Origin: Kudoa neothunni | Lineage: Eukaryota; Animalia; Cnidaria | NCBI GenBank assembly: GCA_964304625.1 | Contig: OZ199839.1 | Location: forward strand, 10,465,186-10,529,185 | Direction of reading: 5' to 3' | Length of the DNA: 64,000 nt | Shown here: piece by piece, positions 1-64,000 of the stretch | Layout of the letters: every line of letters begins with the position of its first letter | Numbering within the stretch: the first letter of the stretch is position 1 | Notes under the pieces: generated by a model | Databases searched by the model: none | What the model saw: the letters and a program-made list of their open reading frames with translations, nothing else | What the model was told of the DNA's origin: nothing | Made by a program: the position numbers and the translations under genes

Positions 1-413
1 TTGTTATATGTATTTATTAAATTAAAACTTTGATACAAATATTATTTTAGTAAATATTCTCATCCGTTGCAATAGCCACCACCCCAAAAAAATAAATTGT
101 TTGTTTGCGCAAGAAAGTTACCTCCACGAGTAGTTAGGTGAAGTTCTTACGCTTGTTTACATGCAACTCTCAACTTTCTTGAGATTACAATAAGATTACG
201 AACAACCTGTCTTCTATTATACTTTTATTCGTATGAATGAGTAAGTGCTACATGTCATTCATATATCTAAATTATTGAATATGACCTAACTAAAGCATAT
301 TAAAGAATTATCTTCATTTATGTTATTCATATGATTAATTTTACGTATTATACAATAACAAAGTGAATTACTAAATTACTTTATTATCTTAATGTTGAAA
401 CAATAGACACTTA
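1..413 (+). repeat. Upstream tract identical to 17898-18310; diverged homolog at ~49080-49370
   Basis: Offset 17897; no difference seen until 414 (tatagctatcgc... vs acattatcgg...). Probable promoter/5'UTR region. Confidence 0.9.
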
Positions 414-485
414 TAGCTATCGCATAATAATTATCGGTGAACTTAATAGAACTACATTTAAAGTATCCATTGATAGTGAGAAATC

Positions 486-543
486 ATGGATAAAATTATT
501 ATTTTTTTTACAATATTGATGTACAACGTGAAGAAAATTTCAC
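486..543 (+). other. Signal-peptide-like first coding exon (MDKIIIFFTILMYNVKKIS; MDKIIIFFTILIYSVKEIS in B and C)
   Basis: ATG, basic residue, hydrophobic core and a phase-1 GT donor; 58 nt in all three copies (18369-18426, 49423-49480). Confidence 0.7.
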
Positions 544-3500
544 GTAAATAAAATCAAACAATTTATCAATAATATGGATATACTTCTCAATAATTTTTAT
601 AAATTCTTACTATTTCGTTAGTTGATCCAACAAAATCTTGTGATCTTACTGCAAAATACAAATATGGTCTGGATATAATTGAATTAAGTTTGATACTACC
701 TGCACCTAAAGAAACGATCGAAGCAAGTTGGCAACTTAGTCACAGTGTTACTGGAAGAGTAGTCAAATATTCCAGAAATAGTTCATTAGGATGTGTATCA
801 AAATACTGCAAAATTCTCATGTTTGATGTGGATCGAACACAACCTTATTTTTTCAATATTACAACCAACAAATGTGAAAATATCCCATCCTTAAAAATTG
901 ACAGCGGTAATTATACACACTCTCTTATTAAAACGCAATTCGTTAAAATTACTTAAAGATCCAATGGATATTGACATAGTATATCGTCGAATAACACCAG
1001 CAGACGTAATGTTCGAAAATGAATTATTTTCTTTTAAAAATTTCCATTGCCAACTTTTCAAAATTGATTCATTATACGATTCGAAGAAACTTATTGGAGA
1101 GAATGACTTTGTGGACATTCAAGGAAAAGAAGGAGAGTGCGAAAAAATGATCATAGGACTAAACGAGGGGAAGCTTTATAAATATGCTCTTCGTATAAAA
1201 AATATATCAAATAAAGTTATAGTGAACATCAAAAGTATGTTACTTTTATATATTTTAATATATAAAAGATTTTAAACATAAAAGACAGAATTTTGTTTAA
1301 TGTGCATATTTTATATAGTTTTTTTTCATAATTAATTGTCACGTCGATTACATGTATATGCCATGGGTATTTACTCAATGTGTACCATCTACATTTGTGA
1401 AAAGAGCAAGTTTTAAACAAATATTATTTTAATTTCTATGTTTAAATCGACACAATTAATTTAAAAAAAGAGTAAATAAAATATTTTGATATAATTACAT
1501 TTATAATAAAACTGAAATCATTTAATTATAGAAATAATCAGTTTCATTGCATTTTATATAATGAAAAACAAAATAGATTGTATTAATTTTGTGTTCTATA
1601 TTTAGTTAAAATTAAAAGTACGGATTGAGAATTATGTTAAATTTATTAAAAATTATAACTTAATTATAAATTCAAAATTTTAATATAATCAAAGGGAATG
1701 TGTTATAATTGATATTTAGTAATAAAGATTTAAATTAATATTTGATTAATTAGGTCAGAAGTTCATGATATTGGATTATTAGATGACGCTTTATAGTATA
1801 AAGAATCGCCAAACGTTAGAAATAAGAATTTGTAAATAATTTTAGTATGGTCCAAATTTTCAAATAATAATAGAAATAATTATTAAAAAAATTTTTAAAA
1901 ATAAGCACATCAACATTTAACAGCTGGTAATTATACCACTACGAAATATGTAGGGCAAAGGTGTATTAATTTGGACAATAAAAATGAATCGTAGCAAGTT
2001 ATCATCGAGGTATATAGTTATTGTTATTTTTGGATCTCTCTAAAATTATCGGAATTTCAACTGCGATTATCATAGTCGTTAAAAGGATATTTAAAAGAAA
2101 AGTTTAATTTAGTTCTTACAAGTTGATTGAAAAAATCAATATATTTTTTACACTCTAAAAATGTTTTTCTACGATAAGATATTCTCAGTTCCGTGCGATG
2201 CTGGACAATTCGCGCTAATTGAAACAACAATAAACATCTCTCTGCGGCTAACGTTTGTATAGAAAATTTCTGAAATAATTATACATGTATAAGTTAATAT
2301 TTTACAAATATTTTTCGAATTTATAGAAATAATTTTAGTTTTGAATTTATAGATCATTTAATTTTAACAAAAATCACTCCAATGTAACGATCTCCCAGCA
2401 AATATTAAACCTATTTTTTTACTAAGGCAACATTATTTTCATGTAATAAATATACCATGGTGTAGGCTTAATTTACAAAAATCTACTAATAATATTGCAA
2501 AATACACAAATATTGTAAAATTAAACTTAACATTATTTTATACAATATTTTAATAGAAAATTTTAGATGAATTTTCTCTAGATTTTTCAGTCGTAATATC
2601 ACAATTTTAACATAAATGACTTACTAACAATTGTGCACTTGCTTTTGGGGAAAAAATTTTTAATTTGTTTAGTTTCCTATAATAAATGCTGGAATGTTTA
2701 TTTTTTTTATTTTTTTATAGAGGAACATCCAATGAAAAACTTTATAGAGAATGGTGGATTTGTTTTCTATGTAGCTTCAATTGATGTCGAGAATTCACAA
2801 TACAGCCTCTCATTCTTTCTAATCCATCGATATACCTTCTCATATCCTATTTTCATAAGACAGTGTAAGGAAGCAACTGGTAGTGATTTAGGTTTTAGAC
2901 TTCCAAATAAATCAGAAATGTTTTTTATTGTTAAATTTAATGAACAAAAATATGAACCACAACAATTTTTCATTGGTAAATCCCCCTCATAAATTACGAA
3001 AAATCAATTTTCATTTATTTAGAATTATCATCCGATGATTTTTCAAAATTTGAAACATTAGATCATGTTATTATTAAGTTGATTAAAAACGATAAAGCCG
3101 AGGAAATAAGTTATACCGTTGAGGAAAATGAGAATAAAAAGATTATCAATGTATTCAAATGTCACAATATGGATCGATCCGGTTGTATTGGTTATAAAAA
3201 CGATGATGGATCATACCTTTTTGAAAAAAATCTCAAAAAATCATATAAAATACACATTCAAACAACTGAACCAAAAGAACATTCGTTTCAGATTCATTGG
3301 AGTAAGATATCAATATTATAAACAATAACTGTTAACTTTTCAAATGAATCAACACTCTAAGTATTGTAACTTATTTTATCGATATTATTAAATTATCTGA
3401 AATATAAGTATTTTCCCTTTTATATGACCCAATATCTTTGTTGTTTAACTGATTGGTGATTTGAAATAATGTAAATTAAATGTAAAGATTGTACCTTTAT

Positions 3501-6500
3501 TGAGTTAAAGTGTTACATTCAAAATCGATTTAAAAAGTTTTTAAATCACATTACAAAATGATGTTCTATACAAGATAAATTGATTAAATACGAACATGAA
3601 ATTATTATTATTAAGTTATCCAGATATAGTAAAATTGAAATTTTTGATAAAAATCTACAAATATGATAAAATTATTTTATTATTTTTTTATATGAGTCAT
3701 TATTTTGTTATACCATGAATCTTTAAAGAAAACCTAAATTTGGACATTATACATTTTAGCTAATGAAAGCAACCCAATATTATATGGGAAAATATATGAT
3801 TAGAAACGTACAATTTTAAAAATATTTGAAATTTTAATTAACATACAATAGGTAACCGATGTTTCGTAATTACTTCAGGACCGTCCAAAAAATGCGAAAA
3901 ATCGCTTACATACTCTAATTTAAAAATTAAATTGGCGCATCTATTGATATAGATTTGCATAATCGCTATTTCACACTGTTGATTGACATCAGATCTAAAA
4001 TCCTCCCATCTATCTCCACTTTGAAATAATTTTTTAAAATTAACATTTTCTAATTTTTATCACTTTAATATCAAACTTTTGATAAATTTAAATTTTAGAT
4101 CCTCACAATATTACTTTCCATCATTACATTGAGTCTGACATTTTACATATTTGGTCTAATATAAAAGATGAGTGGGGACTGTTGTGTGATTATTATATGA
4201 TCAGAATGAATGAGGTCGGCGAAGAATATAATAATGCGGCTACATACAACGCTTACGATGGAACAAACAAAAATAATTTCAAATCATGCTCAAAGCACTC
4301 TATACCAATTACAAATGTTGTTCCACACACATTATTCATTTGGATTCCTGAATTAAACTATATAGATCAAATTAGAAATTGTATTTATTATTTGAAGGTC
4401 ACCATATTTAAAAAATGACTAATAAATTTCCTAGTGTATGAAGAATCTCAAATTATTATTGAAAGCAACACGAACACCTTTAATTTAAAATCAAAAGACG
4501 GATTTCTGACCGATAAGATGTGTAATTTTAAAATTAATGATCAAGAGTCAACTGTATTTGGACAATGCGAAAAAACACAAATTCCAAACCCTGCAGAAAG
4601 TGACAGCTGGACAGTTAATATTCATATTCTAGATTCGGAAATATATTTGGTGAAGAACGTAATACTTGGTAACTATATTATTAAATTTTATTAAAGTACA
4701 ACATTTTTAGAACAATCTAATGAAAACATTAATGTTAATACCAACCATGAAATGATGCAACTAACTCTTACAGAAACAATAAATCAACAGGATATATCAA
4801 AAATTGAAATTAACAAAATTAGAAATCAAAAAATTGGTGGATTAATTTTTGGTTATAACAAAAATGGAAATGATAACAAAATAACTTTAATACCGGATTC
4901 AAATATTCTCTCTATACCATATGTATTTGATCCTCATATTTTTATAAAAATCAAAAAATCTGATGAAACCGTAATTTCGAAAGTGATAAATATTGGTATT
5001 TTACATTATATAAATATATTCTTTTATGGTGATTAATAGGTTTCCCTAAACAGTCCTACAAGTTTTCATATGAATCAAATGATGTCAGCGTTATACCAGA
5101 AAGAAAATATACAGATGGAAAAGTTTGTAGATTTAGTGTAAAAACTGCAAATATTGATAAGTTGTCAAATGCAAAAGTATATTACGGTGATTGTTCTAGA
5201 AGTATTCAGTTTCGTGACCTGAAAAAAAACAGTCATTTAACTGTTACACACGATGGCCAAACATTGTACAATGGGTCTTTTTATGTTGGTAGAAATCTGA
5301 TCGAAGGAATACACTACGAATTAGGAATGATTAAAATTATGCACAACCTGGATGTAATCAATGAAAATAATTGCCAATATTCTTTTTCGTCCAAAAATTC
5401 CGACGAAAAAGATTTTAGCGTTTCAGCCAGTTGCAATGGAAACAATTCAGATTGTACATCAACCATAAAGAATAATGGACCATCATTTGATATCGAAAGA
5501 AACAAACATTACAAATACGATTTGACTTGCGGTGAATATACGGATAGCATTGAATACGGCCCCAGTAATATGTTCTATTAAAGAATGAAATATTCTGAAA
5601 TGTTTTTTAGTCCCAATATCTTCTGTTTGGAGATATACGTGGGATGGTACTATTTTAACCTTTTACAGCTCACTTGAAGAGATTGGCTCATCAGATGTCA
5701 AGTGCACCTACGAATTGTTTGCGTTCAATTACAACAACAACAACAAAAATAAAATCGCAAGTGAAGATTCTATAAAATGTGATAAAATTTCGTATAATAC
5801 CTCAGAAATTCCAAATATAAATGAAGTTAATGAAATAATCCTGGAGGTAAAAATTGTTGGAAATCAAAACACTGACTCCTACAAAATAAGTATATACATT
5901 TATGACTCATTGATGAATTGTAGAATTTAGACGAACTTAATTTTTATTAAATGATATATTTTACATAGGACGTGGTGATATCAACAATTTTCACGTTGTA
6001 GAGGGTGAATATGCTAGGAATAGAATAAAGAATCTGTTCAAAAGTTCTTATCAAAAAGATGAAATAGCGGATGCATGGTATTCAAGCAGGATTAATGAGG
6101 GAATCGTAGAGTGGTATTTTAACAGATCAAAGGATTACGATGTTCAGTCTGATGAAAATAATCAAATCATACTGTATCATAAAAATTATTTGGTCCATAT
6201 TTCGTCCATTGAAACTTTTACATATCCACATTACATGAAATTCTATTATCCTGAAAAAGAGAACGTGATTTAAAATATATTCAATTAAAATATAACTAAA
6301 ATATGATGTAGGAAAATGTTATCCACAAGCAAGTTAAAGATGGATTAAACTCAAAAATCACACATTATTTTCAAAAGGGCGACCTCACCAAAGAAAGAAT
6401 TCAAATCGAGACTTATCAGAATTATACATTTATTCCCTCGGCCCATGTTACAGTTGGCTCTAATTGTGATCATGAAAAATGCGAAGATTCATCCTGGGAA

Positions 6501-9500
6501 GCATTAGAACATGTCATAAAGCCAGACGAAGTGGTGAAAATTTGTTTTGTTAAAGACGGCAATGCTCTATATTGTAAAATATTTCAATCAGGTATTTGAA
6601 AAGTTTCGAAATTTTTTTATCTATTTGTTTGATTGGGTACATTTAAATTGAGTACTTTTTTTGTAATATGTCAATTATAGTTATCAATAATTGAAAAAAA
6701 ATAGTCGAGTAATTTTAATAGCATAAATTTATATGATCCAACATTAAACTTCTTAAACCAGGTTCTTCAATATATTCAAATAATATTATTTTTTATATTC
6801 GTCTAATAATATATTTTAGTAAAATTAATTATATTTAGATCTTCAATTCAACAAAATGAGATTATTATCCTACACGATCGATGACGTATCGATTGAAGTA
6901 TCAATTGATCCAAATATTGAACTGAAATGCACTTACATGTTCCAACTCAAAAATAAAATATACGAGCAAGTCTCTTGTTCTTGTGATAACAAATCAGCTC
7001 TTACCATTACTTGTTCCACCTATAATGTGGTTATATCCAATTCACAAGATAACAATTATTACTATGCTGAAATCCATAATAAAGAAGAAGTAATCGGCCC
7101 ATCGAGACTTCCATTCAGTAAAAAACTAGGTTAGTAAATATTTCATCATTATAAAAAATTTTTATATTACATAATAGCTATAAAGAAAAAAATTGATTAC
7201 CTCACTGTTGGTAATAGTGATAAATCGTTAGTTTTGAAAAATGCTAACAAATATTGCTACTTGGAAGGAAATTTAGAGGATGATACAATAAATTTTAACA
7301 AAAATACATGTTTTGAAATTAGCAAAGAAAGGTGCTCGGGCGATTCTAATTGTGATTATATTTCAGTAAATGTTTCCGAAAATGACGATATAATTTCTGT
7401 CGGTGACAAGTCAATCAGTAATGCAATGTTTAGAGATTGTAACCATAATATGTGAAAATTTGTTCAATAATTATTATTTGTAGCGGTTTCCAAAACAACT
7501 GAAACTGAACCTATTCTATTATACACTAGAACTATCTATTTTGATCATGCGTTATATTTGACTGGTGTGAGCATAAATAACACTCCAGACCAATTTACTA
7601 AGACAATTTTAATAACGGTTCCAACCAACGAAAACAAACTTGCCGAAACAAGTGTGGAAATCAACATAAAATGTGTTGACTACTTTTGTGTTGGAGGACG
7701 TAGCGACATTGATAGGTATCACCAAAAAGATATAATAGTTTCCTTAGAAAATAAACGAATTACAACAAGAACCGGAATATGTAATTATTTTTTGTTTTTA
7801 TTTCATAAATTAGTGAAATAGGTGAATTTAAGTACGATGTTCGGATATTCTTCGATAATAATTCTGTATCTTATACTTTCATTCTTGACGTCAATGTGGA
7901 CAACCTCAAAATAAAAATATCTTATATTACAGAAAATTTCGTTACGTGTTCTGCTGGTTTATTTAATGAGCTGCAATGCGATAAGGGAATTTGCAAATTG
8001 AGAGAAGAGATTCCGAAAAATTGTGGTCGATTTAAGTATGCTGATATATACGTGAATAACTTCGAAATTCCGCGCCGAGTTTCTGCAGGTAAATTATTTA
8101 TCTACCTATGGGCTTTAATAATATAAATAAATGTGATAATTTCTATCTTAAAGGAATTAATGTAAAAAAATTATAAAAAAATAAATACTTATTATAATGC
8201 GTCATATTTCATGCCCGAAAATGAAAAATAACATAGGTAACTGGTTTCGCGCACTATTTTAGTAAGCAAGAAATAAGTGCGTCCAAATGGTCACACCCGG
8301 TTCTGCACACTCGTTATACGCACGAAGAATATTGGAAAATTTACTTTCTATTGACATGTATTCATTAAAAAATGTTTTCTTATAATTCAATAATTAAAGA
8401 TAAATATATTATTTTATAAATGTAAACAATAATAAATTTATACGAGAAAAATATTTTGTTATTTTAGTTGGTTTCATATGTTTGAAAGAATCCTGAATAT
8501 CGACTCTTCTGTTGTCCTCAAATAATATTATTATTATTGTCATGCATCTTAAAAAATAATTTTAACCCTTCTAAATATTCTAAAGTCCCTTTAACCTGAT
8601 AATTTTTTTGCTGAGGAATTCACCTTCACTGAGTGTAACACAACATCAATATAAATCTTAATGATTTAACTGAAAATAAAAATATCGAATATTTAGCTAG
8701 TGTCTAGTATTTGATCATTTCGGTCATGTCGTTAGTAATCGAATTATCAGCAACTTTTTCATCATTAACAACTAATAAATTATCCTGCGTTGGGTCAGGT
8801 CTTAGAGAGGAAATTCTACTTGTTTAGACACTTTGTAACTGTATATTTAGAAACTTTCCTCAAGTTTTTTAATTAAACACATTGTTTCTTAAACGTTCGG
8901 AGGAGTTAGATCTATTCACATTTCAGCACAAGAAATGAAACTGTCATTGACTTATTGCGGAATAATTTGAGGAAATGGATGATCCCCTGGTCCAACGACT
9001 GAAAACCGCTAATAGTGTTCTTAGGGGAAATGCTAATTTAACGTTCGAAAAATCTTTTCGTTATTTAATAAAATTATCGTTAATTTTTTAAATGTCTCCT
9101 AAGATAACATCCTTAACCATGTAATCCTTTTTGTAAGATTCGAATAAAAGCGCTCTTCTTAATATTTTTTAAGAAACGTACTTTATTATTGGGCCAAATT
9201 AACAATAGATCCAGCTGTTCTCAAATTAAAAACTCTCCTTATAAAATAAAAAAATTTTGGATTTTTTAATCCTTGTTGTATTGTTTTCGGGTAAAGAAAC
9301 AAACTACAAAGGTTGACGGACGACATGTAATACTTTGAATTCTGGGAAAAATGCGAATTAGATAAAAATGCGTTAAAATTCTTGTATTTATTGTATTTTT
9401 GTCAGAAAATTGTTTTGAAGGCGTAAAAACTCAATTGAATTAATTTTATAAACTTGGGCTTATGTAATGCGCTCGACAAGCAGTAAATTCTGTATGAAGT

Positions 9501-12500
9501 AGCAAGGTGCGTATTAGCAATAATCCGTTGTATTATCTTAAAAATTACCATAAAATAGAATTATCAATATTTGCTACAATAATTTCGATAGAGCTAACCC
9601 ACTTCATCAATAATCTAAATATATCCTCCGAATATCTCCCACAAGGCGTTCTAATTTTAGATATCCATTCATCAGTAATTTTGAGACAGGCATCGCCAGA
9701 TTAGTCATAAAAACTGACTTATTTAATATTTTATCTTGTTTAAGAGAAACTATCCAGGGGTTGCAATTGATGCCGATTTCTTACGTTGAGCAAACTCACT
9801 TCTTTATAAATAAGGATCGTAATTTTTGATTATAATCGATTTTAGTCGTCGATTTTTTGAAGGTAAACGTCAAAACTACGATCCTTATTTATAAATAATA
9901 TTCGCGGCACTCAGTTAGATCTTTTTGTTGCTTGTTTGACAGATTCATTCGCATACATCTTTAATGAGATTATTATATACCTCAGTATTAAAATATTTCT
10001 TTTTTTATAGTATAAATCATCTTCATAAATTTGAAATAATTTTCTCTCAGCCTTAACTCTTTAAAGTCGTAAATGAAGATAAATTAACATTCTTGGTGGT
10101 AACGGCTTTCGCACCTTTGGGTGGAAGACTATCATAATATTTTTTATCATTTTTCTGTTATAATTTTGATTCTTACTACCATTCCAATTATTGAAACAGA
10201 CAACAACGAAATTATTAACAAATTCAGTTCTAATGAAGTTCCTGAACTGACAATCATGTGGCATACTTATGTTATTTAACACCTTTATAATTTTAATTTT
10301 TAATATAAACCGATAAAGCTGACTTAAAAGGACGTTATTAAATGAACATTTCGCCGTTTAGCCGAAATAAGTATCATTAAGAAATGCTTGACAACAATTA
10401 CCTACTGCAGACATGAAAATCGATTAATATTCTATATGTTAACAAACTCTAAGATCAAGTTTATCAACCTTCCAGTATAAACCAATAATACTTTTATCAA
10501 ATAATGGTTTAAATTATTTTCTTTAATTTAAAATAAAAATTTTTTATGTATATATATATATAGGTCAAAGAAAAGAAACATTGGTGGATTATTCGCCAGA
10601 CAGCGGAAACTTGAAAATAAAACTTAGGCTGTTAGAGAAAGCTAGCTCTGATATATCAAATACATATATAGTTAAACAAGGAGTTGAAGCTGAACAGAAA
10701 ACACAATTAGGCCTAGATGATTGCAATGAGGGAGTTTGTACCATCACATTAACCGGCATTGACCCCAAAAAGGAGTTTGCGATTAGACGTGAATATGAAT
10801 CCCCATATAAATATGGATATTACTTACTGATAAGTAAGATATGAATTTTTTAAATCTTTGTTATTTTTCGACTATAGAAAATTACTCCTATGATTATGAA
10901 TATTCTAATGAAGGAAATAACATGAAAATAATGCTTATAATTAAGGAGAACGTCGATCCAATTATTATCAGTGGTTATAAAATTTTTTGCACGAGTATGA
11001 AAAACATTTTAAAATCGAGTGATGTCTCCGAACAAATTAGTTGTCAAGATAATAAATGTGAATTAGTCATCAATGATATTACTCTTACAGAAGATTGTTA
11101 TATTAGTATTTCATCTGAAATGCTTATTCCCCGAGATTTATCACTCAAAGGACGTAAGAATTATTGCGAGAAATATTCGAAAGTTATTAATTAAATTAAT
11201 TTAGCTTCTAGTCTGCTTAATGTCATGTCATCCACAAAAAATGTGGAAGAATTTACCGTTAGTTACAATTTGAAATTGAGAAAACATCTTACCAAGCTAT
11301 CATTTGAAATGAAATATACATCAAAAACTGACGACATCGCAGCTATTACAAAAAGTGGGGAAATGTCTTGTGAAAAGGGAATATGCAATATAAACATTAA
11401 ATTGAACGATTATTATTATCCTGGTACATTAACCTTATCATCGAAAATGCTCTCCGATTCTTACTCACATGATTTTTCTCCGCGTAAATCAAAATAACTG
11501 TGTATATATTGTTTCATATTCAAATTTTTAGCAAAGACAACATGTGAAATTAATCATGACATTAATGGATCAAAATTAACTATCACTTTTACACTTGAAA
11601 AACCATATAATTTGTTTCCGGCTAACGTGGAAGCCTCTTGCAGTGTCGATAAACGCTACAACGAATTTAATAATAAGAATATTCCAGTGGAAATAATCAA
11701 ATGCGATAACAAAAGATGTGAAACTACGTTTGCTTATGATTACTCAAAAGATTGTATTATTAGAGTGAACTCAGTAATATTTTCCAAAGAAAAATCTATC
11801 CAGATTGATAAAGGTAGATGTTTTTTAAGCTATAATCATTAAACTTTTTTAATAATAATTTTACAATAATTGAATATGTTAATGTATTTAGGAATATACC
11901 CTTATGATATTGCATATATTGAAGAAGGAAAAAACTTAAAGATTATGTTCATAATGGATAGAGAATTTGATAAAATTAATCTTGATAGTTACAAATTAAC
12001 GAAAGAAGATAATTCAACCATGATATCTTCCAGTGAATCCGCCAAAGAAATTACATGTGATAAAAATATTTGTGAGTTTACGATAAACAATGGCATTGCC
12101 GAGGATGACAGCTACCTTACATTTACTTCAAATATACTCATTCAAAAAACATTCAAAATATCTGGATGTATATATATTTATAATTGTTTGTTTCAAACGA
12201 AAACCATTTTAATCCTTAAATTAATTTAGCATCAAAAAAATTGGAAGTTATCTCGTTTTCTGGAGTAACTGATGGATTAGTTGTTAAGCTTAGTTGGAAA
12301 TTACGAAAGTACGTTCCATCGATACAATTAGGTATAGAATACCAAGTAAACAACATCAAAGAAAATTCTAACCTCGTTGAACCTAAAAATGAAGTTAACT
12401 GCAAAGAGGGTGTATGCACCATTGAATTTCCAATGAATGATTATTATTATCCGATAACAATATCTGTAACATCCGAAAAATTTTCTGTAGCCTATTCCCA

Positions 12501-15270
12501 TACATACACCCCACGTAATATAATATATTAATAATTAATCTTGAACTATATTTTTTTTAATTTTTAGCATTAAGTACGTATAAAGTCGATTTCAGATTTG
12601 GTTCGGAATCATTAAATTTAAATTTTGTTCTTGAACAACCCTACCGAAAATTTCCAGTTGACTTAAAAATGACATGCAGTGACGATAAAAGTGTTAAAGA
12701 ATTCAGTGCTAAAGAAGATATTAAAAATTTAGTTACATGTGAAGAAAATAAATGCACAACCAAAATTGATTATGACATCAAAAAAGATTGTATTGTAACA
12801 GTCAATTCTGATATATTTTCGGAGGAAAAATCAATAGAGATTGACAAAGGTAAAATTCTGTAAATAATTGATGGACTTAAATTAATTTTATAGTGAGATC
12901 AAAATTCAAATTTGATAATTATTTCCTGGACGGAGAATTAGTTTTAGAAATCACATTAGTAGAGAATTATAGTCAAATTCGTTTGAATTGGACATTAGCA
13001 GATGGAAATCTCCAACCTGAGAAGAAATCAAATGGGTTTGAAACGGTCGAGTGTTCCAATAAGCTATGCAAAATTTCATTTGGTCAACGCAATACGAAAA
13101 CATTTTACACATTATTTTATGATTCTGCTTACCTTGAACAACAACCAAAATTGGATTTTGATATAAGTTTGTCTTAATAATATATATATTTTTAAATTTA
13201 TTTTATGATAGAATTGAGATGGACTGAAATATTTAATAATGTAAGCATTTTCACTAAAAACAAATTAAAATTGTTGGATGAAGATAAAAAAATAGTAATA
13301 TTACCCTGTTGAAAATTATATTCTATAAATAGTTTTAGTCTGTTACCGATATTAGCACCGCATGGAGTGACATTTTGAAGGGTGAATAATTTATATATTC
13401 TATATATATCGTGATCGAAAAAATATATTTGAATCTAGATGGAAGTAGTGATGCAAAAGAAGAAACAACACCTGAACCAGAAAAAGAGAATACCCAAGAA
13501 ACTACTCCAGAGATAGTCGAAAACAAAGAGGAGTATTTTTCTGCTAGTTAATACTACATAATTATGGAATTTTAGGAAATTTTTACAGGCTGTTAACATT
13601 CTTGATGACATCATATTAAATATGAACCAAACCGACGAAGTTTCTAATGATCATTTTAAGTTTAAAGCATTTGATGTAGCAGATGATTCTAATGTGATTC
13701 AATATACTACTAAGTATTTATATTATGATATGTACATCACTAATAACTAAAAATAGGAGCGAAAATGTCACCACCACAAACAATTCTGAAACTACCATGT
13801 CAATTCAAATAGACACACTGGATAGTAAAAATACTGATGCTCCCATTGTTGAAAATCAAGTGGCATTGGCTATCACTAAAGCCCAATCTGTGGTATCTCA
13901 GTCAAAAGATAATGTGATGGTAGCTGGTGATATTATCGTCTTGAAAATTAAAAATCAAGAAAATAAAAAGATTAACTTTACATTCAGCCAGATCATTAAT
14001 AATGCTGACGATGTCATATACACCAAATGTTGCACATTAAACAGTATATTAAAAATTCTCAAATTATTTTATGAGATATTAAGCTACATGTTAACAAAAT
14101 GTAATCAATTCTTTAGGAAATACACTCAAATGGGAACAAGTATATTGCTCTCCGCTTAGTAGGGAAATACTGCCCGAAAATCGAATAAATGTCACATGCT
14201 CATGTAATCACACTACAAGCTATGCTGTGGTGTTTGATTTCAGAGAGAGGGACGACGCTACATCATCTGACGCTAACAAGTATCGTCAAACTGAAATTTC
14301 CCTTAGTTTAACAGTAATATCGTTGGTCTTTTTATTTCTAACACTGATTTGTCTAATCACCTCAGAGTAATCATGATTACCTATTATGCTCAGCGTTCTT
14401 AATTCATATTTTATTTTTAGAACAAGAAGAACTATGCGTGTTAAAGCGCAAATTGGATTGTGCATTTCGTTGTTTTTCTTACAAGCGTTCTATGTTTCTA
14501 TTAATATCTTTAAAAATAAGCCAAAAGTCTGCTTCGCCTTGGCGGTCAGCATTCATGTAATGTTGCAAACGGTGTATTATTCTTTCTTGCTCAACACCTA
14601 TTTATTGTTCCACACGTTGATTTTTACCATGAAGAAAATTTCTGGTCCTGTCTTCAAACTATGTTTAGCTTTATCATGGGGTAATATAGATACACCTTGA
14701 TGTTTCATATAAAACTTGTTTGTAGCTATTCCTGGAGTGATTACATCCCTGTGTGTTGTGTTTATGAGGAACAATTACGCGAAGAATTCAAAGTAACACT
14801 CTGCCATCAAACCCTACTTATTCATTAATTTTTTTAGTTGTGTAGTAACTGGCAGTACAAGTCTTTACACAACAACAATACCTAGCGGTGTTGTCGTTTC
14901 GTTTAGTGTCTTCGTTTGTATTTGCGTAATCTGCAATTTGAGACGAGCAGAAAAGAAAAGAGGTAAAAGTGGATCAACCCTGTCCAAGGCCAAACAGATT
15001 TTCTTCTTAGCGATTCTTTTGGGTTTGCCATTGATATTCCAATATTTAATCTTCATTGATGATGGTGGAAAAGGAGAGTTGGTTTTCGTTATAACCAATT
15101 GTTCTCAAGGAATATTCTTTTTCTTGATTATTGTGTTGTCCAATTCTACAATGAGAACCCACGCTCTTTCATCAGTCGGATTGATGAGTAGTTCAGCCTC
15201 GAAACCATCTTATATGATGCAATCGAAATCTAAAAGCATGACCCAAACCTCAAATCTTATTAAACACTAG
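486..15270 (+). CDS. Giant adhesion-type GPCR, copy A (signal peptide + ~24 extracellular modules + GAIN/GPS + 7TM), 33 exons, ~2757 aa
   Basis: Manually spliced exons: 486-543, 622-906, 959-1234, 2721-2975, 3023-3301, 4099-4380, 4435-4668, 4711-4995, 5040-5564, 5611-5889, 5969-6264, 6312-6591, 6839-7129, 7178-7438, 7484-7780, 7822-8088, 10564-10833, 10878-11153, 11205-11483, 11532-11813, 11892-12167, 12230-12514, 12568-12849, 12894-13166, 13212-13240, 13339-13381, 13439-13532, 13576-13713, 13757-14043, 14117-14366, 14421-14680, 14726-14792, 14838-15270. All introns are GT-AG with consistent phases; total 8274 nt = 2757 aa + TAG. Starts MDKIIIFFTILMYNVKKIS; GPS KWEQVYC...VTCSCNHTTSYAVVF; seven hydrophobic helices incl. 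SWAIP (TM4), LLGLPLIF (TM6), NCSQGIFFF (TM7). Confidence 0.9.
8900..9060 (-). mobile_element. Decayed pogo/Tigger-like transposase fragment in copy A intron 16 (element boundaries unclear)
   Basis: Minus strand reads PKNTISGFQSLDQGIIHFLK, resembling the pogo DDE_1 motif PPNTTS.LQPLDQGII..FK. Confidence 0.65.
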
Positions 15271-15582
15271 TTCCCCTTTGGATACTTATTATAGTTATTT
15301 AACTAAACTAATATATTAGTTTGTCTTATATATTTCGATCTATTTTGATTAATGATTAGACTTTTTTGGCGTTCTGAATTATTCATTCTTTTTACGATGT
15401 AAACAGTTGATATACAAATTTCTTTTTAGGTTTCTGTTTTTTCAGGTCTTTCCTTGAGTAAATTCTACATAATAACATAGATTCAATCAATTTTTAATTA
15501 AAGATGTAGTACACTGACTTAAACAACAGCAGCCGTTTAACAAATGGATTATTTGACGTGTTTTAAACCTGGTGTTTACGTA
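12840..15582 (+). repeat. Near-identical direct repeat of 38141-40883 (exons 24-33, introns, 3' flank)
   Basis: Constant offset 25301, no indels seen, about ten substitutions by eye (e.g. 13175, 13273, 14413, 14583, 14587, 14641, 14702, 15406, 15477, 15512). Confidence 0.93.
14197..14235 (+). other. GPS autoproteolysis motif and Stachel-like sequence CSCNHT|TSYAVVF (also 39498-39536)
   Basis: Matches the adhesion GPCR consensus C-x-C-x-H-L|T-x-F-A-V-L-M, about 20 aa before TM1. This frame is absent from the ORF track and was recovered by splicing. Confidence 0.88.
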
Positions 15583-15848
15583 GATGGTGATTATTTGTGC
15601 CACGCACGTATCATCTGGGTAGGCAAGTTATATAGTGCCTATCCTGTTGAATAAAAATTTAAATAATTTTTTAATCTTCTAATGATTTTGGGATAAATTT
15701 TTTCCCAATGCGATTTTGTATTCATTGTATCTTTTCGTTTCAATTATTTAATCTCACCAAATTTTCTGAATTCCTGAAACTTATAATGATCTTTGTTCTT
15801 CGAAAAAAATGGGAAAAACTAATGAATAAAAATGTTTTTATTTTAAGA

Positions 15849-17025
15849 CTAGTTCGAACTACCCAGCGTTGCTTGGGGAAGATTTCACCCAGAGGCATTT
15901 TTTAATGGCATTCAAAAAATATATTGAAATCTCGAATTAACCCATAGAAACAAAATAACTAAAAAATTTTAAGCAACTTAATATAACGATTTGGATTATG
16001 CAATTAAAATTATGATAATTTCTGTGAAGGAAATATCAATCCCTGCGTCCATTTAAAAATTTCGTGGGCTCGACACTAACGCTAAACAAGATAAGGTCAA
16101 CGTTGTATTTTTTTTTCATTCCGAATTATTTAAATCCCGTTAAAGTGTTATCTAAAACGTTATTTTTTGGCCCGGAGGATTTTTAAATGTCGAATTCTAG
16201 CCTGGCTCAGTAACTGGGTGCACCACTAACTTTTTAAAAGATAAAAAAATAAAAGAGATAGAAGAAAACTTATGAAAATTAATCGATATTACTAAAATTA
16301 GCATCGTTTAGCTCGGCATAAACATCATGCGCTTTTATCATAAACAGCCACAAATCGCTTCAATATGAGCATAAATAATTTATACAATTAGATGGAGTAG
16401 GAGTACAACCACCTTCATTGAATTTAATCACTGAAAGTTCAACATAGCAGGACGATTTCAATGAAACCTATGAACGCAGTATTTCCATTATAACGCTTCA
16501 ATCAATGTAACTTTAACGTTCTCCACAAATTTGTTATTTATGAAACATATATAGATTTTTTATCATGTGGAAAACCATTAATAGAACTTATAAAATATAA
16601 TTATCGAGTCATATACGTTAAAACTCCACAAATAAGGAGCGTGTTTAAACAGACACCCAAATAGAAACGCCAACCTTATACATAAAGAGAGATAGAAGCA
16701 GTTGATGAACATATGATGGAGCATATAAGGGAGATAGTTAACTTCAACCAACCATGACCATGAAATAAGCAAGTGCTAATCCTATAGTTGAACTAATTTA
16801 ATCCGAAAAACAAACTTTAAATCGACAATATCACTATTTCATAAATACTTTTTGGAAACTTTAATGGTCCGAAAACAATTAAACGGTTTTTTTAATATCA
16901 AAAATTTATAAAAATTTTATATATGGCTCTCTATAAGGAAAATATTATCCGCACATGCGTACTTAGAGCATACACACACAAACAAACATACTGACAGTCC
17001 TCTTTTATATATATATAAAGGAAGA
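15849..17025 (-). mobile_element. Non-autonomous Helitron
   Basis: On the minus strand: 5' A|TC-TTCCTTTATATATATATAAAAG followed by a GTTT/GT microsatellite; 3' hairpin cccaagcaacgctggg followed by CTAG|T; inserted between A and T without a TSD. Confidence 0.75.
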
Positions 17026-18368
17026 TACATATTTCGTTTTTTTGGCTATCATTTCATGGGGTTGAATTTTGATTCGAAGAAGTTGCATTTAGGCCTTGAA
17101 ATACTGTACATAGTAGATTTCTTCTTTTATTCGGCTGGCTATTTTATATCTGATTATCGCATTTCGAATTATTCTAGTTGGTTTCGCTTTTTACTTAGAG
17201 TTAGTAATATCATTTAAAATGAATATTTTATATCAATGTTTAATAATTTTTCTAATCCTAAAATATTATGATCTCCAATATAATTTCAATTATCTTAATA
17301 GCAAACATTGAACTAAGGATAAATTCACTGTAATGTTCTACAGAGGTTGGCATGTTGTTTTGTATAGACTAATACATTTTATAAGCGCTTTGGATAGGGG
17401 TTAAATTTATCATTGGATATTTCTTGTAGTTTCGCATTGTGACTAAATTTAGCATTACTAGTAGTTGCAATGTTATCCTGTATATACTTATTGACATAAA
17501 AAATCTTTTTTAACAGAAAATAAATGGTAATGTTTCACATAAGTGACATTCATGCTAGGACGATAAATGATGACCTTTATCAATAAAGCCTATTATAAAA
17601 ATTTAACCACAAAATAAACGTAAAATTAAACTGTAAAGTTGTTTGTTTACAATCGTTGTTGCAAACCAACCACATTAACACAATATCACGGATTCTTAAT
17701 TAACGTATCGTATATATCCATACTTCTTGTTATATAAAAATCAACAAAACAAGATTTGAAAATCACTTATACATTAACTTAAATATGAGTTTATTAAAGA
17801 GAAATATTATACAATGTCTGCATATTTGGCCAATTTAGAGGTAAAATTTTAACTAATGTATTTTCTTTTGAAAATTAATTTAATAATAGTTCATTTATTG
17901 TTATATGTATTTATTAAATTAAAACTTTGATACAAATATTATTTTAGTAAATATTCTCATCCGTTGCAATAGCCACCACCCCAAAAAAATAAATTGTTTG
18001 TTTGCGCAAGAAAGTTACCTCCACGAGTAGTTAGGTGAAGTTCTTACGCTTGTTTACATGCAACTCTCAACTTTCTTGAGATTACAATAAGATTACGAAC
18101 AACCTGTCTTCTATTATACTTTTATTCGTATGAATGAGTAAGTGCTACATGTCATTCATATATCTAAATTATTGAATATGACCTAACTAAAGCATATTAA
18201 AGAATTATCTTCATTTATGTTATTCATATGATTAATTTTACGTATTATACAATAACAAAGTGAATTACTAAATTACTTTATTATCTTAATGTTGAAACAA
18301 TAGACACTTAACATTATCGGTGAAATTAATCGAACTACGTTTAAAGTATCCATTGATAGTGAGAAATC

Positions 18369-21300
18369 ATGGATAAAATTATTATTTTTTTTACAATATT
18401 GATATATAGCGTGAAGGAAATTTCACGTAAATAAAAATAAATTATTTGTCAAAAATATGGCTGCACTATACCTTATATTTTCTAAAAGCTTATTATTTCA
18501 TTAGTTGATCAAATAAATACTTGTGATCTTTCTGCAAAATACAAATATGGTCTGGATGTTCTTGGATTAAGTTTGATACTACCTGCAAATAAAGAAAAGA
18601 TCGAAGCAAGTTGGCAACTTAGTCACAGCGTTACTGGAAGTGTAATCAAATATTCCAGAAATAGTTCAATAGGATGTGTATCTAACTACTGCAAAATTCT
18701 TATTTTCGAGGTGGATCGAACACAACCTTATATTTTCAATATTACAACTAACGGATGTGAAAATATCCCACCCTTAAAAATTGACAGCGGTAATTATACA
18801 CACTCTCTTATTAAAACGCTATTCGTTAAAATTACTTAAAGATCCAATGGATATTGAAATAGTATATCGTCGAGTAACACCATCAGAAGTAATTTTCGAA
18901 AATGAATTATTTTCTTATAAAAATTTCCATTGCCAACTCTTCAAAATTGATTCAACATACGATTCGAAGAAACTTATTGGAGAGAATGACTTTGTGGACA
19001 TTCAAGAAAAAGAAGAACGATGCGATCGAATGGTCGTACAACTTCAAGAAACTAAATTGTTTCGATATGCCATACGCATAAAAAATATATCAAATAAAGT
19101 TATAGTGAACATTAAAGGTATGTTACTTTTATATATTTAAATCGATAAAAGAAGATTTTAAACGTAAAACACAGAATTATCTTAAATGTTTATATCTTAT
19201 ATTGTTAGTTTCCTCAATTAATTACCATGCTGCTTACAAGTGTGTGTCATGAGTATTTACTCGATTTGTACCAACGACGTTTGTAACATGATGAAGTTTC
19301 AAACAAAAATTATTTAATTTCTGTGTTAAAATATACATTATTAATTTAAAAAAGTAAGTGAAATAAAATATTTTGATGTACAGTCTGTTGGGGTGGTACA
19401 CACTTGTGGTGTAAAAAGACACAATATACCAGTGTTTCCTACAAATTTTACACTCATACCCCCATGCTAATTCCTCCCTTACTTCGCATTTCCTCCTTAT
19501 TTTAAAGTCAAGGCTTAATTTTAACTATTACAGTGGGTGACGGGTTGTTCGTAATTTCTGAAATTGCATGCTCAACTAAAGAGGAAACTGTTTCATAATT
19601 CAACTATAAAAATCAATTATTTTTTGGAAAAATATTCAGTTATAGTAGTATTTTTAAAGTTTCTCACAATTACACCATGTATTTCTCTTTCCATATACGG
19701 AATATATTTATAACTACTCAAACTATTATAATTTGAATAGTGTCTTAAATCAGATATATGAAAGAGAGAGAGTAATTTTTGATGAAATTGTTTTTCTTTC
19801 TTTGTCGTCCAACTTATTAAAATTTTCATCTTCGTTATAATTACCGTCAGTATTAAAATCATTAAAATTGACGTCATTTTCAATGTTGTTTTCGCTACCT
19901 CCAATATCCACAACATTTAAGACTTCTCCGTCATCAATTATGTCATCTATTTCTTCAGAAAAATTTGAACTCAAAATTTCGTTATCATCCATTTCAGTGT
20001 CTGTAGAGGAATCCGAGACATAGTTTGATTTGCTAAACCCCGCTTTATTGAAACAATTAATAATTGTCGTTCTAGTCACGGATTCCGAAGCAGTTTTTAT
20101 TAAAAAACGAGCGTCCAAGATATTGTGTAGTGAAAGTTCTAGCTGCGTAAAAACTGAAGCTATGCATTGTTGAATCATAAAAGTTTTGTAATGTCGTTTG
20201 AATGAGTATATTTTATCCTGATACATAGGCTGAAAGAGACTTATGGTATTTTTTCGGTAATAATATAAACTTGATATTTGAATATTCTTTATTACCGCGA
20301 CTGCTAGCATTATCCGAAAGCAATAATATATTGTTATTTTTTCCTTTAAAATGTTCCTTTAAACCCACCATATAACTTTTAAATATGGAGCTGTTCATCC
20401 AAACATGCCGATTATGTTTATAAGTTAATGGTAATGATTTGACTCCTTTGAAACATATTGGTCTTTCAAATTATCCAAGAAAAAGCGGCAGATAGTTTTT
20501 CATCTGCCATTGAAGAGTCCAGAAGTCTTGTTACACGCTTTTCGACCGCTTTAATCCCTCCAGGTTGAATTCGTTTGATGTGACATAGCTTTTACCTAAG
20601 ATATAACAATAAAAATACCTTAAAACGTTGCATCTACCTCGAAGTAGTTGGTAGAATAATGCCGTTTCATCAATAATGTACACATAGTCTGGATTAGTAT
20701 TTTCTAGATCATTTTTTAGTTGTGGGAGCCAACTTTTAATCGCAACATTATTTACACTATCAGCTTCTCCATACAATTTAATATTTTTTAAATTAAATTG
20801 TCGCTGGAAACCAATCATACGTTACGTTAGGATTAAGTTTTGCTTCTAATAAAATTTTACTTTTCTCATTGATAATTTCGACAGATGATATTTCAATGTT
20901 TCTCAAAGCGCACCCAAAGTATCCAATCGTAAACTCTTCGATTAATATCTGGATTTTGTATTTTTCTTGTTTTTGAAGCCAAACCATCTTCAAATGTTCC
21001 AATTGTGTCTTCTTTTTTGTTTAAGATATCATCGAGAGTAGATATTGAGAATATGTTGAATTGTTTAATGGTTTATTGTTTTCGCTACACGCCTCGGTTG
21101 GATTTCTAAAATTTTTATTATATGCTATTTCTCCTTTAAATTCGTAAATAGATTCTTATTGCAGTCTACCATTTTGCCGTCAATCAAAAACAAGAATCTC
21201 AACGCATCCCAAAAGTTACGAACCACAGGTCACTACAAATTATTCCATATAAAACATAATTAATAAATTTAAAAATATTTGATTCATATTTTTAATTAAT

Positions 21301-24300
21301 AAAAAAATGTATTTAATTAGTTTGAGAAATAAATAACCTATTATCTACTTATGCGTAAGTTAATTTTGTAACATTTTCTCAAATTACGAACTACACGTCA
21401 CCCACTATACTTAAATGCAAAAATAATAATAATAAACAGTAAACAGTAAACCCGTTTTAAAATTATGCTTTTTATTATTTTAAATGATATTTCAACTTGT
21501 TAATTTTTTCATATCAAAGAAGATTGTAAATCCCCAAATAATCAATGGATTATATCTACATCAATGTTTCCTTTCTAGCGTAGTGGTTTTTTTATTGATT
21601 ATAGCCATCGCGTTTAATTCAATCATTTTGGATTTTTCCTAGCACATGAAATCATAAACATGTTGATCAAGTGATATATTTTTCCCCGACCTAAAGCAGC
21701 AGGTGGGAACTTTTTCTGGTGAGACAGCTGCAAGGCAAACGACATATTTTTTAAAACTAATTCCATGAAAGCCTACAACGTGATTTAAATTTAAATATAA
21801 AAATACATGTGTGTGTATTATATACAATCGTACCTCAATGTTGCGTAATATTTTGGGATCCGAGAAAAATTTCGCAAAAGAAGTACAAAATTCCCATTTG
21901 CTTCCAAAAAAATAATATCATTGCACATTATTATCTTCACATGTGAACATTAAAATTTTTCTATTAATTACTTTATAATGTTATTTCATCATCACATTAC
22001 TCTAAAGTTTAATATTCTTAATTTATCAATAAAAATTAATAAAAATATTAATTATTTTTGTTTGAAAATAGGCTTCTTATTGACTCAATTACTAATTTTT
22101 GACCCGTAACCATTCCTCGATCCAATTTTGACTTATTTAAGTAATCAAACACAGAATATTTAAATATTCATGGATCCCTCTCACCACATAGCACATTTAA
22201 TAATAATATTTTTCTCTAATTGGCTTTTGAGTGATGAATTATTCCTAGATCAGTTGGTCGCACCACTCAACCAGTGTTTTGACAGAAATAGGAGATCGAT
22301 GTTATCGAAATAATTGATCGATTAAGAATGATATGAGAATTGTTCTAATAAATTAAAACCATTTTGTTTTATTTAATAAATCTACAGTTCATATCTTATA
22401 GGATCTAGTAAAATACAGATAAAGAAATAACTTATTCATTTGCGAATGACATTAAATTGAAAGTTTTTTAGTTCCCCCCAAAACAATGAGTTTTCTTAAA
22501 ATTTCTTTATTATGTTTAAATACAATTTTTATGCGGTCATTGAAGCATTCACAAAAACCGTAGAACGTTTTTGGATTGTTCTACACCCTTACATTGTGGT
22601 AATTTTTAATAATGGACGTACGCTGTATCACTTATTCATAAAAATGAGCCGTCTCGTCAAAATTTAATATGTATTCCGGATCTTATCTTGAAAAAATCTC
22701 GGATAAATTTACCATACATCAATAAATACATTAAAAATCAGCCCTCTCCCTTTCTCCGTGCAATTTGAGTTTTTCAAACCGTAATGCCTCCAGCAATTGT
22801 AAAACTAAACCTTGCTTCTGTCAAAATTTGTTATTCAAATATTTTTGGAATTAATTAAAGATTTTTCGACGATTAAAAACACTAGATAATAGTTTTTTCT
22901 CGCATTGTAACTATCCAATTGTATATATTATTTTAATACCTTTATATTTTCTGGGTTTAAATATTTTTCAAGGTTTTGAAATTTTTGAATTTACGGTTTC
23001 ATTGTTTTTTGAAAAACTTCTATAAAGATTTAAGTAACCCATTTTAAATTATCGAACATTCTTGAAGTTAATATAATTTGGTCAACCGAAACGCTTTACA
23101 GTAATATCATTAACCTCACGTATAGACTTAAAAATTGTAGTAATCAATTATTTGTTATTATACTCTCCTTAGTTGTTTGAGAACTTACAATGCTTTTTAT
23201 GGTACATCCATCAGATTAAAGGGATTAAAATCAAAAAATGAGTTACGCAATAGCGAGACACAATATTTTTTCCAAATTTTCTTTGTATCCGTTTGTTCAA
23301 TATTTTTGTTTTTTCGAATAATTATCCATTTAAGAATACTAAATATGATTTTAATGTTTTATTTGGTGAATTAAAGCACATAATGCTAATAAAACTAAAT
23401 TAAGGAGTATCGAGTCACAATTGTAATCCTTTTTCGAGAAAAATTTCGAATTTGTTTATTTTTTATGATATATTCTGGAACTATTTTAATATTTCAATTT
23501 TTTCTAGATGAAAATCCTATAAAAGGATATATAGAGACTGGTGGATATGTTTTCATTGTATCCCCTTATAATGTAGTGGATTCAAATTACATCCCCTCAT
23601 TCTTTCTGATTCATCGATATACCTATTCATATCCAATTTTCGTACGACTATATATGGAAGGAAACATTGAACATAAAAGTTTTCGAATTCCATACAACTC
23701 AGAATTATTTTATATTGTTAAATATGATGGACTACTTTACGAACCACAACAATTTTTCATTGGTAATTCCATTTTAGAATTCATGTACAAATCATTTTGA
23801 ATTTTTTTAGAAACGGAGTCGGAAGATTTCTCAAAAGTTGTAACTTTAAATCACGTAACTATTAAATTAGTTAAAAACGATAAAGCAGGAGAAGTAAGTT
23901 ACACTGTTGAAGAAAGCACTAATAAAAAAATTGTCAATGTATTCAAATGTCATAATAAGGATCGATCCGGCTGTATTGGGCACAAAAAGAATGATGGATC
24001 GTATTTTTTTGAAAGAAATCTTAAAAAATCATATAGAATACACATGAAAACCACCGGACTCACAGAAAAATCGTTTCAAATTCCTTGGAGTAAGATATGA
24101 ATATTTAAACAACAATTATTAACTTGTTAAGTGAACCAACACTTTGAATAGTGTATTTTTTTTTGATGAAATTATTAAACGATTTAAGGTTCACGTAAAT
24201 TCTTCTTTATGATTCAATATCTCTAGAGTTTAGTTGATTTTTAAATTTGCAATTATTCAAATTAGTTTTAAAAAAATGGATCCATAAATGAATTAAATAA

Positions 24301-27300
24301 AACACTTAAAATAGATTTAAGAAAATCTGAAATCAATACAATATGAGGTTTTATGCATATTAAATTGATAAAATCAGAGAGCGAAATTATTATTGAGTTA
24401 TTTAAATATAGACAGTGGCTATTGGCATGGATCCATTTAATCCCCTCTCCGGACTTGCTGTTTCCATGGATGGGAATATTTCCTAGAATAAGTGAGTTAT
24501 TCAAGATTTGATTTCATGAATACGATAGGTTAAATTTTTCATAATAAATTTTATAACATTTTTTAAACTATTCTTATACGAGAATTCATCTATTAAAAAC
24601 AATAATTTGATCATCTCTCACGTATCGATATCGTATTTTTTCTGATTTGATAACGGAATTTTCTGCTTATACACCATGTGTTGGTCAAATAAGTTCTATT
24701 ATTTACAATAAGATTGGTTATTGTCATGTTAGACGTTGTGCACACAATCCATTGGCCGCACGTCTCGCATAATCACACAATTTTAATAGTTGTCCTACAT
24801 TTAACGTAAATTCTCGCTTGATTTGAATAGTACCATATAATTTATCGATTTTAAGATTCTGTGTCGACTTTGTACGCTAGACCATTTGGTTACGTTGAAT
24901 CTCTGTGGCGAATTTAGAATGTGAATCTCCCTGAATCCTTTTTTCAAGGATTTTGCTATTTATTTCACGTTTCACTTAAACTAAAATATTCTAAATATAT
25001 TTTTATTTATTTCTAACACATTTTTCTTCATAACGACTAAGCAGGATTAGTTTAACTGACTTATAACAAGGGCAAGTATCGTACAATCAATCTGAAGATT
25101 CGATCAAGTGGTTGCTTAATTAACCCACGAAGGACCGTGCTCAAAAAATTATGTAGATCGTTTAGCGACCAACATGGTTTTCTATTACAGTAAGTAACCA
25201 ATTTCACGCACTTTTTAAAAACCTATTTAGTTAGAATATTGATTAGTCATTGTTTATGTAATATGTTTCTTATAATATTTCAGTCAAAATTTTTATAAAA
25301 ATTACTTTGAAAAGTTGTTAAATAATATGGCTAAAAGTCACACGATTACCCAATTTCACGCATTTTTCGTCGGGTACATCTTGTTTATTATTTAGTTAAA
25401 TCAATATTTAATGCCACAAAACTGCCAATGTATTAAGTTTTAAAATATCTATTATCTCGACTTCTAACAGCATTCTAAAGATGAATAATAAAATAATCAA
25501 AACCTATAAATGTTTTTAGAATCTAAAAATAGAAATTATTTGCATGTAGGATAATTTATTCTGTTGATGATGTATATGAGTGGATTTGGTGGACACGAAG
25601 CAAAAAGATTGTAGTAATTGTCACCACGATAATCATCATGAGAAATCAATTAGTTAAAGAAAAAGGTTTACCTTCATGTTCAATTTTGCAATTCGTGGAA
25701 GGTTTCGCTGTTTTAAAAAAAGATCTAACATTAAAAAATCAAATTTTATTAGCTAATCTTCTCATGCTACATCTGAAACTACTTCAAATTGGATCGATCA
25801 AATCGTAACATTTTTCAAAAGATACTCTGAAAATTTTATTTACGATGTAGATGAAACTGCCACATTCTACCGATAGCAACAAGGGGAGTATTTCATGGAC
25901 TGTTGAAAAATATTTTTGTGCTGTTAACACGTTTCTCGAGTTTAAATTATCTATTAAAAATTAATATATAGTTAATTGGCATTTTTAAACGAAATTTAAT
26001 CAATATTTAATGTCAATTTTTTCTAAAATAATCGCGCCCGTAAGTGTGTGGAATTGGAAGTGACCGATTTGACGTATTTTTTCTTGGTCCCGAGGGAAAT
26101 ACGCGAAATTGGTTTATTACATTATAATAGTTGACTACAATTCCACCTTTTGGTAGATATACTAATTAATCTTTTGACCATATATAATATTTTTAAATTA
26201 CGTATATTAATGCTACGTAAAGTTAAACGCCATTATTGAACCGTAATATTCTATAATTTATTGGAAATTTTGTATTTGTAAACAATACACATTAATCTAA
26301 GATTACTAGAACTCAAAAATTAAAATAGAAAGTTTATGTAGGTAAAAAACAAACATTTACCAAAATGGGGTCACGAATGACTCCGCCTGATCCCTGGAGG
26401 GTTAATTAATTGATGCTGTCTTTTGATTACAGGAAAAAGTATGAATAATAACAGCTAAAGACCAATGCCTCAGAAAGTGCGTTAAAACAACATTGGAATC
26501 CGCTTCCTTTTTGACATGTAGGTTTCATCTCAGTCAAATATTCCTACGTGAAATTGAATAAGCATGTGTGTATTAAATTCAGAGAAAAATCTATTATCGA
26601 AATTTTTAGTGCGATAATTTATATTACGAGTAATAATCAATTTGATTACTAATGTGAATAATTATATAACCACAGAGTCTCCAATCTCAATATTTATTTT
26701 GATAAAAATAGTATCTCATTCATATACGAATCGATCATTGGCTTAAGCTCTGTTGAAATTATGATAACAAATGTACAAATTTTAAAATGGAATCAATAAA
26801 AGTTGAAATACAAAGCATTGTTAACAATTTTTCAACTATGCAAGAATTCGTCGTATCCTTCTTCTGTTACCTAAAACCTATGAGAGTTGAAAGAAAAAAT
26901 TAAATGGTTACAGACTTTTTCAAGTCGTATGTTATCACAAGTAACAAAGAAACTATCAAGCATTACTTTACTCATCTAAAACCCTACAAATCTATTATTG
27001 TCTTGGAGGCACTATCCAAAATAAAAATTAGAGGGGGCTGAAGATTATAGAGCGTCTGTTATTGGACTCCCCCCCCCCCCCCCAACAAATAATATAAAGG
27101 ATAAAATTAAAAATTTCTCAAAATAGAATTTTGATTTATTATTAAGTCAAAAAAATTGTCGCTTATTGAATTTAATAAAAAAAAATATTTTAACAAATTG
27201 ATAAAATTGTTTTCATGAAAAAGAGTATAAAATGAGGAAATATTAAGATAACGATAGAGGAGAAGTAAAAACATAGTTTTATTCAAAAAATAAGAGAATA

Positions 27301-30300
27301 TTTGACAACCTCGGTTTTTTCTACTATTTTTAACCATTTAAATTAGGTGTGAAAAGTTGTTTGGTACGTATGCCACATTATATTTTGTAACGTACGAGTG
27401 GGTGGGTGGACAATTTGAATCAATTGGCTTGGAATGCCGTAAATAAGCATTAAAACTGTTATTAAATCAAGAAAACTACGATTTTGGTACATTAGAGATG
27501 GTTAAATTTGATTTTATTAGACGAAGTCCCGTTATAGAATGTTTGGGAAATATTTATAAAATTCTTTAGGAAAAATATAGACTAATATATAAATAAAATC
27601 AAATTTTTAATCTATCGCTTATTCTAGGAGATATTCCCATCCATGCAAATTGCCACTGCCAATTAGGATAATATATGATTTAGGTAATTAAGGGTAAAAA
27701 ATTATATTTAATATATATATATATATGATCAAAAGCGTACAATTTAAAAATATTGAAAATTTTAATGCATCTAATTTTAAAATAAATTTCTAACTATCTT
27801 CTGACATAGATCCGCACAATATTACTTTCCATCATTACGTTGATTCTGACTTTCTACATATTTGGTCAAATATAAAAGATGAATGGGGACTGTTGTGTGA
27901 TTATTTTATGATCAGAATGAGTAATGTCACCGAAGATTTTAATAATGCAGCTACATACAACTCTTACGATGGAACGAATAAAAATAATCTCAAATCATGC
28001 TCAAAGCACTCTATACCAATAACAAATTACGCCCCACACACATTATTCATTTGGATTCCTGAATTAAACTATCTAGACCAAATTAGGAATTGTAATTATC
28101 ATTAAAGAATCTTTTTATTATAAAAATAAACTAAAAATTGTCTAGTATATGAAGAAACCCAAATTATTATCGAAAGCAACACGAATACCTTTAGTTTAAA
28201 ATCAGAAGATGGATTTCTGACTAATAAGATGTGTAATTTTAAAATTATTGGTCAAGAGTCACCTGAATTTGGAAAATGCGACGAAAAACAAATTTCTGTT
28301 CCAGAGAATAGTGACAGCTTGACAGTTAGTATTGGTATTATAGGTTCGGAAATAAATATGGTAAAGAATGTAATACTTGGTAACTATGCTATTGAATTTT
28401 CCTAACGTAAAATTATCTTTTTAGAACGATCTGGTCACAACATTATTGTTGATACTGACAATGAAATGATCCGACTAACTATTCCAGAAACAATAAATAA
28501 AAATGATATATCAAAAATTGAAATCAAAAGTTTTAGAAATCAAAAAATTGGTGATAACATTTTTGTCTATGACAAAAGTGAGAATAATAAAATAACGTTA
28601 GCATCGGATTCGAATATTCTCTCTATACCATATGTATTTGATCCTCAGATTTTTATAAAAATTAAAAAATCTGATAACACCGTGGTTTCCAAAGTGATAA
28701 ATATTGGTATTTTTCATTTCATTGATATAATATTCTATTACACTGATAAATAGGTTTCCCTAAACAGTCCTACAAGATTTCCTATGAATCAAATACTGTC
28801 ACTATTATACCGGAAAAAAAATATATAGAAGGAGAAATTTGTAGATTTAGTGTTGAAACTAAAAATATTGATACAGCGTCAAATTCAAAAATATATTATG
28901 ATGATTGTTCCAGCAGTATTCAGCTTCACGACCTGGACAAAAATAATGATTTAATTGTGACACATGAAGGCCAAACTTTATACAATGGGTCTTTCAATGT
29001 TGGTAGAAATCTAATAGAAGGAATACATTACGAATCAGGAAGGATCAAAATTATACACACCCCGAGCGTAATAAATGAAAATAATTGCCGTTATTCTCTT
29101 TCGTCCAAAAATTCTAATGACGGAGCATTTACCGGTTCAGTCGGGTGCGATGAAAAAAATTTGAATTGTGCATCATTAATAAACAATAATGGACCATCAT
29201 TTGAAGTCCAAAGAAACAAATATTACAGATACAATTTGACATGCGGTGAATACACGGATAGTGTTGAATACGGCCCCAGTAATATATTATATTAAGAATT
29301 AAAATATTCGTAAACATTTTTTAGTCCCAATAGCTTCTGTTTGGAGATATACGTGGTCTGGAAACACTTTAACCTTTCACAGCTCATTTGAAGAACATGG
29401 TTCATCAGATGTCATGTGCACCTATAAATTGTTTATGCTCAATAACAACAACAAACAAGAAATCGCAAAAAGTGATGAATCTACAAAATGTGATAAAATT
29501 TCGTATAATACCTCAGAAATTCCAAATGTAAATGATGTTAAAGAAATAATACTGGAGATAAAAATTGTTGGAAATCAAAACACTGACTCCTACATAATAA
29601 GTATATACATTTATGAATTATTGATGAATTTTAGAATTTAGTCGAACTTAATTTTTATTAAATGATAAATTTTACATAGGACGTGGTGATACCAACAATT
29701 TTCAATTTGTAGAAGGCCGCTATGCTGAGAATAGAATAAAGAACCTGTTTAAAAGTTCTTATACAGGAGATGAAATAGCGGATGTATGGTATTCAAGCAA
29801 GATTAGTGAGGGAATCGTTGAATGGCAAATTAACGCACTAGATTACGAAGCTCAATCTGGTGAAAATGTGGTAACCATATTATATCATAAAAATTATTTG
29901 GTCCATATTTCGTTCACTGATATTTCTACATATCCACATTACATGAAATTCTATTATCCTGAAAAAGATAACGTAATTAAAAATGTATTCAATAAAAAAT
30001 AAATAAATTATAATCTAGAATGATGTTATCCACAAGCAAATTAGTGAAGGACAAAACTCAAAAGTAATACTTTATTATAAAAAAGGCGATCTCGCCAAGG
30101 AAAAAATTCAAATCGAAACTTATCAGAATTATACATTTAATCCCTCGGACCATGCTACAGTTGATTCTATTTGTGATCATGAAAAATGCACAAATTCATC
30201 CTGGGGAGCAGTCACACATATCATAAAGCCAGACGAAGTGGTGAAAATCTGCTTTGTCCATGAAGTTAACGCTTTATATTGCAAAATATTTGAGTCAGGT

Positions 30301-33300
30301 ATTTGGCAAGTTACAAAATTAATTGTTTATTTTTTTGGTTATATTTTAAGTATTTTTATCAAAAAATGTTAGTTATAATGTTTTTATTTTAAAATAAATA
30401 ACCGCGTAATTATAAAGGAATAATTCATTTATGTTCAACTTAACAAACCCTTAAAATCAAATAATTCGATATTAGAAATAAATGATATTTTTTGCATTCA
30501 TTTGGAAACTTAGTATAGTAAAAATAATTATATTTAGAACTTCAATTCAACAAAATGAAATTATTATCTTACACAATCGATGAAGTTTCCATAGAAGTAT
30601 CAATTGATCCGAATATTAAATTGAAATGCGTTTACATGTTCCAACTAAAAAATACAATATATGAGAAAGTCTCATGTCGTTGTGATAATGAATCAAAGAT
30701 TATTATTACTTGTTCCACTTATAATGTGGCTATATCTAATTCACAAGATGGCAATTATTACTATGCTGAAATCTATAACAAAGAAGAAATATTAGGTCCA
30801 GCAAGGCTTCCATTTAGTAAAAAACTAGGTTAGTCAATATTATGTCAGTATAAAAATTTTATAATAAATATTAGCCATAAAGAAAAATATTGATTACCTT
30901 ACAGTTGGTAATAATGATAAAGCGTTAATTTTAAAAAATGAAGATAATTATTGCTACTTTACTAGAAATTTAGAAGGTGGAACTATAAATTTTACGAAAA
31001 ATATATGTTTTGAAACTAGTGGAACAAAATGTTCCAACGATTCTGGTTGTAATCCAGTTTCAGTAAATAATTCCGAAATTGGCAATATAGTTTCTATCGG
31101 TAACAATCTATCCAATATTGCAATATTTGGTGAAAGTAATTATATTATATGAAAATTTATTCAATAATTTTTATTTGTAGCGGTTTTCACCGAAAATACA
31201 GTCGAACCTAATCTATTATACGCAAGAACTATCTATTTAGATCATGTGTTATATTTGACAGGCATTCAAATAAGTACCACTCCAAACCAATTGACTAAGA
31301 CGGTTGTAATAACAGCTCCAAACAATAAAAACCAACCTACTGAATCAAGTGCTGAAATCAACCTAAAATGTGTTGACTACTTTTGCGTTGGAGTAGTTAG
31401 TGACATCGATAGGTATCAACAAAATGAAGTAAAAGTTTCCTTAGAAAATAGACAAATTTCGACCAAACCCGAAATATGTAACATCCGTCTGTTGTTTGTT
31501 CTATACATGAATGAAATAGGTGAGTTTAAATACGATGTTCGGGTATTCTTGCATGATAACTCTATATCATATACTTTTATTATTGACGTCGATGTAAAAA
31601 AAATCAAAGTCAAAATATCTTATATCAAAGAAGATTTCACTGTATGTTCTGCCGGCCAATTTAAAGAATTAATTTGCACAATGGGAATTTGTAAGCTGAA
31701 TGAGCAAATTCCTACAGGTTGTAGTTCATTTAACTATGCCGATATATACTTGAATAATTTTGAAACTCCGCGTCGAGTTTCTAAAGGTAAATTATTTATC
31801 TATCTAAGGAATTTAATATTATTGGTAAATAAGATAATTTCTGCCCTATTTTAAATTTCCTTATTTAATATCCTAAAAAGAAAAATGACACTATTTTTTT
31901 TCTCAAAAATTGAATAGCAAATTTCCTTTCCTAATATTATAAATTAAATCTACCCCTAATGTTACTACTAAATGAATAAAAATTTGAATATAAAAAACCA
32001 TATAAAATTCTTGGTTTGAATCCACGCATTGATTAATTATACGAACCAATTTTTGTCTTATAAAAAACAACGTTTAATGTATTCCAATGAATTGTTCATA
32101 TTATTAAAATATTTTTCCTTTCCGTCTAGTTTAAAGTATAGTTGCATTAAGTGAATTTCAGCATAATTAGAACACGGATTTATCGATTTTCAGGCGCTCT
32201 AATTTTCTGGGATGAATGCTCAAAATATTACGAGCAACAAATCTGACACATTACTTAATAAGACTATCAATTACGACAGGTTGGACGATACATTTCTATT
32301 ATTTACTGGTCAGACAATGTATTGGATTATCCTTAATCTTGCAGGATACTTTAGAAATAATTTTATTATTAGATAGCTCTCTTTGAGTCTAAAATAATTA
32401 GACGGGTCAATTATATCTATGAAAGTTTTTAAGGATGGCAGAGTATCAATATCCCAATTGTTTGCAATTTTTGAGAATTATAGGATTTGATTAAAGTAAA
32501 ACATTGCTATTAATTTAGATCAGGGGTCTCCAAAGTGGTCGATACGTGTTATAGAGATTCCATTGACTTTTATGGACCTTGAAGATAATGTTTCCCATCT
32601 TCCTACTACATTATTGAATTATATTAATTAATACTATCCCATGAGATTTTTTTTTATTTGTAAGTTAAAATCAAACGTCATATTTCCTAATTATGTAATT
32701 CATTGTTTTTCATTTATGTAGAGATACTTTGCAACTCATAAAAACTAGTGAATACATTGGCTTTATTTTTCTTAAATATTAATGTTCATCGATACTCGTT
32801 GTTATTAGCAATTTATATAACAATAATGATTGTTTATATTAAGTTTATAATCGACTAAGAAGGATAAGTCTAATTTTTAAAATTGATTTGAATCGTAATC
32901 ACAAAAACTTCGAAAATAAACATAATAATAATAAATCGGAAAATGTCGTTTGAACCGCTTTTGACACTTCAAAAACTCTTTAAGCTCCCTCAAGCTAAGG
33001 AACATAATCTTAGGGTAAAGATTAATTTATTCTTATTAACTTTCAGAGATAGCTAGGAATAAATATTAACTTTTCTACATATATGTAATTTAATCATAAA
33101 ATCTGCTGATGTATTCATACATGTGCAAAAGTATGTAACTATAAACATATACAAGCAACCTAACGTTTTAGGTCAATTGAATATGATTTATGACGAAAAA
33201 TGGATTCAATATCGTAAATTTTCTAATATAGTTGTTTTTAGCAATGACCTGATTATAAATATCTGCGTAAATCTACAAATTTCAAGAATTTTTCTGATAT

Positions 33301-36300
33301 ATTTTAATGTTACATCGTTAATAAAGGCTCTTTTGAGGGTTAATATAATTTTGCATTGTATTATGTATTCGAAATAGAATATTAATGGGATATACTGCAC
33401 ATATTTTTAATTTTTCTAGTCAAAAAATGAATATAAACTAATATTTTTAATAAAATCTTTGAAAGGGGTCGGTGAAAAAAAAGTTTGAAGACTTCTGATT
33501 CAGATGGATTATTTGTCCTTAAAAAATTTCATTACAAAATATCACGGAATGGGAAGTTATAATATAAATTTCAATGCATACTTTAATAAATCTTTTTAAT
33601 CATTGAATTATCATATTCCTTCATTTTTTGTCCACACGAGAAGAAGCTCATTGACAATAGATGAATTTCGTATTAAGGAAGTTATCCATCTGACGACACA
33701 CGAAATAATAGATTAATTATGGCTTCAATCTTATTTTCTACGAAATATAATATCAGAATATTTACAGTTTTAACGTTTAATGTGAGGATAGTAATATAAA
33801 GTCAAACATCAAGAGAATAATGTGCTTACATAATGGGCCTAGCTTCATGGTTATAGACGAAATTATGTTTATTGTAAATTTTTTGAATTTGGATGAGTTA
33901 GAATATAATGCTCCTGTAAAAGGCAGATAGTGATTAATTGGAATCGAATTAATATAGTGGGCAAACATTCTTATTTATGCTCTATAATGTTTTTTCCATT
34001 AAATCAAAAAATTTTGCTTTTAATTAGCAGAATAATTAAGTTTTATATTTAACTGATAGACACCCCTATGTCTCCTCTGTATGTCTTAATGAATTACCGA
34101 AACGCCTCTATGATTAGCTTTTAAAATTTGATTCACTTTACAAAAAAAACAAAATAAAGAAGAGTTAGATTTTATCATTATTTTTCTAGAACTTTTTAAT
34201 ATGATAATAGCTTCACCTTTACATGTCATCTTGTATTTGTATCTTAACTGTTATTAATCTGTACTCTTTATTTTTAACATCTAAATTATTTACGAAAATG
34301 TCTGAGAAAAAAATTGTTACAGTCGATGAAATGATGGCTCAAATTGAAACATAAACGCTAATTAAGAGAAAAAATGTTTGGTTTCGTGTGTTCCTATTGA
34401 AACTGCAATTGTCCATTACGATAATTCAATTGGTGTACTTTCTTATGAATGAAATAAAGAATACTCTGCTAAGATGTTTAAACTTTTAGTCTGCAAGTTA
34501 TTTACAGCAGGGGCGATATCGTACTATAACAAATTAAAAATTTATTATTTCTCAGTGTTCTATTTTTTATTAAAAATCTTTTAATCTATGAGCATAGAAT
34601 TATGTATTATTTAAATTAATCAATTTACGAAGCCACTTCGTCTTGCCGTTTCAAATTATCATTGAAGTGGTTATTGACACGGCAAATAATATTAGGATGT
34701 CATTAGTTTTGAATATATTTAATTATTTTTGGCCATAAGAGTCAAGCTACGGACCCAGAATAATTAAATATGGCAGAAATTCAACAATCAAATCTGTATA
34801 CAGGTTGTGAGTGAGAGGTGTTGGGATTATAAATCTCCATCGTGCAAGCATATGTGTCGTTTAGGATTAAAATTTAACGTTCCAATAGCATCTCTTATAC
34901 TCAATATTTAAATTTAAGAGATTAATTCAAACGATACAGATTATCGTAGGATAACCCTTTGCTATGTCGATTTTCTCATTTTTAATGATTTCTGTATAAT
35001 TTTAATTATATTTTTCGAATATTTTAAGGATCAAGTTTAAACAAATTCCTGTTTTGATCCGTTCTAATTTGGATAAAAATATTTTTTTTACAAATTTTTC
35101 AAAACAGAATGTGTCTGTTTCCAGATGACGTTAGGAAGTTCACATTAATTTCAAACAAAATTTAAGACTGATTAATGTCGACGAATTATGGAGAATAATA
35201 CATCATCATTAAATTGATTTTTCTAAATGTAACAAATTGTTAAAATTAGATTCTTTATAAAACGGAAATTTGTTTTTATTTTCCTATTATATTTGGAATG
35301 GTTTGAACTATTCTCCCCTTGGTTATTAAATTCACAAATTAATCATATTTTATTTCGATTAAACATGAAATAGTTAACTGTTTAATTTAATGAACATAGG
35401 TAAAATGGAGTTTTCAACGTCTTGAATTCAATTCATAATTGTTTGAATCTATATTAATATTAAAAATATCTATTTAATTTAAAATATATAATAAGTAATT
35501 TGGAAACCAATATTTTGGAGTTTATTTTGATAATGCATAATAATGTTGTATATTTGCCATTTACTATTTGGGGAGAGGCATACAAACATCATTAGGGAAT
35601 GTAGATAAAGACCGTTACGGATCATCGTTTGCAAGATTTTGGATTTCAAATTTTATTTTTGTGAACAGTTTGATAAAGTTGGTAAAAACTCATTAATACA
35701 GTATATTTTGATAATCTTAATGCTTATATGTGATTAATTAGTTTGAACGATATTTAAAATAAAGAAAAATGTTTAATATTTTGTGTCAACAAATTATAAA
35801 ATTAATAATTTACAACCAGTATTTTGAATTTTATTTAAATAGTACAATTTTGGTATAAATTTAGAGCGAAGAAAGGAAACATTGGTGGATTATTGGGCAG
35901 AAGATACAAATTTGAAAATAAAACTTAGATTTTTAAGAAAAACTACCTCTGATGTACAATATACATTCATTGTTAAACAAGGTGTTGAAGCCGAACAGGA
36001 AAAACAATTAGGCCTGGATAATTGCGATGAGGGTGTGTGTACCTTCACGTTGACCGGCATAGATCCCAAAAAGGAGTTGGCGATTAGACGTGAATATGAT
36101 TCCCTATATAAATATGGATATTACTTACCGATAAGTAATATATAAATATTTAATCTTCGTTATTGTTTATTTTATAGAAAGTTACTCCTACGATTATGAA
36201 TATTCTACTGAAGGAAATGACATGAAAATAATGCTTCAAATTAAGGAGAACGTTAATTCAGTTATTATCAGCAGTTATAAGATTTTTGACATAAGTATGG

Positions 36301-39300
36301 CAAGTATTAAATCGAGCGAGGTCCCCCAACATATTCAATGCCAACAAAATATATGTAAATTGAGAATTGACAGTGTCACACTTGAAAAAGATGTTTATAT
36401 AAGCATTTCATCGGAAATGCTTACACCACGAGATTTATTACTCAAAGGACGTAAGAATTATTGCGAGAAATCTTCAAACGTTTCTAAATAAATTATTTTA
36501 GCTTCTAGCCTACTTAATGTCATGTCTTCCACAAAAAATGTGGAAGAATTTACCGTTAGTTACAATTTGAAATTGAGAAAACATCTTACCAACCTTCCAA
36601 TAAAAATAAAGTACACATCAGAAAATGGCGTCATTGCGGAAGTTACGAAAGTCGAGGATATATCTTGTAACAAGGGAATGTGCAATATAAACATTAAATT
36701 GAACGATTATTATTATCCTGGTACATTGTCCTTATCATCAGAAAAACTTCTTGATTCTTACTCACATGATGTTTCCCCTCGTATATCAAAATAACTATTT
36801 ATATTCTTGTTTCATGTTGAAATTTTTAGCAAAGACAACATGTGACATTAAACATGACATTAATGAATCAAAATTAACTCTCACTTTTACTATTAATAAG
36901 CCCTATAATTCATTCCCAGCTAATTTGAGAATTTCTTGCAGTGACGATAAACGATATATTAAATTCGATGATAAGGATATTCTGGGGAAAACGATTTCGT
37001 GCAATAACATGGTCTGCGTCGATACATTCAATTACGATTACACAAAAGATTGTAATGTTACAGTGAATTCAATAATATTTTCAGAAGATAAATCAATCCA
37101 GATTGATAAAGGTAGATGTTTTTTTTAAGTTATAATCATTAAACTTCCTTAATAATAATTTTACAATAATTGCATATGTTAATGCATTTAGGAATATACC
37201 CTTATGATATTGAATATGTTGAAGAAGGAAATAACCTAAAAATTATGTTCATAATGGATAGGGATTTTGACAGAATTAAACTTAATAGTTACAAATTGAC
37301 GAAAGAAGATAATTCAACTAAAATATCTTTCAGCGAATCTTCTCAAGATATTAGTTGTAATAACAATATTTGTGAGTTTACGATAAACAGTGGCATTGCC
37401 GAGGATGACAGCTATCTTACATTTACTTCAGATATGCTCATTCAAAAAACATTCAAAATATCTGGATGTATATATATATATATATATTTATTTATTTCAA
37501 AAAATTTTTATTTTAATGCATAAATTAATTTAGCATCAAAAAAATTGGAAGTTATCTCGTTTTCTGGAGAAATTGCCGGATTAGTTGTTAGACTTAGTTG
37601 GAAATTACGAAAATACGTTCCATCGATACAATTAGGTATAGAATACCAAGGAGAAAATGTTCCGGAAGGATCTAATCTCGTTAACTCTGAAATGGTAGTT
37701 AATTGCGAAAAGGGTGTATGCTCAATTGAATTCCCCATGAATGATTATTATTATCCAGTAACAATATCTGTAACATCTGAAAAATTTTCTGTAGCCTACT
37801 CTCATAAATATACCCCACGTAATATAATCAATTATTAATTAAATTTCGAATAATATATTTATTTTTAGCAATAAGTACGTATAAAGTCGATTACAGATTT
37901 GGTTCGGAATCATTAAATTTAAATTTTGTTCTTGAACAACCCTACCGAAAATTTCCAGTTGACTTAACAATGGCATGCAGTGACGATAAAAGTGTTAAAG
38001 AAAACACCGTGGAAAAAAATATTCAAAATATAGTCACATGTGCAGACGATAAATGCACCACCAATATTGATTATGACATCAAGAAAGATTGTATTGTAAC
38101 AATCAATTCTGATATATTTTCGGAGGAAAAATCAATAGATATTGACAAAGGTAAAATTCTGTAAATAATTGATGGACTTAAATTAATTTTATAGTGAGAT
38201 CAAAATTCAAATTTGATAATTATTTCCTGGACGGAGAATTAGTTTTAGAAATCACATTAGTAGAGAATTATAGTCAAATTCGTTTGAATTGGACATTAGC
38301 AGATGGAAATCTCCAACCTGAGAAGAAATCAAATGGGTTTGAAACGGTCGAGTGTTCCAATAAGCTATGCAAAATTTCATTTGGTCAACGCAATACGAAA
38401 ACATTTTACACATTATTTTATGATTCTGCTTACCTTGAACAACAACCAAAATTGGATTTTGATATAAGTTTGTCTAAATAATATATATATTTTTAAATTT
38501 ATTTTATGATAGAATTGAGATGGACTGAAATATTTAATAATGTAAGCATTTTCACTAAAAACAAATTAAAATTATTGGATGAAGATAAAAAAATAGTAAT
38601 ATTACCCTGTTGAAAATTATATTCTATAAATAGTTTTAGTCTGTTACCGATATTAGCACCGCATGGAGTGACATTTTGAAGGGTGAATAATTTATATATT
38701 CTATATATATCGTGATCGAAAAAATATATTTGAATCTAGATGGAAGTAGTGATGCAAAAGAAGAAACAACACCTGAACCAGAAAAAGAGAATACCCAAGA
38801 AACTACTCCAGAGATAGTCGAAAACAAAGAGGAGTATTTTTCTGCTAGTTAATACTACATAATTATGGAATTTTAGGAAATTTTTACAGGCTGTTAACAT
38901 TCTTGATGACATCATATTAAATATGAACCAAACCGACGAAGTTTCTAATGATCATTTTAAGTTTAAAGCATTTGATGTAGCAGATGATTCTAATGTGATT
39001 CAATATACTACTAAGTATTTATATTATGATATGTACATCACTAATAACTAAAAATAGGAGCGAAAATGTCACCACCACAAACAATTCTGAAACTACCATG
39101 TCAATTCAAATAGACACACTGGATAGTAAAAATACTGATGCTCCCATTGTTGAAAATCAAGTGGCATTGGCTATCACTAAAGCCCAATCTGTGGTATCTC
39201 AGTCAAAAGATAATGTGATGGTAGCTGGTGATATTATCGTCTTGAAAATTAAAAATCAAGAAAATAAAAAGATTAACTTTACATTCAGCCAGATCATTAA

Positions 39301-40571
39301 TAATGCTGACGATGTCATATACACCAAATGTTGCACATTAAACAGTATATTAAAAATTCTCAAATTATTTTATGAGATATTAAGCTACATGTTAACAAAA
39401 TGTAATCAATTCTTTAGGAAATACACTCAAATGGGAACAAGTATATTGCTCTCCGCTTAGTAGGGAAATACTGCCCGAAAATCGAATAAATGTCACATGC
39501 TCATGTAATCACACTACAAGCTATGCTGTGGTGTTTGATTTCAGAGAGAGGGACGACGCTACATCATCTGACGCTAACAAGTATCGTCAAACTGAAATTT
39601 CCCTTAGTTTAACAGTAATATCGTTGGTCTTTTTATTTCTAACACTGATTTGTCTAATCACCTCAGAGTAATCATGATTACCTATTATGCTCAGCGTTCT
39701 TAATTCATATTTTGTTTTTAGAACAAGAAGAACTATGCGTGTTAAAGCGCAAATTGGATTGTGCATTTCGTTGTTTTTCTTACAAGCGTTCTATGTTTCT
39801 ATTAATATCTTTAAAAATAAGCCAAAAGTCTGCTTCGCCTTGGCGGTCAGCATTCATGTAATGTTGCAAACGGTGTATTATTCCTTCCTGCTCAACACCT
39901 ATTTATTGTTCCACACGTTGATTTTTACCATGAAGAAAATTCCTGGTCCTGTCTTCAAACTATGTTTAGCTTTATCATGGGGTAATATAGATACACCTTG
40001 ATTTTTCATATAAAACTTGTTTGTAGCTATTCCTGGAGTGATTACATCCCTGTGTGTTGTGTTTATGAGGAACAATTACGCGAAGAATTCAAAGTAACAC
40101 TCTGCCATCAAACCCTACTTATTCATTAATTTTTTTAGTTGTGTAGTAACTGGCAGTACAAGTCTTTACACAACAACAATACCTAGCGGTGTTGTCGTTT
40201 CGTTTAGTGTCTTCGTTTGTATTTGCGTAATCTGCAATTTGAGACGAGCAGAAAAGAAAAGAGGTAAAAGTGGATCAACCCTGTCCAAGGCCAAACAGAT
40301 TTTCTTCTTAGCGATTCTTTTGGGTTTGCCATTGATATTCCAATATTTAATCTTCATTGATGATGGTGGAAAAGGAGAGTTGGTTTTCGTTATAACCAAT
40401 TGTTCTCAAGGAATATTCTTTTTCTTGATTATTGTGTTGTCCAATTCTACAATGAGAACCCACGCTCTTTCATCAGTCGGATTGATGAGTAGTTCAGCCT
40501 CGAAACCATCTTATATGATGCAATCGAAATCTAAAAGCATGACCCAAACCTCAAATCTTATTAAACACTAG
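18369..40571 (+). CDS. Giant adhesion-type GPCR, copy B, 33 exons, ~2753 aa
   Basis: Exons 18369-18426, 18505-18789, 18842-19117, 23508-23762, 23811-24089, 27810-28091, 28146-28379, 28425-28706, 28754-29278, 29325-29600, 29680-29972, 30019-30298, 30538-30828, 30875-31135, 31181-31477, 31520-31786, 35865-36134, 36178-36450, 36502-36780, 36830-37111, 37192-37467, 37534-37818, 37869-38150; exons 24-33 = copy A coordinates +25301. Same intron positions and phases; exon length differences are multiples of 3; no frameshift seen. Confidence 0.9.
19531..21407 (-). mobile_element. pogo/Tigger-family DNA transposon, decayed, in copy B intron 3
   Basis: ~27 bp TIRs (cagtgggtgacgggttgttcgtaattt / aaattacgaactacacgtcacccacta) flanked by TA. 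Frameshifted transposase fragments: KLYGEADSV, YIIDETALFYQLL, LLSDNASS, KNTISLFQPMYQDKIYSFK. Confidence 0.9.
21825..23265 (-). mobile_element. Second pogo/Tigger-like remnant in copy B intron 3 (ends approximate)
   Basis: Minus strand fragments KLKLHGERERADF and DPEYILNFDETAHFY; degenerate inverted ends sharing ttgcgtaa/ttacgcaa. Confidence 0.65.
25188..26122 (+). mobile_element. Internally deleted pogo-like element (nested)
   Basis: Inverted ends gtaagtaaccaatttcacgc / gcgaaattggtttattac; fragment FIYDVDETATFYR near 25835-25875. Confidence 0.65.
26440..26570 (+). mobile_element. MULE (Mutator-like) transposase fragment
   Basis: Reads ...ESASFLTCRFHLSQIFLREI, resembling the MULE CxFHLxQ motif. 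Confidence 0.5.
32521..33497. mobile_element. Non-autonomous hAT-type element in copy B intron 16
   Basis: caggggtctccaaa ... tttgaagacttctg termini; 8-bp TSD atttagat/attcagat (1 mismatch); same insertion in copy C. Confidence 0.8.
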
Positions 40572-40913
40572 TTCCCCTTTGGATACTTATTATAGTTATT
40601 TAACTAAACTAATATATTAGTTTGTCTTATATATTTCGATCTATTTTGATTAATGATTAGACTTTTTTGGCGTTCTGAATTATTCATTCTTTTTACGATG
40701 TAAACAATTGATATACAAATTTCTTTTTAGGTTTCTGTTTTTTCAGGTCTTTCCTTGAGTAAATTCTACATAATAACGTAGATTCAATCAATTTTTAATT
40801 AAAGATGTAGTATACTGACTTAAACAACAGCAGCCGTTTAACAAATGGATTATTTGACGTGTTTTAAACCTGGTGTTTACGTATGAGGTGAAAATAAATT
40901 AACACGCTTTATA

Positions 40914-42214
40914 CAATATTTCACTACCAAGATGTAAACATGGCGCGCGATCGTCAGTTTTTAAGAATTAACATTCAGACAAGCCTGTTGAACCAGAAAT
41001 TATTAATAGAATAAGAAAATACGAAATTTTTAATATGAAAGATAGGACAAAAATTTTCCAGCAACTCTAAGTATTCGTATTTTGATAAAATTCCTAAAAT
41101 CGTTCAGAACAGGAAGACCAACGGTTAAATATCTGGGCCTCTAGGCATACACGAATCTACGATAAGTAGAATTGTCAAAAAGATAAATGTAACGGAGTCA
41201 GAAGAAAGACTATCAACGGGTGGAGATTGCCGTTCATTATTGAACGCTGATCAAAAACTGTTTATTATTAATGAGATGGATTACAATTGTACGCTATCCC
41301 TTAAACAATTAACCGAAAAGATCGTTTAGAAATACTCCATTCGAATTTCTTTACAAACCACCTTCAGGGTTCTGAATGAATTCCATTATACCCTGAAAAA
41401 ATATCATTAGTACCAGTGGACAGGAACCCACTTATAACTATTTCATTAAGAAACGTGTATGAAATTAATTTTAAATTTGGCTTATGATTTTCTTAGTTAT
41501 GTGAACAAATACATCCGTCTGGAACCAAAATATTCTGAAATTCTATTTATTGACAAATCGACGATTTCAATGCGATCACTTACAGGAACTAAAGCAAATT
41601 TAAACTTGAAATCTATTAGATCCCAAAAAAAATACGTTAATAGTAGCCATGAGCAGTAACAAAATTTGGGGATTTAAAATTTACACAGGCGGTGTACACC
41701 AATTTGTTTTTCCTCATTTTTAACGGATCATTTCGAAAATTTGGAAGCAAATTCAATAGAAAAGGCCATCTAATAATGAATAACGACGCATTCCACAAAA
41801 CCAAAAGTGTAAAAGCATTGATTGAAAACAACCCCATAAATTGTTGCTGCTACCACCCTATTCGTCATTCCTTAATCCGATTGATGCAGTATTTGGATAA
41901 CTTAAATCCATTGTGAAACGGATGGGACCCATAACACATTCGGAGCTGCTCGAATGTATTAGAAAAAGCCCAGAGGAAATAACAGATGTGAACTGTGCGA
42001 ATTAAGTAAACCATTCAAGATCTTATTCCTCGACCTCCTTGCACAAAAAATGAATTAACAATTAGGAATAAAAAATATATATGAATAAAATTTAAGCATC
42101 CCCTGTTATTTCAGCGTTACATAGCTTTTTTTAAAGTTTCACTGACATTTTTAAAATAAAGTTTAACATTTTAATACATATGCGCCATTTTTGCATCTTA
42201 GTTATGAAATACTG
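40914..42214 (+). mobile_element. Tc1/mariner (IS630-like) transposon, decayed
   Basis: ~33 bp imperfect TIRs (caatatttcactaccaagatgtaaacatggcgc / gcgccatttttgcatcttagttatgaaatactg) with TA flanks; fragments IMNNDAFHKTKSV and LLPPYSSFLNPIDAVFG*LK. Confidence 0.88.
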
Positions 42215-43179
42215 TATATTTCTCTTTAATATAATTAGTAGTTGTAACATGCGGATTAATATTAGGTCACATTAATAAATTTATCGAATATAACTATAAA
42301 TTGAATAAATCCTTGTTATTGCATAATAAATAAATCTAGCATCAATAAATATAAACTTATAATAGTTAACAGGCATGCTATTCACAAAATACTATTTTGT
42401 GTATTTTTTTATTGTTGACATTATTACAGACAAATTAATCTCTTATATGGAAGGTAAATAAATATTAATTTTTTTTAACACATACTGAATAATATAAAAC
42501 CTAAAAATTATAAATAACTTAACTTAAAAAAATAAATATAAACAATTTTAATGGAAAAAGATATCTCTTTTTTCCAAAAGTAAAAAACAAGTACAAAAAC
42601 TTATAAGTAAAATAGATTATTTCCAGTATTTTTACACTTATTAAATTACATATAATAAAATGTATATATCTCTAATAAGCGTTTTTCTTGATAAAAAATA
42701 TAGAACATAACTTCTAATCATTTTACTTCATACTGTCTTTAAGATAATTTTAAAAATGTTCTTAGCGGATACATCCTCGAATAACTTACTAAAAGTGAAA
42801 AAATAATGCTAATTTTAAGCTTATTTCTGAATTTTAATACGTAGATGAATGCATATAATTAAGATATGAAACAGTGACGCCATAAGCTAGCAACAAATGC
42901 AATCATTGTGGAAATAAAGGTTTCATCGCGAACGCGAATAATACCAAATCCGAAGTTTGTTAGGATACCGATTATTACCGATATGTGTGTGGCTAAAGTG
43001 AACTTTAATCCAAATTCTATAGTTATTTATAGAATCAAAAGTTTTTATAAAATCTTACAGAATATTTTTAATCTGGGTATTACTGTTGACATCAAGCATT
43101 CGTGGTAAAATAATCATTTTGCTCATTCATTTGCGCATAAAAGATAATCGTTTTGATTTGTTAAGATTTTATAGGTTTT

Positions 43180-45328
43180 CGGTGTGGTAATTGATAACAC
43201 ACCTTCTATTTTTTGGTAGACAACAATAGCGATAACATTTTATACACGTAAATTGGGGGGTTCGTTGGAATAATCTGCATCGAGACTATGAGGACATTAT
43301 CGCAGAATAATATCTAATATGGTTGAATCTTATGTGGTCGCTAATTGGATTTAATTTTACTGGAATATTTTCATTTTCGATAGAATAATTTCCCTCCACG
43401 GAGTAATTCAAAAACGGTCTACCACGTTTTCTGAGGACACAAGGTTCCTGACGATGATATCGAAGGGTTTCACTTATTTTTAATGAAAAATGCATTAAAT
43501 CTAATGTTTAATTTATCGGAACATTTGTGATGGTAAAATTTCTTTTGTGGAGTAGCCATGCATATACATTGTATGTATTCAGAGTCCAAAAGAAAATCCT
43601 AAAATAATATTTCCTGCTATTATGGTTCATAACATAGAGCGACATAAGCATGTTAGACAAGTCAACTCCGCCCATGTTGCTATTGTATTCCGCGACAAAT
43701 ACAGGACATGGAGTATTAATCATTCTTTTTTCGATCTGACAAATCTCTTCACGGTCTTTATTGGTCCCGGTGATGAAAGAGTTGAGGAGTATGTTACAAT
43801 GGATCCGTCGAACCAGCGTGTTATGGAAATTCCGCTGTTGAATTCGTGAATGGTTTTGTAGGCTCCTTTCTACTGTCTTCAAATCCATTTCACTTTTTAA
43901 TAGGCATCCTTTAATCTATTCTTACGAATTGTACCCACGAAATAAATATTTCTTTTTTTCAGATAAATCTGAAGGGGAATCGAGGTAAACCAATTGTCAA
44001 AATGCACAAAGTATATTTTTGATGAAGGTAAACTTTCTCATAATTTTACCATGAAGTCACCAGACACCAATCCACAACTTTTTTAAACACTAGGTCTATC
44101 TTCGTCGTATATATGAAAATCGTGCACTATTCCATTTACTCCGCACCTAGCAAACACCTTGAAACCCTATTTCATCGGTTTATTCGGAAGGTATTGTTTG
44201 GTTTACAGCGACTTTTAAATGGGATCATTTGTTCATCTATGAAATTTTTTTATCACATTGGATTAACAAAGAGGACTCTCCGACGGAATTCAAAATTGGT
44301 GTAATTTTAGCCAATCTATCATAATTAGGATGATCGGGGTTTGTTATAATTCTTGATTGTCAATAAAATGTATATATTTGCATTTATTTTCAAATTTCAC
44401 TCCTGACAAACACTCGATAATAGGAGGATAATTGAGGAGTTTTACCCAATAGCAACGGTATCGTGGCATTTTGACAATTCTCATTATAATCAATACTCCT
44501 ATATACTTTTGTACATATTTTTTATCAACGCTAAAACTAGAGTTTTCTTGTGTGGAGTATACATTTGTTTGTTCAGTGATTTCCTCGAACAAATCCTCGT
44601 TGAAAAAAATTGAAATAACCAATAGGCAAAACGAGGTCGGTAACTTCATTAAAATCGCCATACTCGTTCTATAATTTTCTTAGAATGTTGTCAGTATTGT
44701 TTTCTGTACTCTATTTAAACGTATCAACAATTTTATTGTCAGAACTCTCTGGATCGTAAGCTGTTTCCAAGATAGTTTTACCATAATTTTTGTCGGAGTT
44801 ACAAATTTCGAAGTCGCCCGCATATTCTCTTGGATCAAAAATATCAGAATTAGGAAATATAACAATTTATTTAACAATTCTACCCTCTTAAGAACGTTTA
44901 AAAACCAATTCGCGTTCCATGCATTCAAATACCGGAGATCCACGAAAGCCAAATGTCCACCCTAACACTCACGTGAAGACTAACCGCTATCATCGTATTT
45001 ATTATTACGTATCCTCTATAAATTTGTATATGTAAACTAACTGGCGTGATTGATAATATATATATATATATATATTTGAAATAAAAATATATTCATATAT
45101 GTTTGTTTTGTCGGTTATTTTTTGCGACACGAGGAATTATAAAAAATGATGAATAAATCGAACATAAACATTTGTTAAACCGCGTTCATACTTAAATATT
45201 AAGTAAAAAGTAAATATAACTTCAAAATAATAAAAATATTTATGGAAGTACTCTAGAGAAACTATAATTACATATATACAGACGTATTAATTTATTGGGT
45301 ACTAGGGTGGACATTTGTCACGAAAGGG
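43180..45328 (-). mobile_element. piggyBac transposon remnant
   Basis: Fragments IDEQMIPFK, VHFDNWFTSIPL, EYNSNMGGVDLSN and a Cys-rich tail FTCIKCYRYCCLPKNRRC; AGGG|TTAA terminus at 45328. The other terminus was not found. Confidence 0.88.
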
Positions 45329-45399
45329 TTAAAATGGAGTTTCCGATGGATAATATTGACATTATATTACTAAAATATTTGTCTTTTTAAATCCGATTT

Positions 45400-46050
45400 T
45401 AAAAAACTTTTTAACATGCCACAAAATTTGGGGCTGTTGCCAGAATTTAAAAAGTGCAGTAAATGCTTATCAGGTATGTATCCGATAAATCAAAAAAACA
45501 AAATTGATTTGTATATATTTTTTTGCGGCATTTGAAAAAAGAAATGTTAATCAGAAACGGAATCTTTTTAGAGGTGTCACATTTATCGATATGACAGATA
45601 TTTTCCCTGATGTATTTTAATCTAAATGACTTAAATATGTCACATAGAACAATCTGTAGGCAGCTGTGTATTGGTTCTGAGCACATTGTAGTTGATTGGA
45701 TGCGGTATCTTCGAGAAATTTACTCTGAGTACTTAGACTCCCATCACGAAAAAATTGGTTCCCCTGGCTTAGTTGTTCAAATCGACGAGTCGTTTATCTG
45801 TAGAAGGAAATACCATGTGGAAAAATTTTAGTCAACCCGTCTTGTTGGATTGTTAGTGGAATTGACAGCAACGCTAATATTTTCCAGAAAATTACAGATA
45901 TTCGAGACAAACCTACGTTGGAAAATATCATCTTGAACAATGTCGAATCGGGATCGATGATTTAGACGAGTGGTTGGAAAGGATAAAAAGATTTATCCCT
46001 TATTGCTTATCAACATGAAGTTGTGATGCATAAACATGGATTCAAACGAA
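45400..46050 (+). mobile_element. Merlin (IS1595/ISXO2-like) transposase remnant
   Basis: VVDWMRYLREI...KIGSPGLVVQIDESFICRRKYH matches the IGGPG.VVEIDES....RKY motif; followed by frameshifts and stops. Confidence 0.82.
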
Positions 46051-46387
46051 TGGATGTGTTATGTTTCTTAAGTGCGCTCACCCAACTACAGAATAACACA
46101 CGCGGCCTGACTGGGTCCAATAACTAATAATATTAAGGGGGGTTTTAGCGTGGCGGATAGGCCGCCAATAATACGCAGTTATGGCTAATCCTTAACATGA
46201 TGAAATTCATATTAATCGCATTGAAGCCATTTGAAGGTCAGTGAAAAGATAGTATCGTCATATCACCAACAGGAGATCAGAATTGATTTGTTATTACCTC
46301 TCAGAATACCACTTCAAAAGAAAATTCATTGTTGAAACTTTTAAAATATATATATATATATATATATTAACAATCAATGAACTATAT

Positions 46388-47621
46388 TGTTAGAATACCT
46401 ATGGGATTCTATTAATACACAATAATTGAATCAATTAAAGATAGATATTATTGGCCATATCAACGGAAAGACATTAAAAATTGGTGTGAATCGTGTCCGG
46501 AATGTGCAATTAGAAATAGACCAACCAGAAAGTTTATATCTCAAATTGATACAAATAACTCAAGCTATCCAATGGAAAGAATAGCAATAGATATTGTGGG
46601 ACCTCTTGAGAAGAGCAATAAAGGCAATAAATTCATTTGTGTTGTTCAGGATTATTTTACAAAATGGGCCGAAGCTTTCGCATTGAAAAACCAAGAAGCG
46701 ATTACGGTCAGCAACAAACTTATTAAAAACGTGTTTTCTAGATTTGGGATTCCTAAATTTATTCATACTGATCAAGGAACCAATTATGAATCCAACTTGT
46801 TTCACAATATGTGTAATCTAATGGGAATTAAAAAGACTAGAACATGTCCATATAATCCAAAATCTGATGGAATGGTTGAGCGTTTAAATAGAACGATTGG
46901 AGATATGTTGAGTAAATGTGCAAAACAATATAATGATTAGGACGAAATGCTTCCCTTGGTTATGATGGCATACAGATCAGCGACCCATACTGCAACTAAA
47001 TATACACCTAATTTTATGATGCTTGGTAGAGAAATTTTTTCACCTATTGATACGATTTTTGGAAATTCTAAAACATTTAATAATTTCGACAATCACGCTA
47101 AATATCTTAGAACAAACATAAAAATGGTTCACAAATTAGCAAGTGAACATTTGTAAGTTTACCATGACAAATTCAAAAACACTTATAACAAGAAAACATA
47201 CGGTAAAATATACAATGTTGGTGATAAGGTTTGGCTAGCTGTCAACATAAGGAGGAATAAACTTGATCCTTATTATGAAGGACCGTATGTGGTCAAACAA
47301 AGAATTTCAAATTCGCTCTATCAACTTGATCAAAATGGAAAGAATATAGTAATTAATTTTGATAATTATAACCCTTTATATAGAGAACAACTGAAACAAA
47401 CGTTAACTCAAATTATGGAATTGATGTGCTGGGCAAGAAGAGGGAGTAGTGTTAGAATACCTATGGGATTCTATTAATACAAAATAATGACCTTTAATTA
47501 TCAAGCATTAGAATCCTCAAGATAGTAGTTAATTACTTTATTATATATATAAACTACTATTATCTCGAGGAAGATTACTGTTGTATTTTTGATCATAGTG
47601 TTATGAATAATAGTTGCAACA
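46388..47621 (+). mobile_element. Internally deleted Ty3/Gypsy LTR retrotransposon (integrase pseudogene, PPT, 172-bp 3' LTR 47450-47621)
   Basis: RYYWP...CESCPEC zinc-binding half; IAIDIVGPL, IHTDQGTNYES, PKSDGMVERLNRT core; PPT aagaagagggag; LTR TGTT...AACA; first ~31 nt of the LTR repeated at 46388; ATAT TSD on both sides. Confidence 0.92.
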
Positions 47622-47833
47622 ATATTAACATATATCTTCATTGATAGTCCACATTACAGATTTTATTTTATTGTGTGCGAGTCTTTCTGACAATCGTCGA
47701 TGAATTGCCCCAAACTGCAGTTTAGCCTCAATTATAATTACAAAAGGACTTTCGTAAAAGAATTGGCTAAAATAATTAGAGCTGAACGGAGGAAATTAAG
47801 CAGCTCTATCGTTTATAATTATTAGTGAATATT

Positions 47834-48887
47834 CAGCCTAACCCCATTTATCCGAAAATCGCGCTATCCGAACGAGTTTTTTAAAATTCATTTGAAATGA
47901 TGTAGATTCTAAATAAAAAAATTTCGCTTAGCCGAAATTTCAGCAACCGCAATCCGAAACAACTTTTTGCTGGGATTTTCGGATAAAAATGCCTCGAAGA
48001 ATGGATTAGTGCCTGGTTAAAATAGCACTTACATTTATTTTTTTGAAACATATGTTCGCTATTTGTTCAATTTGAGTTTATGTTTGATTCACAGAAATAG
48101 TGTAACGTAGATAATATAGTATTTTATGTTCAAAATGCAACCATGTTCACGGTGAACGAATAAATGTTGGTTAAAAACAAACTCCCTATATCTTATCTTT
48201 TCATGAGTAACAAAATATAAAAATGTAAATTATTGGATTGCTTAATCACAAACTAGCAGTGACTTCATAAGACTAATTTATCCATGGAATTCATTCAATT
48301 CTGCAATGCGCACACATCAGTTTTTTTCCCATAACACTTCCACTTTTAATTCATATTAAGTCTTAACAATCATTAATCAATATTAATTTGTTATAATATG
48401 ACGTATTTTAATTAATGAGAAAATTCCAAATATCGTTATGGAGAATTATGGGCAAATACTCCTCATTGTTATTTTATTATTCTTATCATCAATATTAATA
48501 CAATTCACAATAATCAACTAGGGAAGAAATTATAAAAGAATTAAACATAATAGTCCATTTCTTAGAATCTAGAAAGTATCATTCTAATATGGCGCAGTGG
48601 CGTAAAGGTCGCATATATCGGCTGTACGCGTGCGCCGGCTACGTTTGATATTGAACTATTGTCTTAAAATAATGTTTTCACGTTGTATTCATTAGTATAA
48701 CGTATATATGTAGTAGAGTTTTCGTTTAAAATATAAAAAACATTGAATAAGGAAAAATAATGTATGTAACCAACCAACAATTTTCCTCTTCCACACGTGC
48801 ATTTCATCGAACTTCGTTTAACCGAAATTTCAATATCCGAAAGGAAAATGCTAGGACCCAATATTTTCGAATAAACCGGTTGGACTG
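47834..48887. mobile_element. Putative non-autonomous TIR element
   Basis: Imperfect inverted ends cagcctaaccccatttatccgaaaat / attttcgaataaaccggttggactg; internal repeated tccgaa motifs; no coding remnant recognised. Confidence 0.5.
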
Positions 48888-49422
48888 TATACAAGAATTT
48901 GGCTCCAATGAATAAAACTGTTGAAACAAATGCAGTTAATTAATTCTACATACCACTCAAAAATTAAAATTTAAAGATATTACGTTCTAAAAATAAATTA
49001 TACCTTTCTATGTTAGTGATTTATTACGATTTAAATAAAATGTATGTTTCCAAAGTAAATTATCTCTACGAATAATCGAGTGAAGTTATTACACTTGCGT
49101 ACATGCAACTCTCACCTTTCTTGAGATCACAATAAGATTACGAGCCACCTGTTTTTTTTCATACTTTTATTTGTATGAATGGGTAAATCTAAATGTCATT
49201 CATATTCCTATATGATTATATAAGACTTAACTAAAGCATATTAAAGAATTATCCTCATTTATATTATTCATAAGATTAATTTTACGTATTATACAATAAT
49301 AAAGTGAATTACTAAATTACTTTATTATCTGAATGTTGGAACAATAGACATTTATAGCTATCGCATAATTATCGGTGAAATTAATCGAACTACTTTTAAA
49401 GTATTCATCGATAGTGAGAATC

Positions 49423-52400
49423 ATGGATAAAATTATTATTTTTTTTACAATATTGATATATAGCGTGAAGGAAATTTCACGTAATTAAAAATAAATTATT
49501 TGTCAATAATATGGCTATGATTCTCCATAATTTTTTATAAATTCTAATTATTTCGTTAGTTGATGAAATAACTACTTGTGATCTTACTGCAAAATACAAA
49601 TATGGTCTGGATGTTCTTGAATTAAGTTTGAGACTACCTGCACCTAAAGAAACGATCGAAGCAAGTTGGCAACTTAGTCACAGTGTTACTGGAAGAGTAG
49701 TCAAATATTCCAGAAATAGTCCATTAGGATGTGTATCAAAATACTGCAAAATTCTCATATTTGATGTGGATAGAACACAACCTTATTTTTTCACGATTAC
49801 AACTGAAGAATGCGCAAATATCCAACCTTTCAAAATTGACAGCGGTAATTATATCACATTCTTATAATAAAACGCTATTCGTTAAAATTACTTAAAGATC
49901 CAATGGATATTGAAATAGTATATCGTCGAGTAACACCATCAGAAGTAATTTTCGAAAATGAATTATTTTCTTTTAAAAATTTCCATTGCCAACTTTTCAA
50001 AATTGATTCATTATACGATTCGAAGAAACTTATTGGAGAGAATGACTTTGTGGACATTCATGAAAAAGAAGGAGAGTGCGAACAAATGATCATAGGACTA
50101 AACGAGAGGAAGCTTTATAAATATGCTCTTCGTATAAAAAATATATCAAATAAAGTTATAGTGAACATCAAAAGTATGTTACTTTTATATATTTAAATAT
50201 ATAAAAGACAGAATTTTGTTTAATGTGCATATTTTATATAGTTTTCTTTCATAATTAATTGTCACGTCGATTACAAGTGTGTGCCAAAGGTATTTACTCG
50301 ATGTGTACCGCCTACATTTGTAAAAAGAGCATGTTTTAAACAAATATTATTTTAATTTCTATGTTTAAATCGACACAATTAATTAAAAAAAGAATAAAAT
50401 AAAATATTTTGATATAATTACATTTATAATAAAACTGAAATCATTTAATCATAGAAATAATTAGTTTCATTGCATTTTATATATTGAAAAACAAAATAGA
50501 TTGTATTAATTTTGTGTTCTGTATTTAGGTAAAATTAAAAATATGGATTGAGAATTATGTTTAATTTATTAAAAATTAATTTAATTTCAAAATTTTTGTG
50601 AATTCCTCAGATATCACCTTATAAAAGAAATATGTTAAAGTTGATATTTAGTGATAATGATTTTAATTTTTATTAAATTAATTAAGATAGAAGTTAATGA
50701 TATTGAAATTTTTAATGTCACTTTAGTAAGAAGAACCATAAACCGTAAACGCGATGCCACGAGAAAAGTTTATTTTTTCACTGATATAAATTTTATAACT
50801 GATAAACTCTATTATACATTTGTTCGTCATATACGTAGGATTGGAATTTTTTGGTGTTTATTATGTTCTCCAATTCTAATGATCAAATTTTTAATGTCTT
50901 CTAACATTATTCACATATAAAATGTTACCAAGAGCGTAAATATAATAAAAAATTGTTATAAAGCGATATTATTTTCTTTTAAATTGAACCTTTTTATCAC
51001 AGTATATAAGAGCACGACATTCGGAGAACATAATAAACTCCGAAAATTTCCATCCTTAGTGGTAAGGCTTAAGCGTAGAGCGGGAGAATTAACTGACCCT
51101 TAAGCATTGAACGCATTTAAGAGATTATCTTGAAAATCGTTCAAATATAATATAAATGATATATTATAATATAATTTTTCGGCACAATAAGATATCATTA
51201 TTTAGTCTTATGCCAGTATTAAATTAGAGGAAATTTAATTTAAGTTAAAGTTATAAAATTGAAACTACATTGAACAGTTTCCTGCGGCTAATATATTAAA
51301 AATGAATGAAATAACTATACACATATAACTTAAGATTTTACTAATATTTCTCAATTAGATAGAAATAATTTTGGTTTTATTTTTTATACTTCAAATATTT
51401 CTAACATAGACAATATCGGTGTAGTGATCTCTCAACAAATATTAAACCTAATTTTGCACTAAGTAGGCAAAACATTTCTTTGTAATCAATAAATTATAAT
51501 ATATGCTTAACTTAAAAAAATATGTTCACAATAATAAAAAATCCACAATATTAACTAATTAAAATTTCACGCAACTTTATAAAATATTTTAAACGATAAC
51601 TTTTGATAAATTTCTTTAGATATTTTGCGTCACAGTATCTATATTTATAACTACAATAGCCTCCTAGAAATTATATATATTTCTCTTCTTTTTTTTTAAA
51701 TTTGTAATTTGTTCAAATTTGTATCATTAATGCTGGAATGTTATATTTTTTCAAACTTTTTCTAGATGAACATCCAATGAAACGCTTTCTAGAGACTTAC
51801 GGATGTGTACTCACTGTATCAACTTCCAATATCGACGATTCAAAATACAATCCCTCATTCTTTTTCACTCATCAATATACCTACTCATATCCACTTTTCA
51901 TACGATTATTTATGGAAGGAACAATTACAACTTTAAGTTTTCGAATTCCATATAACTCAGAAATGTTTTTTATTGTTAAATATGACGGAGTGAACTCTGA
52001 ACCACACCAACTCTTCACCGGTAAACCTCTTTTATAAATCCTATACAAATCATTCTGGATTTTTTAGAAACAGAATCGGAAGATTTTTCAAAAGTTGTAA
52101 GTTTAAATCATGTGACTATTGAGTTAGTGAAGAAAGAGAAAGCTGGAGAAGTAAGCTACACGGTTGAAGAAAGTAGAAATAAAAAAATTGTCAATGTACT
52201 CAGGTGTCATAATAAGGATCGATCCGGTTGTATTGGATATAAAAAATCTGATGGATCATATATTTTTGAGAAAAAATTGAAAACATCATACAGAATACAT
52301 ATGAAGACAACTGGACTAACTGAAAAATCGTTTCAAATCCGTTGGGGTAAGATATGAATATTTTAAATAACAACTATTAACTTTTTAAATGATTCAACAT

Positions 52401-55400
52401 TCAAAATATTGTATCTTGATTTTAATAAAAATTTTAATGATTTAGGGTTAAAGTATATTTTTTATTTTTATATGGTTAAATGTTGGAATTGTTTTAATTG
52501 ATTATTTAGATTTGAATTACGTAAACTCAGTTTAAAAATTGAACCTCAATTGATTTAAAATATTACGTTTAAAATAGATTACGAAGGTCCAAAATCACAA
52601 TACAAAATTTAATTTTATGAAAACAAAATATATAAAACGGATGGATGAAATTAATATTAATATTATTATTTAAATAAATCCAAATGGATTTTTTGATAAA
52701 AAAACATAAATATACTCTTATCGTTTAATTGTTATCGTATTTGGTTCATTATTTTTTTGTTATGGACTTTAAATGAAAAACTATGTTTGGACAGTATACA
52801 TGTTAGCTAATAGAAGTTTATCAGAAGATACACAGTCGTTCCACTGTATTGCGTAATACAGTAGTGCATGGGTCGTAAACAATATTGCTTCAACGCAATT
52901 TTCAAAAATTTACTTGTTTACTACTTATTTTTGTTTAATTCGAACTTAAATAGATTGTTATATACAAAATGGACTATTTGTCAATAAATAATTTGTTTCA
53001 CCAACATTTTAGTGTATAAAACTTACTGTATGCATCTAACGGAAAAATGGCTCGGGTGCAGCGATTAATTTGAACTTTGCAAAAAATAATGGATGGATCG
53101 TCAATTTTTGCGAAACAAAACCACTTTACACTAACAAAAAACTCGAAATTATAAGGTTTTACGAGTTCATATCATATAATAAAGATGCCAATTTCCATAC
53201 GACGGAAATATTTGTCAATATAATGGCACGATAATAATAAGGTCTGAATGACTAGTTCCATTTTAGTGTCTATTATTGAAAAATAGAATAGGAGACTCAC
53301 TATTTATAAGGGAAAATTCTTTATTATTTCTCGACTATTTATTAATCCCCTACAAAAATATTTGCTTATGTAACATTGCTACTTTCCTTCTAACACAACC
53401 AATGTGCTATAGCCACTAGATCATGGAATTGTCAAAGTTTTAAATGATGCATAAAACAAATCTAATAACTTTATTCATTCAGCGATCAAATTATGGGAAT
53501 ACATTAAAACGGAAACCATAGTTAGCTGCTTTATGAAATCCACTAGATGATGATTCCGACGATGTTCAATTTAATCCTCCCGGGATGGAGGGGGTGCATT
53601 TTGCACCCCAATTTTTGTATTTTTAAAAATTTCACCATTATAGAATTATATCTTGACCTTATACTCAGCAAAATCTATCAATATAATTCACTGTTTTATT
53701 CGAAAAATTCGGAATATTCAGTTTTGAAAGGGATTGACTTAATATAACTCTTTGAAAAAGAAGACTAACGTCAACCTGAAATATCATTAAAAAGATACGC
53801 AATGATTATTATACGATAAACAATTATTTTTCACATTAATAATACTCAATAAGATCGAAATAAAATCTGTAGGAATCTAAAGAAATCATACTTTTAATTT
53901 GAGCCGACAGAATCGGATGGGCGATGAGATTACTTTTGGATAAATTTAAGATATACGCGATTAGTAATTTTGTTATTTGGGGTTTGCATGTACGTAAATT
54001 TTTCTATCGTCAACAGGTTTCCATGATAGTGCAATTGAGTGATCATATAAAAACGACTCAAATTATTAATGATTATAATCAAATCAAAAAAGGTTTGGCA
54101 GTGGTGATCGAGTGGCACAACGATACGGTTTTGTTTGTATAACGAGAAGATGACACTTCAGGTGGTTTATGGACCTTACCGATGTACCAACACTTAGCGC
54201 TTGTATAATATATGTATCATCATTTCCAGAGTGATGAACAAGTGATCGAAATCGGTGATAATATTTTCTTCGAGAACTTGCGGTGAAATTCATCAAATCA
54301 AATATTTTGAATCGTCGAAGTTTATGAAATATTCATTATTCTCATATTAAAATTAGATTTATATTATTTAACAAATACATCAGGGACGACCCAACATCTA
54401 TTTCTAAAGAAATAATTTTAATCCTAGTACAGTGAAGATACACTAACTGTTCAAGGAATATTGCCAAAAGGACCAAAATTTTACACTAAATATTAAAAAA
54501 ACTGTATGTCGTTCCCATTAAATTAAAACAAGAATTTAGAACATCCCAATTGCAATTTGAAATCAAACTTTTGTTCATTAAATAATTTAACCTTGATATA
54601 TCTAATTAAATTACGGACTACTTTTGAGGTAAGCATTCTTCGAATGTAAGATATTCATTTATATGGAGAATATGACGAAATCTACTGAGCAAAAAAAATT
54701 ATACTTTATTCAAAATTATTATAATTAATATATACAAGTTTTTTAATTGACATATTTATTCGTGTACTTTTTATTTTGTGTTAAAAACTCAATTAAACTA
54801 ATACAGAAACAGTCAACAATAAAGTGATATGTTGTGAGGGGTAATAATGCAAAAAACTCAAAATTTCTTTATTTCTATAGTTCAGTTAAGTGTATGTATA
54901 CACACATAATTGATTTCATTTTGTCTTCATTATGTCTAAATAGTGAATATTTTTTCTTATCCAATTATTAAATTGAAAATTATATTTAAAAGGTAATTTT
55001 CCGATTAAAAAAGAAATTCTTCCCAAACTAATCTCAATATTCATCTAAGGGATTAACAAGAATAATCGATAATCCACAACCACTGAGTTTGCTGGCAGTA
55101 CGATAGGGTTGCGAAAAAAACATTGAAGCTGAATGTTGACTCCTCTAAGAGTTCATTTGGAGTTTTATTTTGTTGCGAAATATACTCCTGTCGAATATAT
55201 AGCTGATTCGTCGTTTCTTCGTGAATTATGATTATCAGCTAAATGCGTGTTTCTTACTATATAACTAAATTATTTTTAATTTTGTGTTGTTTTTTACGGT
55301 TAAAATAATTGCCAAGCATATGAATTGACGTGTTCCAACACATAAGTGCAATAACATGGAAATTTTCTGAGGTGCATAATGCACCCGTGTTAGTTTATAC

Positions 55401-58400
55401 AGCTCCATCTTCCAAGGGTTAAGAAGGTTAAGATATAATTATTCATTAAGAATGTTTTCTGCATGTTGGTATTTAAAATCATCCAAAACTTATGAAGAAA
55501 GAAATAATAACTTCGACCGTCATAAAATTGGATGTGTGAATTGCATTTTTTAAAATTTATTGTTGACAGAAATCATTATTATTATCATCACATTTCCTAA
55601 ATAAGTTGTTTCGACGAATTAAAGTCAAGGATCGACTAGATCATGCCACTAGCTATTGACACGGAAGTTTTTAATCCGAAATGGCAACAACGCTTGCGCA
55701 CTGTCCATTTTTAATCCCAGTAACTTCTATTTATAGTCGATTTATAAAGTCCTTTTTTTAGAATCTGCTGTATTTAATGATACCTACCTGGATATTATGA
55801 TCCATGTCAATAGCCATTTTCCCTATAATTAATCGCACTTAATCCATACATCATTGTTATAAAAAAATTTGTTGTTATTAATATACTTTTGAAAATAAAT
55901 GTATACTTTATGACAAATAAGAGAGACTACATTGCAACAGCCCACATTAAAACTTTTATTTGTTCACTTGCGCCATGACGGCTCGAGTGTATTTAACGGG
56001 TCGTGGGCACCTTGAACCCAATTCCCATTTTAATGTCCACGACCCGTCACCTACTGTATATCATGTTTCATACGTGTGTCTTTTGCTTTTTCTTTCCCAG
56101 CCAAACCTTGATAAACACAAATCTGTTAATCCTTGAATTCATAAAATTAGATTTAAAAGAAAAATTTATCGAAAATTACTTAGGAAGGAACATCTTTCTA
56201 GATGCACAAGACGATTAAGTTTACCTTTAATTCTCAACTTTTAAAGTTTTAATAAATCTAACAAGGTGGTTGTACCATTATTAAACAGTTAGATCACGGA
56301 CAACATGAAAAATTATAGAATTTTGATTTAATTCTTAAAAGAACAATCCACCTATTTGAAACGAGAATTCTCAATATGATACAAATCAAAATGAAAATGA
56401 CCACATCACGTATGTATTAAACATGGAGAAACTGAAGAATGTTATCTCAGAAATACGCTGAACATTTTAACTTAAGACCCAAATGGAGTGAATGATTTCT
56501 ACCCAGTGATGAATAGGATATTTAATATTGTAAAATATACATAGAAATGTATTTTTGTACCAATTTTTTTTCGGAAAATAAATGTTAATTAGTTCGTTTT
56601 AAAGAAAATAATTGAGTTTAATATTTCATGCGTTCGCTATTTGATGGATATTATTCACAGAATATGCATTGCGTACCTTTTTGTAATTATTCCAAAGAGT
56701 GCGCAATAACCGTTGTTGATTGTATGTGGAGTAAACGGATCCGTTGCAATAGCCGACGTCTTTTTATTTTTAATTTTTTGTAGATCAAAAATAAGACATG
56801 TTTAATTAAATTTTAGACCCGCACAATATTACTTTCCATCATTACGTTGATTCTGACTTTCTACATATTTGGTCAAATATAAAAGATGAATGGGGACTGT
56901 TGTGTGATTATTATATGATCAGGATGAGTAATGTCACCGAAGATTTTAATAATGCAGCTACATACAACTCTTACGATGCAGCAAACAAAATTAATCTCAA
57001 ATCATGCTCAAGACACTCTATACCAATAAAAGATTACTTTCCACACACACTATTCATTTGGATTCCTGAATTGAACCATCTTGATCAAATTAGGAATTGT
57101 AATTATCATTTAAGGACCTCTTTATTATAAAAATAAACTAAAAATTAACTAGTGTATGAAGAAACCAAAATTATTGCCAAAATCGGAATGAATAATTTTA
57201 GCTTAAAATCAGAAGATGGATTTCTGACTAATAAGATGTGTACATTTAAAATTATTGGTCAAGAGTCACCTGAATTTGGAAAATGCGACGAAAAACAAAT
57301 TTCTGTTCCAGAGAATAGTGACAGCTTGACAGTTAGTATTGATATTATAGGTTCGGAAATAAATATGGTAAAGAATGTAATACTTGGTAACTATGCTATT
57401 GAATTTTCCTAACATAAAATTATCTTTTTAGAACGATCTGATCAGAAAATTAATGTTGATATTGACCATGATATGATTCGATTAACTATTCCAGAAACAA
57501 TAAATAAAAATGATATATCAAAAATTGAAATCAAAAGTTTTAGAAATCAAAAAATTGGTGATAACATTTTTGTCTATGACAAAAGTGAGAATAATAAAAT
57601 AACGTTAGCATCGGATTCGAATATTCTCTCTATACCATATGTATTTGATCCTCAGATTTTTGTAAAAATTATAAAATCTGATAACACCGTGGTTTCCAAA
57701 GTGATAAATATTGGTATTTTTCATTTCATTGATATAATATTCTATTACACTGATAAATAGGTTTCCCTAAACAGTCTTACAGGTTTTCATATGAATCAAA
57801 TACTGTCACTATCATACCAGAAAGAATATATATAGAAGGAGAAATTTGTAGATTTACTGTTAAAACTAAAAATATTGATACGGCGTCAAATTCAAAAATA
57901 TATTATGATGATTGTTCCAGCAGTATTCAGCTTCACGACCTGGACAAAAATAATGATTTAATTGTGACACATGAAGGCCAAACTTTATACAATGGGTCTT
58001 TCAATGTTGGTAGAAATCTAATAGAAGGAATACATTACGAATCAGGAAAGATTAAAGTTATACATGATCTGAGTGTAATTAAAGAAAATAATTGTCGATA
58101 TTCTCTTTGGTCCAAAAATTCTGAGAACGAAAATTTTATCCTTTCAGACAGTTGTGGTGAGAACGGTTTGGATTGTACACTATCTATAAGGAATAACGGA
58201 CCGTCATTTGATATTCAAAGAAACAAATACTACAAATATGATTTGACATGTGGTAAACATATGGATAGTGTTGAATACGGCCCCAGTAATATATTATATT
58301 AAGAATTAAAATATTCGTAAACATTTTTTAGTCCCAATAGCTTCTGTTTGGAGATATACGTGGTCTGGAAACACTTTAACCTTTCACAGCTCATTTGAAG

Positions 58401-60817
58401 AACACGTCCCATCAGATATCAAGTGTACCTATCAATTGTTTACGCTCAATTACGACGACGACGACGACGACAGAAAAGAAATCGCGAAAAGTACAGGCAC
58501 TATGACATGTGATAATATTTCATATGACACAAATCAAATAAAGAATGTAAACGAAGTTAAAGAAATAATATTGGAGGTAAAAATTGATGGAAATCAAAAC
58601 ACTGACTCCTTCATAATAAGTATATACATTTATGACTTATTGAGGAATTTTAGAATTTAGTCGAACTTAATTTTTATTAAATGATAAATTTTACATAGGA
58701 CGTGGTGATACCAACAATTTTCAATTTGTAGAAGGCGACTATGCTAGAGATAGAATAAAAAATCTATTTAAAAGTTCTTATGACAAGGATGTAATAATGG
58801 ACGCCTGGTATTCAAGCAAGATTAATGAGGGAATCGTTGAGTGGCAATTTAACGCAGTGGATTATGACGCTCAGGATGATTGCAATAAGCAAAAAATATT
58901 GTATCAAGAAAATTATTTGGTCCATATTTCGTTCACAGGTTCTATTATGTATCCACATTACATGAAATTCTATTATCCTGAAAAAGATAACGTAATTAAA
59001 AACACATACAATTAAAAAATAACTATAATACAATTTAGGAAAATGTTTCACACAAACAAATTAAAGATGGCATAAACTCGAAAATCAGGCTTTGTTTTAA
59101 AAAAGACGAATTCAACAATGATGAAATCAAAATTTCAACTTATCAGAATTATACGTTTATTCCCGTGAACCTAGCTCTAGAAGATTCTATTCGTGATACT
59201 GAGGCATGTGAGGATTCGTCCATGCAAGCAGTAAAACACATCATAAAGCCAGACGAAGTGGTGAAAATTTGTATTGTTCGTGGTGATAATGCTTCATATT
59301 GCAAAATATTGAAATCAGGTATATAATAAATTTTGAAATTTAATATCTATTCGTTGGATTTGATATATTTTCAGTGAAAATTTTTATCATAAAGATTCAA
59401 TTATAATGCTTTACATTCGAAAATAAACAACCGTGTAATATTGAATGAATAATTTTTTTCTCTCAAATTTAAAACTCTTAAAATTACATAATTCAATATT
59501 ATTAAAAATGTTAATTCGTATATAAATTTAATAATTTATAATAATAAAATTTATTTAATTATATTTAGATCTTCAATTCAACAAAATGAAATTATTATCT
59601 TATACAATCGATGAAGTTTCCATAGAAGTATCAATGGACCAATCTGTTCCGCTTCATTGCAATTACACGTTCCAACTAAAAAATAAAATATACGAGAAAG
59701 TCTCATGTCGTTGTGATAATGAATCAAAGATTATTATTACTTGTTCCACTTATAATGTGGCTATATCTAATTCACAAGATGGCAATTATTACTATGCTGA
59801 AATCTATAACAAAGAAGAAATATTAGGTCCAGCAAGGCTTCCATTTAGTAAAAAACTAGGTTAGTCAATATTATGTCAGTATAAAAATTTTATAATAAAT
59901 ATTAGCCATAAAGAAAAATATTGATTACCTTACAGTTGGTAATAATGATAAAGCGTTAATTTTAAAAAATGAAGATAATTATTGCTACTTTACCAGAAAT
60001 TTAGAAGGTGGAACTATAAATTTTACGAAAAATATATGTTTTGAAACTAGTGGAACAAAATGTTCCAACGATTCTGGTTGTAATCCAGTTTCAGTAAATA
60101 ATTCCGAAATTGGCAATATAGTTTCTATCGGTAACAATCTATCCAATATTGCAATATTTGGTGAAAGTAATTATATTATATGAAAATTTATTCAATAATT
60201 TTTATTTGTAGCGGTTTTCACCGAAAATACAGTCGAACCTAATCTATTATACGCAAGAACCATCTATTTAGATCATGTGTTATATTTGACAGGCATTCAA
60301 ATAAGTACCACTCCAAACCAATTGACTAAGACGGTTGTAATAACAGCTCCAAACAATAAAAACCAACCTACTGAATCAAGTGCTGAAATCAACCTAAAAT
60401 GTGTTGACTACTTTTGCGTTGGGGTAGTTAGTGACATCGATAGGTATCAACAAAATGAAGTAAAAGTTTCCTTAGAAAATAGACAAATTTCGACCAAACC
60501 CGAAATATGTAATATCCGTTTGTTGTTTGTTCTATACATGAATGAAATAGGTGAGTTTAAATACGATGTTCGAGTATTCTTGGATGATAATTCTATATCA
60601 TATACTTTTATTATTGACGTCGATGTAAAAAAAATCAAAGTAAAAATATCTTATATCAAAGAAGATTTCACTGTATGTTCTGCTGGCCAATTTAAAGAAT
60701 TAATTTGCACAATGGGAATTTGCAAATTGGATGAGCAAATTCCTACAGTATGTAATTCATTTAACTATGCCGATATACACGTGAATAATTTTGAAACTCC
60801 GCGTCGAGTTTCTAAAG
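49423..60817 (+). CDS. Giant adhesion-type GPCR, copy C (5' part, exons 1-16; probably continues beyond the window)
   Basis: Exons 49423-49480, 49560-49844, 49898-50173, 51766-52020, 52068-52346, 56817-57098, 57153-57386, 57432-57713, 57761-58285, 58332-58619, 58699-58991, 59039-59318, 59569-59859, 59906-60166, 60212-60508, 60551-60817. Intron 16 (homologous to copy B intron 16) runs to the window end. The 7TM is inferred only from paralogy. Confidence 0.85.
52833..53570 (+). mobile_element. pogo/Tigger-like remnant in copy C intron 5
   Basis: YFPSNTTNVL*PLDHGIVKVL near 53380-53445; cagtcg...ttgcgtaa left end similar to the element at 21825. Confidence 0.65.
53575..55418 (+). mobile_element. 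Internally deleted piggyBac element in copy C intron 5
   Basis: TTAA on both sides; terminal and subterminal inverted repeats (cct...gatggag; gggtgcattttgcacc / ggtgcataatgcaccc); fragments TQIINDYNQIKKGLAVV and FRWFMDL...ACIIY. Confidence 0.78.
58454..58471 (+). repeat. Coding (GAC)6 microsatellite in copy C exon 10
   Basis: Encodes D6; the aligned position is (AAC)4 in copy A (5733-5744) and AAT(AAC)3 in copy B. Confidence 0.85.
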
Positions 60818-61555
60818 GTAAATTATTTATCTATCTAAGGAATTTAATATTATTGGTAAATAAGAGAATTTCTGCCTTATTTTAAATTTCCTTATTTAAT
60901 ATCCTAAAAAGAAAAATGACACTATTTTTTTTTCTCAAAAATTGAATAGCAAATTTCCTTTCCTAATATTATAAATTAAATCTACCCCTAATGTTACTAC
61001 TAAATGAATAAAAATTTGAATATAAAAAACCATATAAAATTCTTGGTTTGAATCTACGCATTGATTAATTATATGAACCAATTTCCGTCTTATAAAAAAG
61101 GAACATTTGATGTATTCCAATGAATTGTTCATATTATTAAAATATTTCTTCTTTCCGTCTAATTTAAGATACAGTTGCATTAAGTGAATTTCAGCATAAT
61201 TAGAACACGGATTTATCGATTTTCAGACGCCCTAATATTCTAGGATGAGTGCTCAAAATATTATGAGCAACAAATATGGCACATTTACTTAATAAGACTA
61301 TCAATTACAACAGGTTGGACAATACGTTTGTATTATTTTCCGGCCAGACGATGTATGGGATTATCCTTAAAGCTTGCAGGGCACATTAGAAATAATTTTA
61401 TTATTAAATAGCTCTCTTTGAGTCAAAAATAATTAGACGGGTGAATTATACCTATGAAAGTTTTTAAGGATGGCAGAGTATCAATATCCGAATTGTTTGC
61501 AATTATTGAGAATCATAGGATTCGATTAAAGTAAAAAAATGTTATTGATTCAGAT

Positions 61556-62580
61556 CAGGAGCCTTCAAAGTGATTGATATCGACCCTTTGTGGGTCAATG
61601 AAAACTTCTAGGGGATCGATAATTACGCTAGGGATCGAATGGGGGTGGATATGTGTTATAGAGATTCCGCCGAATTTTATGGGCTTTTAAGGTAATGCTT
61701 CCCATCTTCCTACTATATTATTTAATTATATTAATTAATACTATCCCGTGACATTTTTTTTTTATTTTTGAGTTAAAATCAAACGTCATATTTCCTAGTT
61801 ATGTAATTCAATGTTTTTCATTTATGTAGAGATACTTTGCAACTCATAAAAACTAGTGAATACATTGGCTTTATTTTTCTTAAATATTAATGTTCATCGA
61901 TACTCGTTGTTATTAGCAATTTATATAACAATAATGATTGTTTATATTAAGTTTATAATCGACTAATATAGATTTTAATCGTAATTACAAAAGCTAAGAA
62001 AATAAACATAATAATAAATCTGAAAATGTCGATTTAACCCCTGCGAACACTTCAAAAACTCTTTAAGCTCCCTCAAGCTAAGGAATATAATCTTAGGGTA
62101 AAGATTAAGACATTCTTATTAACTTTCAGAGATAGCCAGGAATAAATATTAACTTTTCTACATATATGTAATTTAATCATAAAATCTGCTGATGTATTCA
62201 TACATGTGCAAAAGTATGTAACTATAATCATATACAAGCAACCTAATGTGGTAGGCCAATTGAATATGATTTATGATGAAAAATGGATTAATTATGGTAA
62301 ATTTTCTAATATAGTTGTTTTTTTGCAATGATTGGATTATAAATATCAGCGTAAATCTACAAATTTCAAGAATTTTTCTGATATATTTTGATGTTATATC
62401 GTTAATAAAAGCTATTTTGGGGGTTAATATAATTTTGCATTGTATTATGTATTCGAAATAGAATATTAATGGGATATACTGCACATATTTTTAATTGTTC
62501 TAGTCAAAAAATGAATATAAACTAATATTTTAATAAAATCTTTGAAAGGGGTCGGTGAAAAAAAAGTTTGAAGACTTCTG
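61556..62580. mobile_element. Non-autonomous hAT-type element in copy C intron 16 (same insertion as 32521-33497)
   Basis: Perfect 8-bp TSD attcagat at 61548-61555 and 62581-62588; CAG...CTG termini. Confidence 0.82.
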
Positions 62581-64000
62581 ATTCAGATGGATTATTTGAC
62601 CTTAAAAAATTTCATTACAAAATATCACGGAATGGGAGAGTTATAATATAAATCTCAATGCGTACTTTAATAAATCTTTTTAATCACTGAAATATCATAT
62701 TCCTTCATTTTTTGTCCACACGAGAAAGAGCTCATCGACAATAGATGAATTTCGTATTAAGGAAGTCATTCATCTGACAACACACGACGTAATAAATTAA
62801 TTATGGCTTCAATCTTATTTTCTACAAAGTCTAATATCAGAATATTTACAGTTTTAACTTTTAATGCGAGGATAGTAATATAAAGTCAAACATCAAGAGA
62901 ATAATGTGCATATATAATGAACCTAGCTTCATGGTTATAGACGAAATTATGTTTATTGTAAATTTTTTGAATTTGGATGAGTTAGAATATAATGCTCCTG
63001 TAAAAGGCAGATAGTGATTAATTGGAATCGAATTAATATAGTGGGCAAACATTCTTATTTACGCTCTATAATGATTTTTCCATTAAATCAAAAAATTTTG
63101 CTTTTAATTAGCAGAATAATTAAGTTTTATATATAATTGATAGACACCCCTATGTCTCCTCTGTATGTCTTAATGAATTACCGAAACGCCTCGATAATTA
63201 GCCTTTAAAATTGGATTCACTTTACAAAAAAAACAAAATAAAGAATAGTTGGATGTTATTACTATTTCTCTAGAACTTTTTAATATAATAGCTTCACCTT
63301 TACATGTCATCTTGTATTTGTATCTTAACTGTTATTAATCTGTACTCTTTATTTTTAACATCTAAATTATTTACGAAAATGTCTGAGAAAAAAAATTGTT
63401 ACAGTCGATGAAATGACGGCTTAAATTGAAAAAAAACGGTAATTAAGAGAAAAAATGTTTGGTTTCGTGTGTTCCTATTGAAACTGCAATTTCTCATTGC
63501 GATAATTCGATTGGTGTACTTTCTTATGAATGAAATAAAGAATACTCTGCTAAGATGTTTAAACTTTTAGTCTGCAAGTTATTTACAGCAGGGGCGATAT
63601 CGTACTATAACAAATTAAAAATTTATTATTTCTCAGTGTTCTATTTTTTATTAAAAATCTTTTAATCTATGAGCATAGAATTATGTATTATTTAAATTAA
63701 TCAATTTACGAAGCCACCTCGTCTTACTGTTTCAAATTAATTATTATAGTAGTGGTTATTGGCTCGGTAAGTAATATTAGGATGTCATTAGTTTTGCCTA
63801 TATTTAATTATTTTTTGTCATAAGAACGAAGCTACGGGCCCAGAATAATTAAATATCGCAGATACTCAAAAATTAAATCTGTATACAGGTTGTGATTGAG
63901 AGTTGTTGAGATTATAAATCTCCACCTCACAAGCGTATACGTCGTTTAGGATTAAAATATAACGTTCCAATAGCATCTACTATACTTAATATTTAAATTA

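Follow-up and report, generated by a model that had tools for sequence, protein, structure and literature searches.

A tandem array of adhesion-type GPCR genes in Kudoa neothunni and the pattern of identity among its copies

Gene copies of the array

The window, a stretch of 64,000 nucleotides of the Kudoa neothunni genome (contig OZ199839.1), holds three head-to-tail copies (A, B and C) of an adhesion-type GPCR gene, at offsets of about 17.9 kb and 31 kb in self-comparison. Copies A and B and the first part of copy C lie in the window, together with remnants of mobile elements.

1..412, + strand: region upstream of A, directly after a 200-N assembly gap; 100% identical to 17898-18309 upstream of B
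486..15270, + strand: copy A, 31 exons, 2733 aa, open frame with a single terminal stop, splice sites kept in four copies
Copy A exons 1-10, + strand: 486-543, 622-906, 959-1234, 2721-2975, 3023-3301, 4099-4380, 4435-4668, 4711-4995, 5040-5564, 5611-5889
Copy A exons 11-20, + strand: 5969-6264, 6312-6591, 6839-7129, 7178-7438, 7484-7780, 7822-8088, 10564-10833, 10878-11153, 11205-11483, 11532-11813
Copy A exons 21-31, + strand: 11892-12167, 12230-12514, 12568-12849, 12894-13166, 13439-13532, 13576-13713, 13757-14043, 14117-14366, 14421-14680, 14726-14792, 14838-15270
18369..40571, + strand: copy B, 31 exons matching those of A, 2729 aa; mapped exon by exon, AG/GT at all introns, open frame
Copy B, intron 3: DDE_1 transposase remnant
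41129-41913, + strand: weak Tc1/mariner-like DDE_3 remnant between B and C
43511-44679, - strand: piggyBac-like DDE_Tnp_1_7 remnant between B and C
46416-47474, + strand: LTR-retrotransposon integrase remnant with rve, H2C2 and SH3 domains, between B and C
49423..64000, + strand: copy C in the window, exons 1-16 and most of intron 16
Window-equivalent 64952-69657, + strand: remainder of copy C past the window end, exons 17-31; the full model has 31 exons, 2734 aa and an open frame

An earlier note on this DNA had described three intact tandem paralogs with a shared exon architecture, and the open frames of 2733, 2729 and 2734 aa in A, B and C agree with it; the present model has 31 exons where the note counted 33. 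All 30 introns are AG/GT in every copy and exon lengths differ only by multiples of 3, the splice sites and exon models of all copies being predicted from sequence. In copy A the donors are ambiguous at two sites (5531 or 5564 and 7117 or 7129), and in copy B introns 3, 5 and 16 are enlarged. A fourth intact copy, paralog D, lies on a separate contig (C1) and is 76-83% identical to the array copies throughout the gene. All four copies maintain an 8.2-kb open frame in DNA of 28% G+C, at a chance stop rate of about 1 codon in 12. Haplotype duplication was ruled out by protein differences of 13-22% between the copies and by their differing transposon content. The number of copies in the array may be understated because the 200-N gap adjoins position 1 of the window, at the 5' edge of the array.

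Predicted receptor architecture

The encoded protein of about 2,730 aa is predicted to comprise a signal peptide, about 24 modules, an acidic Thr/Pro-rich linker, a GPS and a 7TM region, placed as follows in copy A.

622..13166, + strand: ectodomain, about 24 beta-sandwich modules of about 90 aa, mostly one phase-1/phase-1 exon each
13439..14366, + strand: linker (exon 25, acidic and Thr/Pro-rich) and presumed GAIN region (exons 26-28) up to the GPS and TM1, from translation
14117..15270, + strand: 7TM region (exons 28-31), short cytoplasmic tail (about 45 aa) and stop codon (15268-15270)
14197..14217, + strand: GPS core C-S-C-N-H-T/T, presumed cleavage between 14214 and 14215; identical in A, B, C and D

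The Pfam, fold and homologue searches were made with single exons as queries. A GPS match (PF01825) was obtained at 14095-14367, a single exon, with 25.9 bits against a cut-off of 22.5, and the last exon (31) matched positions 156-249 of the 7tm_2 profile (PF00002) with 22.2 bits against a cut-off of 20.6. This exon alone matched 7tm_2 by itself; the TM2-3 exon gave no Pfam match in the single-exon scan, nor did the presumed GAIN region, the stretch of about 200 aa that joins linker and GPS over exons 26-28, when scanned as single exons. Seven hydrophobic segments lie downstream of the GPS. The matches among solved structures were weak (top E-value 1e-3) and nearly all to adhesion GPCRs (ADGRE5, F1, D1 and G2), with ADGRE5 the best. 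The GPS sequence, ...W...C...CSCNHT/TSYAVVF, has the cysteine/tryptophan pattern, which is kept in A-D, and fits the canonical H-X-S/T motif (PMC13062082). Directly after the presumed cleavage point stands a Stachel-like TSYAVVFDF. With a GPS before TM1, the 7tm_2 match, seven TM segments and a long repeat ectodomain, the assignment to adhesion GPCRs made in the earlier note is borne out: judged by sequence, the array genes encode adhesion GPCRs (class B2), in which autoproteolysis and the tethered agonist are present as a sequence motif alone.

As had been suspected, the ectodomain module belongs to no sequence family described so far. The module exons scanned gave no Pfam match, including to fn3, and none of the exons scanned showed an HRM, EGF, cadherin or lectin domain. 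Among 1.84 billion representative proteins, a profile built from 25 modules found nothing below 1e-10; its six weak matches were low-complexity, FN3 or repeat proteins, except for one 82-aa environmental fragment, and a match to tenascin reached only E 1e-5. The language-model atlas gave no relative of the module (top score 0.79), and a Foldseek search of the PDB found nothing at E 0.001 or better. The AlphaFold2 model of the module is all-beta (pLDDT 80), and its top structural matches are FN3 and cytokine-receptor domains with Z 7-8 and rmsd 2.5-3.1 over 77-88 residues, a fold resemblance within the range of common arrangements. The module is thus predicted to have an FN3-like fold. A C-x4-C motif occurs in many modules and is invariant in 25 aligned modules of the C-terminal type.

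If the model of the fold is right, the approximately 24 FN3-like modules would build a long stalk outside the cell. If the receptor works like other adhesion GPCRs, the ectodomain may bind a partner or the matrix, and force on it would expose the tethered agonist and activate the 7TM region.

Divergence and homogenisation of the copies

The ectodomains of the copies differ strongly and the signalling half hardly at all. In exon 4 (2721-2975) A and B share 46 of 85 residues, exactly as the earlier note had it. Its single S/P change in the 3' exons was also found, at position 14641 (T in A, C in both B and C), but the near-constant part comprises exons 24-31 (12894-15270) with 599 of 600 aa identical, not exons 24-33 with about 620 aa.

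Part of this contrast is one of selection. By maximum likelihood, the ectodomain had an omega of 0.45, the GAIN region one of 0.22 and the 7TM one of 0.11, and per-exon values ranged from 0.17 to 0.78; these estimates, pairwise or from four sequences, are averaged over sites and disturbed by recombination. Pairwise omega peaked at 1.04-1.14 on single exons with few changes. In the comparison with D, exons 24-31 gave dN 0.054, dS 0.35 and omega 0.15, pointing to ordinary purifying selection on the GAIN-7TM part, and exons 1-23 gave omega 0.44-0.48. The check by per-exon dN/dS that had been proposed therefore found the ectodomain evolving faster than the GAIN-7TM part, but no omega above 1 by maximum likelihood, and the values are largely of the kind, well below 1, that had been named as speaking against diversification. 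A few loop sites may still have been under positive selection, given that omega is averaged over sites and disturbed by recombination.

Ectodomain dN (0.16-0.20) amounts to 70-90% of the short-intron divergence (0.18-0.25), which is unusually fast. Such a rate would be expected if the copies were decaying duplicates or incipient pseudogenes in which the ectodomain changes by neutral drift. This is most improbable: the 8.2-kb frames are open in four of four copies despite the frequency of chance stops, exon length differences are multiples of 3 with AG/GT at 30 of 30 introns in every copy, omega is clearly below 1, and the cysteine pair and framework residues of the modules are conserved.

The other part of the contrast is found at the DNA level, in tracts of near-identity that take in coding and non-coding sites.

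12840..15582, + strand: homogenised tract, A side; end of exon 23, intron 23, last module, linker, GAIN/GPS, 7TM, intervening introns and 3' flank
38141..40883, + strand: homogenised tract, B side; the B-C match begins at 37879
28483-28763: conversion tract B-C, matches 57490-57770
30656..31536, + strand: conversion tract B-C, matches 59687-60567; exons 13-15 with introns, 6 differences in 880 nt
36560-37100: conversion tract B-C, matches C past the window end
11877..12417, + strand: conversion tract A-C, exons 21-22

At about 12840 the identity between A and B passes from about 85% to 99-100%, and it drops again at about 15590. The A-B match extends to 15582 and that of both copies with C to about 15498; the identity thus runs about 230-310 nt into the 3' flank and has sharp edges, near 12840 on one side and near 15498-15582 on the other. 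Over this tract of about 2.7 kb the copies are about 99.6% identical, introns, synonymous sites and 3' flank included, with about 13 differences among A, B and C over about 2.66 kb and the last upstream difference at 12839. Among A, B and C, dS is 0.005-0.011 in exons 24-31 versus 0.22-0.34 in exons 1-23, and the short introns 23-30 show 0-3 differences in 507 sites, versus 78-80 in 491 in the comparison with D. A constant part held by selection is not what was found here, as non-coding and synonymous sites are as identical as coding ones in A, B and C. Since introns, synonymous sites and 3' flank share equally in the identity, it is to be ascribed to recombinational homogenisation, interlocus gene conversion, and not to selection on the protein.

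The 3' tract, which covers the signalling half, is the longest and the only one common to all three copies. Within the ectodomain, tracts at 98% identity or more likewise take in introns; B and C are identical in exons 14-15 and nearly so in exons 20 and 23. Runs of identical polymorphic sites reach 52-172, compared with 16-29 for the 99% permutation null, and in exon trees the topology switches along the gene. From the sequence comparison the ectodomain is a patchwork of conversion tracts, with each copy a mosaic. Sharp tracts that include non-coding sites, switching topologies and an unaffected D outside the array are together the marks of concerted evolution.

Could the identical tracts have been made by assembly or polishing, with repeat copies forced to a single consensus? 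The 200-N gap beside the array, followed by 412 nt that also stand, unchanged, upstream of B, would fit such an artefact, which we nevertheless consider very unlikely. Private single-base differences occur inside the 3' tract (7 in A, 1 in B, 5 in C), and hence there are three separate loci; the flanks are unique, with intron and transposon content differing on either side, and shorter tracts of similar kind join different pairs of copies. Moreover, a step from about 85% to 99.6% identity is beyond what polishing could do.

The earlier note had taken a constant signalling unit with variable ectodomains as a sign of diversified recognition or antigenic variation, an argument that does not hold up where introns, synonymous sites and flank are equally constant. 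As a germline-diversified recognition, allorecognition or antigenic-variation system, the array would diversify its ectodomains and keep one signalling unit constant for one pathway, with gene conversion as the tool for both. The fast ectodomain, with omega 0.45 and dN near intron divergence, is compatible with this, as are the conserved framework segments that alternate with variable patches in exon 4, mosaic tracts that resemble segmental shuffling, the extent of the sole three-copy tract over the signalling half, and a wider family of at least 15 loci in clusters. Yet no exon has a maximum-likelihood omega of 1 or more, the ectodomain is itself partly homogenised between B and C (exons 14-15, nearly 20 and 23), counter to diversity, the constancy that includes introns and 3' flank makes selection unnecessary, and close paralogs number just four. 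On this balance we regard a recognition system as unlikely. We see a similarly small chance that the module-bearing adhesion GPCRs at large are a germline repertoire by which surfaces of self or non-self, symbionts, hosts or prey are recognised, and in which conversion reshuffles the modules and resets the signalling half and positive selection acts at few loop sites.

Very probably the array is a young tandem family of adhesion GPCR genes, in which the contrast between ectodomain and signalling half reflects stronger purifying selection on GAIN-7TM together with recent gene conversion or unequal exchange. The family would be lineage-specific, in an AT-rich and fast-evolving animal genome. The HSP70 of this genome reaches at most 78% identity with any named sequence, arthropods, rotifers and flatworms being equally near, and its HSP110 reaches 53% with an unnamed transcript and 35% or less with named animals; at 31%, the HSP110 of Hydractinia makes a hydrozoan unlikely. 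Purifying selection on the GAIN-7TM part (omega 0.11-0.22) would be stronger than on the modules (about 0.45), and in most receptors the signalling part is usually under stronger purifying selection than the ectodomain. The 2.7-kb block with its introns and 3' flank would also have been overwritten when A, B and C recently recombined, through interlocus gene conversion or unequal exchange, and shorter tracts of the same kind would have patterned the ectodomain, making each copy a mosaic. D, being on another contig, would have escaped the exchange and so display the family's true age, which is roughly uniform.

The wider family and known systems

Related receptor loci number at least 15 in the 40 Mb covered; they are clustered, and in them 7tm_2 is associated with the same module type. 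Only four are close paralogs (A-D); at least 11 more are more distant. At the 3.4-kb loci of the family, the 3' parts are 92-94% identical within clusters. These genes appear to make up a new lineage-specific subfamily of adhesion GPCRs, with an ectodomain module that is repeated about 24-fold and has no recognisable sequence relatives. The array is a clean case of partial gene conversion moulding tandem receptor genes, and it holds a caution: where one protein domain is nearly identical among paralogs, introns and synonymous sites should be looked at before functional constancy is concluded. The family would count as a candidate for a recognition system, in an animal lineage that has been little studied, if its copies turned out from RNA and population data to be expressed exclusively or to be hypervariable.

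Large repeat ectodomains are known in adhesion GPCRs: ADGRV1/VLGR1 has Calx-beta repeats, CELSR/Flamingo cadherin repeats and ADGRF5 Ig domains. The array genes share with these the signal peptide, the tandem beta-sandwich repeats, GAIN/GPS, the class B2 7TM and a length of several thousand residues, but their repeat has no Pfam family or convincing sequence relative outside this genome, and their 7TM is very divergent (22 bits to 7tm_2). In the clustered protocadherins, variable exons are spliced to one shared physical set of constant exons. There too, one gene cluster provides diverse ectodomains with the same intracellular or signalling part, whereas each copy of the array owns its constant exons, identical solely through recent DNA exchange. 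If the repertoire reading were true, a "variable plus constant" design would have been reached by exchange of DNA, unlike protocadherin splicing.

Clade-restricted bursts of adhesion GPCRs with unusual ectodomains, here at least 15 7tm_2 loci, are also seen in amphioxus, with 37 genes and novel combinations of N-terminal domains (PMC2246102), and in the sponge Amphimedon, with at least 40, mostly sponge-specific (PMC4302439). Those expansions use known Pfam domains, whereas the array ectodomain is a single orphan module present about 24 times. Precedents for the exchange are the tandem adhesion GPCR genes EMR2/CD97/EMR3 (ADGRE2/E5/E3), for which PMC2720389 cites concerted evolution by partial gene conversion (Kwakkenbos 2006), and TLR1/TLR6, with gene conversion between paralogs (PMC2720389; PMC2077338). 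As in these, adjacent paralogs have been homogenised over part of the gene, giving mosaics of near-identical and divergent segments. In EMR2/CD97, conversion is reported to have affected the EGF region that binds the ligand, whereas in the array the largest tract covers the signalling half and the smaller ones lie in the ectodomain.

Gene array and receptor architecture

The window has a G+C content of 24-33%, and self-comparison revealed a long unit present as three direct copies. Read from stop to stop, the + strand gave strings of open blocks of ~100 codons spaced by ~45 nt, indicating a many-exon eukaryotic gene. Copy A was modelled from the splice sites common to all copies and from frame continuity, with exon 1 and the 7TM-coding exons read directly from the sequence; it has 31 exons (486-15270) and a single open frame of 2733 aa. 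Every exon has a counterpart in copies B (18369-40571) and C (from 49423), and in D, a fourth paralog on the minus strand of a different contig that was located with the last exon as query. AG and GT flank 30 of 30 introns in all four copies, exon lengths change between copies by multiples of three only, and the frames of B, C and D (2729, 2734 and 2734 aa) contain one terminal stop each. Copy C crosses the window end inside intron 16, and its remainder ends at window-equivalent 69657 (coordinates continued past the window end). The three intact paralogs of common architecture described in the earlier note were thus confirmed by open frames and conserved splice sites, with 31 exons counted here against 33 in the note. 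Two donors of copy A are ambiguous (5531 or 5564; 7117 or 7129). Intron 15 of B (31478-31519) and C (60509-60550) is 42 nt long and stays open in frame, and its retention would add 14 residues; the frame of B is continuous across it (31168-31851), and intron 15 of copy A has 41 nt.

No further array copy was found within 10 kb upstream or within about 14 kb downstream of C. A 200-N assembly gap (-199..0) immediately precedes window position 1, and the 412 nt next to it (1-412) recur at 100% identity in 17898-18309, 5' of copy B. The assembly may have a misjoin at the 5' edge of the array or may lack copies; given the gap, the array could exceed its assembled length. The enlarged introns of B and the B-C spacer carry transposon remnants:

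19753-20470, - strand: pogo-like DDE_1, degraded, intron 3 of copy B
41129-41913, + strand: Tc1/mariner-like DDE_3, degraded, between B and C
43511-44679, - strand: piggyBac-like transposase, degraded, between B and C
46416-47474, + strand: LTR-retrotransposon integrase, degraded, between B and C

A 1.5-kb stretch in intron 3 of B (21895-23425), 79% identical to window-equivalent 70639-72155 just 3' of copy C, probably represents a dispersed repeat.

The N-terminus encoded by exon 1 is short and hydrophobic (MDKIIIFFTILM...), and about 24 modules of ~90 aa follow in exons 2-24, in most cases with one phase-1/phase-1 exon per module; exon 9 holds two modules, and a phase-0 intron joins exons 11 and 12. 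The last eight modules, at the C-terminal end, form a super-repeat built from three module types, and the C-x4-C pair is retained in 25 of 25 aligned modules of the C-terminal type. After an acidic, Thr/Pro-rich linker (exon 25), exons 26-28 terminate in ...W...C...CSCNHT|TSYAVVFDF, a GPS by Pfam with a score above the cut-off. CSCNHT|T agrees with H-X-S/T, the canonical cleavage motif (PMC13062082). Seven hydrophobic segments lie downstream, the last exon matches 7tm_2 above the Pfam cut-off, and its weak matches to solved structures are nearly all adhesion GPCRs. Judged by these two sequence hallmarks, GPS and 7TM, the gene is an adhesion GPCR, as the earlier note had proposed.

Homogenisation of the 3' part and of the ectodomain

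Copies A and B share 46 of 85 residues in exon 4 and 599 of 600 in exons 24-31, the single difference being S/P at 14641, in agreement with the earlier counts. At the DNA level, A and B are about 85% identical up to ~12840 and 99-100% identical through exons and introns to ~15590, where identity collapses. Among A, B and C, dS is 0.005-0.011 in exons 24-31 and 0.22-0.34 in exons 1-23; in the short introns 23-30, the three differ from one another at 0-3 of 507 sites and from D at 78-80 of 491. The tract reaches 230-310 nt beyond the stop codon. An AATAAA/ATTAAA-type signal occurs ~230 nt past the stop codon at 15497 (A) and 40798 (B). The identity of C with A and B stops within a few bases of this signal, so one tract edge coincides with a likely transcript end.

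Within the tract, 13 single-base differences are each private to one copy (A 7, B 1, C 5); A, B and C are therefore three real loci and not one sequence pasted three times, which makes an assembly collapse unlikely. Recombination, as gene conversion or unequal exchange, has homogenised the tract, which is about one-fiftieth as old as the remaining gene. The contrast between variable and constant parts noticed earlier was real, but the DNA speaks against reading it as a constant signalling unit of a recognition system, since introns, synonymous sites and 3' flank are equally alike.

Homogenisation affects the variable part as well. The closest pair switches along the gene: B and C are nearest to each other over most of the exons, A and C in exons 2-3, 18 and 21-22, and A and B in exons 10-12. 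Runs of pairwise agreement span 52-172 consecutive polymorphic sites, against a 99% permutation limit of 16-29. Tracts with at least 98% identity, introns counted, are:

B = C: 28483-28763, 30656-31536, 36560-37100, 37879-40758
A = C: 11877-12417
A = B: 1-401, 5' of the gene

This counts against a system built for keeping ectodomains apart.

Selection measured against copy D

Over the whole gene, copy D shares 76-83% identity with A, B and C, and pairwise dN/dS was taken against it.

Divergence from D and ML omega (GY94, four sequences)
Whole constant part, exons 24-31: dN 0.054, dS 0.35, omega 0.15; ML omega 0.17
GAIN region (presumed), exons 25-28: omega 0.21; ML omega 0.22
7TM, exons 29-31: omega 0.08-0.09; ML omega 0.11
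Ectodomain, exons 1-23: dN 0.19-0.21, dS 0.43, omega 0.44-0.48; ML omega 0.45

Per-exon ML omega in the ectodomain is 0.17-0.78, no exon reaching 1 in these four-sequence estimates, and framework residues and cysteines are conserved. The ectodomain evolves fast yet is under net purifying selection. The earlier note had proposed dN/dS as a check on its recognition or antigenic-variation system, and the outcome largely goes against it. We consider it unlikely that A-D form a recognition repertoire: an ectodomain dN at 70-90% of short-intron divergence would fit such a role, but the ectodomain is itself homogenised in tracts and its omega stays below 1. Positive selection could still act at a few loop sites, as the estimates rest on four recombining sequences.

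The module, its wider family and known systems

No Pfam family was found for the module (6 of 23 module exons scanned). A HMMER search of 1.84 billion representative proteins with a profile of 25 modules gave nothing below E 1e-10 and six weak hits only, five of which were low-complexity sequence, FN3 proteins or repeat proteins. The remaining hit, 82 aa long, is a fragment from an environmental contig (ERZ4740346 NODE_3735; 1154 nt, 26% G+C), which at 347-873 carries two consecutive module-like open frames with ECVEGIC and LCKNRKC (C-x4-C); no other plausible outside relative emerged, and its identity is 20-29%. AlphaFold2 on the module alignment predicted an eight-strand beta-sandwich (pLDDT 80). 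Foldseek against the PDB returned no match to this fold at E 0.001 or better, and an exhaustive structural aligner placed cytokine-receptor and FN3 domains on top (Z 7-8, rmsd 2.5-3.1, 77-88 residues). Scores in this range support no claim beyond a common shared arrangement.

In the 40 Mb of this genome that were covered, the profile matches 93 places, clustered beside other 7tm_2 loci; A-D therefore belong to a larger family that counts at least 15 receptor loci with the module.

Other clusters of module-like exons beside 7tm_2 last exons (C1 and C2, contigs of the same genome)
C2: 11.68-11.83 Mb
C2: 3.20-3.24 Mb
C1: 15.95-16.00 Mb
C2: 10.37-10.39 Mb
C2: 9.60 Mb
C2: 6.08-6.10 Mb

Their 7tm_2 last exons are 34-37% identical to that of the array, and 3' parts of receptor loci are 92-94% identical within clusters. 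The receptor locus at C2:10369726 contains in-frame stops. The animal has no close named relatives in the protein collection, and the identity of its HSP70 to named proteins does not exceed 78%. An intronless HSP110-type gene on a further contig (C3) reaches only 35% identity with the closest named animal protein, against 53% with an unnamed transcript, a divergence that suggests a lineage evolving very fast or not yet sampled. Such a lineage, fast-evolving and poorly sampled, may account in part for the orphan status of the module.

Adhesion GPCRs of giant size with numerous beta-sandwich repeats are well known. Amphioxus and a sponge have clade-specific expansions of adhesion GPCRs whose N-termini are unusual (PMC2246102, PMC4302439). 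For the neighbouring adhesion GPCR genes EMR2, CD97 and EMR3, and for TLR1 with TLR6, PMC2720389 describes partial gene conversion, with the suggested effect that some regions stay alike and others diverge. The novelty lies in the module and in this particular receptor family; neither the mechanism nor the architecture is new.

Follow-up and report, generated by a model that had tools for sequence, protein, structure and literature searches.

The window analysed here, a stretch of 64,000 nucleotides from the genome of Kudoa neothunni, contains at positions 486-15270 of the plus strand a single intact gene of the adhesion G-protein-coupled receptor (GPCR) type. The encoded protein is quite probably a giant adhesion GPCR in which about 24 predicted FN3/Ig-like domains are lined up as beads on a string, nearly one per exon with phase-1 introns on both sides (phase 1-1). 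A signal peptide would be followed by a module ectodomain of ~2,200 aa, a GAIN/GPS region and a secretin-type seven-transmembrane (7TM) domain. The receptor belongs to a familiar class, in an unusual form, and does not represent a new type of system.

K. neothunni is a myxozoan that parasitizes fish muscle, and myxozoans have lost most animal genes. The genome of K. neothunni comprises 40.26 Mb in 4 contigs with introns of ~49 nt, in agreement with PMC12239612, and ~5,300 genes are predicted (PMC12239612). About 15 giant adhesion GPCRs are retained despite this reduced gene set, each with at least two dozen domains that databases do not recognise. No paper describing a Kudoa giant adhesion GPCR family was found in the literature. 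It is plausible that the receptors mediate contact of the parasite with its hosts, which are commercially important fish, or contact between parasites. Their modules form a large orphan sequence family, and its addition to domain libraries would aid the proper annotation of myxozoan proteomes.

Gene model and exon layout

The ectodomain is encoded by the signal-peptide exon and 23 further exons at 622-13166 (Table 1), which are named below by their first position. As an earlier note on this DNA had claimed, 21 of these 23 exons are flanked by phase-1 introns on both sides and have lengths divisible by 3 (234-297 nt, one of 525 nt); coordinates, lengths and phases agree. The two others form an asymmetric pair, 5969-6264 and 6312-6591, that is split by a 47-nt phase-0 intron. 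This is the only phase-0 intron among the 23; the remaining 22 are in phase 1. Every intron has GT..AG ends. Nineteen measure 41-79 nt and four are longer (247, 797, 1486 and 2475 nt).

Table 1 Features of the adhesion GPCR gene in the window
Feature	Position	Strand	Length (nt)	Phase	Remarks
Exon 1, start codon and hydrophobic signal peptide MDKIIIFFTILMYNVKKIS	486..543	+			Phase-1 donor gtaaat; frame stop-free from ATG
Canonical C-x4-C module exon (CVSKYC)	622..906	+	285	1-1	Family HMM E 6.6e-19
Non-canonical module-sized exon	959..1234	+	276	1-1	Orthologue identity 68-90% (three paralogues); no family HMM signal
Non-canonical module-sized exon	2721..2975	+	255	1-1	Greatest paralogue divergence, 51-55% identity
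Position-specific module exon, C-x8-C pair	3023..3301	+	279	1-1	Kept by most family genes
Position-specific module exon (IWSNI...AATYN...KSC...IWIPELNY)	4099..4380	+	282	1-1	Kept by most family genes
Non-canonical module-sized exon	4435..4668	+	234	1-1	Splice sites, paralogue orthologues
Non-canonical module-sized exon without cysteine	4711..4995	+	285	1-1	Splice sites, paralogue orthologues
Double-length exon	5040..5564	+	525	1-1	First half alone matched by separate segments elsewhere
Module exon, borderline C-x4-C family member	5611..5889	+	279	1-1	HHalign to family profile
Asymmetric pair, first exon	5969..6264	+	296	1 to 0	Paralogue orthologues
Asymmetric pair, second exon	6312..6591	+	280	0 to 1	CDHEKC placed much like canonical motif
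Non-canonical conserved module-sized exon	6839..7117	+	279	1-1	dN/dS 0.22-0.29
Non-canonical, fast-evolving module-sized exon	7178..7438	+	261	1-1	Paralogue comparison
Module exon, CVDYFC placed much like canonical motif	7484..7780	+	297	1-1	Weak family signal
Canonical C-x4-C module exon (CDKGIC)	7822..8088	+	267	1-1	Family HMM E 3e-12, positions 1-63; C-terminal third divergent
Intron 16, occupied by dispersed genomic repeat	8089..10563	.	2,475		At least 60 partial copies, 67-88% identity, over three chromosomes
Eight successive canonical C-x4-C module exons	10564..13166	+		1-1	Family HMM E 1e-13 to 1e-22
Canonical exons 1-4 of the eight	10564-10833, 10878-11153, 11205-11483, 11532-11813	+	270, 276, 279, 282	1-1
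Canonical exons 5-8 of the eight	11892-12167, 12230-12514, 12568-12849, 12894-13166	+	276, 285, 282, 273	1-1
Acidic Thr/Pro-rich linker, GAIN-like region, GPS motif	13167..14298	+			Exon structure partly resolved; Pfam GPS, ADGRL3 alignment
Seven-transmembrane domain and cytoplasmic tail	14299..15270	+			Pfam 7tm_2; weak PDB matches

For the stop count, the joined spliced frame was translated; database searches were run separately for each exon. The signal-peptide exon and the 23 exons together yield 2,220 codons with zero stops, which is far beyond chance, since stop triplets otherwise occur locally about once per 14 codons. In three paralogues, each of the 23 exons has a counterpart that is complete and lacks stops. 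The repeats that fill the large introns, the stops inside the 7TM exon of one family member and absent RNA support (three 2026 runs labelled with the species gave 0 reads on 2650-8150, which is no test of transcription, and the older runs are of DNA only) might suggest that the open frames derive from repeats and form an array that is decaying or mis-modelled. Such a non-functional array is extremely improbable and effectively refuted by the uninterrupted frame, the consistent GT..AG introns and the exons kept intact in four copies with dN/dS mostly below 1.

The 525-nt exon 5040-5564 is matched in other family genes by stand-alone segments of 83-104 aa that cover its first half only. To judge from this pattern, it probably represents two modules joined through intron loss; intron loss that fuses modules is seen in the record of the family.

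The adhesion GPCR end

The module exons are followed by a GPS motif, TCSCNHT/TSYAVVF at ~14197-14238, located directly before TM1. Pfam profiles for GPS (PF01825, 25.9 bits against a cut-off of 22.5) and, with the last exon alone, for 7tm_2 (PF00002, 22.2 bits against 20.6) are both matched. The GPS sequence TCSCNHTTSYAVVF was aligned with that of ADGRL3, TCSCNHLTNFAVLM (TCSCNHTTSYAVVF versus TCSCNHLTNFAVLM). The nearest PDB sequences to the 7TM domain are ADGRE5, ADGRF1 and ADGRD1, all of them weak matches (E 2e-3 to 0.3). In the regions 13698-14156 and 13562-13747, no Pfam family, GAIN included, was matched at E ≤ 1.

Because both a GPS motif and a 7TM domain of the secretin type lie downstream of the module exons, the receptor is assigned by sequence to the adhesion GPCRs (class B2). 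It also has a long extracellular N-terminus behind the signal peptide, and the modules modelled in it are predicted beta-sandwiches. The modules had been proposed to form a ~2200-aa stalk; they indeed make up an adhesion GPCR ectodomain of about this size, with 2,220 stop-free codons ahead of GPS and 7TM. The residue preceding the GPS cleavage site is Thr, where Leu is expected, which makes autoproteolysis uncertain.

Module families within the ectodomain

With HMM E-values from 1e-22 to 3e-12, ten of the 23 exon products form a common detectable sequence family marked by the C-x4-C pair. They are the first module, one middle module and the eight membrane-proximal ones. The HMM scores of the other 13, more than half of the exon products of the locus, are like those of shuffled controls. 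Three of the 13 show hints of membership: exon 5611 (HHalign probability 77%, E 2e-5, 71 columns in register with the family profile) and exons 7484 and 6312, which carry a similarly placed C-x4-C. Exon products 959, 2721, 4435, 4711, 5040, 5969, 6312, 6839, 7178 and 7484 resemble neither the family nor one another at the profile level, and HHalign of all exon profiles against all revealed no hidden mutual relation among the non-canonical exons. By sequence comparison, the exon products outside the family are distinct, position-specific types that are conserved by position in the paralogues. The earlier note had described a single module repeated ~24 times. This holds for the 10-13 exon products that fall into one sequence family, whereas the others are distinct and unrelated at the profile level.

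The middle-type exons are conserved by position even in distant genes of the family. Exon 3023 has positional orthologues at 10 other loci (dN/dS 0.16-0.35) and exon 4099 has orthologues at 13 loci (dN/dS 0.19-0.36).

Searches for known domains

None of the 23 exon products matched Pfam fn3 at E ≤ 1, nor did 20 family members at E ≤ 10, and the Pfam profiles for Calx-beta, cadherin, PKD and Ig-set were not matched by the modules at E ≤ 1 to 10. A PDB sequence profile search with the modules returned nothing under E 0.2. In a profile search of 1.84e9 proteins, three marginal matches were obtained. One is a genuine module fragment from a metagenome, the second is a bacterial protein with 12 fn3 domains that matches over 27 positions only (library-wide E 2.4e-4), and the third, a repeat protein, was dismissed as spurious. 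No relatives of the modules were matched in a word-index search. An Atlas feature search with the canonical module gave weak fn3/Ig_J leads only, and nothing was returned for the 525-nt exon. The modules are thus unrecognised, as had been stated before, by Pfam, by PDB sequences and, the metagenome fragment excepted, among 1.84e9 proteins.

FN3 homology was also sought by HHalign of a 141-module profile against 11 true fn3 repeats. The probability was 1.5%, the low-diversity FN3 template making this a weak test.

Predicted fold of the modules

Fold modelling covered one canonical module and one three-module block from a paralogue that is homologous to exons 3023 and 4099. The AF2 model of the canonical module (12232-12513) has a pLDDT of 81.5 and seven strands. 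In VIA, its best match is the FN3 domain of IL-4R (Z 8.4, 85 aa, 2.3 Å), followed at Z 7.3 and 7.2 by further cytokine-receptor and other FN3 domains. Over these three matches, 85-90 aa align at 2.3-3.1 Å, and dozens of FN3 domains lie at Z 6.6-7.3. The top Foldseek matches are FN3, CBM56 and Ig-like domains.

The input for the tandem model was a three-module alignment (A3); another, of a five-module paralogue ORF and fragments (A2), was visibly misaligned and dropped. The resulting AF2 model (pLDDT 77.7) matches fibronectin FN3 10-12 best in Foldseek, with the domains in series (E 2.8e-5, 312 columns). Exon 3023 is homologous to its first FN3/Ig-like domain, exon 4099 shares 40% identity with the second, and the two exons meet where the model places the border of domain 1 with domain 2.

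The modules modelled are accordingly predicted to adopt a common fold, a seven-stranded FN3/Ig-like beta-sandwich. The models agree with the suggestion of a diverged Ig/FN3-like domain. The alternative of a new beta-sandwich fold is unsupported, as the predicted fold is of the common FN3/Ig-like type, and it was rejected in view of hundreds of beta-sandwich matches with FN3 domains as the best. The FN3 likeness of the models denotes a fold class, with homology not proven, because Z values of 7-8 are common for any beta-sandwich according to the comparison tool.

A more heterogeneous ectodomain is quite unlikely. Only the 10-13 C-x4-C modules would then form a stalk array, and exons 959-7438 would encode other folds, a ligand-binding region that is module-sized by chance. 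The 13 exon products that score like shuffles and are mutually unrelated by HHalign would fit such an arrangement, as would the positional conservation of the middle exons across distant family genes and the empty Atlas search with the 525-nt exon. However, all three middle-type modules modelled via the paralogue are predicted to be tandem FN3-like beta domains, the border between exons 3023 and 4099 coincides with a predicted domain border, and the middle exon products agree with the canonical modules in size (77-98 aa) and in their phase-1 boundaries.

Paralogues and evolution of the family

Three copies lie in tandem, among them the gene described here, and a fourth (C1 copy) is located on another chromosome. 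Genome-wide searches located 15 loci with a 7TM domain and no fewer than 93 module matches, corresponding to a family of ~15 genes. Its members have in common the module family, the layout of one module per exon and the putative GAIN/7TM end. Gene 2 contains equally many modules in an unchanged order, and each of the 23 exons is matched one-to-one in gene 2, in gene 3 and in the C1 copy. Between copies, ectodomain exons are 51-85% identical in a patchy manner, with higher exceptions: compared with gene 3, exons 959 and 11892 are 90% and 98% identical, with a dS of 0 in each. Exon dN/dS between paralogues ranges from 0.15 to 0.92. Genes 1-3 show 100% identity in both the 7TM exon and the last module. 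In the giant-receptor model with FN3/Ig-like beads, the GAIN/7TM end would be kept identical by gene conversion while the ectodomains diverge. Such a natural set of receptors, which differ in their ectodomains but not in their signalling end, could be useful to adhesion GPCR research. Within the eight canonical exons, an old duplication of a three-exon block is visible (exons 2-4 versus 5-7; 33/30/41% identity over 90-94 aa).

These patterns could also be read as a diversifying surface repertoire for host recognition or immune evasion, although this is fairly unlikely. The tandem trio and the C1 copy would then join an FN3-like ectodomain that diverges fast to a G-protein signalling module that stays invariant. 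Ectodomain segments would be swapped between copies by patchy gene conversion, and in-frame exon skipping might add isoforms. If skipped, the symmetric phase-1 exons would leave the frame intact. The ectodomain identity of 51-85%, dN/dS values of 0.7-0.9 in several exons, the patchy near-identity to gene 3 and the uniform 3' end are in line with this reading, and variable surface proteins have been proposed in another myxozoan genome paper. On the other hand, dN/dS exceeds 1 in no exon, module order and number are kept in gene 2 with one-to-one exons in all copies, and 4-15 genes are a small repertoire. If true, a metazoan parasite would have an analogue of the variant surface receptor families, built on an adhesion GPCR.

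Proposed architecture and comparison with known systems

In the preferred model of a single giant receptor, the C-x4-C pair would form a disulfide staple at a hairpin of a lineage-specific family, and the middle modules would be of older origin, each diverged according to its position, with their order kept across the family. The rod-like chain may project binding surfaces away from the membrane. Ligand engagement or pulling on the chain would be transmitted to the GAIN domain and the tethered TSYAVVF peptide, which would activate the 7TM domain like in other adhesion GPCRs. A role in adhesion or mechanosensing is suggested by the receptor class.

ADGRV1 (VLGR1) is a giant adhesion GPCR with ~35 Calx-beta repeats. 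The two receptors resemble each other in a very long ectodomain of small beta-sandwich repeats in tandem (predicted ones in Kudoa), behind which lie a GPS, with a putative GAIN region in Kudoa, and a class-B2 7TM domain. The Kudoa modules, in contrast, match neither Calx-beta nor any other Pfam profile and are predicted to be FN3-like with a C-x4-C pair, and one repeat family is mixed with position-specific divergent modules. Similarity of the Kudoa 7TM domain to adhesion GPCRs of solved structure is weak throughout.

With the FN3 domains of fibronectin and cytokine receptors, the modules share the predicted seven-strand sandwich and the serial match to FN3 10-12. Unlike FN3 arrays, they lack an fn3 profile match (E ≤ 10; HHalign 1.5%), and to our knowledge a conserved C-x4-C pair is not a feature of FN3.

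Sponge Adhesions contain fn3 and Ig among their N-terminal domains, together with GPS and 7tm_2 (PMC4302439). Their fn3/Ig domains are recognised by Pfam, whereas the Kudoa modules are not, and the Kudoa receptors differ in that a gene contains ~24 modules, almost every one in its own phase-1 exon, and in the expansion of the family to ~15 genes. Compared with the other Kudoa family genes, the locus stands out in that three copies lie in tandem and their 3' end is homogenised.

Exon-intron structure of gene 1

The window is AT-rich (GC ~28%), and on its plus strand open stretches of ~90 codons follow one another in a long row, with the frame shifting between neighbours. In gene 1, the studied adhesion GPCR gene, each of these is flanked by GT..AG sites that preserve phase-1 reading. 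Phase 1 applies to 22 of the 23 introns; the exception, of 47 nt and phase 0, separates 5969-6264 from 6312-6591. The spliced frame of 24 exons spans 6,661 nt (2,220 codons) with 0 stops, at a stop triplet frequency in window DNA of ~1 per 14 codons. The joined exon model was used for this count; searches and folds were run per exon. Exon lengths are identical to those listed in the earlier note and confirm its exon observation. Coordinates are given in the table below; exons are named by their first nucleotide.

Nineteen introns measure 41-79 nt and four are longer (247, 797, 1486 and 2475 nt). The long introns contain repeats: intron 16 (2.5 kb) is filled by a dispersed repeat, of which at least 60 partial copies (67-88% identity) are spread over all three chromosomes. 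A comparable origin is probable for the other long introns, including the larger ones in gene 2.

Features of gene 1, its tandem copies and further family genes (window positions unless a contig or locus is named)
Feature	Position	Strand	Remark
Signal-peptide exon	486-543	+	ATG, hydrophobic signal peptide, phase-1 donor gtaaat at end
Intron 16, gene 1	8089-10563		Repeat-filled
Other long introns, gene 1	1235-2720; 3302-4098
Low-complexity stretch	~13423-13547		Between last module and GAIN-like region
5' flanks, genes 1 and 2	2-395; 17899-18292		100% identical over ~390 nt
Last module and last 7TM exon, genes 1-3	12894-15270; 38203-40570; C2:10534369-10534839		100% identical (protein)
Single frame matching exons 7484 and 7822, genes 2 and 3	31168-31851; 60199-60882		228 codons
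7TM exon of a family member	C2:10369726-10370079	-	~95 kb before window
Intronless frame, more distant family gene	L026:7178-8689 (C2:11797178-11798689)		504 codons
Intronless frame, more distant family gene	L014:3667-4836		390 codons

Receptor class

Downstream of 13166, Pfam detects a GPS motif (25.9 bits, cut-off 22.5) and a secretin-family 7TM domain (22.2 bits, cut-off 20.6). Gene 1 thus encodes an adhesion GPCR of ~2,800 residues. The class-defining features that were tested are present: the GPS motif, the 7tm_2 domain and a long ectodomain built of repeats. The GPS aligns with that of latrophilin-3 (TCSCNHTT-SYAVVF with TCSCNHLT-NFAVLM), and the weak nearest matches of the last 7TM exon are ADGRE5, F1 and D1. 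Ahead of the GAIN-like region lies an acidic, Thr/Pro/Glu-rich low-complexity stretch (DAKEETTPEPEKENTQETTPEIVENKEE), a possible mucin-like linker.

Sequence searches with the ectodomain modules

The modules, described in the earlier note as unrecognised, indeed escape the sequence libraries. None of the 23 exon products matched Pfam at E<=1, and 20 family members gave no match to fn3, Ig, cadherin, PKD or Calx-beta even at E<=10. A profile of 20 modules matched no PDB sequence and retrieved just three marginal matches from 1.84 billion proteins; a word-index search yielded none. One is a genuine module, encoded by an 82-aa ORF on an AT-rich metagenome contig of 1,154 bp with tandem C-x4-C modules (ENA ERZ4740346 NODE_3735). 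A second, a bacterial protein with 12 fn3 repeats, was matched over just 27 positions, and the profile-profile probability against its repeats was 1.5%. The third is a spurious repeat protein. Since the Pfam, PDB-sequence and protein searches gave no family relative except the metagenome module, the family is an orphan at the sequence level.

Identity between the metagenome module and modules from other family genes of the K. neothunni genome is 45-47%, so it derives from another myxozoan. The contig is the sole outside relative found and points to the presence of a related myxozoan in this unrelated public sample.

Predicted fold of the canonical module

The AlphaFold2 model of a canonical module, i.e. 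a ~90-aa member of the C-x4-C family (12232-12513, alignment of 20 modules), has seven strands (pLDDT 81.5, pTM 0.72). Foldseek returned weak matches (E ~4e-3) to FN3 domains, CBM56 and Ig-like sandwiches. In an exhaustive VIA search, the best match was the FN3 domain of the IL-4 receptor (Z 8.4; 85 residues, 2.3 A), followed by dozens of FN3 domains at Z 6.6-7.3. A shape search of the ESM Atlas found bacterial Ig-like domains (TM 0.63-0.69), and language-model features lean weakly to the fn3 and Ig_J clusters. The canonical module is thus modelled as a common FN3/Ig-like beta-sandwich, which agrees with the Ig/FN3-like sandwich proposed earlier and speaks against the new fold offered as its alternative. 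As the Z values lie within the range that the tool terms common, they establish the fold class but not homology; by sequence the modules of gene 1 do not belong to fn3, although those modelled share its fold.

One module or several types

The earlier note had a single module repeated ~24 times, and this holds for part of the ectodomain. A family HMM seeded by the last eight exons was refined by iteration, first on the window and next on 28 additional genome loci (141 modules). Of the 23 exon products, it recognises 10 at E values of 1e-22 to 3e-12, namely 622, 7822 and the run of eight that starts at 10564 and ends with 12894; the remaining 13 score at the level of shuffled sequences. Comparison of per-exon profiles with the family profile adds exon 5611 alone (77% probability, in register), and comparison among the non-canonical exons, i.e. 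the other module-sized products, found no mutual relation. In exons 7484 and 6312, a C-x4-C occurs roughly where the canonical modules have theirs.

The non-canonical exons nevertheless keep their positions across the family: most other family genes contain, in conserved order, evident counterparts of exon 3023, of exon 4099 and of the first half of exon 5040, and in certain family genes the counterparts of some gene 1 exons lie in intronless frames. In a more distant gene, the 504-codon frame apparently comprises ~five module lengths, among them evident counterparts of these same three segments. The 525-nt exon 5040 is therefore best read as two modules fused through intron loss. Several modules also share the single 390-codon frame of another distant gene. 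The one-exon-one-module layout was therefore lost repeatedly by intron loss.

A second model covers the first 282 residues of the 504-codon frame, with window exons 3023 and 4099 in the alignment. It shows three beta domains in series (pLDDT 77.7), the third less well covered. Foldseek ranks a fibronectin fragment of three domains, FN3 10-12, first (E 2.8e-5, 312 columns), followed by IFNAR1 and other FN3 arrays, with 54 matches at E<=1e-3; VIA aligned FN3 pairs to residues 1-190 (Z 7.0-7.4). From these matches, the divergent middle modules tested via the paralogue are also predicted to be FN3-like, with the third domain less well covered.

Comparison with known receptors and proposed mechanism

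ADGRV1 is an adhesion GPCR with an array of Calx-beta repeats. Fn3 and Ig domains are listed for sponge adhesion GPCRs (PMC4302439). Arrays of small beta-sandwich repeats are thus known in this receptor class. New is a lineage-specific, database-orphan family of FN3-like modules with a C-x4-C signature. Almost every phase-1 exon encodes a single module, and the family has expanded in a parasite whose genome is drastically reduced. A literature search found no paper describing a Kudoa FN3-like module family. The K. neothunni genome paper, which reports a 40.2 Mb assembly of three chromosomes and a circular mitochondrion with 30% GC and a median intron of 49 bp, does not mention GPCRs or fibronectin-like domains (PMC12239612).

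In gene 1, the signal peptide is followed by ~2,200 aa of chain, FN3-like in the models wherever tested, and by a GPS motif and a 7TM domain. By analogy with the receptor class, the chain would serve as a long arm for adhesion or for bearing force. Force or a bound ligand would expose the tethered peptide TSYAVVF at the GAIN domain, and the exposed peptide would activate the 7TM domain. The invariant C-x4-C pair may act as a disulfide staple across the hairpin.

Paralogues and evolution

The window contains three tandem gene copies (starts at ~486, 18.4 kb and 49.4 kb), and a fourth, close copy lies on another contig (C1). Across the genome, the 7TM exon occurs at 15 loci, at one of which it contains stops, and module matches number at least 93. 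The family member ~95 kb before the window has one TGA and one TAG within its 7TM match and is therefore probably a pseudogene.

All 23 exons have full-length, stop-free, one-to-one counterparts in the three closest paralogues, and exon number and order in gene 2 are the same as in gene 1. Exon identity to the paralogues is 51-100% and pairwise dN/dS 0.15-0.92. Exons 3023, 4099 and 6839 show the lowest ratios, 622, 4711, 5611 and 7178 the highest. Apart from the last module, the ectodomain exons are 51-98% identical among the tandem genes. Between genes 1 and 3, exons 11892 (98% identity) and 959 (90%) each have a dS of 0. Together with the complete identity of the last module and 7TM exon, this patchy pattern indicates gene conversion, and the contrast of the identical end with the other ectodomain exons points to conversion confined to the signalling end of the tandem genes. 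The common 5' flank of genes 1 and 2, which is followed by first exons of ~80% identity, appears to be a second homogenised tract, upstream, and is possibly a promoter.

Exons 10878-11205-11532 and 11892-12230-12568 stem from an ancient duplication, in frame, of three exons as a block; they are 33, 30 and 41% identical over 90-94 residues. The in-frame duplication envisaged earlier has thus happened in gene 1. Arithmetically, any module could indeed be left out or exchanged without a frame shift; alternative splicing is unsupported, as module order is fixed in gene 2, the copies match one to one and RNA mapping gave 0 reads.

Exons 7484 and 7822 of gene 1 lie in different frames with a 41-nt intron between them. 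Their counterparts in genes 2 and 3 form one open frame, in which the intron is either lost or itself in frame.
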